A stretch of 63,933 nucleotides of DNA, counting the filler, from Kipferlia bialata (Eukaryota): NCBI GenBank assembly GCA_003568945.1. It is 6 parts of 6 records of this genome, joined end to end, with 100 filler letters (N's around TTAATTAATTAA, not from the genome) between each part and the next. Parts side by side here need not be neighbours in the genome. Positions count along the whole stretch, not along the records: positions 1 to 11,815 come from BDIP01001179.1; positions 11,916 to 23,727 come from BDIP01001180.1; positions 23,828 to 35,634 come from BDIP01001182.1; positions 35,735 to 47,538 come from BDIP01001183.1; positions 47,639 to 59,430 come from BDIP01001184.1; positions 59,531 to 63,933 come from BDIP01001217.1. One strand, given 5' to 3'. Every line of letters starts with the position of its first letter. Positions within the stretch are counted from its first letter, which is position 1. A model generated the notes under the pieces. The model saw only the letters and a list, made by a program, of their open reading frames with translations, searched no databases and was not told the origin of the DNA. Below are positions 1-63,933 of the stretch, piece after piece. Position numbers and translations under genes: made by a program.

Positions 1-4
1 GGGG

Positions 5-43
<39 letters not shown>

Positions 44-671
44 ACAGACAGGGTGAAGAAGTAGAGTGGTAGAATGAGAAGTGGCATAAATGCAACAGTC
101 TCAGCTCGTATCACTCACTCAGTACCCGCAGCAGCAACTATACGCAAGCACTTCAATCAAATCAGCAATAGATATATGATATAGAGTATATAGACGCGGC
201 ATCTACTCTATACTCTTGGTACATAACTCCTAAACATGTCGTACACACGACATGGTTCATAGATGCACATACCTACTAGCCTCGTTCTGACTGGGCACCA
301 TCCTCACTCTCTCTCAGTCTCTCTCTCTCTCTCTGTGTCCCTCTTCTCAATCTTCCACTAACCCTCAGCAGACAACCTCAGCTACTCCTCTACTAACTGA
401 CTATGTGTTACTTGGTCAGTACAACTGTCAGAGGCACTGGCGACAGCAGGCGGTACCAACTATACCAAGTGACACCAGAAGAGTGAATGGAAGTGAAGAC
501 AAAAAGAGTCTTTCTGCACCCTTTTCAGCATTCAACCTCTACACCCTTATGGCAGAGTTTGTTAGCCTTCTACTGTGCCGGCGCACTCTCATAGTACCAA
601 AACACAGCAGTGTAGTAGACGCATACAGGCTCTCTATCGTGGACTCTACGGCGCTACGAGTGCTGTAGGAC

Positions 672-2968
672 ATGTCCACGCGAGACGATGTGTGGGAGAA
701 GCGCAGGGCTGAGAGGAAGGTGGGCCACTCTCCATCACTCTGTATAGTGACTCTGCTGCTGTCTCTAGTGCTTAATACCGTCTCAGAGCCAGTGTGTATA
801 TACTCTGGGTGTATATACCTAGTGTCAGTGCGTGGTTCTTGCTATGACCACTCCCTGCTGCATTCACAGTGTATAGTGATACCGGTACCGGTACCGCTCT
901 ACCCTCTGTCTCACCCCTAGGCCCGTACCAACAGGCGCAAGACCCTAGGGCGCAGACCAGCTGCCAAGAGCAGCAATGCAGTGGTGGCACCAGTGGGTGG
1001 GTGTATCTAGCGTCTATATCTGCACAGCCTATAATGGTACCGGTACTGGTACCATATTCGCATTTGTATATATTCTATACACAGGCATATTAGCCACACC
1101 TATCCCTCTCTGTCTCTCCCCATCTGTGTTGGGAGATCCATGTTGGCTTTTACTCTACATACATACATATGTATGCATTTTGGAGCACTCTCTCTCACTA
1201 TACATTGGGTACAATCTCAGTATGAATAGCATCTAGGCTCATATAGTGATAGCACCTCATGTGGTTACCCTCCCTATCTCCTGCTCTTACCTCAGGTGCT
1301 GCTGCCAGGGGTGCTAGCAGAGGAGGATCGGGGGGAGGATCAGGTGTGTACATATTCATATTCTTGTTTATTAGTCTATTCTTCTTCCTCACCGCCAGGT
1401 GCCACTGTGACAGCTGTCAGGAGAGGGCCCCTGGTGGCAGTGCACGGTGAGTGTCTCTGTCTCTATATATAAGTATATGTATAGGTATATATATATAGAG
1501 AGAGAGAGAGGCGTCTACTCAGGAGAGGGCCCCTGGTGGCAGTGCATGGTATGTATTGCATCAGTATCTCTCTCTCTGTCTCTCTCTGTGTATATACATA
1601 CCCCTACCTCCAGGTGCTGATGGCGTTGTTCTATCCCCCCACCTCTCTCTCTCTCTCTCCCGCCCCTCTCTCTCTCTACCCTCAGGTGACAACAACACTG
1701 TCCCCTCCTACTCCATGGCAGGCAGTCCAGTGCGGTCACAGTACGGTACGGGTAGTATGTGTATATNNCATGGCAGGCAGTCCAGTGCGGTCACAGTACG
1801 GTACGGGTAGTATGTGTATATGAGTACTCTTATGTTGGTCTGAACTTCCCATCTAATCCCTTGGCATGACTCTCCCCCATAATCCCCCATCTCTCCCCCA
1901 TCTCTCTCCCTCACCCATTATAATGTCTCCCCCCCTCTCCCCCACCCCAGGCATGACCGGTGACTCCTCCCCTGTGAGGGTGGGCAGTGACGCTAGGTAG
2001 GGGGTGTTATACATACAGTGTAATATGTAGTAGTATATAGTGGGGCAGTGTATTATCCCCAGTGAGGGTGGGCAGTGAGGCCAGATAGGGGGAATATTAA
2101 TGATATACATATGAGCACTGGGGGTGCGAGGAATGCGAGTATATGTTCATATATATATACACCTCTGACTCCCAGGGACTTTGCCCCCCGAGAGGTGGTA
2201 TTAGTATATATTCATATTGCGATATGTACTCACAAAGCACTATATTGCTACTAATTTATATACCCACATCTGACCCCCAGGGACTTTGCACCCAGGGAGG
2301 TAGCCCCTCGGGAGGTGGAGAGGGAGAAAGCACCCACCCCAGACACACACGCCAGGTATGGATATGTATATATAGGTATATAGATGTATGCGTAAGGGTA
2401 TATATTAGTACCTAGAAGGCACCCACCCCAGACACACACGCCAGGTATGGATGTATATATACTATACTATATACATACATATATTCACGATATATATAGT
2501 TAGGTACACAAACATAGAGAAGGCACCCACCCCAGAGACACACGCCAGGTATGGATGTATATATAGGTATATAGATGTATGTACTATATACATACCTATA
2601 TTCACGACATATGCAGTTAGGTACACAAGTACCCCACACACACACGCCAGGTATGGATGTATATAGGTATATAGATGTGTATATACTATACTATATACAT
2701 ACCTATATTCACGACATATACAGTTAGGTATGCACCCGCCCCAGACACACACGCTAGGTATGGATATAAATACATGTATACATGAGTATGCGTAAGGGTA
2801 TATATTAGTACCTAGAAGGCACCCACACCAGACACACACGCTAGGTATGTATAGGTATACATATATACACTGCATATCGGGTTCTCGCTTTTCTTCTCGC
2901 TTTTCCTCCCCTGACCCCCTAGGAACAGGCTCCCTCCCAGGGCCAGTGGCAGACCACCCTCAGGTAAG

Positions 2969-3011
<43 letters not shown>

Positions 3012-4851
3012 ACTGCATGTATACTGACGTTTCCTCCCTCACCCTCAGGCCGTTCCAGGTCCACATACTCTAGCAGGGAGGCAGAGAGAGACTCCAGGAG
3101 GGAGACTATAGGTAGAGAGAGACTGCATCATATATTTGTATATTAGACCTACATATTTACACAGAATAGATGGAGAGATCTTACACATACACCCCTCACC
3201 CCCAGGCCGTGGCAAGAGTGCCCTGAGAAGGGACTCTGAGATGGAGAGGGAGAGAGAGAGAGAGAGAGCACCTATCATGTCTAGGGAGAGAGGTCCAGTA
3301 CTTTTGCTATACACACGTTGTTTTATCTAGCTCTCAATATTTTTAGATATGTATATTGTTCCCATCCCCAGGCAGGAGCAGAGAGCGCTACTCCATATAC
3401 TCCATATACTCCATATACACATATACATCTCCCTTTCCCATCCCCACCTCAGGCAGGAGCAGAGAGCGCCCGGCACCATACGACCCACAGGTATAATCAT
3501 ATGAATGCATATCTCACCCACTGCTCTCTCTCTCTCTAGCTACACCACTATATCTAGTCTTTGACTCCCTCTCTCTGTCTCTCTCATTCTCCCCTTCTCT
3601 TATCATCCACAGCTCTTGATCTCTACCTACACCCCTATTACAAGTGTTTGACTCTCAGGCTGCCAGAGAGGCAGAGAGAGAGAGAGACAGGCTGAGTCGG
3701 CAGGAGAGGGAGAGGGAGAGAACCAAGAGGATGATGGGAGGTACAGCAGTGTATAGTGTCGACGTAACTTCATGTTTCAGATTTGAATAGAACTATGACA
3801 TACATATATATATATATATATACACTGTCTCACCCCCCAGGCCAGCCTGAGGCCATACCTACCTATTATATGTATTACTACTATTACTGTACATATAGTA
3901 TAGTATATATATATATATACTGTCTCACCCCCCAGGCCAGCCTGAGAGTGGTGGGTACAGGCCATCATCATCCACGGCACAGGGTGAGTCGTATGGTATA
4001 TATGAGTATACATAGCTATCCAAATATGTGTATCGCTCAATCTGCCATCATCCTCCACGGCACAGGGTATGGATCGTAATCACGAATACATTCTTGTCAT
4101 AGAAGACCATGCATAGTGTGTGTCGATACAGTGTACCATACTCTTCCACAAACATTGGGTAGATATATATGTATGTCTATGTGGACACCCACCCTCTCAC
4201 ACCCCAGGTGCCTACCGGTCTCTCAAGATAGTACATATGTATGTATGGATGTATGTCCCTCTGAGTGGACGCCCACTATTCTATCTAATGACTGTGTCCC
4301 TCTGTATATATGTATATTCCCTCACCCTATATGTGCGTCCCGGTCTCTCAACCAGAAGAGGACCTATTTTATATATGTGTATTACTATAGATTGTATATG
4401 TATATTTATATTGTCCCTCTGTATTCCCTCTCACCCTGCAGGTGCCTCCCTGTCTCTCATATAAATGTATGTATGTATATATGTATGTAACCCACTCACC
4501 CTGTAGGTGCCTCCCGGTCTCTCAACCAGAAGAGACCCCAACAACTCACATTTCCCAGTCAGGTATGGGGAATAGATGGATGGGTATATATATATATAGA
4601 TGAGAGGGGGGAGAGGGGGGGAGAGAGAGGGAGACCCCACCAGCTCACTATGTATCTATGTATATATACTATATATACTATATATGTATCTGCATCTTGG
4701 TGTGTAGTGGTTATGTGTCAGAGAGAGAGAGAGAGTCTAAGTGTGTCTCACCCCCAGGAGCCACCAAGACCAAGTACTCTCCATATACACATTGTTTCTA
4801 CTCTATTTCCACTCTTTGTGTATAGCTATGATGTGTATCAGAGGGAATGAG

Positions 4852-4885
<34 letters not shown>

Positions 4886-4976
4886 TGTATATATGACATC
4901 CCTCACCCCCAGACTGCCACCAAGACCAAGTACGAGCAGCAGCAGGATATGAGGTAGGGGTGTAGTTGTATATTAC

Positions 4977-5015
<39 letters not shown>

Positions 5016-5394
5016 GGAGAGAGGTATAGATGAGCAGCAGCAGGACATGAGGTAAGGGTGTAGTTATATATTTACTAGAACAAGGTTAATTGTACAAGCG
5101 TATCTAAAGCTGTGTGTATACCAACCCCAGGAGAGAGCTTGACCACATATATTTCAGAGAGTAATATTGTATATAGCATATTACTATCAACGTATATACC
5201 AACCCCAGGAGAGAACTGGACCAGCAGATGGAGGAGAAGAGAAGGCTGAGGGCATCGGCCACATCGGGCAGTAGGTATGTGTGTATTTCTTTTTCTCTCT
5301 CTCTCTCTCTCTCTCCCTCTATGTTTCCCCCGGTATGTCTCTTCCCCTATCACTCTATAACCACCTCTCACTCCAGACATGCCAGCTCGATGTC

Positions 5395-5445
<51 letters not shown>

Positions 5446-7724
5446 CCTATTACAACCTCTCACTCTCCAGACATGCCAGCTCCATGTCATCCTCTCCATT
5501 CGCCATGAACACTAGGTTGGTGTGTGTATCTCTCCCTCTCTCTCCCCTATATGTATCCCTTACCATAAACACCAGGTTAGTGTCTTTCTATCTTCCTCTC
5601 TTTTGTATGTAATAATCATAGCCCACTTACCCTCACCCCCAGCTCCACCACCCCTGGTGCAGACAAGAGAGCCAGGCAGGAGCAGCTGAGGTATGGACAC
5701 ATATGGGTGTATTTAGATATTCATATATTTATGTATATACTGACCTCCAGACGTGACCTAGACAGACAGGTTGAGGACATACTATTACTGACACTGGATG
5801 CATATGTAAATTTGTATATACATGTATATCTTGGAGACCTTACTCTTAGGCGTGACCTGGACAGACAGGTTGAGGACAAGAGGGCAGCCGAGGCAAGGCA
5901 GACAGAGAGGGAGAGAGAGAGAGAGAGAGATAGGCCAATGGATAGGGACGTCAGAGACTCTTGGTAATGGGTGTGGGTATATAGAATGATTCAATATATA
6001 CGTTCTATTCAGACTGTATGTGTATATCTGACACCCACCCCAGGTACCGTGATGGTCAGAGGGACTCACTCAGGGACTCAAGGTATGTATACGTCTAAAG
6101 TATATGTCTGTAGTACTCTCAGTACACTCTTTCGATGTATTACATGTATAGGGGCAGATATAAATGTATATATGTGTGTATACTGACTATGCAGGGATAT
6201 GGACCGAGACAGAGACATGGGCAGAGACTCCTACAATGATCGGTCCAGAGATGTCAGGTACGGTGTTGATATACATATACATTAGTATTCACTTACTCTG
6301 TCAGTATGATGTATATACTATAACTGTCGACGATGCTATACATGCATCATGCATTGTTCTAATTCTAGGGACTCTTATGATTATTTTTACTACGTGTACA
6401 CAAGTCACCTTTTCACTACGGTATATACCATGGTATACTCCATCTAACCCCAGGGACTCTCGTGACATGGGCAGAGAGAGAGACAGAGACCCAAGGGACA
6501 TTGGCAGAGACGCTCTCAGGGACTCCAGGTATATTCATGTGTGTAATGAATTTGTATATATATATATATATATACATATATATACATACATACACTCACC
6601 CCCAGGGACTCTGGCAGAGACATGGGAAGGGATGTCAGGTCTAGGGGGTACGATAGCAGAGACTCTCGTGCCGACAGGGAGAGAGAGAGGATAGACAGGG
6701 AGAGAGAGGCAGAGAGGGACAGGGAGAAGCAGAGGCAGGGGGTCTCGGGGGGGCTATTTAACAGGTGGGTATATATATATATATAGTGTATTGATTTGTT
6801 AATGATTGATCCGTTGATGATTGATGATTGATTCCCAGGGATGAGCAGGCCGAGAGGCGTGAGAAGCAGCTGGAGCAGAGGAGGGTCCTGGATGAGCAGA
6901 TGAACCAGTCCAGGTCGAGGGGGAGGTGCGATGGTATTAGTTACATATTTGTGTATACAGTGATACATCCGTGTCTAACGATTCAGTCTTGGCCTCTCTG
7001 GAGATCGTGACAGGGAGAGAGACAGAGAGAGAGACAGAGACAGAGAGAGGGAGAGAGACAGAGACTACCCACCTAGGGGTGGATACTCCCGTGGGAGAGA
7101 GAGAGAGAGAGACTCAGATAGGGACATGGGGAGGGACAGAGATAGCAGGGATAGAGACCCTAGGTATGTGTGAGTATCTATGTATATACATTAGTGCTTG
7201 TATGTACCTATATATATACGTATACATCCCCTCACCCCTAGGGACAGAGACAGGGGCTATAACGACATGCCAACCTCTACCCATGGGTCACAGGACAACA
7301 GGTATACACTGTTATATACATATGTATTGTGTATTTATAACCATAATCAAATATTTGTTATCCTCCCGTTTGACAGCACTGTATACTCAATGACATTTTC
7401 CTTATACATATATATATATTACTGGTACTGACACCAGCCTTGGTGCCTACTCCCCTATGACCTATTCCCCTGCTATACCCACTATATATCTCTCTCCCTG
7501 TATATGTATATGTGTATCCTATATCCTTACACCAGCCTTGGCGCCAGTACCCGTGGCTTTGACCCATCTACCAACACTATATGTATATAATAAGTGTATA
7601 CATACACTATGCTATACTGTATGTATTCTGATGTCAGCCTTGGCGCCAGTGCCCGTGGCTTTGACCCATCCACCAGGACAGTGCGGACACCCACATACAG
7701 CAGTGGGCACACACGGTATGTGGA

Positions 7725-7767
<43 letters not shown>

Positions 7768-10700
7768 ATTAAGTAGTTACTTTCTCATCAGTGTATATAT
7801 ACTGCCATGCACATAATGACATATTGCTGGCTTCTCCTTTGATACCCCCTTGTCCCCCGAGAGTGTATACGTATCTAGTTGCTCATCTATAGTACATATG
7901 TGTGTGTATCATCAATGTGTATAATCTGTCCCTTATACCCAGTTTCTCCTTCGACGCCCTGTCCCCTGAGGACAGTGTATATACAATTCAATAATATCCA
8001 TATAGCATGACTAATACCTAATATATATACTTCTATATATCGTATCTCATTCCCAGCTTCTCCTTCGATGCCCTGTCCCCTGAGGAGAAGGCCTCTAGGG
8101 CAGCCAAGGCCGAGGCACAGGCTGCACTGAGGTAGGGATATATGATATGGTATATATATATATATAAAAAGAGAGAGAGAGGGAGAGAGAGAGAGAGTAG
8201 TATGGATGTATTGGACCGTTAGGGGAGTAATCCGTTTCTATGTGTATAGTATAGTGTTCATTAACCCCAGGCGCCAGCTGGATGAGCAGCTGGCCATGAA
8301 GAAGGACTCGAAGAAGGGGAGAGTGAATGCAGGTATGACTAGTAGTTGTATACGTATATACATTGAGTATAATATATATGTATATACTATATATATGTAT
8401 GCTAGCCATGAAGAAGGACTCGAAGAAGGGGAGAGTGAATGCAGGTATATATATATTTAGTATAATATATATGTATATACTATATATATGCATGCTAGCC
8501 ATGAAGAAGGACTCGAAGAAGGGCAGGGTCAATGCAGGTATGATTTGTTGTTGTATACGTATATACATTGAGTATACTATATGTATATACTATATATATG
8601 TATGCTAGCCATGAAGAAGGACTCAAAGAAGGGGAGAGTGAATGCAGGTATGTAAGGTCATTAGATATCGACAGAGGGAGATGGAGGTGTGTATGTGTAC
8701 ATTGGTTTTGTCACTGCGCTGATATGTTTGTATATGTACTAGCCATGGACAAGGATATATATTGTTATCTATTTTCTCACTAATGCCAGGCGACTCCCGC
8801 ATCAGGAACAAGGCCACCTCTGATGCATTCATACAACCCTCTAATAATTTTTTATACTCATTTGATATTCTAGACCCTACCCTTCATACAACTGACGCAG
8901 GCGACAGTCGCATCAGGAACAAGGCCACCTCAGACCTCAGAGAATATCCACTATATATGTATATAGTGTTACTCTGCCATATTCTAATGTCAGGCGACTC
9001 CCGCATCAGGAACAAGGCCACCTCTGACATGACTGAGGCAGAGTACGACGCATGGTTCGAGGTGTGTGCAGATGTAGATAGATATAGATTTATAGAGACA
9101 TAGATAGGCATCCATGTACATGTGGTTATCTAACCCCCCAGGCCAAGGTTGCCAAGGACAGGCTCAAGCTGCTGACAATCATGTTACATATACTATATAT
9201 ATGTATACTCATACTGACTATATGTATCTAAGTGTATGTATATGACTATCTAATACCAGGCCAAGGTTGCCAAGGACAGGCTCAAGCTGCTGACCCTTGT
9301 GATAGACAACCCCAAGCCCAGTCAGTGGGACATAGCAGAGGCAGACCAACTAGCCAAGTGAGTATATAACACTGTACCCTTCACAATGTCCCTATCTTCT
9401 GACCCTTCTTAACCCAGGGATGATCCCACCTTCCGTGACATGTACGAGAAGGGCAAGAAGCAGAGAGCGGCCAGGTATTGTATATACATATATAATTGTA
9501 TATATATATATATAGTGTATTCAGTATTATAGTATACTATACTGTACATACACTATGCACTGTGACATGTACGAGAAGGGTACAAGAAGCAGAGAGCAGC
9601 CAGGTATGATATATATATATATATATATATGTATTAGCATATCATACTGTATATACACTATGCACTCTGACATCGCAAGAAGCAGAGGGCAACCAGGTAT
9701 ATATACAAGTGTGTGTATATGCTATGGATATACAATACATATACATATGGTACACCCCCCTGACCCCTAGACTGGCAGAGGAGGAGCGTCTCAAGGAAGA
9801 GCGTCTGAATGAGGAGAGAGAGAGACTTCAGGAGGAGAAGAGACGTCTAGAGGAGGAGAAGCAGCGTATCAGAGACAAGAAGGTATGTATACCTCTCCCC
9901 CCATACATTTTATTTCGTATACCGTTCGTCTAACCCCCTCAGAAGGCTGCTCTCGACGCTGAGAGGGAGAGAGACAGGGAGAGAGAGGAGAAGGAGGAGC
10001 AGCGGCTGAAGGAGGAGAGAGAGAGAGAGAGGAGACGGAGCATGGGCACCTCAAGGATGGGTACGGTTATAGTGGTACAATTGTGGATTAGTGGCGCTAC
10101 CACTTGCACACACTTATATATATACGTCTCTGCCCGAATATGCCTCAGTCGAAATACTAATGGGTCAGCTGAGGATGAGGAGAGAGAGCCCGAGAGGGGG
10201 AGAGAGAGAGACGCCCCTGGGTCACCCTCTGCCAGACCACCCATCGGCAAGAGAGGTATTTGGATATATGCATATGTATATATATATAGTATATATATTA
10301 ATATAATGATAATAATATAATACACAATAATAATAATAATATAGTTATGTATGTGAGTGTATACCTATTAGTGTACCCTCTGTCAGACCACCCATCGGCA
10401 AGAGAGGTATGCATAGTTATATATTATACATACATTATATTCATTGATATAGTATAGTATGTAGGTGAGTGTTTATACCCGTGTTGCCCTCTGCCAGACG
10501 GCAAGAGAGCTATACAGATAGATGTAAATATATGCATACATTTCTCTTTCTCTCTCTCTTTATATATATATATATATATATATACCCTACTCACCCCCAG
10601 GCCCCATCCGTAGACGTGGTGTGTCCATCAAGGGTGACCCCTCTGCTGTGTCCAGGAGGGCGGCACTCGCTGCACCACCTGTTGAAGGTGAGTAACTAGA

Positions 10701-11752
10701 GTGTATTGTATATAGTGTATAGTATATAGTATATAGTATATAGTGTAAAGACATTTATAGCGTTGAGTATTTAGGTTTTTAGACATCATGTATTTATAGT
10801 GTATGAAAGACTATGTACTTACTACCCAGACTCTTCCAACCGTTCCTTCGACCTCGAGAGGGAGAGAGAGAGAGAGCTGGTGCGGGACAGGGAGAGAGAG
10901 AGGGAGAGAGAGGAGGAGAGGGAGAGGGAGAGGGAGCAGCGCCAGCCACCTAGGGTAGGGATACTATATATGTGTGTTGTGTAGTATTTGTATGACATAT
11001 GTATATGACATTTATTGCGTCGTTCCCTCACCCCCAGCCTGCCCGCTCTGCCTCCACCCACTCCAGACCACCCAGCTCACAGGTATGATGTGCTATGATA
11101 TACCAAGTATACATGTGTATGCATTTTTACTCATACGGTATGCAATGCTGTACCACTAGACATATATTTGTCTTCATCACCCCTCACCCCCGGCTCCCCT
11201 ATTCTGGTGTTGAGGGCACCAGGGTCTATATATATAGGAGTATTTATATATACATCTATAAGCCTCTCACTCCCAGCCCCCCTATGGGTCAGGGGTTGAG
11301 GGCACCAGGGGGTACCAGCCCTCACAGGCAGCAAGGGGTGAGTGTATAGATATGTATATAGAGATGTGTATAAATATCATATGCATCTATCCACTTCTGT
11401 TTTATATACTCACTTGTATATACTCACAGGCAGCAAGGGGTGAGTGATATATGTGTATGGTGTATGAACAAGGATGGGAGAACCCCCCTAAGATATGTAC
11501 TCTTCATTCAAATACATATATATATATATATATATATACTCTGACCCCCCAGGCGATGGGCAGGAGAAGCCCAAGCCCATATATATATATGTATATATAC
11601 TCACAGACCGCAAGGGGTGTGTATATATTCTAGGATATGTACTATATGTGTATGTATGAGTGATACTGACTACTAGGCCATGAGCAGGAGAAGCCCAAGC
11701 CCACCAGCCGCACCATGTCCACAATCATGAGGGCTAGATCAGTGCTTAGCAG
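672..11752 (+). CDS. Multi-exon R/E/D-rich low-complexity coiled-coil protein with repeated L-[DR]-x-Q-[MVL]-x-x-K motifs (CSPP1/CCDC66-like, tentative); 3' end cut by contig end
   Basis: ATG at 672. Exon 1 (672-719) MSTRDDVWEKRRAERK|GT, acceptor ctcacccctag at 920, then ARTNRRKTLGRRPAAKSS. Later spliced exons give KYEQQQDMRRELDQQMEEKRRLR, QEQLRRDLDRQVEDKR, EQRRVLDEQMNQ, AALRRQLDEQLAMKK, EAEYDAWFEAKVAKDRLKLL, LAEEERLKEERLNEERERLQEEKRR. The last exon ends AG|GT at 11752 with no stop seen. Family assignment is by motif resemblance only. Confidence 0.75.
2329..2850 (+). repeat. Donor-side exon-echo array (exon 3' end + GT), true exon plus 5 copies, about 100-bp period
   Basis: gcacccaccccagacacacacgc(c/t)ag|gtatg is the true exon end at about 2329-2355 and recurs near 2416, 2520, 2630, 2731 and 2815. 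Confidence 0.9.
8401..8940 (+). repeat. One intron carrying 3 donor-side and 2 acceptor-side exon echoes
   Basis: gctagccatgaagaaggactc...aatgcag|gt occurs at about 8401, 8494 and 8604. ag|gcgac(tcc/agt)cgcatcaggaacaaggccacctc occurs at about 8790 and 8901, before the true exon at 8994. Confidence 0.9.
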
Positions 11753-11768
11753 GTATAGTATATATATG

Positions 11769-11815
<47 letters not shown>

Positions 11816-11915
11816 NNNNNNNNNNNNNNNNNNNNNNNNNNNNNNNNNNNNNNNNNNNNTTAATTAATTAANNNNNNNNNNNNNNNNNNNNNNNNNNNNN
11901 NNNNNNNNNNNNNNN
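11816..11915. other. Artificial contig-joining linker
   Basis: 44 N + TTAATTAATTAA (11860-11871, stops in all six frames) + 44 N. Confidence 0.97.
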
Positions 11916-12287
11916 CCCTTGCCTTCCCCACTTCCAGACATTACAATGTTTATGGTAACCCCCCCCCCCCCCCTTCCCCTTCTCCCTCCGCGCTCTTGTC
12001 TATTCATACCGAGTGTGATGCCTCGCCTGTCTCTCTCTCTCTCTCTCTCTCCCCCTCTCTCTTTCTCTCTTCCTCGCCCCCCCTTTGCAGTCAGTCACAA
12101 AATTTCATTTCCTCCCGCTCCCTCTTGGCTAACATCCATATATTCCTACACACCTTATAAGTATGATTATTCTCCTCTGAGCATCTCTCTCTCTCTCTCT
12201 CCCCTGTTTCTCACATAGTCTCACTCCAGCCCTTGTTTTTCTCATTCTCTCTCTCATATATATTGTCCTCACATGATCTCACCCCAG

Positions 12288-15200
12288 CCCCTCTGAGCCA
12301 AGTCGGTTCGGGTTCTCAGTGGCTGTAGACGGTGAGTATTATATGTATACAATTAGTTATATACAGTAATATATATGCAATTTTCGTTGATTAGTGATAT
12401 ATGGGTGTCAAGAGTATCCAAACAAGTGTGTAGCTCAGTTGCAGTGGATGGTGAGTGTCATATACTTAGCACTAATTATATTGTGGTATCTTATATCAAG
12501 AGAACACCTGGTCAAGTTTTCAATTGTAATTCCACACATATATATATATATCCCTCTCACATTCTTGGGCTGTGGTGGTATTAGGAGTGAGATATACATA
12601 TACAGTGTAATACGTACTCTCACCCCCAGGCCAGTGGGCTGTGGTGGGTGCCCCAGAGGCAGGGATCAAGGGAATCAGGGGTAAGTACTATTATTCATTC
12701 TCTCTCTTGTATTATTCTCCGAGTGGTCGCCACTAAGCACTTGCACATCAGAGAGAGATGTTTCTATAAACCCTCTATATGTAACATGTATAGTACGTCT
12801 CTCTCCTCATATATCCTTCTCTCTGATCCTCCCCACCTCACCCTAGGTGCCGCCTATCTCTTCCACCGAGACAGGGACTCTGACCCATTCTCACTGGTGC
12901 AGGTATAGAGTATACACTTCTACACAATATACACTACTACTATATAGTATACTCCATATATATAGTGAATAGAGTATGTATGTATAGGGACAGGGACTCT
13001 GACCCCTTTTCACTGGTGCAGGTAGGGGGTCTAATCCTGTAATATATACTCTACTATATATACTCAATATTTATATATAGTGAAAGAGTCAGCATTTGGA
13101 CACCGACCCATTCTCTCTGGTGCAGGTAGGGGACATCAACATAGTGTATATAGTATTTGTATCCATAAGACCTCTCATAGCAGACCCTTGGCACTGGTGA
13201 TATCCAGGATGCAGTGGCCTTATACTATATGTATATATCATTGTGTATATATAGATATATGTACATATGTATTCACCACTAAGTTAAAGGCTCTGACTAT
13301 AGTCCCTTGACACTGGGGATATCCAGGATGCAGGTTCCTTTGGGTCTAGTATATGAAACACTATCATATACATTATGGGTAGTGTATTTGTACCTATAAT
13401 ACCTCATATCAGACCCTTGACACTGGTGATATCCAGAATGCAGTGGCCTTTGGCACAGCAGTGGCCATACAGGGGGACTACATGCTGGTGAGGACACGCA
13501 CATGTATATGTATATATATATATATATATATATAACTTTTGAATGTATATGCAGTGGCCATACAGGGGACTACATGCTGGTGAGTGTATACTGAGATATA
13601 CATGTATATTAGTGAATCTATCTATATTTTCATAGTGTAAGGTGTGGCCATACAGGGGGGCATACGTGCTGGTGGGTGTATGAGTACATATACATGTTCT
13701 ATACTTCCAGTCTATACTACTTGAATACATGAATTGATATTTGCCAGAACAGAGTACTGTCCCTTACCCTAGGTCAGTGCACTGGGTATATGTATATACA
13801 CACACATATATATATACATAATAAACACCGCTCTTTACCCTAGGTCAGTGCACCCCAAGGGAATGAGGGCAAGAACAGCTATGTCTTTGCATATCAGAGG
13901 TAGTATGGATCCCCTCTCTCATCGATATATATATCATATACTATTAACTGTCTCAGTATGAGCACCGGAATGGAATACTAAATATTTATGAACAGCTACG
14001 TCTTTGCATACCAGAGTTATATATGGAGTACTCTACACCCTTAGTACCTGCAGCGCTTGTTCTATTCCATCAATGTATCAGTGTTGTATTTGTATGAGTA
14101 TGGTATATGTCTGTTCTCCCAGTGATGACGGGATATAGATATCATATATCCTCAGTGAGAGTTCGATATCTATATTTTTGAAAGCCTACCTCTCACCCTA
14201 GAATTGATGGGGCCTGGGAACTGGTCCAGTGCTTAGTACATGTGGAGGAGGTCACGAACTTCCCAGGTATATCAGTATCTCTCCCTATGTGATGCATCAT
14301 ACAAGATACATTTGTATACAATTATGATTATGTGTATATACGTATGCTTTTATTCATATGAGGTGGCCATGAATTTCACATATAATATTATAAAGCTCTA
14401 TATATTTAATTACTATATATATGACTTCCAGGCAGTGGATATGGGCAGACCCTCTCCCTCTCCCTTTGGACACACTATCATATATATATATATGTATATA
14501 TGTCCTATATATATATGTACTATCTCTATCCCTGACTATTAGGTAGTGGCTATGGCGTGACCCTCTCCCTCTCCATGTGGACAGATGATGCCACTGGCAA
14601 TGAGTACGGGTGGCTGGCGGTGGGGTCTCCTAACGATGGTGACTTTAGGTAAGTCATTGCGAGTTCTAGTATTTTTACATCTTTCACATCTTTCTCTATA
14701 TATCTTCCTCTGTTTCTCTGTATGTATATGAGTCAATCACTGTATATATGTGTTACAGTTGTGTGGTATTTAGTCTTCATACTAGTATATTGTATTGATA
14801 CATATATTGATACTAACACCCAGTGGTGCTGTGTATGTGTACGGCAGGGGCCATGCCTTTGGGGAGACATCGGACGATGACAAGTGGATACTAGGTATAC
14901 ACAGTTCTCTATCATTCTATGTGATAACATAACAAGTGGATACTAGGTATTATTGATATAGTCCCTAAGTTCATTTTGCTTGTATTCTTTCTCTATGTAA
15001 TGATATTGCCATGCGTTTGGGGAGACATCGGATGACGACAAGTGGATATTAGGTAGACAGTTGTGTATACACGTTCTCTCACAATATCCTTGATGAGTAT
15101 ACTTGACCCAACTCCTAAGTATCTCTCTACATTCCCTCAGGCAGTACCATGCACTCTAAGGTTGAGTCTGTAACCCCAGAGAATATTCTTACATGGCATC

Positions 15201-18200
15201 CTTAGTCTCTTTCTCTATACAAAGCAGATATAGCAGGGGATGATGACACTGTCATCATGACAGTATTAGGCCTCAGTACCATTGACTCTAACCCCAGAGA
15301 CTACTCTTACACCTGACGAATCCAAGGTGTGGGACTGCAGCTATGGGGACTCAGTCCTAGTCACACAGGTATGGCTGAATATCTTTATATATATATATAT
15401 ATATATATCGTATATATATGTATATTGAAATATGTATGAATTCTATCTGTGAACCTTGTGTATGTAGAAGTATATTGTAGGTACGGAGACTCAGTCCTAG
15501 TCACACAGGTATGTGGACATACAAGCCTGAACATCCATATTGACTGTTAACTCCATGTTTGTCCCTTTCTATCCCTCTGGCTAGTGACATCTTCATACAT
15601 TCTATACGACTGAGTGTAGTTACAACCTTCTCTTATCTTTCACTTTTTGATATATGTATATTTCTCCATTAGTACATGCCTTGACATTCCAGACCTCTCT
15701 GGTCGTCGGCACCCAGACCACTGGAAACGTGGATGTGTACCTCAACGATGAGACAGTTACCGAGGGGTGGCAGATAGTGGACTATCTGGAGGTATGTTGT
15801 ATGTAGAATATACAAGATATAGAACCATGTATGTACGGGAATAGTATATAACTTTAATAACAAGAGAGTGCCCGAGGTGTGGTAGATAGTTAACTACTTG
15901 GAGTGTTTCTAAGGATATAGTATACCTCGGTATATGCAGTAGCATAACAGTGTATATTATGTATATATGTATATTATATATGTACACTTATCTTGCTACA
16001 CTTTGAGAAGGATGGCAGCTAGTGGAACATCTTACATGTGAGGTATACGATAGTTCTATCATCTATTCCTTTAGTAACCCCTAGGTTGATTGCCTCTTCC
16101 CACTGAGCCTGTCACTGTACATGGCACCCAGGACAGGTGTGTATGTAAAAACACTACATATCATATATGTATGAATGTGTCTTCATACATCTATTCATGG
16201 ACAGATCAAGTCACTGAACATGGCACCCAGGACAGGTAAACAGAGATATATATACATATGTATATGAGTGTTGGATTATACGAGTGGTGTTTACAGGGAT
16301 AGGGCATGTCACTGTACGTGGCACCAAGGACAGGTATGGCTGTATATATGTGTATATGTATATCATATGTATATACGTTAGATACTTATATATATATATA
16401 TATATAGGTTGTCACCGTACATGGCACCCAGGACAGGTAAACATATTGACATTTATATGTGTATACCTAGGGTATGTTAATCATTTTCATTTGCGTCTCA
16501 TGGAATGGAGTTGAGTTTACGGTAGTGCTCTTGTGTCGGATAATATAACCTCAGGTGGTCCCGATGACCACCTGGACACCCTGGTCAATCATATATACTG
16601 TTACAACTGGCCATTGAGAATGACGTATAGTAATTCGTTTTATATTCTTCACTTATGTCCTCAGGTGATCCAGATGACCACCTGGACACCCTAGTCATAG
16701 GCTGTGGGTGGTGGGGACCTAACATCCCTGACCCATTCTCCCCAGGTACTAGTGAGGTGTGACAAGTAAATACACACATCTAATTGTCACACCCTACTCG
16801 ATAAGTGATAGCTAAGTTTGAGAGAGGGAATTAATATCCCACTTGATAGCCATATCTTACGCGATAGGTGACAACGGTGCCTTCTGGGTATATGAGAGGG
16901 AGGAGTTCTCTGGCTTCAGCAACAGACCTGCTCCATTTGAACTGACACAGTCAGTGTACAGTGACCCCGACCACGGAGAGTAAGTAGTGCACCATAATCA
17001 TTATACACCAGTATGGGAATCTCTTTCACCCTCTGCCACTCTCTCGCCACCATATTCACACAGACCCCGATTATTCTTCTTCTCAAACGTCAGGCACTAC
17101 CTGGCCACCAGTGTGTATGTATTATATATCAATACCCACACATATGGGCGTACTATTAGTCACACAGAGTAAGGGAATCTATCTAACCCCCCAGGCACTA
17201 CCTTGCCACCAGTCTCTATGTCGACAAGAACTCTATCTAGATTTATGAGAGCGTCTAATACTCGATATATATTTATACACACCTCTATTCAACTATATAT
17301 CTCACCCCCCAGGCACTACCTGGCCACCAGTCTGTATGTAATACATATATAATACACTATATATTATATATATAGTACACTAACACACACATCTATATAT
17401 TCTCTAACGTCAGGCACTACCTGGCTACTAGTCTGTATGTCGACAGGGACTACATGCTGATTGAAGAGAGCGTCTGCTACTTCGTTAGTATACTACTAAG
17501 ACCTCGATTAAGTAACTACCTTGACCCCCAGGCACTACCTGGCCACCAGTCTGTATGTGGACAGGGACTACATGCTTGTGGGTGCACCTGGGGGGACAGA
17601 TGGTATGCACTGTTTCATTAGTATATATACTTCTGTGGTTACCTTAGTATATACTACTTTTGGACAGGGACTACATGCTAGTAGGGGCACCAGGGGGGAC
17701 AGACGGTATGTATTGTGTGTATATATGTACATTAGTATACTAGTACACAGCGGTACACCATAGCTCTATTACTATGCAAGCTTGGGGAGCACCTGGGGTG
17801 ACGGAATGTTTAGATAGTGGGAATACTTCAATGTACTATGATTCTCACCTCCAGCTGGCCTTGCCGTCATGGACTCTGCCCTGGTGGTGTACAAGCCAAC
17901 AGGTATCGACATAGTCTACTATTCCTTACACACAGTATATACTATATGATGTGATATGGACTTTTCAGTCTAGAAGTAATCCATCTACGCTGGTAGTCTA
18001 CAAGCCAACAGTTACAGGAACATATGTGATTCTAGCGAGATCTCTATGTAGTATATACGTTCTCATTTTATATCTCTGTCTCTTTCAGGGTGTTATACAC
18101 ATTCTAATCCAGGTTCAACACCCAGTGACAAGTTGTACAAAAGTAGTTATGCTTAGAGTTGTAGTTGTGGCAGTTGTCAATATATATGCGATTGTTTTGC

Positions 18201-18956
18201 TTCTAGGTTTGCTACCAATACTAACCCAGGTTCAACACCCAGTGACAAGTGGCAGCAGGCACAGGTACGTATGTAACGTATCCATACACTATATAAATAT
18301 TATATATACCACACTGGTGATGTCTACAGTATGACACCAGTGGCAGCAGGCACAGGTATGTGATATACCTTAGTATATCATGTCACACTAGTATCCCAGA
18401 CAATTGTATCAGTATTTATATGTGGGTGCTATATCTGCATGTTAGTGACAAGTGGTAGCAGACACAGGTATGGGTATACTTCATATTCCACACATTAGAC
18501 CAGTATTAATGCACATACCAAGATAACCAGATACTAATATATAGATACGGACTATTCTCTAGTCCATTACTCTTCTCTATCTCACTCTCAGGTCATCTCT
18601 GACTATGACTGGGACGCACAGCTCGGTGATGTATTGGCAGTGGACAGTGACACAAACACAGTGTTGGCAGGTATATACACATATTCATCTCTACATGTAT
18701 GTATATACATATACATTTAGGATGGATGATGTACTAGCAGTGGACAGTGACACAAATACAGTGCTGGCAGGTACTGATACTGATTCAATTCTTTGTCTTT
18801 TCTCACTCTCGGTCGTACCACCGATCCCATAAATATATATATATTATTCCTTGTACTCTGAACTTGTCACTGAGTCCTACTATAGTCTTACCGTCAGGCA
18901 TGTCCTTCTATGACGGTTGGACTGGCCTGGTCGGGGTGCTCCAGTTTGACGTGTGA
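12288..18956 (+). CDS. FG-GAP (integrin-alpha-type) repeat beta-propeller protein, 5' truncated
   Basis: Spliced exons give SRFGFSVAVDG|QWAVVGAPEAG..G|AAYLFHR, AFGTAVAIQGDYML|VSAPQG..SYVFAYQR|IDGAWELVQ, GYGVTLSL..WLAVGSPNDGDFS|GAVYVY, SYGDSVLVTQ|TSLVVG, HYLATSLYVDRDYMLVGAPGG, QLGDVLAVDSDTNTVLA|GMSFYDGWTGLVGVLQFDV*. TGA ends at 18956. The FG.SV...(V/A)GAP....GA.Y pattern repeats and exon phases are consistent. Confidence 0.85.
17094..17460 (+). repeat. Acceptor-side exon-echo array, 4 copies
   Basis: cag|gcactacct(g/t)gc(c/t)ac(c/t)agt occurs at about 17094, 17194, 17313 and 17414. The full exon starts at 17532. Confidence 0.9.
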
Positions 18957-19298
18957 AGCGAGTCAAAGAATAGAACAATATATTGGGTCCTATGCGTTGA
19001 TATTGTTGGGCTATGCTGCAGACTCTACATACCGGTGCAGTCTGCACTATAGACGTAGTTCATAGTATAGTAGATTCAGGGTGTAGAAATGAGAGCGGAT
19101 TCAGTGTGGCAATCAACCAATGTGGAGGACGTCTATTACTTCATACGATGCCTAAGACACTCTCGTGTTTAGTTGAGCGGTGACAGAGTCAGCATGTATG
19201 CCTCCAAACGATAGTAGAACAGTAGATGTGACATAGATATACATACAATAATACACAGAGGAGGAGAAATGCTACTGTCATTTGCAACGTCTCCTTCT

Positions 19299-21064
19299 CT
19301 AGTTGGCAATGGCACCCACATATGCTGTGATGACCAGGGAACAGAACACACCGGCAGTGATGCCTAGTGGTCAGTGCTCTGATTAGAGAGAAAGGGAAGG
19401 AGAGAGAAACAGAGAGTGTGTGTGTCTGTAACTGCGTCCTCTCCACCTATGTTGAGGCGTTAGAACAGGATGAGAGAGAAAGAGAGATATGTTCACCTAT
19501 GTTGACGTAAGCCCTATGTTGAGTACACAGAGAGAGAGAGAGAGAGAGATGCCTACCTATGCTGACGTAGAATGCGATGATGATGCCCCCCATAGCCCTG
19601 TCCACTGGCCTGAGGGTACCAGGGGCCAGCATCATCATAACCTATGTATCAGATAGAGACACAGAGAGAGAGAGAGAGAGAAAGTCCCAGGGGCCAGCAT
19701 CATCATAACCTAGGGGTCATATTGAGACAGATATATACACATATATATATATATATATATATACATATATTTATATAGTACCAGGGGCCAGCATCATCAT
19801 AACCTCGGTATCAGATTGAGACAGAGGCAGAGAGAGGCAGAAAGAGAGAACCTGTACGGAGGAACAAATGAGTGTATATCATGGGGAGGATAAGTATCTA
19901 TCATTCAAAACTCAAAGTCATAGTTAAACTAAAACGTGTAGCAGTACCGTACCGTGGATGTGTATCCATTGGACAGGGCAAAGACGGCCATGACAAGGCA
20001 GGCGAGGAAGTCGCTGGAGTGAGGGTGGGAGCATAATGGCAATTGCTCATCATGTCATATGAGATACATCTCCTCTGCTACCTGGAGATGACGGGTTCTG
20101 AGGCTCCCGTGGGATCTGTCGACCCACAGATGAAGAGGATGAAGATGGGGAGGAACACGACACGGATGACTGGGAGTAAGTCTAAGTGAGTAGATATATT
20201 CATAACTCCATGAAGGATAAACATGGAGAGAGAGAGAATCCACGTACTAGCAGTAACCATGAGGTGCGTTATCGTGACTCCCTTGGACAGGCGGGGTATG
20301 AAGGGGAGCTGCCTGCTGAGGTAGTCACAGACCTGAGTATGAGGGATGACTATCTCTCTCACACACTCACACACTCACCATCAAGATGGACATTGTCACA
20401 GTATCACACACACACACACACCCACACACTCACACACACTCACCATTATGACTACACATATACATATATGGTATATATATATATATGTATACATACTTAT
20501 CTCCCGTACCATGAAGATTGACATTGTCACGACCTGCCACCATGCATTGGGGTCAGGTCTCTGGGTGGGGATCATGTCAGTCACACCTGCCGTGGGTATT
20601 GTATATATATACTATATATATACCAGAATCAGCCACACGAATCATTGAACCATGATAGACCACCACACTCTATACCTGGGAAGAGGGACAGTGTGACGAA
20701 GAGTACGAGGGACACGGTGACACCAGGGCGCCTGGGGTGAGGGAGCAACAAAGGTACAATACAAAGCACTGTACGAATGCAATAGCATATGAGTCTTCAC
20801 CTTCACATAGAGACGATGATGACACTGATACTACACTACTAATGCATATGCATATACCAGCATAGAACTCACCACATGGAAAGGAACAGAGCTACGTATC
20901 CCAGGGGCTCATCAGGGCACTGGGCCTGGAAGTAAGAGGGAGAGAGGGAGACACACAGAGTCAGGGAGAGAGAGAGAGACTACCTCTGCATCCAAGATGG
21001 ACTCATGGCCATCCACCTCGCCAGACTCAGACTCAATCTCACCTTGGGTAAGAATGTGGATGGA

Positions 21065-21106
<42 letters not shown>

Positions 21107-22588
21107 TACTGTGCGCCAGACTCTGACTCCAAGCTGAGAGGGGAGATAGTGCGTTGCAATACTGTCAATATGACTTACCCACATCCCCAGCACCCTGGTA
21201 TCCCTTAGCCTGGGGTTAAGACTGGTTTAGTCACGAAATTGTGTTACATGATGAGAATCGTGTGTGGAATAGAGGGTCAGTGATGGGAGTAAGTAGGGAG
21301 TGTACGAAGAACCTATAGCGATATGGAAGGGTAGCAACTGGCTACTATTCTACCTTAACCTCCTGTGATGCTAGTATTCCTTCTGTCTCCGAGTGTGTAT
21401 GGACCAGGCATCCCTGGAATCAGTATACTTGCTAATAAACATATTTATACTTCAGTATATCAGTATATATGCTAATTTAGATATATATATATATACATAT
21501 GTTACTCTGTTCTATGCGACCATGTTCATGGACCAGGCATCCCTGGAATCAGTATATAATGTTACAATGTATATATGTATCATCCCTGGGGCGTCAGACA
21601 AGGCTTATTAGTACACATTATTATTATCCATTATTAGTATCAGTGTATGTAAATATCAGAGAAATATAGAGAGAGAGTCTCACCCTACGGAGGGAGAATT
21701 TCTCTCGGAGAAAGGGGAGAGAGAAACAGAGAGAGAGAGCCTCACCCTACGGATGGACTGCATGGTGGCACGTGTGTAGGGAGTGTTGATGACGAGATAG
21801 AAACCGACGCCTGGGGTGAGTGGAGACACATATACACGGTGTATGTTATTGCACTTCTACAGTCGGAAGGAGAGGACACTCCTACGTCATAATCGTGCTG
21901 TGGTATGTAACCAGGGTATGTATATAGTGTACATACCTGCTGCGAGCATGATTAGTGTTGCCACTGTATAGTATGCATATGTAGTATAGAACTATATATA
22001 TATAGTATCACAGTCAATATATCATTGTACATACCTGATAATACCATGACGAGTGCTGCCACAGTGAAGTATGCATCGGTGGACAACTGCAGGTCATCAG
22101 TGGACAGCTGACATGAGAGAGAGAGAGACAGTGGACAGTTGCAGGTCGTCGGTGGACAACTGACATGAGGAAGAGAGATAGAGAGAGAGGGGTAGGTGAA
22201 TGGTCAACTGACATGAGGAAGAGAAAGAGGGGGGGGGGATGGATAATGAAGATATTTGTAGAGGAAGAGAGAGAGAGAGAGGGGGGGGTCGACGCAGACG
22301 TACGTATAATGTAAAGGGTGGTAGGGGAAGCACAAGTCAGTGGGGATCGGGGGAAAGAAATTGGAAGAGAATAGATGGACAATGTAGAGATTTGTGCTAC
22401 TGTGCCTGTATACACCCCTGCCTTTATGACAATCTCTTTCTCCTTGCATCTCTCTCTATATCACTATACCTTCGTGATGATCTTGATGAGCTCAGCCACC
22501 ACACCAGCCACTCCGTTGCCGGCCATGATGGCCTGCTCAAACAGACCCCCTGAGGGTAAACGGAATATATATATATACACTCACACAT

Positions 22589-22621
<33 letters not shown>

Positions 22622-23612
22622 GGTGGACGCTGATGCGCTGATATTATGACATATAACACATACTTTATAAGACGTATACATACATACATATATATCTATG
22701 GCTAATACCTTGGTGGCCTGCTCAGACATACCACGTGGGAGCAAGAGAGAGAGAAGGGGAGAAGGGGAGAGAGAGAAAGAAGGAGAGAGAGAGAGACAGG
22801 TCATTATGGTGTGCTCCAACACATCCACCGGGGTGGAAAGATAGACTCAAGAAACGAAAGAGAGACAGAGAGAGAGAGAGAAAGGGAGAGAGAGAGAGAG
22901 TACCTGAGAACCCATTTGCCATTGACATCATTGCTGGGAAGAATATGTATATATACATATGTGTGTGTGAATATAAAGAGACAGAGAGAGTACATAACGT
23001 AATATATAGTATACTTATATGTAGACAGAGGGGGGGAGGGGGGGGGGGATGTACCTGAGAATCCACTTGCCATTGACATCATTGCTGGGAAGAACACACC
23101 GTTAGAGGCACCACAGCTGAGTGAGACAGAGGATTGGGAGGGAGAGTGGGAGAAAGGAGAAGAACACACCGTTACAGTATAGTGGTATGTAAAGAGAGAG
23201 AGAGAGAGAGAGAGAGAGCACTCACATGAGCACTATGAAGAGTGTCACCCACTCTCCGTCCTGTCCAAAGAGAGTATGGACAAAGGGGGTGGCGATGAGG
23301 CAAGTGAAGAATAGACAGAGGCAGCTGATGACTCTAATGTCCATGGGCCACTTGTGGCCCCAGATCACCTGGGGGTGAATGATAGGGAGAGAGAGAGACA
23401 GAGGGAGAGAGAGATAGTGTGTGTATTTGTGTGTGAGAGGGGGGGGGAGGAAGAGAGAGAGTGTGTGGGACCATATGACCTAGGGTGAATGATAGAGAGA
23501 GAGGGTGTGTGTGTGTGTTTATGTGAGAGAGCGAGACAGAGAGAGATACACACTGACCATGACAACCAGCATGACAAGGGAGGGTGTGTTGTAGGCGACT
23601 GACATCTTGGTC
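19299..23612 (-). CDS. Equilibrative nucleoside transporter (ENT/SLC29 family), 5' truncated
   Basis: Minus-strand exons give IRVISCLCLFFTCLIATPF, CGASNGVFF, FEQAIMAGNGVAGVVAELIKIITK, AYFTVAALVMV, LFVTLSLFPG, VCDYLSRQLP, IRVVFLPIFILF, FALSNGYTST, AMGGIIIAFYVSIG|ITAGVFCSL...IAN*. TAG is at 19299-19301. The motifs VTLxxFPG, DxxxR, RxxFxPxF and SNGY are ENT hallmarks and occur in the correct order. Confidence 0.9.
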
Positions 23613-23727
23613 CTGGAGCATCAGAGAGAGAGAGAGAGAGAGAGAAATGTACCTCAGTCACAACATCGTCTTGGCATATGAGAATGAGGGGGGGGGGGGG
23701 GGGGGGAGGGGGGAAAGAAGGGGGAGA

Positions 23728-23827
23728 NNNNNNNNNNNNNNNNNNNNNNNNNNNNNNNNNNNNNNNNNNNNTTAATTAATTAANNNNNNNNNNNNNNNNN
23801 NNNNNNNNNNNNNNNNNNNNNNNNNNN
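23728..23827. other. Artificial contig-joining linker
   Basis: Same 100-bp N/TTAATTAATTAA/N structure. Confidence 0.97.
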
Positions 23828-24049
23828 CATCTTGGCGACACATCCCCCCCCCCCCCCCCCCCCACGCTGTGTCTCTATGTCTCCTTATGTGTATACGTAT
23901 TTTTGTACTACTATATCTATCCCTAACTTTCTAGACCCTCATGGACGTCATCCCGTGCCGCATCCATCGCTATATAAGTATAAGTATATGTAACTATAGT
24001 GTAATTTTCAGATTACCTTCCCTCTCTCTATATATATCACTGACCCTAG

Positions 24050-25549
24050 ACCCTCATGGACGTCATCCTGTGCCGCAACGCCGCTGAGCTCAGGGCCATT
24101 GCAGACCAGTACGAGCACCAGGTACATAGTATAGAGTATATATATATGGTATATATATTTGAGTATTTATTTGAATATCCATATGGGAGGGAGAGCCATC
24201 GCTGACCAGTACGAGCACCAGGTACATAGTGTATATTCTATAGGTAGATATATAGATAGACAGACAGGTGATACTCTAGTATGTAGCCACTACACCCTTT
24301 GTTTACCCTAGTACCACAGGAACATCCTCTCTGAGCATATTTAGTAGTATTTTAGGTCTGTGTGTCTCTCTCCCCCCCTCCACACCCTTTATTCACCCTA
24401 GTACCACAGGAACATGAGGGAGGACATCCTGTCAGAGTATATATGATAATACTCTAACCTTAAGTATATATATACTCTAGTATAGTATACACTGTATCTT
24501 ACCCATAGTACCACCGCAACATGGAGGACATCCTGTCAGAGTATACATGTATATACACACACATTATATCGTATATATATATATATACACACACACACAT
24601 ATATATATATTAATATAAATATACCCTACTAACGCCAGTACCACCGCAACATGAGGGAGGACATCCTGTCAGAGTATATATGATTATACTCTAACTCTAA
24701 GTATATGTGTGTATATACTTTTATATAGTATACACTATATCTTACCCCCAGTACCACAGGAACATGAGGGAGGACATCCTCTTTCTCTCTCTCTCCCTCT
24801 CTCTCCCTCTACACCCTTTATTCACCCTAGTACCACAGGAACATGAGGGAGGACATCCTGTCTGAGTTCTCTGGCAAGCTCAAGAGGGTCTTCATCGCTG
24901 CTCTCTCCATGGGCCGGTACGCGAGATAAGATATATATAGATGTACAGTATGTATGTACTGCATTGTTATATTTAATATGCATCTCTCTATATATATCCT
25001 TACCTCCCAGTGAGGCCGGCCCCGCCGACATGTCCCGTGTCAACGAGGACGTGCAGGCACTCAGGAAGGCCACAAAGGGTATGTACATATATATATATAT
25101 TAACTCCCTCTCTCTCTCTCTCTATCTCTATCTCTGTCTCTCTCTCTACACCCCTAATGCACAGGCCTTGGCACCGATGAGGCTGCTGTGTACCAGATCC
25201 TGTTCAGCCGCTCCATGCTGCACCTCAGGTATAGTTAATAGGTTGTATACAGTAGATATATGTAGTGTAGCATAGTCATGTGACTTGTGTACCAGATCCT
25301 GTTCAGCCGCTCCATGCTCCACCTCAGGTATAGGGTATCTCTCCCTCTCTTTCTCTCTCTCTCTCGATATACATGTTGTAGAATATAGTATCTCTGTTTC
25401 TCTCTCTCTCTCTTTCTTATCCCCCAGAGCTGTCTCCACCGCCTTCACTCAGTCTATCTCTCTCTCTCTCTCCCCCTCTATATATATACTCATATACGTA
25501 CTGACATCAGGGCCGTCTTCACCGCCTTCACCCAGGCCTTTGGCAAGAG

Positions 25550-25614
<65 letters not shown>

Positions 25615-27020
25615 CCACTAACTTCAGGGCCGTCTTCACCGCCTTCACCCAGGCCTTTGGCAAGAGTGTCAGGGACATCATGAAGTCTGAGTTCAGCGGA
25701 AAGGTATGTATACACAGTATATGCACACTATATATATAGATAATGATAGAGTGTCAGGGACATCATGAAGTCTGAGTTNNNNNNNNNNNNNNNNNNNNNN
25801 NNNNNNNNNNNNNNNNNNNNNNNNNNNNNNNNNNNNNNNNNNNNNNNNNNNNNNNNNNNNNNNNNNNNNNNNNNNNNNNNNNNNNNNNNNNNNNNNNNNN
25901 NNNNNNNNNNNNNNNNNNNNNNNNNNNNNNNNNNNNNNNNNNNNNNNNNNNNNNNNNNNNNNNNNNNNNNNNNNNNNNNNNNNNNNNNNNNNNNNNNNNN
26001 NNNNNNNNNNNNNNNNNNNNNNNNNNNNNNNNNNNNNNNNNNNNNNNNNNNNNNNNNNNNNNNNNNNNNNNNNNNNNNNNNNNNNNNNNNNNNNNNNNNN
26101 NNNNNNNNNNNNNNNNNNNNNNNNNNNNNNNNNNNNNNNNNNNNNNNNNNNNNNNNNNNNNNNNNNNNNNNNNNNNNNNNNNNNNNNNNNNNNNNNNNNN
26201 NNNNNNNNNNNNNNNNNNNNNNNNNNNNNNNNNNNNNNNNNNNNNNNNNNNNNNNNNNNNNNNNNNNNNNNNNNNNNNNNNNNNNNNNNNNNNNNNNNNN
26301 NNNNNNNNNNNNNNNNNNNNNNNNNNNNNNNNNNNNNNNNNNNNNNNNNNNNNNNNNNNNNNNNNNNNNNNNNNNNNNNNNNNNNNNNNNNNNNNNNNNN
26401 NNNNNNNNNNNNNNNNNNNNNNNNNNNNNNNNNNNNNNNNNNNNNNNNNNNNNNNNNNNNNNNNNNNNNNNNNNNNNNNNNNNNNNNNNNNNNNNNNNNN
26501 NNNNNNNNNNNNNNNNNNNNNNNNNNNNNNNNNNNNNNNNNNNNNNNNNNNNNNNNNNNNNNNNNNNNNNNNNNNNNNNNNNNNNNNNNNNNNNNNNNNN
26601 NNNNNNNNNNNNNNNNNNNNNNNNNNNNNNNNNNNNNNNNNNNNNNNNNNNNNNNNNNNNNNCCCCCTCTCTCTCTGCTCTGACCCAAGGCACCAACGAC
26701 TCCCTCCTCGTAGTCTAATATGAATATATGATTATGTAATAGTATAGATAGTATCCTCTATATCTATATATATCATATCCTCATTCCAGGCACCAACGAC
26801 TCCCGTCTTGTGGCCTGCCTTGCCACCAGATACGACATCTGCGGGTTCGGACGCATCGCTGCAGCCTACGACCTCAAGGTATGGGTCTCTATGTCTCTTT
26901 TTCTCTCTATAGTATACCCTGTAGTATGGAGTATTAACCTCAAGGTATAGTCTCTCTCTCTTTCTCTACCTATATATATATATAGTGTACCCTCTAATCC
27001 GGAGTATTCCTCTCTCTTCC

Positions 27021-27059
<39 letters not shown>

Positions 27060-27276
27060 ATATATATATATTTATATATGTATTCATATGTCCCTCTGAC
27101 CCTCCAGTACGGTGGTGCCGGCAAGTGCGCCAAGGACATCAAGGGGGACCTCTCAGGTGGGTATAGGATGTATAACTGTGTATCTATTTAGTATGTAAGA
27201 TAGTGAATATTTGTGTATGATCCTCACCTCAGGCAACTACGAGAAGCTCGCCCTCGCCCTCCTCCACATCCAGTAA
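24050..27276 (+). CDS. Annexin; 5' truncated, with an internal 884-N gap
   Basis: Exons: TLMDVILCRNAAELRAIADQYEHQ|YHRNMREDILSEFSGKLKRVFIAALSMGR|EAGPADMSRVNEDVQALRKATKG|LGTDEAAVYQILFSRSMLHLR|AVFTAFTQAFGKSVRDIMKSEFSGK ... GTNDSRLVACLATR..|YGGAGKCAKDIKGDLSG|NYEKLALALLHIQ* (TAA 27274-27276). These are annexin repeats 2-4 with KGLGTDE and I..(E/D).SG motifs. Confidence 0.95.
24312..24780 (+). repeat. Acceptor-side exon-echo array in annexin, 5 copies
   Basis: ag|taccac(agg/cgc)aacat.. occurs at 24312, 24402, 24509, 24639 and 24752. The full exon starts at 24831. Confidence 0.92.
25779..26662. other. Scaffold gap inside the annexin gene
   Basis: N-run without the linker. Annexin repeat 3 lies before it and repeat 4 after it. 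Confidence 0.95.
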
Positions 27277-27565
27277 TAAGGGTGCAGAGAGAGAGAGAGA
27301 GAGAGAGACTCTGTCTTCGATAGGGGTCTAGCATACAGTCTGCTACTCTAGTGAGACGTAAGACTAAATTCCCTGTCACAGTATTGGTAGAGTGGTAGAT
27401 GGTTAATCCATGTTGGAATATTGAATACCCTAGGAAAGAGCCTGTCTTGTAAGGTCTCTTCCAAGCATAAACCCCTTTTCCTGGACGACTCTCTTTGCAT
27501 AAACGGATATCGGATATTCCGAATAGGAGCACGAATAGTGAGTCCGACGCCTATCAACCTCTTCA

Positions 27566-28656
27566 ATGGGCTGCATCAGAGCCAGGATGTCAGTGAGAGG
27601 AGTGCCCGATACAGAAGGGGGAGCGACAGAGGCCGTACTGAGAACGGTAGACTGCACAACAGGAGGCAGAGATGGGAGAACACGTGCTATAAGGGGAGGT
27701 ATGCATCTAGAGGGTCTATACAATATACGCCCAATTCTTGACATATACATATGCATATCTCTATGATACTGATACTGTCTCAGCCCTAGCACCAGTGTTG
27801 TCAAGTGCCCCGAGGCCAATAGATTATAGTATAATATGTACATATGTATATGTATATCTATATGATGACTGTCTGACCCCTAGCACCAGTGTTGTCAAGT
27901 GCCCCAAGGTCAAGGGATTATACACTATATGTATTCATATTCATATGTCTATATGTGTGCGTGTCTTCGTCTCCACCCCTAGCACCAAGGTTGTCAAGTG
28001 CCCCAAGACCAATAGATTTTACACTATGTATTCATATAAATAGTATATGTGTGTATGTGTATACATCTTACCCCTAGCACCAGTGTTGTCAAGTGCCCCA
28101 AGGCCAATAGATTATACATATAGATATATATATAGATATACATATTCTATCTATACAAATATTCATTAGATGATACATCTTAGTGAGATGTAACATCTCA
28201 CCCCTAGCACCAGTGTTGTCAAGTGCCCAAAGACCAAGGGTGTATCAGTATCAGTATCTATATATTCATATTCATATGTCTATATGTGTATCAGTATCAG
28301 TATCAGTATCAGTATCAACCCAAGACAAAGGGTGTCCTGAGGGAGAACTCTCCCTCCCTCTCTCGTCAAATGCATATAATTATATGCATTATATATGTAT
28401 AATGACTCTATAATTCCTCCCAAGACCAAGGGTGTCCTGAAGGAGAACTCCCACCATGACTCTCTCGCGGTAAGTATCAGTATCAGTATCAGTGTCATCC
28501 CCCTCCCCTCTCTCTCTCTTCCCACCATGACTCTCTCGCGGTAAGTGGTCTCTCTCTCTCTCCCGCCCTCCCCCCTCTATCGTCCAATGCATATATATAT
28601 ATATTTAATGACTCTATATCACTCTCTCTTCCCAGCATAGCCCTCTCGCGGTAGTT

Positions 28657-28694
<38 letters not shown>

Positions 28695-30151
28695 CCTTCG
28701 GCCCCTCTCTGTTTATGACATATGCACTGATGATGACTATCTGTTGGTATCTTTCTCACTCTCTCTCCCTATATCGCTACAATCTCGACGATAACAGCAA
28801 CCCCTCTTCTGTATTGCCTTTCTGCCCCTCAGTATATGTTTCTCTCTCCCTCTTTCTCTTTCTCTCTCTTTCTGCCTGACTTGCGCCACGCTAGTGCCAC
28901 GCGCACTCACTTATGCACTAAAATATACAATATTCTCATGCATATACAATATACAATGTGTCTCTTCATATGATGTAGTCGTAATTATACTACTTATCGC
29001 TTATCCCAGTTCGCCTTCTGCCCCGGCAACAAATCTGCACTATATAGTATAGTATACTATATACTGTATACTAAGTATACAGTATATATATAGTATATGA
29101 ACTATTGAATTAATGAATTATACTGTATCGCTAATCCCCAGTTCGCCTTCTATCCTGACCACCGATCTGCCCTGATCGGTACCAGATGCAACGGGATAGT
29201 CAAGTGGGATATGGAAGGTACATTGATATGTATATAGTATACATACTGTCCATATACGTACACTCACTTAGGTCAGCTAAAACCCTCACCCACCTTGTCG
29301 CTGGGAGTATACGTTCACTCCCTTAACATACACACTTCTACTGATAATAGCTGCCATCTACGTCGAAACGTCGAAACGTCGAAACGTCGACGGAGTACCA
29401 ATTCCACTCGATATATTCTCTGACAATGTTTCATATCAACGCTCCCATTATATATATGTATACATATAGTGCCTCTACTAATACTAGCTGACACCCTCAA
29501 CGCCCTTGTCGATGGTATCGATAGTGTATACAATAGATCCATAGTGTATATGAAGTACATATATATAGTGTACACTTACGGTGTAAGTCTTACTTCTAGC
29601 TGACACCCTCACCCCCCGGGTATTGTTAGGATAGTGTATGGGCTCATATTGCTGTGAGATCAAGTAGTACATAGATAGTGTATAGGTAATACTATGTAGA
29701 TATCCTCGATGTTTGTTACTACTACTAGCTGGCACCCTCACCGCCCTTGTGGATGGTGAGGCAGTAGAGTCACATCACATAGACAGGATAGGGTGTCTGG
29801 CAGATGGGTCATTCTGGGTATGGTTATATAGTATATAATATACAATATATATAGTATTAAACAAACACTATAGTATATACTATATACATATATAGTGTCA
29901 GATGAGGTCTGGCAGATGGGTCATTCTGGGTATGGTTATGTATCACTTTTTTCTACAGCGGATACATACACTCACATTGCGTCAATGCATATATTTATTT
30001 TTCTGTGTGTACATACACACATGTAAACATATACATCAAGAGTCAATGTACATATTTGCATACTTATATTGTATATGATATACACATATATACATATACT
30101 CACCACAAGGTTGCCAGCTGCCACATGTATACATGATACATGATATACATG

Positions 30152-30192
<41 letters not shown>

Positions 30193-30304
30193 ACATATGA
30201 TCACTCACTCACTCACAAGGTTGCCAGCTGCCGCGGCGACTCCTCTAAAGATGCCAGACTGAGACGCTTCTCAGCCGATGGGACACAGATGTCAAGGTAA
30301 GAAG

Positions 30305-30346
<42 letters not shown>

Positions 30347-31430
30347 AAGAGAAATAGAGAGAGAGAGAGAATGATAGAGAGAGATGCCAGATTCCGGCGC
30401 TTCACAGTCGATGGGACACAGGTCTCTAGGTGACACTTCCATGCATATTAGGACATTGCATATCGTGGGATCCACCCACGCTCCTGTGACCGTATAGTAC
30501 TATAATCCACCCACTAATTTTCTATACTTACACCACAAATACCAGCCTCTTCCTGAGGCAGAGGGTGAGAGGCAAGCTTCAACAAGACTACTCTCATTCA
30601 TATATGTATATGCATTCTTATCCATGTAAGATACAACTTGCATCTATCGCACGCCATTCCTGAGGCAGAGGCGTTATACCGTATTACTATATATATCCAT
30701 ATTAGTATAGTTGTATACTACTGTATATAACTATATCACTATAATTGTATCGTAGACCTGAATCTACCTAACCGCAAGGCTCTTTCTGTGGCAGAGGGTG
30801 ATTACATTTTATATATATATTGTATACAATATTTATATACTATATATATCTAACCCAGGCTGTTCCTGTGGCAGAGGCGTTATACTATATTACTATATAT
30901 ATCTATAATAGTATAGTTGTACTGTATATCCCTTACCGCCAGGCTCTTCCTGTGGCAGAGGGTGAGGGGCATGGTGGTGGCCGAGAACGGAGACTGCATT
31001 GTGTCAGGTACACACATTATATGTAATATGTATTAATATGTACGTTTATACGTATATTTATATGTATATTAGATATTTTCAGAGACTGTATTGTGTCAGG
31101 TACACACATTCTTTATAATATATAGAGGTAGAGAGAGAGAGAGAGAGTGGACCCTAACTCCAGGAGGAAGTCATGATCAGACCACTGTGAAGCGTGTGAG
31201 TGCAGAGACTGGGGAGGTATATGTAATATATACCTACATTAATGATGTATCCAAATACATATTGTAATACATACATATATACATACTTGGACATGGCATG
31301 TGTCAGTGCTGAGACTGGGGAGGTATGTATCCACTAGATACCACTCTAGCTACACACATACTTTAGTTCCAAGTGACACTCCCATCCCCAAGTTATACTG
31401 TATGATTTAAAGTGTATATTATAGTATATA

Positions 31431-31466
<36 letters not shown>

Positions 31467-33051
31467 GTGTTTGTTTTACACCCTCAGGTTGTGTGGGAGA
31501 CCGTACACCCCGACAACAACATCATGGCATGTGACAGCGCGGGTATGGCTAATGAATATACTATGTACTTAATATACATATATAATCATGCATATATACA
31601 CTATATAATACACTGTATGTATCCTGACAACAACATTATGGCATGTGACAGTGCAGGGGGGATGGGTAGTATATCCTATCAGTCTCCAAACAATATAATG
31701 CATACTATATGTATATGTACTTGATCAGGACATGGGACTGTGCAGGATAAATATTCGTTTGCACATTCTTGCATGTCTGCTAACTAGTAGTAGGCATGAT
31801 GGTTGCCAGGGACGATGATCCATATATATCATATACATATATAATATTTGTGAGAGCTGAATATATCTGCTAGCTACACTCATCTTACTAATAGGCATGA
31901 TGGTGGCTAGGGCCCCTAGCCTAGGGGTGACGATCTCTTTATCTTCTGCAACCCCTGGTACAGTGTACCATCTCCCAGGATATGCGTATTCAGCGCTTCA
32001 ACCGGAGAGTACAAGTGAGTGATTATCTTACAGGAGTATGCACATACTAGTGGACACAGACACGTGTCTCTAACTACATGCAGAGTTCCAGGCTGTACAG
32101 TATCCCATCACTGTGTGTGTTATATACTCCTTATTGGTCTCTAACTATAGACTATAGTTACTATTGTATTGATAGTTCAGGTTAGTATCTATTGGATTAT
32201 CTCTAAGTTAGAGACTCTAACTACAGGCATAGCTCCATGATTCTTCTGATTAGAATCGCTAATATAGCATCTAACGACAGGCACAGCTCCAGGCTGTACA
32301 GCATCCCAAAGGAGCTGCGCTTCTCGGTGAGTACTCATTCTAGATTGTATACATAGTATATATAGTATATACAGTGTATATAGTGATACAGCATCCTAAC
32401 GGAGCTGCGATTCTCGGAGAGTCCTTTTACTAGATAGTATCAAGAAGAGATGTCTCAATATAGATTTGTTGTCTATTTGTATGAGTGTATCACTGACACC
32501 AGTCTATGGTAACCCCTAACCCTAACCTTACCTACAGTTCAAGTGCCCCTATGGCTTCATGTCCCCAGACGGGCACATTGTCATGTTCCACAAGGACGGG
32601 TGAGCATTGTACATACCGTATACATAGTATACTATACTAACATAATAGAAACTATATTAGAATAATACACCGTTACAGTCGTTATACTGATGGGCACATT
32701 GTCATGTTCCACCAGGACGGGTAAGTATAGTATATGTATGTATGTACATATACGTACATGCATCTTACTGCATAGGTATCATTACCGACTTGCCTTGACT
32801 TAACTTGACTGCAGGGATGACCAGGTCCACTTCATGTCTGTCTTCTCAGATGCTGTGTTTGACAAGGACCCCGAGGACGGGTACATTGTGCCCATTAAGA
32901 CTAAGGTATCGTATCGTATCGTATCGTGTATACATATATATGTACTGATACATTGTGCCCATCAAGATATACATTGGTATATATCCATAGATTCCCACAT
33001 GATGGTTACATTGTGCCAATCAAGACGAAGGTATCCACACACATATATGTA

Positions 33052-33092
<41 letters not shown>

Positions 33093-34381
33093 GATTGATA
33101 TATATGCATTGTATATATACTTACATTTCCATTGATTCCTATTAAGGCTAAGGTATCGTTTATACATGTATACTATACTATATATATATTCATTAATTAT
33201 ACTATTCTGTACTATACTATTATACTATACTATATATATATATTCATTAATTATATATACATATACATATCTATTGATACAGTGTGCCCATCTAGACTAT
33301 GGGGTGTTTTTGTCAGAATAGAATTCTTTTCATTAGTACACGTAGGAAACGTTTGCTGTATACCAAGTAAGTGTACCAATTATCATATATACATATGACA
33401 AGAGTTACCCGTGCATAAATGGATACTGGTACTATACGTGTATTAGTGGTCACTATCGCAAGTCGAGTCTCTCTCTCTCTCTCTCTCGCTCCCTCTCTTT
33501 CTCGCTTTCTCTCTCTCTCTTACTCTCTCTCAGTATCAGGCATACCTACGGGACTTCCTCAACGCCCGTAGCCACGGAAACGTAAGTGGTGCCATAGATG
33601 ACATATGTCACATAATATGTGTTCAATACAGTATATACATACATATATGTATATGCACTGTATTGAATACCACATACACATTTGCAAGCCTTCTATACTG
33701 TCAGTATACTACTGCTCCCTGGAATGCTCGGATGGGTGATCACATTTGAGTTTATACATACTTGTATAGCCTCTTAGCTCCGCTTAGCTTAGGTGGTGGG
33801 AGAATACATGTCATATGGCGTGAATTTACTAGTACTTCCTACATACTCAATACATGACGTTGTACTATACTGCATATGTGTACATATATATGTCTCTTAC
33901 CCTAGAACAGTGAGTGCATGGGTGTATTTACTTATTCGTATATAGCTCTGATATATATAATGTATACATTGACCGATATCATCTCTCATTCCACTAGAAC
34001 TGTGAGTGCATGGACATGGGTAAACAACTGTAGTATATGTCTTGGATTACACTAGTTTGTATAGGACTATACTGTTGCACGCTCACCCCAGTACTGGGGG
34101 TGCATAGGTGTATGTACATGTAGTAGTATAGCACATTACACTGTAACTTTTGTATATGTTGTGTATATAGTGTCTATATTATAGACCCTTCTCTCATTCT
34201 TTGGTACTGGGGGTGCATAGGCGTTGGTCTCACACCCGACCAGTCTGTGTATGTGGTCACCAAGCAGCACCAGGGAGGGTGCAGGGCCACGCTGGAGATC
34301 AGGTATACTATATGTATATAGAGAGAGAGACATGTATATACTTTGAAGAAATGAGAAGCTGGAGATCAGGTACATTCAATG

Positions 34382-34433
<52 letters not shown>

Positions 34434-34823
34434 TAGTTATACTCCCAGGGGGGATGCAAGGCCAACCTCGAGATCAGGTACACTGTTGATGGACCTAATG
34501 TATTAGTTTCTGTACTACTGTATACAGATACATTTTTTTTCATTTCTTTTTCACAACAGACTATGTGTATGAGTACCTATTATGCAACAGTTTGTCTCGG
34601 TAGAGACTGTTTGAGACTATATATGCATAACGATACCCTCTGATCTGATGCTAATAGTGTAGGTTCTACGCCTATGCCCCCTGACTTATATATCATTATA
34701 TATATATATATATATCATATGTTTAGAGAGAGATATATTGCTAGATGATGCTAACAGTGTAGGTACTACGCCCCTGCCCCCCCAGCATCTGAGGACAGAG
34801 ACAGTAAGGCAGTCCTGGTATAG
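27566..34823 (+). CDS. Beta-propeller-like (WD40/YVTN/PQQ-like) protein gene with several apparent lesions; possible pseudogene
   Basis: Exons: FAFYPDHRSALIGTRCNGIVKWDME|AGTLTALVDG..LADGSFW|VASCRG..RLRRFSADG|..MVVAENGDCIVS|GG..VKRVSAETGE|VVWET.., FMSPDGHIVMF, IGVGLTPDQSVYVV, YYAPAPP...VLV* (TAG 34821-34823). Problems: exon-1 frame is ambiguous, exon 2 is present only as half copies, a 14-bp insertion at 31913-31926 shifts the frame, the acceptor at 34204 reads GG, and the phase between 32905 and 33533 is unresolved. Confidence 0.55.
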
Positions 34824-35634
34824 GTGCTAGTGTGTTGTTCTTGAACATTCCAGTTGAGGAGGACAGGTCCAGTCATACCTTGGAGTACTACATAGTGGGA
34901 CTGTCAAAGTCTTGTTCAGTATGTGTGTGTGTTATGCACTAAACGAGAATTCAGATACTGTGTGTCTTCACCAGAGTGAATGTCCTCACAGTGACTTCCC
35001 CACTCACACCACATCATATATACTCAGCCGCAATCGCTACTGATTGTTTCTTATTTGTATCTGCATGTCACACAGTCTGATAATGCATTAGTGATTGGCT
35101 GTTCATCAGAAAACAATGTTTATTGTCAAAAACAATGTTTATCATTCAAAATGTGTAAACAATCATGACCCATGCTGGCAGCACGCTGAAGACCCTGGAG
35201 TAGGACGATGCGCATTTGAAGCTGCCAAATAGGTTATAGACAAGGACGGTGCAAGTTGGCAACATAATCAAGGAGGCAAAACACAATTATTGACACACTG
35301 CTACTGCACCCTCATTTCTTTGTGTTAGCCAGCTTTGCCACTGCTTCACTATCACTAGTCCACTGGCATAGCCGCATTTCTCACTGGTCCACCTGTGATT
35401 GTAAAGAAAGGTACACGTGTCAGGGGGTGTTAATCTGGGATTAGTGAGATGGTTGCTACATGAGAAATAGTGACATCGCTGACATATACCTGTATGTGTC
35501 TGTAGGTACGCTATCTGTTTTCAGAACAGTCACACCATGGGCCATATGTGATGCTTGTATGCTGTTTGTATTGGTATATTTGTATTCGTACCCCCCCCCC
35601 CCCCCCCCCCCCCCCCCCCACCACACCCCTCCTC

Positions 35635-35734
35635 NNNNNNNNNNNNNNNNNNNNNNNNNNNNNNNNNNNNNNNNNNNNTTAATTAATTAANNNNNNNNNN
35701 NNNNNNNNNNNNNNNNNNNNNNNNNNNNNNNNNN
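35635..35734. other. Artificial contig-joining linker
   Basis: Same 100-bp structure. Confidence 0.97.
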
Positions 35735-35787
<53 letters not shown>

Positions 35788-35801
35788 CTCTAACCCTCTA
35801 G

Positions 35802-37240
35802 GCCCTGACCAGGTCTGCCAGGGCCAAGGTGCCTGTCAAGAAGAGCGGCACAGCAGAGGAGTGCAAGATGGGTACGAATTCCATATGCAATATATATAGA
35901 TAGCTATGTCTGTATATGTCCATATATGCAAGTATACTAGAAGAGTGGCACAGCAGAGGGGTGCAAGATAGGTGTGTGTCATTAACATATACACTCTACT
36001 ATCTATGCTCCATAGTAATATATATATTCAATATATACATATAAATTAGACACTCACCCCCAGTTGTGCTGGAGGTCCTGGACAGGGAGTACTTCTTCTC
36101 ATTCCCATCGGCAGAGGTATGGTATATACATGCACTCTATTTACTATACTAGTATGTAAACTAGGTGAATGCGACATCTGTGAATATCCCTCTCACCCTC
36201 AGGATGGGCCAGATTACAAATGTGATTAATGTATATATATATGTATATATATATATATCCATACATACTCACATATATACTAAATAATATATAAGTCTCA
36301 CCCTCAGGATGCCACTGGGTGGGCCAGAGTGGCTCTACACTTCTGAAGTTCTCTTCATGAATGTGTGTATATGTGTGTATGTATGTATATATATGTCTCA
36401 CCCCCAGGATGCCACTGGGTGGGCCGGTGTGCTATCGGAGACAGCAGAGGCAGAGAGGGCCAGCAGGTACTGAACGAATAGTATATATGTGGCTAGTCCC
36501 TCATGTGGTATTCTGTGTACTTCATGCTGTATATACTGTATATCTAAATATTTACTTTACAGCATGCCTTACCCCAGGTCCATCTCTGTGGAGGACGGTC
36601 TCTCCTGTTACTAGTGTATCATATGTATTGTGTACAGTATGTATTATATATACTATATATGTATAGCAATACTTACCTTGCAGGTCCATCTCTGTGGAGG
36701 GTGGTCTGTCCTGTGCAGGTGGTATGAGGCTGGACATAGGGGAGGGACAAGATGTCAGAGACCAGGTATATATATACTATATATATATATATATATATAG
36801 ACCAGGTATATACTGATACCTATCTATACATGTATCAATATATGGTGTAGTGTTAGAGGCTGGATATCGGGGAGGGGCAGGACGTCAGAGACCAGGTATT
36901 TATATATCAACCCATCACATGTGGTAGTATATGGCATTCTGATATGGCATTGATATGAGGCTAGGACATAGGGGAGGGGCAGGACGTGAGAGACCAGGTA
37001 TATATATATACTGTATCGGTTCATTGTTAATGGGTGGCATATCACTATATAAGTGTCTGTATATTACCATATATGTATGTATATGTATATAATATAATAG
37101 TATTGTATATATATAAGCAATATATATATACCTCTCACCTATAGGCTGACATGGAGGAGGAGGCAGAGGGAGAGGGAGAGGGAGAGGGAGAGAGAGAGGT
37201 TCCCGATGCTGAGGAGTGCGTGACTGTTGAGGCACAGTGA
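35802..37240 (+). CDS. C-terminal part of a protein with a PH-domain-like end and an acidic tail, 5' truncated
   Basis: Exons: ALTRSARAKVPVKKSGTAEECKM|VVLEVLDREYFFSFPSAE|DATGWAGVLSETAEAERASR|SISVEGG..DVRDQ|ADMEEEAEGEGEGEGEREV..EAQ* (TGA 37238-37240). REYFFxxxSxExxxxW resembles the last strand and Trp-bearing helix of PH domains. Confidence 0.6.
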
Positions 37241-37768
37241 TTAGAAAAGGGTGTAGAAAGAGAGGGGGGGGGAGAGACACACTCACAGAGAGAGAGCCAA
37301 TTGAGGCGTTGTAAAATGTATATATACCATTGTTCCAGGAATGTAGTGTTCACTAAATCAGTTCAAGACATGCATATCAGGAGTGCGTGGCTGTAGGGGG
37401 ACAGTGAGACAGACAGAGAGAGAGTGAGAGTGAATGGGTGTGTATGATGGATGGTACACTATCCACATTGATTCTCAGCCATATTCGGCAGCTGTGAGTT
37501 ACAGGTTGTAACTAAATACTGTTGTTCCAAGATAGATACTGTTGTTGCAAGATAGAGTTCACTAAATCAGTGTTCAGATAAGTAGACAGCTTTGTGACAT
37601 GTAGCCAATATTCAGCCCTGGTGATCTATTGCACTAACCGCTCTATGTACTTAACTGTCCTAGTGTGTTCCCAACGAGTCACTCTGTACAAGGTGCCCTT
37701 GTATCACACTGGTACCATACTATCAATATGTACAGTACATGCTATGCACTGTATGTACTACCAGTGAG

Positions 37769-40267
37769 TCACTCCTGGTTTAGCACTATGGTAGGGCCCT
37801 GCATAGGGAAACAGGTGCCCACCTTCAGAGGCACCAGTGTCTCCTGATATCAGTAACATTGTGTGGTCAATACTTGATATATCCACCACAGTGTATAGTT
37901 ACATAAATACTGATACTGATGACATTGTAATATGTATATGGTATTGGTACGAATATCAATTACACACCCATGTATAGTGTATGTGTGTATGTATATTGTA
38001 TATAGGTATATAGTATATATATATATATATATATATAGTGTGTATATATATAGTGAAAATACCTGGCTAGGCTGACAGGGGTAGGTGCTGGAGGCTCCCC
38101 CAGGCCCTGTCAATGTGATGGTTGTGCCACTACGGGTGACTCTGATGGTGCCAGGACGGCATCCTAAGGGATCAGTGGAAGGGTATCTGTGATACTATCA
38201 CTACTACTCTGAGTAATAGTAATGCAATATAGGTTCTCAATGAGAACTTCTCATATATCTTACCCAAGAGCCGTGCCCCATCCTGTGTCTTGAGGTGCAT
38301 TGGGTTACCAGCAGTCATGGTCCATGTCTTGTCTGACACACTGGGCACAATGAGTGTCACTGGGTCCCACACCCCGACATGTCCATGAGAGACCTGGGGT
38401 CATTTTACTTATTACTGATTAGTAATTAGTTATTACTTATTACTCATTACTTGTATATCCTTCTAAAAAGTGTATATTGAGGGTCACTGGGTCCCACACA
38501 CCGACATGCCCCTGACTGACCTTGTGTCATAATGTGTATCAGGGGTATATAATGTATAGTATATATAGTATATACAAGCATTACTAGAATATACTCCTAA
38601 TAAGTATATATTGAGAGTAACTGGGTCCCACACACCGACATGCCTCTGACTGACCTGGTGTCATGTATATATAGTTACTATATATAGTTACTACATATTA
38701 TAGTATACACAAGTGATACTTGTACACTCTATTAACGAGTATGCATTCACATTCTCTTGGCATCATATGTGTTGTATAGAGCCTAATAGTTGTGCGATAT
38801 AAAGTATCATATATATATATATACCTTCACAACACACTCTGTCGCATAGGATGACTCCTCAAAGCGTGGCACATCACTCTGTTCTACTTGAGTCTTGCAG
38901 TTGGACAACACGCTCTGCAGTCTGCTATGAGAAGAACTAGCACTGTAGACTTTTCACTGAAGAATATAATACACACTTTGTACTTGTACCTCTTTGCAAG
39001 GGAGACACTAGTCACAGCGGCCACCTCAACAGCACACTCATGTAAACTACACGATTCTTGCAGTGCCTGTGAGAGCTCCTCCACTCCGTCACTCTGATTG
39101 AGGAACAAGATCTCAGCAGTAAAGCCAGTTGGGAGGCCTCCAACTTATTGGAGGGCGAAACAAGTAATACACAAAGATCCACAGGGTGGGACATATAAAT
39201 GATAATAGTATATCTTGTAGTGGTGTATACACATACCTAGCAGTTCTAGCAGAGGCTCGTATGGAGGTTCAACGACCCTGGAAGTGATAACCAATAGACA
39301 GCAGTCGGGTGCTGCGAATCTATGGTGAGGGAGAGAGTGACTGTAATATTTACAGTATAAATTATAGTGTGTAATATGGTCCGTAGTATAGTCACTGTAT
39401 GAACATCAGACTGTTAGAATACTCTGACAATAGACTCTTTGATGACAGTGTACCTACGGATAGCTCCTGAGAGACACTCCGATGAGAGTTGTGATGTGGT
39501 CTGTGCCACATAGCCGACAAGGGGGCTGGCAAGTGACTGGTGGTGAGATAGACAATCCTAGTAGTAGACGATGTCGACATACACGCATATATATATATAT
39601 GTATTTCCATATAGTCCTGCCTGTGTCGAGGATACCTCAGAGATGTCATCACAGGACATCGCAAACAGGGAGAGACTGGGTGTCTCGGACTCGGTGCCTG
39701 GGGTCAAGTGCTTATGTGCAATGGAGTGAATGAGACGACCTATAGAAATTTTGAAGAACTGACCATTATACTGTATGGCCATGATATACCCGTGACACTG
39801 GAGCGAGACCATGCAGTAAGTCACATGTATTAATATTCGACACGTACAGAGAGATAGTATTTTACCCTCTATATGTTCAGTAGATTCTTAAACAACGTGG
39901 CTGTTGTGCGTACACAAGGATGGATAGATAATTCATGATAAGAGGACCAGTCAGTTACACACCTACTGGTGTAATGGCAACAGACTTGAGCTGTTCTGAC
40001 ACCAAGTGTGCTGGGGTTAGTGGATATTCTCAGACCAAGCCGTTACATCTTAGTATCACATTTACTCTATGTGCGGAACACATGTGTGGGTACATACGTA
40101 TATGAATGTGTATATGTAAATGTATGTGAGTATAATATACATATGTGTAAGTATATGTGTATGTATATTCATTGTGGATATGTGTATGTGCCTGTACCTA
40201 GCTTTGTCGGAGTCTCTCCCTCTCCCGACACATCAACCACAAGCACAACTGGCTTCAATGATAACAT
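37769..40267 (-). CDS. Hypothetical multi-exon protein; N-terminal VVLVVDVSG resembles a vWA first strand
   Basis: Probable ATG at 40267. Exons: MLSLKPVVLVVDVSGEGETPTKLA|HLVSEQLKSVAITPV|GTESETPSLSLFAMSCDDISE|SLASPLVGYVAQ..|VVEPPYEPLLELL|..SDGVEELSQALQ..|LQSVLSNCK..VVK|VSHGHVGVWDPVTL..|GCRPGTIRVTRSG..|ETLVPLKVG..NQE* (TGA at 37769). Splice sites are canonical; one internal acceptor is uncertain. Confidence 0.6.
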
Positions 40268-41215
40268 CAGGGTCACCTTCTTAACCCAGAGTGCCCAGAG
40301 TACTGTGACACAAGTATTCCGCAAGTACTACTTGACTCAGGTAGTCTACTGGAGGATACTCTAGGTTATGCCACTACACAACTGGATCGTAGAAGAGATG
40401 ATTGTGGACTTGGGTTCAAGAGCTTAACAGTAGAGAGTCTGAAGGAATCAGAGTCTTTGATACCATCATACCTCAAGTATGATGGTAACAAGTATTTCTT
40501 CCGATCACTGTACACTCTTGAGGCTAGTGGTACACTCCTAGTGTACGCTGTAGAATATTGTCTACACTCTAGCTATCACTGTAAACCCGGTAGTGTAGAG
40601 CATAGCCTGATGCTCTATTACTGAATTGATAACACATGATAGAATTGAAGTGAGTGTATGGAAGGAATATTCTGTTAGGGTCTCGGGACCCTGTATTCAT
40701 TTATGCAGTATTCATTTATGCAGAGTATTAATAAATGCATAATATTATCGCTGCGAAAATTCAGTCGAATCCAGACATGGACGGTCAGACAATCTGAATC
40801 AGACGGAGCCAATAGAGTCGTGTCTGTTGGGTCTGTTGCAAGAAGAGACTTCAGATCTATGCTTTGTAAATCACCAGTGACCATTGAAATTTAACCGATT
40901 TTGATAATAACATAACATATGTAGGGCAGCACTGCTAGTGCCCCACTATGTTGTCGATATACATTCAATGAAGAAATATATGATCCTTCCTCAATGATTG
41001 ATGATCAATCTGTCACGTGTCTATTAGTTACCACACACAGTCAACTCACTTCTCTCTCTATTCGATAGAAACTGTATTGCCCTAGAAACAGTCTTGCATT
41101 GTTCTCTCATATGAAAACAACATTCCCCGCTCTCGCGTTAACTCTCGCTCACATACTCTCTTGTGTCGCTCTCGCTATTCATCTTTGCTCTCTCTCTCTC
41201 TCTCTCTGTCTCTCT

Positions 41216-44200
41216 CTACACCCCCTGTACTGTTGTTGTGGTGGTGACACTCACAGGTCTGGCACCGATGGTCCTAAGGGTGAGGGAGAGGGTGATATGG
41301 GTATAGAGAGTTATGGGTTCAAGTATTTATCATACATATACAGTTCGCAGGGAGAGAGAGGGATAGACATACTCAGGTCTGGCTCCTATAGTCCTAGCAG
41401 TCAGTGTAGACATATATATACTATATAGAAATGAACTAGTATATACTGGCCTATATACTCTGGCTACAGTTACGCTATGGCGTTCCCCTCAATGTGTTCC
41501 CGTATATACAGTAGTATACAGAAAGACTCTACCTCACGTCTATGACTGCGATAGCGTTCCCCTCGATGTGTATGAGGGTGGTCAGTGCCGCGAAATAGGG
41601 GTAGGCGACTATCCAGAGGGCAATGCCCTGGGGTCAGACATAAATACAATTTGCACACATATACATACACACACACAAAACTTAATATATATATATGTAT
41701 ACTAAATATATATTCCAATGTTAATGATTGATATGCGACTATCCAGAGGGCAATGCCCTGGAATCAGATTGATATAGCACATATACATATTAACACTGAT
41801 ACACATATAAAAGAAATATAATGAACAACAACGTAAACTGTCACATACAGAGACTAACCCGCACCTCGTACACGAGCATTTGACTAGAAGTATATGGAAT
41901 GCGATTCATAACAGATTGTAAATCCACACACACACGTACAAATACATATATATGTGTGACTCTATATATATATACATAGGCGTACCAGAGTGTATATTAT
42001 ATATGTGTTATTCTGCTCTATATGTGCCTCTATATATATACGTACCAGTATGTTCAACCACCCTGCCAGAACACTGATAGCCAGGGTGAATAGCTGGGGG
42101 TTAGATGGATACGGACATAGATATAGAGAGTGTGTGCAGCAGGGTGTGTCAGCATATAGTATATAGTACTATTAGAGTATATCTCTCTCTTTATCTATAT
42201 ATATGTTCTTACCAGCCACATGAGTGTGTGCAGCAGGGTGTGTCCGAAAAAATAGTATATAGTATATCGCAATGATAGGTCACTCTTTATAGTATATACA
42301 CATATATATAGAGAGATAGGTATATATATATATACACTCGGTGAATAGCTGGGGGTTAGATGGATATAGAGAGGGTACACAGAGTATACAATGTTGAGAA
42401 AACCAGTACTGGTGTGCTATATCATACTTACCAGCCACATGAATGTGTGCAGCAGTGTGTGTCTGCGGAGGGGTGCAGTGAACATGGCTGGGGTGAGACT
42501 GTATATATACTAACGCAGACGAATATATAGAAGATATATATCATTAGTGAACATGACTGGGGTGAGAATATGTATACGGATGTGTCAGTGTTGTGTAAGA
42601 CATACTAGGGATAGTGCAAAGAGTATTACGTATTAAGCTCAACGTGGGAGTGATACATAGTATATACTATATATACTTCATACACTATATCAAGCGTATG
42701 TACCTTTCAGGCTCCCTGTGACCTTGTGCGTGTCTGAGAAGAGCAAGACACTGATATACAATATATATACACATATATATATACTGTATAATATATATAT
42801 ATATAATATTCACTATATATACCTTTGAGGCTCCCTGTGACCTTGTGTGTGTCTGAGAATAGCATGGCAAGGGGCAGATGGGCAATGACAGTGCCTGGGG
42901 TGATATATAGGTGATATATGAATACGCCTCTCAATAAGTGACAGACAGATAATAGCAATGACAGTGCCTGGGGTGAGATACATCCAACTAACAAGGGCAT
43001 GTATGATTCCTATACAAATGTATTGTAATTATAGGTTGATTGATAAGACAATGACAGTGCCCGGGGTGAGATATATTAGTGTATACATGTGTATATATAT
43101 ACAATTATCCATATAAGAGTGTGTTGACACATATACATGTATGTACATATATATATGTGTATGTGTGTATCCTACTTACCTGCCATGATTGATGTGATCA
43201 GTGCTGGAACTGACCCAATACTTCCTGGGGTCAGTGCAGATTACAATAATACAAATAAGAATTATAGTATTTGCCATAAATATTATACATTATTATATAG
43301 AATGTATATTGGGTATTCAAGTTCATATTCAAGTCAAGATTTTGGCGGAATCCATACTCTCCACTCCCTCTTGTTACATACATATACATATGTATATGTG
43401 TATCTATGTATATCCATACCTACCACTGCCATGACCAGTGACACCCCCACCACAGCTAAGTATATATACATATGTATACATACTTGTATATATATATATA
43501 TGTATATATATATATGTATATACCATTACTACCTACCACTGCCATGACCAGTGATGTCACCACCACAGAGATCAGGAGGCACAGCACCATGGGCCAGTAT
43601 CTGGGTATTAATGAAAAGAGAAGGTACAGAATATATAGAGAATGTGTGTGTGTGGTATATGTGGTATGCTAATACTAATACATATGTATCAGGAGGCACA
43701 GCACCATGGGCCAGTATCTGGGTGTGAGAACAATAGAGAGAGAGAGAGAGAGAATCTTACGACCTATTGAACAACCAATTGACATACAACACAATTAGAC
43801 TACACTATATACACTTTACTATATAGATGGATGAATAGTACCTCCCCTTTCTGGCTGTCTTTGTCTACTCCAACCATTGTATCTCTACTTAACTATAATA
43901 AACTATACTCTACTACCCTATACTATACTATATAGTGTACTCTTGATACCTCCCCTTTCTGGCTGTCTTTGTCTACTCCTTGAACAGGGGCCACATACAT
44001 ATACTATTCATTTACAATATACATTGTCACTATTCCATATATACTACATATATACTATATAGTCAATATACTATAGTCTATATACCTCCCCTTTCTGGCT
44101 GTCTTTGTCTGCTCCTTGAACAGGGGGTGCTTACAGGTGGTGCCAAGTCTACAGTGAGAAACATGTATGCATCACACACGCATATATACATATATATATT

Positions 44201-44598
44201 TACAAAAGTATATATATAATAGTATTCATATAGTGTGGAAGAGAAGAGCCTCTGCACTGAACCGACCCACATACACTCATATATAATAGTAATCATACTG
44301 TTAGTACTACCACGCCTAGTACTGTCAGCCCCTGAGAGTCACTATAGCTGAGCGTATATGATGTACATCGAATGTACTCGTATATAGTGTATATACTGTA
44401 TACACTAATATATATGCTATACTATACGTACTGAGTGTCACCACAGCTGGTGTGTATATACTGTATACTCTGTATATAGATAGATGTATATATACAATAC
44501 TACACATACTATATACTATTAGTACCTGAGTGTCACCACCGCTGGTGTATATGCCGACAGGACATAGGGGGCATAGAGCAAGGCTCTGAGCATGAGGC

Positions 44599-44646
<48 letters not shown>

Positions 44647-46874
44647 GGCATAGGGGGCATAGAGCAGGGCGGTGAGTATAAGAACTAATATGTATCAATA
44701 TATAGTATAGAGCAGGGCGCTGAGAATGAGACATCTTAGCAATACTGTGTGCAGGGAATGGAGGGAGGGAGAGAGAGAAAGGGCATAGGGGGCATAGAGC
44801 AGGACCCTGAGCATAAGAACTACCATATGCCATATATGTATGTTGACATATTCACGGAAATGTACATGTATATATACATACAGCTATACAATGTAGGGGG
44901 CGTATAGCAGAGCCCTGGTGGTTAGAGACACACGTGGAAGAGAGAGAGAGATCTCAAGAAATAATACTATCCATTATCTTAGTACAATGAAACTATTATT
45001 CATTGATTAAGGAACCATTGTATATTGATTATAAGACTATTAGATCTAGATTATTCCGACCCAATGAGATACCAAGAAGTACTATCCATTTGTAAGTACT
45101 ATATAGCTATTGAATATTGATTAGCACCCACCCGATGAGACCGACAGCAAAGAGCAGAAGGGTGATGGGCCATGCACCTGGTGTTAATGATGCAACGTAA
45201 TACATGTAGCACATACATTGCAAGAGAGAGAGAAAGATCAGTATCCAACACTCTATAGAAGAATACTAATGTAAATATCTATATATTACTGTATATATAC
45301 GAACTTACAAATCGGAATACGAACCCAAACATCAGTGGGACGTATCCCCACTAAAGATTGTATACTGATGCATGTATGTATATATACACACTCATATATA
45401 CCTACAAATAGGAATATGAACCCAAACATCAGGGGGACGTATCCAATACACTGAAATACATCTACTGATGTATATGTAAACATTAATGGACATGTAATCA
45501 CCTACTAATAGGAATATGAACCCAAACATCAGTGGGACGTATCCACCGAGTGCCAAAAGGCCAAAGGATATGAGGGTCTGGAGGAGGGTGGTGCCAAAGT
45601 TAACCTGGAATAAGGGTCTAGAGAGAGAGAGAGAGAGAGAGGAATCAAAGGATATGAGGGTCTGGAGAAGAGTGGTGCCAAAGTTAACCTGGATTAAGGG
45701 TCTAGAGAGAGAGGGAGAGAGAGGAATCAAAGGATATGAGGGTCTGGAGGAGGGTGGTGCCAAAGTTAACCTGGAATGAGGGTGTAGAGAGAGAGCCCAT
45801 ACCAATATGTCATAGTATACGCTTTCCTAAACTGGCGTGACCTCCATGTATCAATTATTATACCTCAATTGTAATACCTCAGGCACATACATAGTATGTA
45901 TGATACATACTCTCTAATACTTCATACAATTGTTGCAGCTCACCTGGCATAACCTCCATGCCGTGCATATACACTCTATACATGTACCATCGATATTCAC
46001 ACATACGCATATATACATTAATATACATAACCTACCTGGCATAACCTCCATGCCGTGCATATACACTCTATACATGTACCATAGATATTCACACATACGC
46101 ATATATACATTATTATATATACCCTACCTGGCATAGCCTCCATGCTGTGCCGAAGAGGGACCTAATAATGTATACACTGTATATACACTATATATAGCAT
46201 GTACATATGTAGTATATGAATGTATTCATATATATACACACTTGGCATATATATACCTGGCATAGCCTCCATGCCGTGCCGAAGAGGGAATAGAATCAAC
46301 ATACACTATGTATACGTATTATGTATATATATGTGTATGTATACACATACATACACCACCTGGCATAGCCTCCATGCCGTGCCGAAGAGGGACCCATTAC
46401 TATATACACAATAACTATATATATACCTGTATGAATAATACATATATATATATATATACCACATATACCCTACCTGGCATAGCCTCCATGCCGTGCCGAA
46501 GAGAGACCCAATAGTCTCAAACCTAGGGGTGAGGGTATATATATGAAGATAGCATTTTAGTATGTAAACACAATATATATACATGTATACTCATAGGAAG
46601 AGGGAAGAGAGACCAATAGGTCTCCAACCCAGTGCTCTGTCGACATACCCTTGGGTGCTAGGCTGAATATAGTCATATTCCCATATATATATATACACAC
46701 ATATATATATAAATATATAGGTATATAATTGCATACACATACAGGTATTTGTATATATACCTGATGGGTGCTCTATCGACATGGCCAGGTGTGTATGTGT
46801 GGAGGGAGGGGGCAGCGGTGACAGCTGGGGTGAGATATATAGTATGGTTAGAGAGAGGGGAGAGAGAGGGGGGG

Positions 46875-46911
<37 letters not shown>

Positions 46912-47419
46912 ATGTGTGGAGGGAGGGGGCAGCAGTAACAGGTGGAATGAGATATAGAGTATAACGGTATATATATGAAGAGAGAGAGAAGGATTTAGAA
47001 GGAGAGAATAGATCAAGTACCTGTCACACCTCCAGTTGTGACCACAACAGGTGCATATCGCATGTATATATTCTATATATACAGGAATACTATACACCAA
47101 TAGTATCCTGATACGGATAGAGTAGTAGTACCTGTGACTCCCCCGGTTGTGACCTGGACAGGTGCCTCTCATGTGTAAATATTACTATACTATGTATTCA
47201 TAATGAATTCCACTAGTATAAGGATCCTGTTATTGATAATAGTACCTGTGACTCCCCCAGTTGTGACCTGGACAGGTGCATAAAGTATGTAAATATATAT
47301 ACATATATACATATATACTCTATGTCTGCATGAAAAATATACTAAATACCAATAGTAGTCAGATACTGTGTACCTGTGACCCCTCCAGTTGTGACCTGCA
47401 CAGGTGCATACACGACAGG
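41216..47419 (-). CDS. Polytopic membrane protein (about 6 TM), resembling DUF975/YciC/GDPD-membrane-domain-type proteins; 5' truncated
   Basis: Exons splice in frame to ..PIRFETIGSLFGTAWRLCQVNFGTTLLQTLISFGLLALGGYVPLMFGFIFLLVGAWPITLLLFAVGLIGALLYAPYVLSAY..RKGRYWPMVLCLLISVVVTSLVMAVVGSIGSVPALITSIMAGTVIAHLPLAML..GSLKAMF..FMWLLFTLAISVLAGWLNILGIALWIVAYPYFAALTTLIH..QGV* (TAG at 41216). Confidence 0.75.
45830..46395 (-). repeat. Donor-side exon-echo array in the membrane-protein gene, about 6 copies
   Basis: On the + strand acctggcata(g/a)cctccatgc recurs near 45832 (degenerate), 45943, 46035, 46127, 46256 and 46359. The true exon is 46474-46522. Confidence 0.9.
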
Positions 47420-47538
47420 CTGGGGTGAGAGGTATATAGATACAGATGTACATATATATACACATATAAATACATATGTATAGAGAGGTGCATACACGAC
47501 AGGCTGGGGTCAGTCTATACGTATATGTTGCATCAGAG

Positions 47539-47638
47539 NNNNNNNNNNNNNNNNNNNNNNNNNNNNNNNNNNNNNNNNNNNNTTAATTAATTAANNNNNN
47601 NNNNNNNNNNNNNNNNNNNNNNNNNNNNNNNNNNNNNN
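47539..47638. other. Artificial contig-joining linker
   Basis: Same 100-bp structure. Confidence 0.97.
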
Positions 47639-47698
47639 GGGGGGGGGGGGGGGGGGGGGGGGGGGGGAGAGAGAGAGAGAGAGAGAGAAAGAGGTCAC

Positions 47699-48433
47699 CG
47701 TGCCGGTCAAAAGTGACTTGTCTGAGTAATGGGGGGGTATGTCTTAACCAAGATAGCATAGGATTATATCTATATCTTCACGTACTGGTCATCTGCCATT
47801 GAGTACTCGAGCCAGTAAACAAACCCACACAGGAGAAGAACACCAATGACGGAAGCTGAGGGTTAGGGGAGGGAGGGTGGAGAAAGAGGCCGAGAGAGAG
47901 AGAGAGAGGAACTGAGAAGGTCACCAATAACAGAAGCTGGGGGTAAGGGGGGAGAGCGAGAGAGGGGGGGCACTAACTAGAAGTATGGGAGAGAGAGCGC
48001 AAAGGAAGTGGTATACGGGTAGGAGAGAGCGTACAAGAGAACGACATATGGAGAATATGCGTAGGAGGGAGAGACAAGGGGACAACGTCACTGAGGAGGG
48101 CAAGAGGGCAAGAGAGAGGGGCTGAAAGTGAACCGTATTGCTATGCTTCTGCTCGAAAGTCATGTGTATATTACCTATGATTGTGTTCCTGATCAGCTGC
48201 TTGGTGCACTTGGAAGGCTCATTCTGGGGACTGGGTGAGAGACAGATGGAGACAGAGGGTAAGAGAGAAAGCGATTGGGTGTTTCACAGCAAACAACTGT
48301 CCCAAATGTGAAGGAGGTTAGATGAAGTACTTCATCACTTCCTTGTGTGATTCATTACTTCCTGGTGTGGTTTACAATCTGCAGTACCAACTCACCTGCC
48401 CCCAGAGAGCAGAGAGGCCGTCTCACTTCCCAT
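47699..48433 (-). CDS. N-terminus of a protein with a single N-proximal TM anchor (type II-like); 3' part lost at contig edge
   Basis: ATG at 48433. MGSETASLLSGGS|PQNEPSKCTKQLIRNTII|ASVIGVLLLCGFVYWLEYSMADDQ|QVTFDRH.. comes from four phase-consistent exons. Confidence 0.65.
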
Positions 48434-48923
48434 ATGCGTCAAGGTAAACATAGAGAGAGAGAGGATATTCGACCTTCATACGTTTGTCATCATTAATACG
48501 GTCGAAAAGGGGTTCACTTTTTAGCAGATGCTGCAATATAGCAACACTAGAGAGGGTTACAATAGGGTGTCACTAGCGTTCACAATTTTACGTTCTGATG
48601 ATAGCCTATAGTGGAGAAGGGGATGTCATCTGAACACACATATATAAATATAACAAATACGTTAGAACTGGAAGAAAACGCACTCCGTAATCATATATTC
48701 TATTCTAACATTCACACGTGAGGACACTTGCTCTCTGCAGCTCGTACTCACTATTCATTATCAAGGGTGGCTACTACGAGTATATACCCATACTGACACA
48801 CCCTCTTCACTCTCTACACCCTCTAGTCCCTCTAGTCCCTTTAGAGCCATGTCTCGGAACAGTAAGAGTATACATACACTCCATACTGCACTCCCCCTAT
48901 AGACTCTAGACGCTCCAGGCCAC

Positions 48924-49027
48924 TTAGAGCCATGTCTCGGGCATCACAGTCACGTACTGGTCAGCGATGGTGCTGGGCCTGAGGTCACTGCCGGCAAAGA
49001 GACCGGCCATGCGGTAGGTCCTGGGGT

Positions 49028-49063
<36 letters not shown>

Positions 49064-49097
49064 CAAAGAGACCGGCCATGCGGTAGGTCCTGGGTGT

Positions 49098-49128
<31 letters not shown>

Positions 49129-51134
49129 ATAGAGAGAGAGAGAGAGAAAGAAAGAGAGAGAGAGGGAGTATAGGGTCATACCTGTAAGACTGGATTCCCT
49201 TTGCCTCCCAGGCTGTCCTGAGTGCACCGCTCATCTCCAGCTCCACAGCGTATGTGCCACCTGTCACCATCATGTTGTCACCGAAGAGAGGGTCAGACAG
49301 ACCGCAGGAGAAGTAGACACCTATAGTGAGGAGTCGCAGCACTGTACAGAAAGAAACCGTGTATACATACAGTATGCAGTATATCGGGTACATACACACC
49401 TGTGTCGAGCACTGCACTGGATCCCAGGTAGGGACAGAACACAGGGAGCTCGTAGTCAAAGACCTGCCGTGAGGATATATATAATATACAGTGTAGGAGT
49501 AGAGTCCACAAATGTCACAGTTAGGTTATTTATAGTGATACATAGTGATACAGAATATATGCAGCTCGTAGTCAAAGACCTGTAATGCCAGTATTCTGGC
49601 AGGTACACTCTATGACATATTATTGAACAGCATCTAACCTGGTAGATCTCCTGCCTAGCCTCGTTGACCAGGTAGAGCTGGCCTCTGGAGTGAGAGTATA
49701 ATTATGATACACAATATATACATATATACTGATACTCATATATATATACAGAATATATACTGATACCTGGAGTGTGCGTCGTGGTTGCGCTCGGGGAGGT
49801 ACCTCTCTCCATTGTTGTTGGAGAAGACAGACATGGCATACAGGTCGGGGTGGCCTAATATAAGGGGGAGAGAGAGAGAGAGAGAGAGATGTGGCATACA
49901 GGTCGAGTGGCCTAGACAGAAACAAATGAAGGGGGAGAGGGATTGTTGATGGAGAAGAATACGTGTAGGATTAGTAGAATACATAGACAACCATATATGT
50001 ATAGTGAGAGAGATAGGAAAGGTGTCTACCCTACCTGCAATACCAGTGGCGATGGGGTTGTGCTGGTGGGACCACAGCCAGGGGAACTCCCTCTCGACAG
50101 CCTGGGGGTTAACAGGTATTGATAAATACAACATAAATGGCTGTAACACAAATACAACATAAATGGCACTGGGGTAATGTAACCATCTAAAGAGAGGAAC
50201 TCCCTGGGTGGGAAGGGTATGTCAAATGTACAGAATATATATACATAAGCATATCTACAATATATATATACTATAGACTAACTAACCTCTCCCTCTCCGT
50301 CCACCAGAGTGAACTCAGCAAGGTCAAAGTGGACATCTCCAGTGCCGTCTCCATGGAGACCAACGTCAACCTAGAGGGTGAGAGAAGGATATATACATAC
50401 ATATATATTGAGGGGGAGAGAGAAAGAAAGAGGTACACTGAGTCCTGTGCCCTGACTAACAGCATGATGCCCCAACACTTCCTATATACATCCGCATGCA
50501 TATATATATGTACACACTTACATATATCTATACCTTGTACACAGCGTCCTGGGCCCTGACCGACAGCAGGATGCCTCCATCGGGCATGGGGGAGAAGGAG
50601 TTGCAGTGGAAGGTGTCGAAGGCAATGTCAGAGCCGTAGATGGGGGCATCGCTAAGGAGGGACTGGGGGTAAGAGGAACAGTAAGCTGAAAAAATACAAT
50701 AGTAAACATCAAATCAGTGAAGGAATATATCTAAGTGTATGTCAGAGCCGTAGCTGGGGGCATCGCCAAGGAGGGACTGGGGTAAGAAGAGGATATGCAG
50801 AGCATACAATAGACAGCTGATATACACACCTTGTTGAAGTTGACTGAGACGTATGGCAGGTCGGACAGGTCCTTCTTGATGTTGTCGTAGGACCTCCAGA
50901 TCCACTTGGGCTCCTTGGTGTGGCGGTTGAAGGCTGAGAGTGAGATGGAGTATTGAGAGTGTAAAAGTGTTATACTACACGATCTGTGACAAGTCTGTGA
51001 CAAGGCGTGACGCACCCAGGATGAAGTCTGTCTGGTGCTGGGGCACCTGGTCCCACATGTCCTCGGCTAGGGGGTACTCGAGGATCTTGGCAGCATCGAA
51101 CCAACCAGACAGGCCGGGGTAGTACATGGGGTCC
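48924..51134 (-). CDS. Arylsulfotransferase (ASST)-like beta-propeller, C-terminal portion only
   Basis: Exons: DPMYYPG..QTDFIL|AFNRHTKEPKWIWRSYDNI..|..FDTFHCNSFSPMPDGGILLSVRAQDAVYK|VDV..|..WSHQHNP..|..MSVFSNNNG..S|RGQLYLVNE..|VFDY..YLGSSAVLDT|GVYFSCG..IQSY|RTYR..ETWL* (TAA at 48924). The motifs DxxHxNS, xSxR, xQH, FxN and YR match the ASST family order. Confidence 0.75.
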
Positions 51135-51277
51135 CTAAGGGTAAAGGGGTGGGGGGGGGGGGGGGGGGGGTAGGGGATGATTATGAGAATGTCACTCTTA
51201 ATCTTCATCGATTCAATTGAGGAAGCAAATGTAAATTGTGTTGGTACATTTGTGTATACATATAGATCCATCCACAC

Positions 51278-51615
51278 CTTCCTCGACATCTGTCTGTGCA
51301 TGCGCTCCCCAGCATGGGCATCACTCACCTGGGGTGAGCGATGCATCTCATATATATATATATATATATATATAGATATATGATGCAAATGAGGTTGATG
51401 ATATAATAGAATGTATGTGCAGTGTATACAGCTGAGCACAGCTGAGCTTAGCCGCATATTATAAACAGAACTATGACACAATGGAATGCATACATATATA
51501 TATATATACATTCGTACCATGGGAGTGGGACCGCAGGATGTGGTCTGTGCATCAGACATGCTCAGTTCAAGTCTGGTAGTGAGGGGTAGATATATGTATA
51601 TACACAGGCAGACAA

Positions 51616-51650
<35 letters not shown>

Positions 51651-51736
51651 CTGTGCATCAGACAGCTTGAGTCTGGTCATTAGGGGAGAATATATATCCA
51701 TTTATCTATCTCAAACACAAAAGGACCAAGAGAGAC

Positions 51737-51780
<44 letters not shown>

Positions 51781-52056
51781 AGAAACAATGGGATACCTGT
51801 CCAGGGCACATGGGGGGAAGTATGTCGTGTCGAGGTCATTCTCAAGCTGTGGCACAAAGTATGGCCGAACGTCAAAGAGAGGCCGGCCCCAGCTAGTGGT
51901 TAGAAAGAGCAATCGACACAGGAATATACTAAATGAACTGTTTACATATACGCACCTTATAGGGTCTATGACCAGGTCCATCCCGTCCTCATACCCCTGG
52001 CCAGTGGGGGAGTAGGCAGAGGACTCTGGGAGGGGCATGCCTAGAGTTAGAGGATA

Positions 52057-52090
<34 letters not shown>

Positions 52091-55000
52091 TGGTCAGTGG
52101 GGGAGTAGGCAGAGGTCTCGGGGAAAGGCATGCCTGAGGGGGGTAGGGTAATACACTAACTCTAGCGGCTATTAAGTGAATGTGTATATAGATATGTATA
52201 TATATAGAGAGAGAGAGGGTATGAGAGAGAGATCTTTATACCTGTGAAGTATGAGTGTGTCCTCAGGCTCTCCAGTGAGTTGGGCTCCCCTGGCTTCCCA
52301 GCTCCTGAGGTGAGGTAAGTATATATATATATATACATGTGAATATATATCTGAGAGAGAGAGTGTGTGTGTGTGTAATATACCTAGTCCGTCGCTGGGT
52401 GAGCTCAGCAACTGACAGAGCAGATATCTACCTATCAACCTATATATATAGATAGAGAGAGAGAGAACTATATAGTGCATATATATGTACCTAGCCTATC
52501 ACTTGGTGAGCTCAGCAACTGACAGAGCAGGTCCCAGCACTCATTGGTGAAGAGACCCTCGGGGCGCTCAGGTGGCCTGGGGTCAGAACTAGAACACACA
52601 TAACTATAAAATATTACACCATTCCACATCTGTACCCATGCTCCGAGCTACCATAATGGGCAAGGACTTTGCATAGTAATATAATAACTATCAAATATAG
52701 TATATATTAGTAATAGAATGTATACAAAATATGAATCATGTACCTGTATCCCAGCTCCGTGACAATCTCAAATATGTGCTGGGGGGAGGTGCCACAGAAA
52801 GGGGCATAGCCTGATGGTTAAGTATACTACATATTAAATGAATATAGAAGAACATAATTATAGAACCTTATAGAAACATAATTATATCAAATATGTGCTG
52901 GGGGGACGTGCCACAGAAGGGGGCATAGCCTGATGGTTAAGGTCCAAATGACAATCAACAAATGGATTTAACATATTACTAAAGTGCGTGAGAGTGTGTC
53001 TAACCTGCCACCATCTCAAACAGGATGCACCCCAGGGACCAGAAGTCAACACCCCTGCCATAGCCCTCGCCTGAGGGTAAGGGGGGACATGTATGTGTGT
53101 ATATGCAAATAGTACTACATACAGTGTAATACATATAGTCAACACCCCTGCCATAGTCCTGGCCTGATAGTGAGGGTATATATATATAAATATATGTACA
53201 TATACATCAAGTACTAACTAAACTATAGTATATATAGTCCTGGCCTGGAAGTAAGGAAGTGCGAGGTCGTGATGTATATAAGGTGGTGATAGGATATGTA
53301 TTGCAATGTGTTACCTGACACAACCTCTGAGATGCAGATACTGGGATATATATGTTAGGGGAGAGGGGTACTGTGATTCACTGAGGAGACAGGGTTCAAA
53401 GAGTGGGATGAATAGGGCATGAAACTGAACTGTGATACCTGACACGACCTCAGGTGCCATGTAGGCTGGGGTGCCAACCACACTGTAGGCAAGGTAGCTG
53501 GACATCAGTATATAGTCATAACAGTATACAAGTATATAAAGATGTATCTTAATACATTAGTGCTACCATGCTGTAGGCAAGGAAGCTGGACATTAGTATA
53601 TATGTGAAGGCACACACATATATGTGATACTCCCTAAGCTTGTACTAAAAGGGATGGGATATTACCATTGTGAGTATAGTGAGCACTGATGTACCTGTTC
53701 ACCATCCCCCCACTGCTGCTACTCTCCAGGGCACGGTCACTGGACACAGACGTGTCTCGGGCCTAGAGGGGTGAGAGGGGAATATATATATATATACATA
53801 CATATACACATAATACTATCAATACCATAATACTATCAATACGTAGCGAATACCTTCTCCTCGGCTGTCTGTACCAGCTTGGCCACATTCAATACATATT
53901 ACCACATATATATGCATATGTTCCACTCACAAGCTTAGCATATCCATACCTTCTCCTCTGCTGTCTGCACCAGCTTGGCCAGACCAAAGTCATTCACTAA
54001 ACAATAGACTTGTATATATCACAATAGTATTTATACAAATATATATATACATATAATGTATATACATCCAATATATGTGGTGAGTACCTTCTCCTCTGCT
54101 GTCTGCACCAGCTTGGCCAGCCCAAAGTCAGCCAGCAGAAGGTGGCCTGGGATTAGAAGTATTAACAGGTATACTCATATCATTTATATGTACGATTGTA
54201 ACCTTCAATTCTATGATGATTACACAGCCTTCAAAGGACAAATATCTATGACAGTTCCATATGAAGATTGAAAGAATGGCACTTGCCCACACCTGACTTG
54301 CACTGCGGAAAGATAGTAAACAAATAGTAAGCAATAGAGTCAGCAATTGACAGTGTCCCCACCTGACTTGGCCACTAGGAAGTTGCTGGGCTTGATATCC
54401 CTGGGGGTGAGGGGAGGAATGAGGAGACATAGAAAGGGAGAGCAAGAGAAATAGAGAGAGTATGTGTCTGGGATCAACATGGGTGAAATTGATGCATAAT
54501 TCCCTTATCATACATGAGAAAGAGCGGCTGAGGGTAATAAGGGAAAAAATTGTGAATATTGTGGGATATAGGTATTCTCCTATCCTACCTGTGCACAAAC
54601 CCTGAGTCGTGCAGCAGTGAGACAGACTCAACCATCTCGGCAAAGTACAGCCTGGGGGTAAGGTTACTACTACAATATCCAGACGCATCCAAGAGTAAAA
54701 ACACAGTATATATAGTGTATAGTGAGACAGACTCCACCATCTCGGCAAAGTACAGCCTGGGGGTAAGGTTACTACTATACAATCCAGCCACATCCAAGAG
54801 CAAATACACAGTATACATAGTGTACAGTGAGACAGACTCAACCATCTCGGCAAAGTACAGCCTGGGGTGAGGTCACCATACAAATTGAAGGGACTATACA
54901 AGAGTAGTAGGTGAGGGGAATCGATGGCGGGTGGGGAGAGCATAACAGTATACGAAGTACACATATACGTAGTATACAACCACCTCGGTTAAGTGCAGCC

Positions 55001-55140
55001 TGGATATATACAAAGAATGCTACAAGGGCAGTACATGTTGTACAATCTGTAGAGTATACCTAGCAGCATCTTCTGGGAATGCCCCCACCATGGAGAGTAG
55101 GTATACATCTATAGACAGAGTATCACTATACCATACATAC

Positions 55141-55173
<33 letters not shown>

Positions 55174-55413
55174 GTACTCTAAATATGAATGTACCTAGCA
55201 GCGTCCTCTCGGAATGCCCCCACCATGGAGAGGTGTGTATATAGCATACCACCAAATATATATATCTAGTAGTCTATCATATATATACATACATATAATA
55301 CCTAGCAGCGTCCTCTGGGAATGCCCCCACCATAGATAGTAGGTTGGAGAAGTCACCCCCGTTGGCATAGTCCATGACAAAGAACAGGGCGTCCTAGGCA
55401 TAAATACATACAT

Positions 55414-55455
<42 letters not shown>

Positions 55456-56213
55456 ACAGAGAGGGAGAGAGAGAGAGAGAGAGGGAGCATCCCGATTGGC
55501 ATAGTCCATGACAAAGAACAGGGCGTCCTAGGTGTTAATAGAGTCATATACATAGTATATGTATATACTTATACTTAGAGAGAGAGAATCCTCATTGGCA
55601 CAGTCCATCACAAAGAACAGAGCATCCTAGGCATTAATAGAGTGATATACATAAAGATAGAGAGAGAGACAGAGACAGAGAGAGAGAGAAGTCACCCCCG
55701 TTGGCATAGTCCATGACAAAGAACAGGGCGTCCTGAGTATAAGAGAAGTAAATATATACATATATATATAGAGAGAGAGAAAGAGTATCCCCGTTGGCAT
55801 AGTCCATGACAAAGAACAGAGCATCCTAGGCATTAGAAGGATATATATATATAGAGAGAGAGAGAGAGAATCCCCGTTGGCATAGTCCATGACAAAGAAC
55901 AGGGCATCCTTGGTATTAATAGAGTGATAAACATAAAGATAGAGAGAGAGACAGAGAGAGAGAGAGAGAACCCCCATTGGCATAGTCCATCACAAAGAAC
56001 AGGGCGTCCTGAGTATAAGTACATACATAGAGATAGAGAGAGAGAGAGAGAAATAGAGAGAGAGAGAGAGAGAGAAAGAGGTATCCCAGTCTGATGACAA
56101 CATAAATACATGTATCCATAGAGAGAGGTATATATATGTATATATACCTAGATCTAAGTACCTCTGTCTGGAATGCATAGTACAGTCTGATCACAACATA
56201 AATACATATATCC

Positions 56214-56250
<37 letters not shown>

Positions 56251-57744
56251 TAAATACATGTAAATATACATAGATATATAGAAAGGTAATCCCATCCTAA
56301 CGAAATAGGGCGATACCTCTGTCTGGAATGCATAGTGCAGTCTGATCACGGCCTTGCTCCGAGGGTCCTTGCCATCTGCCACTGGCGGTGAGATGATATT
56401 CTCTCTCTCTCTCTCTCTATTTATCTCTCTCTCCCCATATCTATCTATGTACTCCTGACCAAGTAATGCCGCCCTCTCCGCCCTTATCCACTACCCTATC
56501 TCTCTCTCTCTATATATATAATCATTTATATAGTAGCATCTTTACTTGCCTAACAGTGCCGCCCTCTCTGCCCTCATCCGCCTCTGTGGGTTGGGTCCAG
56601 TCACAAGCTCCTTGTTGATGACCTAGCATTAGAATCAACGTGTAGTTCGTAGTTATTAGGTAAGAGAGTATTGGTAAACAATAGCACAGTTGCAAGAGTA
56701 CAAACCTTCATGGCATAGAGCTGTCCGTTGGTCTTGCTCCTCACCAGGTACACCTCGCTGAACCCTGATGATAAGTACACACTCTATTTACATGGTAGTA
56801 TATGTGGACACTGTATGGGTGTCAGTAACATAGATGAATATTGACACACTATATGGGCTGTACCTCCTCTGCTTAATAGCTTGATCTGCTCAAAGTCATC
56901 CTGTGAGACTGTATGTATAGAGAAAACAAATATGCATTTAATACATGCACTATATATATAATACGCCATACCTCCTCTGCTTAATAGCTTGATCTGTTCA
57001 AAGTCATCCTGCGAGACCCCTGCCCTCTTGGACCTCAGCAGAAGGGTCTCTCTGGGGGTAAACTATATATAGTAGTATGATGGTAGACATATGATATGGT
57101 GGAGTCTCAGCAGTAGGATTTCCCTATAGGTTAAGAGGTGCGTACGTGTTGGGGGTAGGCATATATCGATACGTTGGTATATATACATACCTGGCCTTGA
57201 GTGCATCCAGTGCATCCTGGTGTTCCTCATATATATATATGAATATATATATATATATCTAACCAGCGATAGTACATATACATAGCATATACATAGCATA
57301 TATACATATATATACATATACATACATATACATACCTGGCCTTGAGTGCATCCAGTGCATCCTGCTGTTCCTCACCCTCGAAGCCAGACAGGACATCGTG
57401 TCTCCTGGGGTTAGATGGATAAGTATCCGTAGTATATCATTGGAAATAGTAACACGAGAGACTCCAAGCTCATACATATCCAGACATGACATCGTGTCTC
57501 CTAGGGTGAACAAAAGAATCTGACAATGATTCCATTCATTAGAGATGTACAAATAGCATTACTACACACCTGGCTCGCCGTGCGTATAGATACCGGTTCA
57601 TCTCCAGGTAGTACTGGCCCATATAGCACTCTGACAGTAAGGATCGGGAGAGGAGACAGGGTGTGTACTGAAGTCTTGCATATCCCGTAAGCATAACCTC
57701 TCACCTAGACTCTCCACTGCCGCCAGCACCTTCTCCTTGACCTT

Positions 57745-57790
<46 letters not shown>

Positions 57791-59032
57791 CCATATCCTC
57801 TCACCTAGACTCTCCACTGCTGCCAGCACCTTCTCCTTGATCTCACCCCATCTGGCAGCATCCACACCTGGGGTCAGAGTAATATTATGTATATATATAT
57901 ATATATATATGCATTGACTTCTATACACTGAATATATAAAATAAAGATCTAGAGCTCCATCTGGCAGCATCCACACCTGGAGTGAGAGAGTATGGTATAC
58001 AAAGGTGTGTATAGTATACTACTTGGGGAGTGAAAATAATTGTCAGGAACTACTCTATGTCAGATACAGAGAGCCTAGCTCCAATATATACATATATATG
58101 TGAAGAAGATATATACAGTGAAGAGAAAGGGGAGTGAAAGAGAGTACCTAGTGAGTCCAGGTCTATCTGATCCTGAACACATATATATGTATATATATAT
58201 ATGTGTGTATATATATATAGAGAGAGAGGTAGAGAGAGTAGTACCTAGTGAGCCGACGTCCATCTGATCCTGACCACATATATGTGTATGTGTATATATA
58301 GAGAGAGAATGAGAGACAGAGAGAGAGAGGGAGAGAGTAGTACCTAGTGAGTCCAGGTCTATCTGCTCCTGGGCCTCTGTGTATGTATGTATATATATAC
58401 ATATATATATAAATACAGAGAGAGAGAGAGAGAGAGTAGTAGCAGTATACCTAGTGAGTCCAGATCAATCTGCTCCTGCGCCTCTGTCTGGGTGCCGAGG
58501 ATCTGTGGTGAGACGCATATATAGTAGAATGGATATGGGAAGTTGTGGATAAGAACCTGAGGTCATAGAATGTCTGGGTGCCAAGGATCTGTGGTGAGAG
58601 TGTATGGGGGCATAGAGTATTAAGGATACATACACACATAGCATATCCTATATACATAGTACATAGGATATGGGTAGTAGAGTAGGTAGTTGGCTGTGGA
58701 TGGGTCATGTATGTATACCTTCAACACATGCCACATAACCCACATCATAATCCTAGATACATGCACACATGATACTCCTGTACACATACAGAGTGAATAA
58801 GAAGGTGGAACAATATGGGGTATATAGATGGTCATCATGATACAGTGGTATATCCAGGTCAATGTGTACTCACCGTCACATCGATCCAGTCATCACTGTT
58901 CGCACTGCCAGGCCTCTCCTCTCCCGCTACCTCTCTCCCTCCCTCCATCCCGTCCTCCCTCTCACAACCTCTCCCTTCCCTCTCTTCATTGACTGGACTA
59001 GCCCCATCAACCCCTTCATAGTCCTCACTCAT
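51278..59032 (-). CDS. AGC Ser/Thr kinase, NDR/Dbf2-Sid2-like
   Basis: Probable ATG at 59032 (MSEDYEG..). The N-terminal regulatory-like segment reads YMGQYYLEMNRYLYARRAR..ARETLLLRSKRAGVSQDDF. The catalytic core reads IKLLSRGGFSEVYLV..YAMKVI, RAERAAL, LHYAFQT, FFVMDYANGGDF, ARLYFAEMV, HRDIKPSNFL, LADFGLAK, insert, AYSVVGTPAYMAPEV, VDFWSLGCILFEMVAGYAPF, DRLG. The AGC tail is PYFVPQLENDLDTTYF. I found no hydrophobic-motif exon and no stop. Confidence 0.92.
55490..56010 (-). repeat. Acceptor-side exon-echo array in the kinase, 6 copies of DALFFVMDYAN separated by (GA)n/(TA)n
   Basis: On the + strand ttggca(t/c)agtccat(g/c)acaaagaacag(g/a)gc(g/a)tcct recurs six times upstream (in transcript sense) of the full exon at about 55302-55393. 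Confidence 0.92.
56382..56549 (-). other. GC-AG intron in the kinase gene
   Basis: The exon ends ..CTG TTA G|GCAAGT and the next exon (TG GCA GAT..) needs phase 1. The nearby GT donor gives the wrong frame. Confidence 0.75.
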
Positions 59033-59430
59033 CACAAGCCGACACCCACTCTCCAAGCAGCGGCTACTAGCCCCCCTGCTCAGGTGGATCCGGTGCTAAC
59101 TCTCTGTAGTACTGTAGTGGAGTGGTCAAGAGAGTGGCAGGTCCTGATACTTCTGTAACTGGGTGTACTCCGCTAGGACCCCAGGGGAGACCCCTACGAC
59201 AACCTCAGGAGTGCGCAAGCACCAGGGTGCTTTGTTACAAGCACACTACTCCCACAGAGAGCGTTGCAGTCAGGGGTAGGCTCTAAACAGATGGTGACAT
59301 AGGCCTAGAGATGCAAGTGTTTTTGTCTTGACAGGTCGAAAGGGTGTAGCGTCGAGTCACATCGATTCGGATCAGTTTGCATTGCCAACCACAAGACATC
59401 AACCCTGTACCTCAGGGACATCAGGCGTCG

Positions 59431-59530
59431 NNNNNNNNNNNNNNNNNNNNNNNNNNNNNNNNNNNNNNNNNNNNTTAATTAATTAANNNNNNNNNNNNNN
59501 NNNNNNNNNNNNNNNNNNNNNNNNNNNNNN
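59431..59530. other. Artificial contig-joining linker
   Basis: Same 100-bp structure. Confidence 0.97.
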
Positions 59531-59585
<55 letters not shown>

Positions 59586-59616
59586 TCTTGGGTTACTTAA
59601 TGTTCTAACCCCCCAG

Positions 59617-62512
59617 GAGGAGACTGCCCTTGCCCACTCTGTGGTGGAGTCATTGGAGCATGAACTGGAGGGGGTGCTCAGGAGGGTAGGGGTGGCAGCA
59701 ACACAGGTATGATCTTACAGATGCATGTCTCTCTTTCAACTTCTATGTCGGGACAGGGCGTGGCGGCAACACAAAGATCTTTATTGTGTGTTGTTGTGTA
59801 TGAATATGCTCCGTCACCCTTCTCCTACCCCCAGGCCCAGGCAGCTGAGGCCAGGTCGGCTGACATCAGAGCCCAGATGGCATATGACAGGTATGGTGTA
59901 TGGAGTATATACATATATGTGTATATATATCTTCTGTATATTTGAAATGAACATGACAGCCTGAACATGGTAGGCCACATCCACAACTATCCATCTATCA
60001 ATACACTCCACCTATGTCTCTTTATGAATATGTATATACATACCTCTCACCCCCAGGCGTGTCCTCTCCACCCAGGCTATGGCAGGGGAGGATGGGATGG
60101 GGCAGGCAAGGTGGGTATGGGTATACATAGACAGACACACACACATATATATATATATGTGTGTGTGTGTGCGGATATGTGAGTTGAGTACCAGAGGCCC
60201 TGACTCAGTGTGTATATGTTCGTATAGAGTATATAGATATCTTATGCCCAGGCGTGCCCTCGAGGCTCTGTCTGCCTCTGCTGAGGAGAGAGAGAGAGAG
60301 ACCAGGGCCATAGCTGCAGCAGTGGGGGAGCAGACCAATCAGTGGCAGATGGAGAGAGAGGAGCTCAGGATAAAGCTGGTGAGCAAGGGATATATATATA
60401 TATATATGTGTGTGTGTGTATGCTCTACTGTTAGTGTATAATAGTATTGTGTATACCAGTGGCAGATGGAGAGGGAGGAACTGAGGATAAAGCTGGGGAG
60501 TGTATTCTTATTGTTCATTGTGCAAACATACATTATTGGTTATGAAGTATACATGCTTATCCTGACCCCAGGCCGAGACCCAGACCCTTCTTGATGCCGC
60601 CAACACCACCAACAGGGACCTGGGGGCAGCCATGCTAAAGGCGAGGTATGGGACATACACATATACATATGTATATATATATATATATTATATACATATA
60701 CATCCATCTACTAGTTATGGGGACCTGGGGGCAGCCATGCTCAAGGCAAGGTATGGGATATGAATAGATGGGTAGGATGCTTGATAAATCAAGACAATCG
60801 TCCTTGTATTGAAGGCGAGGTATGTGTAGATTCACGTCTCTGATGTATTAAAGTGCCACGTATTGATGTGTATAATACTATCGCTCTGCTCACCCCCAGA
60901 CAACTGGTCGAAGCAGCAGTGACTGCAGAGGTACAGGCCAGACAGGTACGGGTGCATATGAGTAGTATGTCTTATGGACATGTACATGTGTATAGTATAG
61001 TGATTATACAGCATACCTCTCACCAACAGGGTGCCGAACGTGTTGCCGTTGCCCTTGCCAAGGCCAGGAAGGAGACAGCTCTCTGGCGGGACAGGACTAC
61101 ATTACTAGCTAGGTATGAGTTATGTAGGCTATTATTATTACTGTTCATTCCTGCGATGTATTTAGTGTGTGCTCTTACGCCACAGGTCCCGACCCAGCGG
61201 TGTGTGTCACGATGCATGGTGTCAGACAGAGGGTGACACACCTGGGGGCAGCCCTACCAATGGCACCCCTAACACTGATACATACAGTGTGGGTGTGGGC
61301 ACTGACCCCGTGTACCCTGTGCACAGGTGGACAGAGACAGACCCAGTGATCACAATATCAAGGCAGACAGGTATATAGCGAGTAATCTGCTAGTAAACCA
61401 AAGCCTTATAGGTTATGGAGATATATATGGACCAATGTACAGAGACAGACCCAGTGATTACAATATCTAGACAGACAGTGTGTTACTGTAGATGCAGACA
61501 CTCTACCAGTGTGTATTTGTATTTGTATATCATTGATTGAACACAGTACACACAATCATTCTGTCCATACTCACCACAGGCGATGACCGCGAGATTGACA
61601 TCTCCACCCCCTATACACTATGTATATACGTATATATGGACAGAGTACTTAGTGACTCTATCTGTCTGCTTCTATACATAGTCTACCCTTAGGCGATGAC
61701 CGTGAGGTTGACATCTCCACCCCCTATGTAGAAGGGGGTATGTCACCCAGGGAGAGGGAGAGAGAGATGGACATGCTGGCCCAGGACAACAGAGAGCTGG
61801 CAGAGGAGAACAAGACACTGGCGGTGAAGGTAGGAATACATGTACTCACACTTATGATGTACATATGTCATGTATGTGGGTATTCTACTTATATTTACCC
61901 CAAGGTCAGCGAGGCCCGTGCCGATACTATGTATAGACATCTATCTGTGTATCTATATATGTCTATTTAAGTATGAATATGTGTATATATGTATACAATC
62001 ATACCCACCCCCAGGTCAGCGAGGCCCGTGCCGATGCGAGGGATGCCGAGGACATCTACAAGGAGAGAGAGGCCGACATATCGGAGCTGGAGCACAGAAA
62101 CACAAAGCTGGAGGTAGGGCGCACATGTTCAGTATATATATGTATATATATATGTATGTGTGTGTGTGTGTGTGTGTATGTGTGTGAATGACCCCAGGCT
62201 GCAGTGGAGGCCACTGTGTCCGAGCTCTCCTCTGCCAAGGCCAGGATCCTCTCTCTCTCAGCCAGGGAGAGAGAGAGAGACGCCAGGGAGAAGGAGGCTG
62301 TTGCAGCGGTGGAGAGGGAGAGAGAGGCGCTCACCAGGGAGAGAGAGAGGGCAGAGCGGGCCGAGAAGGCCGTGGAGACCTTAAGGCTAGAGCAGCAGAG
62401 GCTCTTTGCGGCCTATGAGAGGGAGAGAGGCCTTGCCCAGCAGTACAAGCAGAGGGGAGACAGGCTCAAGGAACTCAGGCTGAAGGAGATTGCTGAGATG
62501 GAGATAACGTAG
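59617..62512 (+). CDS. Long coiled-coil protein, 5' truncated
   Basis: Eleven phase-consistent exons run from EETALAHSVVESLEHELE.. through QWQMEREELRIKL, LAQDNRELAEENKTLAVK and ISELEHRNTKLE to ..RLKEIAEMEIT* (TAG ends 62512). Confidence 0.8.
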
Positions 62513-62930
62513 CGACTTGATACTGACAAGATACTGGGTTAGGGAGAATGGGTGGTGTGCTGCTGGAGATAGCAGAGGTGGAGATTACCTAGAGAGAGGG
62601 TTGCTAGGGAAAGAGTTGGTGTTCTCATGGTTTTCTGTCTCGTGTGTGCTTGGAGTTGTTTGTATTGTGTATTGTATAGTGAGTATCCCGAGTTCTGTTG
62701 TATGTTTCGAAGTGCTTTTAGCATAAATTCGCGTTGTGTACCAGTGTGAGATGTAGACACACCACATCTTTGGTCAAGGTGAAGTATTGGTATAGGTGAC
62801 AAGCATCTATATCACTGTTGACAACCGAGTGGAAACGGCCAGCATTTTTTCATATTCGACTCTAATCAATCATCAGTCGATCGATCCTCTCTCGTCAACC
62901 CTGACTCAACGCTCTAAGGAGGCGTAGTGA

Positions 62931-63703
62931 ATGAACACACTGCTGGTATGTGGCATCTAAGTGTGTATATGCAGTGTGTTGACTGTATCTGACCCCCAGA
63001 GTGTTGTGCTTGTGTGTCTGGTGGGTCTGACCCTGGCCCACCCTGTGGATGAGGGCATGGACGATAGGTGCAGTGTATACGGTCCAGCTCTGGACCAGGG
63101 GGACACGGGGATGGTCATGACGGTGAGTGTGTATGTGTAGCATACACTATATATCTGTTAGGGAACACTAGGAGGCTGGGGCCACATATTGTGTGCACAT
63201 GACACTCTCTATACAGCTGATACGATAACCACACTGTGCCAATCTATGCACCCAGTGGTTTCCATATACATGACTGTTACTATTCCATAGTATGTATCCT
63301 AGCCCTATAATGCCCTATACCGGGTAGAGTGCCTATTCACCCAGTAGTCTCGCAGATGATTCAGCGTTTGAGTCGTATACGATGCCAGTCAAATACCACT
63401 ATGCCCTCTCTCTGTCTCTATCCAACTCGTATACATGCGTATGACTGTCTTTGTGACTAGTGGGTCCCTGTGAGGTTGGCTATTTTCTGTATATGTGCAT
63501 ATTTGAAGCATATTTGAAGCATGTATGTATCACTTGTCATGTAGTCTACCTCTCTCTGTCTCTCTCTCTCTGTCTCTCTCTCTCTTCTAACTCCCAGTAC
63601 TCCATCGAGGCCCTCAACCACCTCATCTCTGGCTTCATGCCCTTCTTCCAGGAGTCCCTCTACCTGTTCACAGTCCCAGACATGGACGGGTCAGTGGACT
63701 TAG
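62931..63703 (+). CDS. Secreted protein, BPI/LBP/CETP-like N-terminus (tentative); 3' truncated
   Basis: MNTLL|SVVLVCLVGLTLAHPVDEG (signal-peptide-like)..DTGMVMT|YSIEALNHLISGFMPFFQESLYLFTVPDMDGSVDL. The spacing G-hhh-T/S-xx-(G/A)L ... L-xx-h-x-h-PD matches the start of the BPI/LBP N-terminal domain. Confidence 0.55.
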
Positions 63704-63889
63704 GTGAGTATACTCCTATACCTTCTCGTCAACTTGATATACAACACTATCAGTTGACCGGTGTATGTACTATTTCACTATGTATATCTGTTTACTTGTA
63801 TGAAAGTGAGGGTGTGTGTAATACTACTTTCTCAGGGAGAGACCTGCTTATGGTCTCTCTCTCTCTCTCTCCCTCTCTCTATCTCTCTC

Positions 63890-63921
<32 letters not shown>

Positions 63922-63933
63922 TTCTCCCCTCTC

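Follow-up and report, generated by a model that had tools for sequence, protein, structure and literature searches.

Echoes of exon ends in Kipferlia bialata introns as probable former exon ends displaced by divergent alleles

We analysed 63,933 nucleotides of Kipferlia bialata DNA (the window) and found short copies of the adjoining exon's end, here termed echoes, in 96 of the 151 introns examined. The silent divergence between echo and exon is independent of age. Each echo probably once served as the working end of its exon and was displaced during repair of a break within that exon, with a strongly diverged allele as the template. As to the mechanism, we lean, with slightly better than even confidence, towards one-sided homologous repair from the divergent allele plus end-joining, which would replace the exon end and push the old end into the intron.

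Echoes in the gene models

The analysis comprised 13 gene models and 189 echoes anchored at an exon end (Table 1). The model of gene A, whose protein is of low complexity and rich in Arg, Asp and Glu, agrees with six GT..AG joints from run X2. That of gene B agrees with the public protein P0002 and matched PF14312, and that of gene H agrees with the public protein P0001 from residues QVTT on. The kinase label of gene I1 was given from catalytic motifs read by eye. Gene C presumably resembles an equilibrative nucleoside transporter, which a domain check did not confirm, and gene D is taken by us to be annexin-like.

Table 1 Gene models and selected echoes in the window
Feature	Position	Strand	Details
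Gene A	672..11752	+	40 modelled exons; 34 echoes; pN/pS 0.21
Donor-side echo of gene A exon 1951–1996	2056..2084	+	Joint 1994>2279 skips it
Four scored donor-side echoes of exon 2281–2355	2414..2844	+	All with GT; joint 2353>2921 skips all
One donor-side echo (exon 3936–3983) and three acceptor-side echoes (exon 4507–4562)	4044..4459	+	
Three donor-side echoes of exon 8271–8332	8401..8647	+	Copy at 8494 with GGC AGG GTC
Two acceptor-side echoes of exon 8994–9061	8790..8935	+	Copy 8901 with Ser TCC>AGT switch
Gene B, FG-GAP repeat protein KIPB_005160	12288..18956	+	18 exons; 29 echoes; pN/pS 0.21
Donor-side echo of exon 12288–12331	12435..12451	+	Cited in the sequence-only reading; 4 silent changes
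Gene C, membrane protein	19299..23612	-	11 echoes; pN/pS 0.37
Gene D, two parts flanking N gap	24050..27276	+	
Five acceptor-side echoes of gene D exon 24831–24916	24312–24780	+	AGG and CGC types
Gene E (parts E2, E3)	29142..34823	+	16 exons; 23 echoes, including 32994–33030
Gene F	35802..37240	+	5 exons; 6 echoes
Gene G part	38063..38921	-	3 exons
Two acceptor-side echoes in gene G	38478–38520, 38612–38654	-	TCT>AGT and CAT>CAG common to both
Gene H (KIPB_005168)	41216..47419	-	14 exons; 30 echoes; pN/pS 0.31
Gene I1, protein kinase	51278..58502	-	22 exons; 29 echoes; pN/pS 0.29
Six-copy acceptor-side array in gene I1	55488–56008	-	Silent variants mosaic
Gene I2	48923..51134	-	10 exons; 6 echoes; pN/pS 0.61 (opposite to trend)
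Gene J, coiled-coil-like	59617..62512	+	11 exons; 7 echoes, including 60457–60495 and 61436–61478; pN/pS 0.15

Each intron was compared with its adjacent exons by a frame-blind DNA Smith-Waterman search (score at least 26). Matches were obtained in 121 of 302 intron/adjacent-exon pairs, where decoy exons predict 1.8, and 189 of the 196 alignments were anchored at the exon end; the echo at 12435..12451 was left out of the counts because it scored under the threshold. The echoes span the exon-intron boundary (91 on the acceptor side and 98 on the donor side), and 98 of 164 exons had at least one. A single echo was present at 87 of 126 exon ends. Orientation was head-to-tail, with one match of wrong polarity and three weak inverted matches against the 189 direct echoes. 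The unit length was tight (median 106 nt, quartiles 93–118) and each echo lengthened its intron by 105.6 nt (r = 0.91); the models contain 38,359 intron bases, to which 189 units of ~106 nt can be compared. Only 3 of 189 echoes copied a whole exon, and none carried both AG and GT. DNA unitigs spanned exon and echoes with 0 other letters, which supported the tandem arrangement assumed in the sequence-only reading. Units were alike in some arrays (8401–8647 and 54721–54861), and one identical pair, 1714–1766/1769–1821, is joined by NN.

Silent and replacement differences

After trimming of open ends, the codons that differed between exon and echo (189 echoes, 13 models) were silent in 220 cases and replacements in 156, a silent share of 220/376 (59%), compared with 259/477 (54%) untrimmed. 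The trimmed differences were distributed over the codon positions as 97/68/260. Divergence was 0.173 at 4-fold sites (164/948) and 0.041 at 0-fold sites (149/3630), a roughly fourfold excess at silent positions. The resulting pN/pS was 0.243 (exon bootstrap 95% CI 0.186–0.315; 0 of 5000 bootstraps reached 0.5), or 0.264 (0.202–0.34) with shared variants counted once, and lay at 0.14–0.37 in 11 of the 12 models whose differences could be scored. Shifted reading frames gave ratios of 1.46 and 2.07. The null, in which echoes decay neutrally while exons drift at silent sites, was simulated through the same pipeline in 30 runs and yielded 0.55±0.05 with a minimum of 0.45. The null was not beaten in gene I2, nor by the 34 most diverged echoes (0.455, p = 0.28), and acceptor-side echoes gave a less marked signal (0.39, p = 0.05 at kappa 2). 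Echo-versus-echo differences were filtered equally (0.253), and their pS of 0.215 was not below the echo-exon value of 0.177.

The sequence-only reading had held that echoes differ from exons mostly at silent sites, in excess of neutral decay. Its codon pairs were recovered at 32876/33001 (5/5 silent), 12316/12435, 8317/8522, 8996/8903, 24834/24512 and 24642, 60355/60472 and 61347/61455, together with GTC TCT/GTC AGT near 38520 (minus strand) and the replacements A>T (7536–7573), H>Q (38520) and V>I (61580–61614). The excess over neutral decay was borne out by the simulation, and the silent majority held set-wide, although at ~57% of nucleotide differences it falls short of what the hand-picked pairs imply. 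Ser TCN/AGY switches exist but are uncommon, with 2 distinct cases in the 110 Ser codons covered; of the multi-base codon differences, 7/43 were silent.

Silent offset and order of echoes

Silent divergence was present regardless of decay. pS was 0.173 where echoes had 0 replacements, 0.150 where they had up to 1, 0.159 for up to 2.5 and 0.239 beyond that; it was already 0.17 in the 102 echoes without replacements and 0.185 at exon ends with a single echo, and no correlation between pS and pN was observed (rho 0.08, p = 0.30). The best model combined a fixed silent offset of 0.137 with near-exponential decay (mean 0.041; AIC 1027.7), compared with 1056.1 for a constant pS/pN ratio and 1108.5 for neutral decay. 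This ranking held when only the nearest echo was used (n = 126) and for either side taken alone. The offset was 0.096 on the acceptor side and 0.170 on the donor side, a gap that counts against repair from an allele, which has no explanation for it.

Across 39 arrays, replacements were more numerous in the far than in the near copy in 20 cases and less numerous in 8 (Wilcoxon p = 0.002), whereas silent changes in the same arrays were divided 16 to 14 (pS 0.144 in near and 0.19 in far copies). Exon-to-echo conversion, strongest on the nearest copy, could be another source of this gradient.

Splice signals and transcripts

The acceptor flanks of echoes differed from those of the exon at 6.3 of 16 letters, yet AG was retained in 74/83 and the branch motif in 0.81. 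A simulation with half of the change on the echo, modelled without indels, retained 0.65 and 0.52, respectively, and 0 of 500 runs matched the real echoes in AG retention or PWM score. On the donor side, GT was retained in 73/86 echoes (internal exons). Echo flanks resembled the flank of their own exon more than background. Identical acceptor flanks were found in 2/83, which leaves hardly any fresh duplicates from the same chromatid, and near-identical 35-nt flanks in 3/83 and 2/86; thus, the units are not homogenised over their whole length. The echo splice sites are many natural decoys, of which 31–40% outscored the working site (33/83 and 31/86).

In gene A (1200–4600), six joints in two spliced contigs used the exon-proximal sites, and every echo lying under a joint was skipped; contigs of this kind hide rare isoforms. 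Exon 1951–1996, its echo and the next exon all lie on one DNA unitig, as do the echoes at 4044..4459, which are skipped by joint 3982>4506. Gaps in echoes were not a multiple of three in 16/19 cases, and 4 stops were observed against 5.2 expected at the neutral rate. The protein-level selection proposed in the sequence-only reading is retained for the differences, which have passed through it; continuing selection on the echoes themselves is not supported.

Proposed origin of the echoes

In the repair process that we favour, a broken end would invade the other allele inside the exon, because only exons remain alignable between alleles. Copying would then pass the splice site and some 75 bases of donor intron, and the extended end would be united with the other broken end by alternative end-joining, the introns being too unlike for re-annealing. 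The new end would function, and the old end would stay beside it with its own splice site. Such repair would place copies of exon starts upstream and of exon ends downstream, as observed, and would give a silent difference of ~0.14 from birth and a push-down stack with the oldest copy farthest off and most decayed. Copies with both splice sites would be included in the message and then purged; one-site copies may be tolerated because the spliceosome pairs the nearest sites across the exon, as seen in gene A and presumably in general.

PMC8516963 describes fornicates as lacking Rad51A and having two Dmc1 paralogues, and metamonads as lacking Ku-type end-joining, with a-EJ termed 'partial' in some. 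Dmc1-type residues are reported to aid repair at ≥20% divergence (PMC6719624), and polymerase theta joining of an extended end to give tandem duplications (PMC7368036). The tight unit length is not predicted by repair from an allele and counts against it, and a very high inter-allele silent divergence (0.10–0.17, with barely alignable introns) has to be assumed. DNA contigs over 1200–4600 showed no second letter, and hence no donor allele, in any exon; depth was similar (339–458) across the eight longest contig pieces there. Echo-specific letters in exons, which the sequence-only reading had proposed to look for, were absent from contigs covering 3.4 kb in all (contigs drop rare variants). The protein clusters of P0001 and P0002 had one member each, and a metagenome scan returned no relative.

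More broadly, and with confidence just short of even, we suggest that the introns are an age-ordered fossil record of a hyperdiverse recombining population with Dmc1-type repair and alleles ~10–17% silent apart. This process would have made about half of the examined intron DNA and an occasional new intron, tolerated only via exon definition by a reduced spliceosome.

Alternative explanations

Ordinary short tandem duplications might have come first, with copies then added, refreshed and removed as exon and echo of divergent alleles crossed over or converted out of register. We consider this minisatellite-like turnover unlikely, though more probable than the other alternatives. It accounts equally well for the silent offset. 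Where two echoes both differed from the exon, they shared the base in 48/58 cases, and shared variants were the most strongly filtered (0.135); all four gametes occurred in 2/4 informative site pairs of the gene I1 kinase array, and the alike units noted above fit as well. However, most exon ends have a single echo and already show a pS of 0.185, identical founder duplicates are nearly absent, and turnover alone does not predict ordered decay.

Of the three sources offered by the sequence-only reading, divergent alleles fitted best. A template reservoir, in which echoes often recombine back into the exon while selection purges replacements and guards splice signals, is improbable. It would cover both the low ratio and the survival of AG, GT and branch motif in the echoes, and replacements were a little more conservative than expected under neutrality (BLOSUM -0.32 vs -0.65, p = 0.024). 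It predicts pS proportional to pN, but the two were uncorrelated and the constant-ratio model was 28 AIC units worse (1056 vs 1028); neither frameshifting gaps nor stops were depleted, and we infer that single-chromosome conversion cannot bring the ratio under 0.5.

Use of echoes as translated alternative or tandem exons of minor isoforms is highly improbable. A second splice-like dinucleotide lay near the open end of 96/189 echoes in a loose test, and 34092/34205 looks like a recruited copy. Each echo at 8401..8647, outside the RNA test, has AG at the open end and 39 nt in frame with GT, so inclusion as tandem exons is possible there. Against this, the ratio was indifferent to a second site (0.247 with, 0.239 without) or a lost splice dinucleotide (0.242), spliced contigs skipped the echoes under joints, and the public models P0001 and P0002 contain none.

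Donors in paralogous genes elsewhere in the genome are equally improbable. Conservative multi-residue divergence occurs in a few echoes (30382–30429, 34445–34477), but a search with genes B and H returned only their own proteins, gene B's next relatives being at most 44% identical, and low ratios prevailed in 11/12 scorable models. Even less probable is an assembly artefact with haplotypes stitched in tandem: the public assembly is a short-read one (PMC5874029), run X1 may be its source and the pair joined by NN would suit it, but full-depth unitigs span exon and echo, and the echoes end mid-exon, contain frameshifts and stops and decay in the order of their position. Simple duplication on the same chromosome, with the echo decaying neutrally and the exon drifting at silent sites, suffices for gene I2 and the 34 most diverged echoes. 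It has a negligible chance and was rejected for the whole set unless exons mutate ~3x faster than adjacent intron DNA, given the simulated ratio, an AIC 81 units worse and a 4-fold/0-fold ratio of 4.2 against an allowed maximum of 2.

Significance

If divergent alleles were the donors, a single genome would yield an estimate of silent diversity (~0.14), stack position would serve as an internal clock, and much of the intron DNA in this genome would have its source in the echoes. They would also be evidence of genetic exchange in a fornicate. If the introns are a fossil record, a clonal genome reports population diversity and hidden exchange in a free-living Giardia relative. The 124,912 introns of K. 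bialata have been argued to be ancestral (PMC5874029), and the origin of echoes bears on whether they are simply so. With 87 of 174 spliceosomal proteins reported in this lineage (PMC6679479), the decoy sites offer a test of exon definition under a reduced spliceosome.

Comparison with known systems

The closest known system is the amphioxus 'mirages', described in Adh3, BflGb6, BflGb9, troponin C and PGBD5 and put forward as a route to intron gain (PMC3087553, PMC3902484). Both are tandem copies across the exon-intron boundary at the 5' or 3' end, mostly retain AG or GT, leave the message undisturbed (here in gene A only) and overlap in unit size (10–160 bp there, ~106 here). Mirages differ in being minisatellites of few genes, with units 81–100% alike and concerted evolution, whereas Kipferlia echoes occur on 98/164 exons, are mostly single, and combine a barely alignable intron part with an exon part whose silent offset is independent of age. 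Neither amphioxus paper uses the word 'synonymous' in its main text; their supplementary alignments may bear on the silent pattern.

Aborted SDSA with polymerase theta in C. elegans brc-1/brd-1 likewise joins an extended end and leaves a head-to-tail duplication (PMC7368036), a geometry that we infer for the echoes. There, the template is the sister chromatid, the span 1 kb to 1 Mb and the background repair mutants; here, the template would be a diverged allele and the units are ~106 nt. The identity at birth given by a sister template is not seen here, as the offset and the scarcity of identical acceptor flanks indicate.

The criteria of alternatively spliced tandem exons describe the echoes poorly, given the rarity of whole-exon copies, none with AG and GT, and the frameshifting gaps. 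In the Rogers model, as summarised in PMC3087553, an intron is gained via a duplicated AG|GT proto-splice site. One candidate resembles this: 34092–34107 is duplicated at 34205–34220, the upstream copy serving as donor and the downstream copy as acceptor, and the frame stays open over 34092–34220, a fit at the level of sequence. Unlike in that model, almost every other echo makes an existing intron longer and creates none.

Gene models and their support

The six contigs of the window, each of about 11.8 kb and joined by N linkers, carried 13 gene models with 164 exons and 151 introns. All frames were open, and the splice sites were AG/GT throughout save one GC donor. As the automatic gene finder was overfitted, it was used for exon proposals only, and the final models were curated by coordinate. 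Two exon queries retrieved one protein each, Kipferlia bialata KIPB_005168 (P0001) and KIPB_005160 (P0002). Comparison by eye indicated that model B agrees with P0002 and that model H agrees with P0001 from QVTT on. Six GT..AG joints of model A were confirmed by sequencing run X2, which we guess to be RNA, its GT..AG joints being missing from the DNA run X1. This sequencing-run support spans positions 1200-4600 only (3.4 kb, one gene), and curation was the sole basis of the remaining models. In a Pfam scan of nine queries, P0002 alone was assigned a family; seven of the other eight were single short exons.

In 0.89 of the true acceptors of modelled introns, a CTNAC-like branch motif was no more than about 10 nt away from the AG, and a C run frequently came after the motif. 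The protein kinase model requires a GC donor at 56550 (-), where the echo near 56455-56489 (-) shows GT; two Leu codons are altered in this echo, by two bases each. At 31895-31925 (+), comparison with the echo at 31795 suggests an insertion of 14 nt in an exon start, with the frame broken between the parts E2 and E3 of gene E.

Census and geometry of the echoes

DNA alignment of introns with their neighbouring exons covered 302 pairs; 121 of these gave matches, where decoys predicted 1.8. These echoes are partial copies of an exon start (acceptor side) or an exon end (donor side). The 196 alignments, 189 of which were anchored to an exon end, involved 98 of the 164 exons and 96 of the 151 introns. 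The seven unanchored alignments, those overlapping modelled exons, and the region 27790-28650 were excluded, the last because it offers no intact exon to choose. The counts cover the modelled stretches, leaving aside the upstream exons of gene G (about 38990-40620), 47639-48900, and 63000-63933. In the region 27790-28650 (+), one exon is present as five copies on the acceptor side and two or three on the donor side, which overlap by about 17 nt, but nowhere is it full and intact; either the exon is splitting or the region is mis-assembled.

With one exception, copies of exon starts lay upstream and copies of exon ends downstream. The exon part of an echo was about 30 nt, successive copies were spaced by 106 nt (quartiles 93-118), and an intron gained 105.6 nt per echo; introns of at most 100 nt had a median of 79 nt. 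A fixed-length duplication ruler was unsupported by the correlation of spacer with echo length (rho -0.15 to -0.22). Donor-side spacers lacked acceptor signals at their end (branch motif 0.02), and acceptor-side spacers lacked donors at their start (0.04). Echoes of terminal exons were also found past the stop codon, indicating that the process is not restricted to introns. At 61436-61478 (+), an entire exon was copied with neither splice site alive (CA, TG), a pattern expected if inactivation is a condition for the survival of two-site copies.

Coordinates of further echo-related features
Feature	Position	Strand	Remarks
Decayed spliced-junction copy, intron absent	46604-46657	-	21+20 matching letters; junction AG/GT
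Duplicated 16-nt exon piece ending AG	34092-34107 and 34205-34220	+	113 nt apart
Echo of terminal exon past stop codon	37379-37407	+	
Echo of terminal exon past stop codon	62559-62592	+	
Echo of terminal exon past stop codon	48841-48857	-	

Across 1200-4600, DNA unitigs ran continuously from the exon via the echoes into the next exon with zero other letters, at a depth of 339-458 in the eight longest pieces, and no second letter was seen at exon positions of the DNA contigs. Two spliced contigs joined at the exon-proximal sites and skipped echoes bearing GT or AG. As far as tested, the echoes in this interval are neither an artefact nor part of the message, a check that covers 3.4 kb of one gene by contigs only and uses a DNA run that may itself be the source of the assembly. 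At 2903-2904, the single DNA unitig over these positions departs from the window in two letters, at full depth; the likely reason is an erroneous base in the window or a difference between strains. The identical 53-nt duplicate at 1714-1766 and 1769-1821 (+), with NN between, is probably an assembly slip and contributes no differences.

Silent excess

The sequence-only reading had cited codon pairs, all of which are present at the positions given, and held that the differences between echo and exon are mostly silent. Of the 376 codons that differed across the full set, 220 were silent. Silent and replacement divergence (pS and pN) were 0.177 and 0.043, a ratio of 0.243 (CI 0.186-0.315), or 0.264 with shared variants counted once. 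A dead copy alone is expected to give 1, and the value was 0.55±0.05 for a neutral null combining a dead copy with silent drift of the exon (30 simulations, identical pipeline); wrong-frame controls gave 1.46 and 2.07. The excess, at about 57% silent, was significant and bears out the sequence-only reading in part, but the typical echo was milder than the chosen examples. The null was not beaten by the 34 most diverged echoes or by gene I2, and the acceptor side failed marginally.

Timing of selection

Three lines of results indicate that selection preceded the formation of the echo. First, pS was 0.173 in the 102 echoes without replacement, so silent divergence is independent of decay. Replacements were overdispersed (1.95), silent changes were not (1.13), and the two were uncorrelated. 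The best model was a fixed offset of 0.137 plus a near-exponential decay with a mean of 0.041; neutral decay was 81 and a constant ratio 28 AIC units worse, and this ranking was unchanged with one echo per exon end. Second, the echoes appear to have taken damage without filtering: 16 of the 19 gaps shifted the frame, stops numbered 4 versus 5.2 expected, and the ratio was unchanged in echoes with dead splice sites. The conservative bias of the replacements was slight (p=0.024). Third, and independently of codons, acceptor flanks differed in 6.3 of 16 letters even next to identical exon parts. The AG was nevertheless kept in 74/83 and the branch motif in 0.81. Differences at -3 were C/T in 14/20, and those at +3 were A/G in 14/19. 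The echo end looks like a formerly functional splice junction from another version of the gene. The proposal of protein-level selection is supported in part, as past selection on divergent alleles rather than present selection on the echoes themselves.

Proposed mechanism and rival explanations

An allelic source of the echoes, whatever the route, appears probable, and the following route is somewhat favoured. A break within an exon would invade a divergent allele via the sole alignable DNA, and synthesis would run past the splice site and on into the intron of the donor. Re-annealing would then fail, and the extended end would be joined to the other end by end-joining, leaving a functional new exon end with the old end alongside. 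In 39 arrays, the farthest copy had more replacements than the nearest in 20 and fewer in 8 (p=0.002), and silent changes showed no gradient, as a push-down stack predicts. According to PMC8516963, fornicates have no Rad51A and two Dmc1 paralogues, and canonical end-joining is missing from metamonads. PMC6719624 describes repair at a divergence of at least 20% as helped by Dmc1-type residues, and PMC7368036 describes an extend-then-join path to tandem duplication in C. elegans. The donor allele was not found in the contigs over 1200-4600, in protein searches, or in a metagenome scan; the scan, queried with P0001, produced 47 pattern matches, none of them a relative. The mechanism accounts neither for the 106-nt unit nor for the unequal offsets of the two sides (0.096 acceptor, 0.170 donor).

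The better placed of the two main rivals, out-of-register exchange between pre-existing repeats, seems unlikely to us; the four-gamete test, which bears on it, had four informative pairs only. The other, continuing selection on the echoes via back-recombination, is less credible still. A cDNA origin was rejected as a general route, as a search across spliced junctions gave 14 matches, of which by eye 13 were usual echoes lengthened by chance and one, at 46604-46657, was credible. This copy sits in the intron that separates exons 46824-46761 and 46522-46474 and may be left over from an allele lacking the intron or from a fragment of cDNA.

Relation to known systems

Among the papers listed in the literature searches, supplements aside, we saw no account of echoes in Kipferlia or of the silent offset, and words beginning with "duplicat", "heterozyg" or "ploid" have zero occurrences in the genome paper (PMC5874029). 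Judged from sequence, the duplicated 16-nt piece marks a candidate for intron gain of the Rogers type: the upstream copy has an acceptor and a GT donor, and the downstream copy, whose own acceptor is gone (GG), would supply the AG for the next exon. As far as the consulted parts of PMC3087553 and PMC3902484 describe the mirages of amphioxus, the echo structure of Kipferlia works alike. The mirages are homogeneous minisatellites, whereas the Kipferlia units are mostly single and their intron parts unlike; the echoes are therefore a variant of mirages rather than a member of that class.

Follow-up and report, generated by a model that had tools for sequence, protein, structure and literature searches.

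Stacked copies of exon ends in introns of Kipferlia bialata, and one intron that holds copies of both of its exon ends side by side

In six genome segments of the free-living protist Kipferlia bialata, roughly half of the introns contain one-sided copies of the neighboring exon ends, stacked in steps of about 106 nt and differing from the exons mostly at silent sites. One intron, in the gene KIPB_005168, had been singled out in a preliminary description as containing a copy of its own spliced exon-exon junction, and we found that it does hold copies of both exon ends, joined to each other. The stacked copies, with their coding signature and regular step, are more surprising than this fused copy, which by itself proves little and does not alone demonstrate the gain of an intron.

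The window, by which we mean the whole stretch of DNA analyzed (63,933 nucleotides, filler included), consists of six pieces joined by 100-nt spacers at positions 11816, 23728, 35635, 47539, and 59431. The pieces are unlinked contigs of ~11.8 kb each, and genes on either side of a spacer are not neighbors. KIPB_005168 (P0001) matches the piece at 35735-47538 exactly, and P0002, a gene model that includes a kinase and an arylsulfotransferase, matches the piece at 47639-59430. We use the term “echo” for a one-sided copy of an exon end, that is, the exon end plus GT located after the donor or AG plus the exon start located before the acceptor. Exact spliced mapping yielded 14 annotated introns in P0001 and 23 in P0002, of which 36 were used; the first annotated P0001 intron is doubtful, seemingly taking an echo as an exon, and was omitted. 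A further 90 introns are predictions of a gene finder trained on the annotated genes, giving a total of 126.

Self-comparison of the window returned 232 local direct repeats, all within 615 nt, and 0 of the 232 local repeats were inverted; these repeats are the echoes. A strict test detected echoes in 59 of the 126 introns, with all six pieces represented; 43 echoes lie in the 36 annotated introns, versus 0 in 1190 null tests. A census of the 126 introns by local score identified a donor echo in 48, an acceptor echo in 45, and both in 16. The echo unit measures 106 ± 17 nt (n = 100) and comprises ~31 nt of exon and ~75 nt of filler, with a weak anticorrelation between echo length and filler length (rho -0.21). 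Intron lengths are periodic at ~109 nt (p 0.002 under a jitter null, for the 115 introns under 520 nt). Most echoes retain the splice dinucleotide (GT in 59 of 63, AG in 39 of 42), and echo donors score like real donors. Donor echoes typically reach the exon end exactly and then stop (67 of 82).

Duplicated alternative exons were rejected as an explanation because the partner splice site lies beside the echo in only 1 of 61 and 0 of 40 cases and only 1 of 105 echoes is a full-length exon copy. Haplotypes assembled in series were rejected for one echo, which is spanned, together with its filler and exon, by a read-derived DNA contig. In one RNA-type contig, a kind of evidence that drops rare forms, splicing at one exon follows the outer sites.

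When the nearest echo was compared with its exon, we counted 81 synonymous and 27 nonsynonymous differences (pS 0.16, pN 0.02, pN/pS 0.13). They are distributed 17/9/82 over the three codon positions, so that third positions account for 76%, versus 46% in simulations of a neutral echo beside a drifting exon. Among variants private to single echoes, 36 are silent and 19 are not, and changes run in both GC directions (77 versus 63). The bias toward silent differences is seen on every piece but is absent for the acceptor echoes of the kinase piece (5 versus 7), and it is weaker in the annotated genes alone (20 versus 11, pN/pS 0.21, p 0.016). A first pass with a looser extension gave 58 silent differences out of 112 (p 0.085 against an expectation of 45%); we prefer the stricter comparison because the looser extension ran into unrelated sequence and an indel. 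Given that the differences lie mostly at silent sites, it is likely, judging from sequence, that each echo once coded.

The fillers behave differently from the exon parts. A clear relation between the filler and the working intron end is evident in 3 of the 67 nearest pairs, and on average there is a weak excess of similarity (p 0.002). In annotated genes 6 of 62 pairs, two poor echo calls being omitted, exceed the 5% null. Three units are plain tandem duplications. For most echoes, plain duplication was rejected on the scarcity of related filler and on the silent bias. Fast decay of filler was also rejected as a general cause, since copies 3 and 4 in the intron that begins at 46473, a clear tandem duplication, show a similar degree of conservation in exon part and filler.

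Several loci show what such stacks look like. At 43830-44085 (minus), two donor echoes have a common CAG-to-TAG change and unrelated fillers, which implies that units are also built from already dead echoes. The kinase-gene intron at 55400-56020 (minus) carries about eight acceptor-side echoes of one exon start, with mostly silent differences; the P0002 annotation starts inside the exon echoed there, and plausible upstream kinase exons reach ~57900. At 47016-47419 (minus), the KIPB_005168 model splices a donor echo as a mini-exon; a better fit is a longer exon at 47419-47374 followed by three echoes downstream, and echoes are therefore a probable cause of annotation errors. The P0002 model at 48927-57900 (minus) links AGC-type kinase and arylsulfotransferase domains via an 82-nt intron that is weak and bypasses an in-frame stop, and it may represent two genes fused by annotation. 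Elsewhere in the window, predicted exons presumably resemble an equilibrative nucleoside transporter (19500-23650, minus), an annexin (24050-27160, plus), and a beta-propeller repeat protein (12288-18950, plus).

The gene that holds the fused copy and the parts of the intron concerned are as follows.

41219..47419, minus: gene KIPB_005168, a predicted membrane protein of 294 aa in no Pfam family, most of whose introns have echoes
46761..46824, minus: upstream exon, from exact P0001 mapping and the loose end of an RNA-type contig; its end supplied the first half of the copy
46523..46760, minus: focal intron, 238 nt, GT..AG, phase 2, AG/GT junction, from exact P0001 mapping
46647..46760, minus: donor and AT-rich filler, unlike the downstream exon
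46632..46646, minus: donor-side echo, 14/15 identical with one silent change, stopping 7 nt short of the exon end
46629..46631, minus: three-base join TGG, one transition away from the acceptor’s TAG
46604..46628, minus: acceptor-side echo, corresponding to nt 1-25 of the downstream exon with 1 substitution and 2 one-base indels
46523..46603, minus: second filler, which includes the branch site and acceptor in use (acceptor PWM 10.4)
46474..46522, minus: downstream exon, 49 nt, from P0001 mapping and covered by an RNA-type contig
45605..46473, minus: the following intron, containing echoes on the donor side (five) and the acceptor side (two), the first of them spanned with its filler and the exon by one DNA contig

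A protein search with P0001 retrieved no relatives, the single other match being a repetitive, unrelated protein. Its Atlas look-alikes, which all score below 0.9, are DUF975/DUF7847-like membrane proteins and provide a lead only. Scans of metagenomes for relatives of P0001 or other isolates returned either nothing or generic kinases at ~30% identity (13 loci, none of them used).

The intron at 46760..46523 (minus) had been placed correctly, and the AG/GT reported at its mRNA junction is borne out by both the annotated mapping and an RNA-type contig. Splicing is indicated by a contig from run X2, which we presume to be RNA, that lies over the downstream exon and has loose ends corresponding to the upstream and next exons. 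The inner copy has a joint score of 45, whereas 1190 tests with foreign introns gave at most 25, and 0 of 1450 null tests produced a two-sided copy. Its upstream half, taken alone, is borderline (25, with a null maximum of 24). This half, 46646-46632, matches positions -22 to -8 of the upstream exon, and a weaker extension reaches 46656 (19/25). The last 7 nt of the upstream exon, including the AG of AG/GT, are missing and have TGG in their place. The preliminary description was right that both exon ends are copied side by side within the intron, and its statement that they are joined directly there was not confirmed; the copy lacks the bases of the junction itself. When all 126 introns were checked for copies of their own junctions, this intron was the only one to have such a copy. 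Two other junction-like matches, at 14267 and 25229, were discarded because each is an acceptor echo with a consensus that resembles an exon end. The fused stretch is drawn from the assembly alone, with read-derived DNA contigs leaving 46511-46575 and 46613-46676 uncovered, gaps that by themselves count neither for nor against the join. The length of the intron equals that of a 136-nt donor-side unit plus a 106-nt acceptor-side unit, less 4 nt, with no inner core.

We favor, as an evenly poised proposition, the reading that the stretch consists of a donor echo that became fused to an acceptor echo when a microhomology-guided deletion took out the intron core. The intron would first have gained one echo unit at each end; the deletion would then have started 7 nt into the upstream echo and ended at the acceptor of the other echo, guided by the CAC/CACCC and AGGT motifs that exon end and acceptor share, and the dead acceptor TAG would have decayed to TGG. 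A join of the exon end minus 7 nt to an acceptor TAG scores 64, the best of 108 variants, and the spliced junction scores 54, an advantage of only one or two bases. Rough estimates of decay give an exact junction a chance of ~2.5% at flank rates and deletion joins 11 to 14%. The core measures -4 nt in the focal intron versus 58 to 180 nt in 14 other two-sided introns, after removal of three rows with negative cores in which a single stretch had given both matches or an echo had been predicted as an exon. Among 70 echo-bearing introns, none has a core between -4 and 53 nt except the truncated intron 42431-42094 (minus). That intron offers a precedent in the same gene, in that one of its donor echoes lacks the last 9 nt and is joined, through a CTC overlap, to sequence 34 nt ahead of the acceptor. 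Its other donor echo is preceded by a short acceptor echo, as whole-intron duplication would lead one to expect. For deletion guided by microhomology between splice sites there is a published model, which predicts AG/GT microhomology equally well, according to the sections of PMC3020277 available. Against the deletion, a random one would rarely end within 4 nt of the exact junction, and two units without a core are equally the layout expected from a route of intron gain. The preliminary description had named the chance fusion of two echoes, one from each side, by deletion as what would refute the idea of a relic; such a fusion is favored by the better join fit and the precedent.

That route of gain, which we consider possible but on the unlikely side, has two steps: an intronless AG/GT site takes a donor-side unit whose copied exon end serves as the first acceptor, and an acceptor-side unit later displaces that acceptor, together with the beginning of the next exon, into the intron. 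It is a modified version of the idea in the preliminary description. It accounts for the length of two units without a core, and the focal junction could serve as a cryptic donor (fair, rank 5 of 126) and, weakly, as a cryptic acceptor (rank 15 of 126). In introns shorter than 100 nt (n = 23, a subset chosen post hoc), the exon end resembles the intron’s own end more closely than in shuffled pairs (p 0.0008 and 0.0006), a signal absent from 101 longer introns. Five short introns of 68 to 85 nt are candidates for recent gains, at 2964-3048 (plus), 20014-20081 (minus), 49685-49766 (minus), 7164-7241 (plus), and 49321-49399 (minus); in each, the intron end repeats 6 to 9 nt of the upstream exon end or otherwise resembles it. 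Direct repeats at intron boundaries are described as a mark of intron gain by break repair in excerpts of PMC4202315 and PMC3020277, and boundary repeats also appear in part of PMC11782384. However, the repeats of the short introns span just 6 to 9 nt, and a long exon copy serves as the acceptor in 0 of 126 introns, the nearest projected end being 25 nt off. The working acceptor is no more like the exon end than chance would have it (p 0.25), and the exon end scores 2.0, below the 5th percentile (3.5) of real acceptors. A template of spliced RNA or cDNA, also raised in the preliminary description, would either convert a pseudo-intron between two echoes or insert a junction fragment. The order and register of the copy agree with the mRNA to within 4 nt, and precise intron loss templated by cDNA is established (PMC3020277, in part). 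Such a template predicts the exact junction, yet 7 nt are replaced, and decay would produce this with the ~2.5% chance given above; a junction-spanning copy is confined to 1 of 126 introns, and most donor echoes end at the exon end, unlike a copy of mRNA. We regard this origin as distinctly improbable.

It is very doubtful that the upstream half is partly a chance match or the join an assembly error. The borderline score of that half, its overlap with a donor-like GTATGT, and the gap in DNA contigs at the join speak for it; the joint score of 45 against 25, in the correct order and register, speaks against chance. As for error, 93% of the words sampled from 38000-47500 are present in run X1, possibly the source data of the assembly, and a neighboring echo is spanned by a read-derived contig. 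The least probable origin, in our view, is the one first proposed, tandem multiplication of an AGGT-containing coding segment into at least three copies, the outer ones having decayed. The AG/GT junction and the junction-like inner copy fit it, but the start and end of the intron are not copies of the downstream and upstream exon (p 0.93 and 0.25), fillers are AT rich and unlike exons while the inner copy is ~88% intact, the inner copy has no AGGT junction, and there is no tandem array at the focal intron. The AG/GT excess that this origin implies was absent, with 17 of 126 junctions against ~20 expected from AG/ (96) and /GT (26). The copy is more than chance, but the classical mechanism fails on the intron ends and on the lack of an AG/GT excess.

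For the echoes in general, as distinct from the fused copy, we think it likely that they are former alleles pushed aside in the course of DNA repair. By the simplest route, ~100 nt comprising the exon end, the splice site, and ~75 nt of intron would be copied from a diverged allele to mend a broken exon, the template allele having a conserved exon and an unlike intron. The copied end would then be rejoined to the old end by alternative end joining, leaving the former coding end inside the intron, and selection would retain solely events that cross one splice site. A process of this kind, one-sided invasion, is known from engineered breaks: one end copies a homologous template into nonhomologous sequence, and illegitimate rejoining leaves a duplication plus filler. 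The echoes resemble its product in both respects, and we infer its action at splice sites across the Kipferlia genome. The model leaves the tight unit length unexplained, and no diverged allele was seen in the one protein record or, over one exon, as an unlike contig of run X1. Metamonads lack Ku and DNA-PKcs, and with them Ku-type nonhomologous end joining (NHEJ), and have kept alternative end joining fully or partly (PMC8516963, in part), and the available text of the Kipferlia genome paper suggests diploidy (PMC5874029). More speculatively, Kipferlia might rebuild its splice sites with ~100-nt pieces of diverged alleles and also create introns at intronless AG/GT sites in this way, leaving 46604-46646 as a stranded intronless ancestor; we judge this broader scheme unlikely. 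Were such rebuilding by allele swap to occur, introns would lengthen in quanta and preserve past alleles as a fossil series.

At single loci, repeats that cross an exon-intron boundary and contain silent donors are already known. In the human F7 gene, the 37-bp VNTR of IVS7 is such a repeat, with silent extra donors downstream of the real donor and the exon end before each, as described in excerpts of PMC1557585. The F7 repeat is a uniform minisatellite at one locus, whereas the Kipferlia echoes occur in about half of the examined introns, on both sides, with differing fillers and a bias toward silent change. Repetition of the whole unit including its intron part, as in F7, was seen in Kipferlia in only the 3 of 67 pairs with clearly related filler, and the copies did not diverge neutrally (pN/pS 0.13, third positions 76% versus 46%). 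In the Rogers model, an intron is made out of exon copies (PMC4974935 and PMC3443670, each in part). Kipferlia shares with it exon-derived sequence within an intron at an AG/GT junction and differs in that exon copies do not form the intron ends, the filler consists of unrelated sequence, and the bases of the junction are lacking. The neointrons of Daphnia (PMC4202315) and the Farlow model (PMC3020277), as far as the available portions describe them, have in common with Kipferlia direct repeats of exon ends, AT-rich filler with no known source, and deletion at microhomology. Boundary repeats in Daphnia measure 4 to 12 bp, whereas the echoes have a mean length of 31 nt, form stacks with a ~106-nt unit, and bear the signature of coding selection; gain by break repair in Daphnia and the Farlow model also differs in its cellular setting, given that metamonads are without Ku-type NHEJ according to the portion of PMC8516963 cited above. 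We found no published report of the echo pattern in Kipferlia in a search that left most subscription journals outside its reach, and the available parts of the genome paper (PMC5874029) and of PMC6679479 do not mention it.

The source of the sequence in new introns is unknown for most gains, as stated in excerpts of PMC4974935 and PMC4202315. The Kipferlia genome has 124,912 introns, and whether they are ancestral or lineage specific was left open in the available text of PMC5874029. Echoes mislead gene prediction, as in the annotated first intron of KIPB_005168, which apparently takes one as an exon. If half of the introns of Kipferlia do hold stacked exon ends that once coded, then a single genome would record tens of thousands of dated repair events. 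These would allow intron gain, growth, and loss by break repair to be tested in a lineage without NHEJ, and the choice of the outer site over intact decoys by a reduced spliceosome could likewise be put to a natural test.
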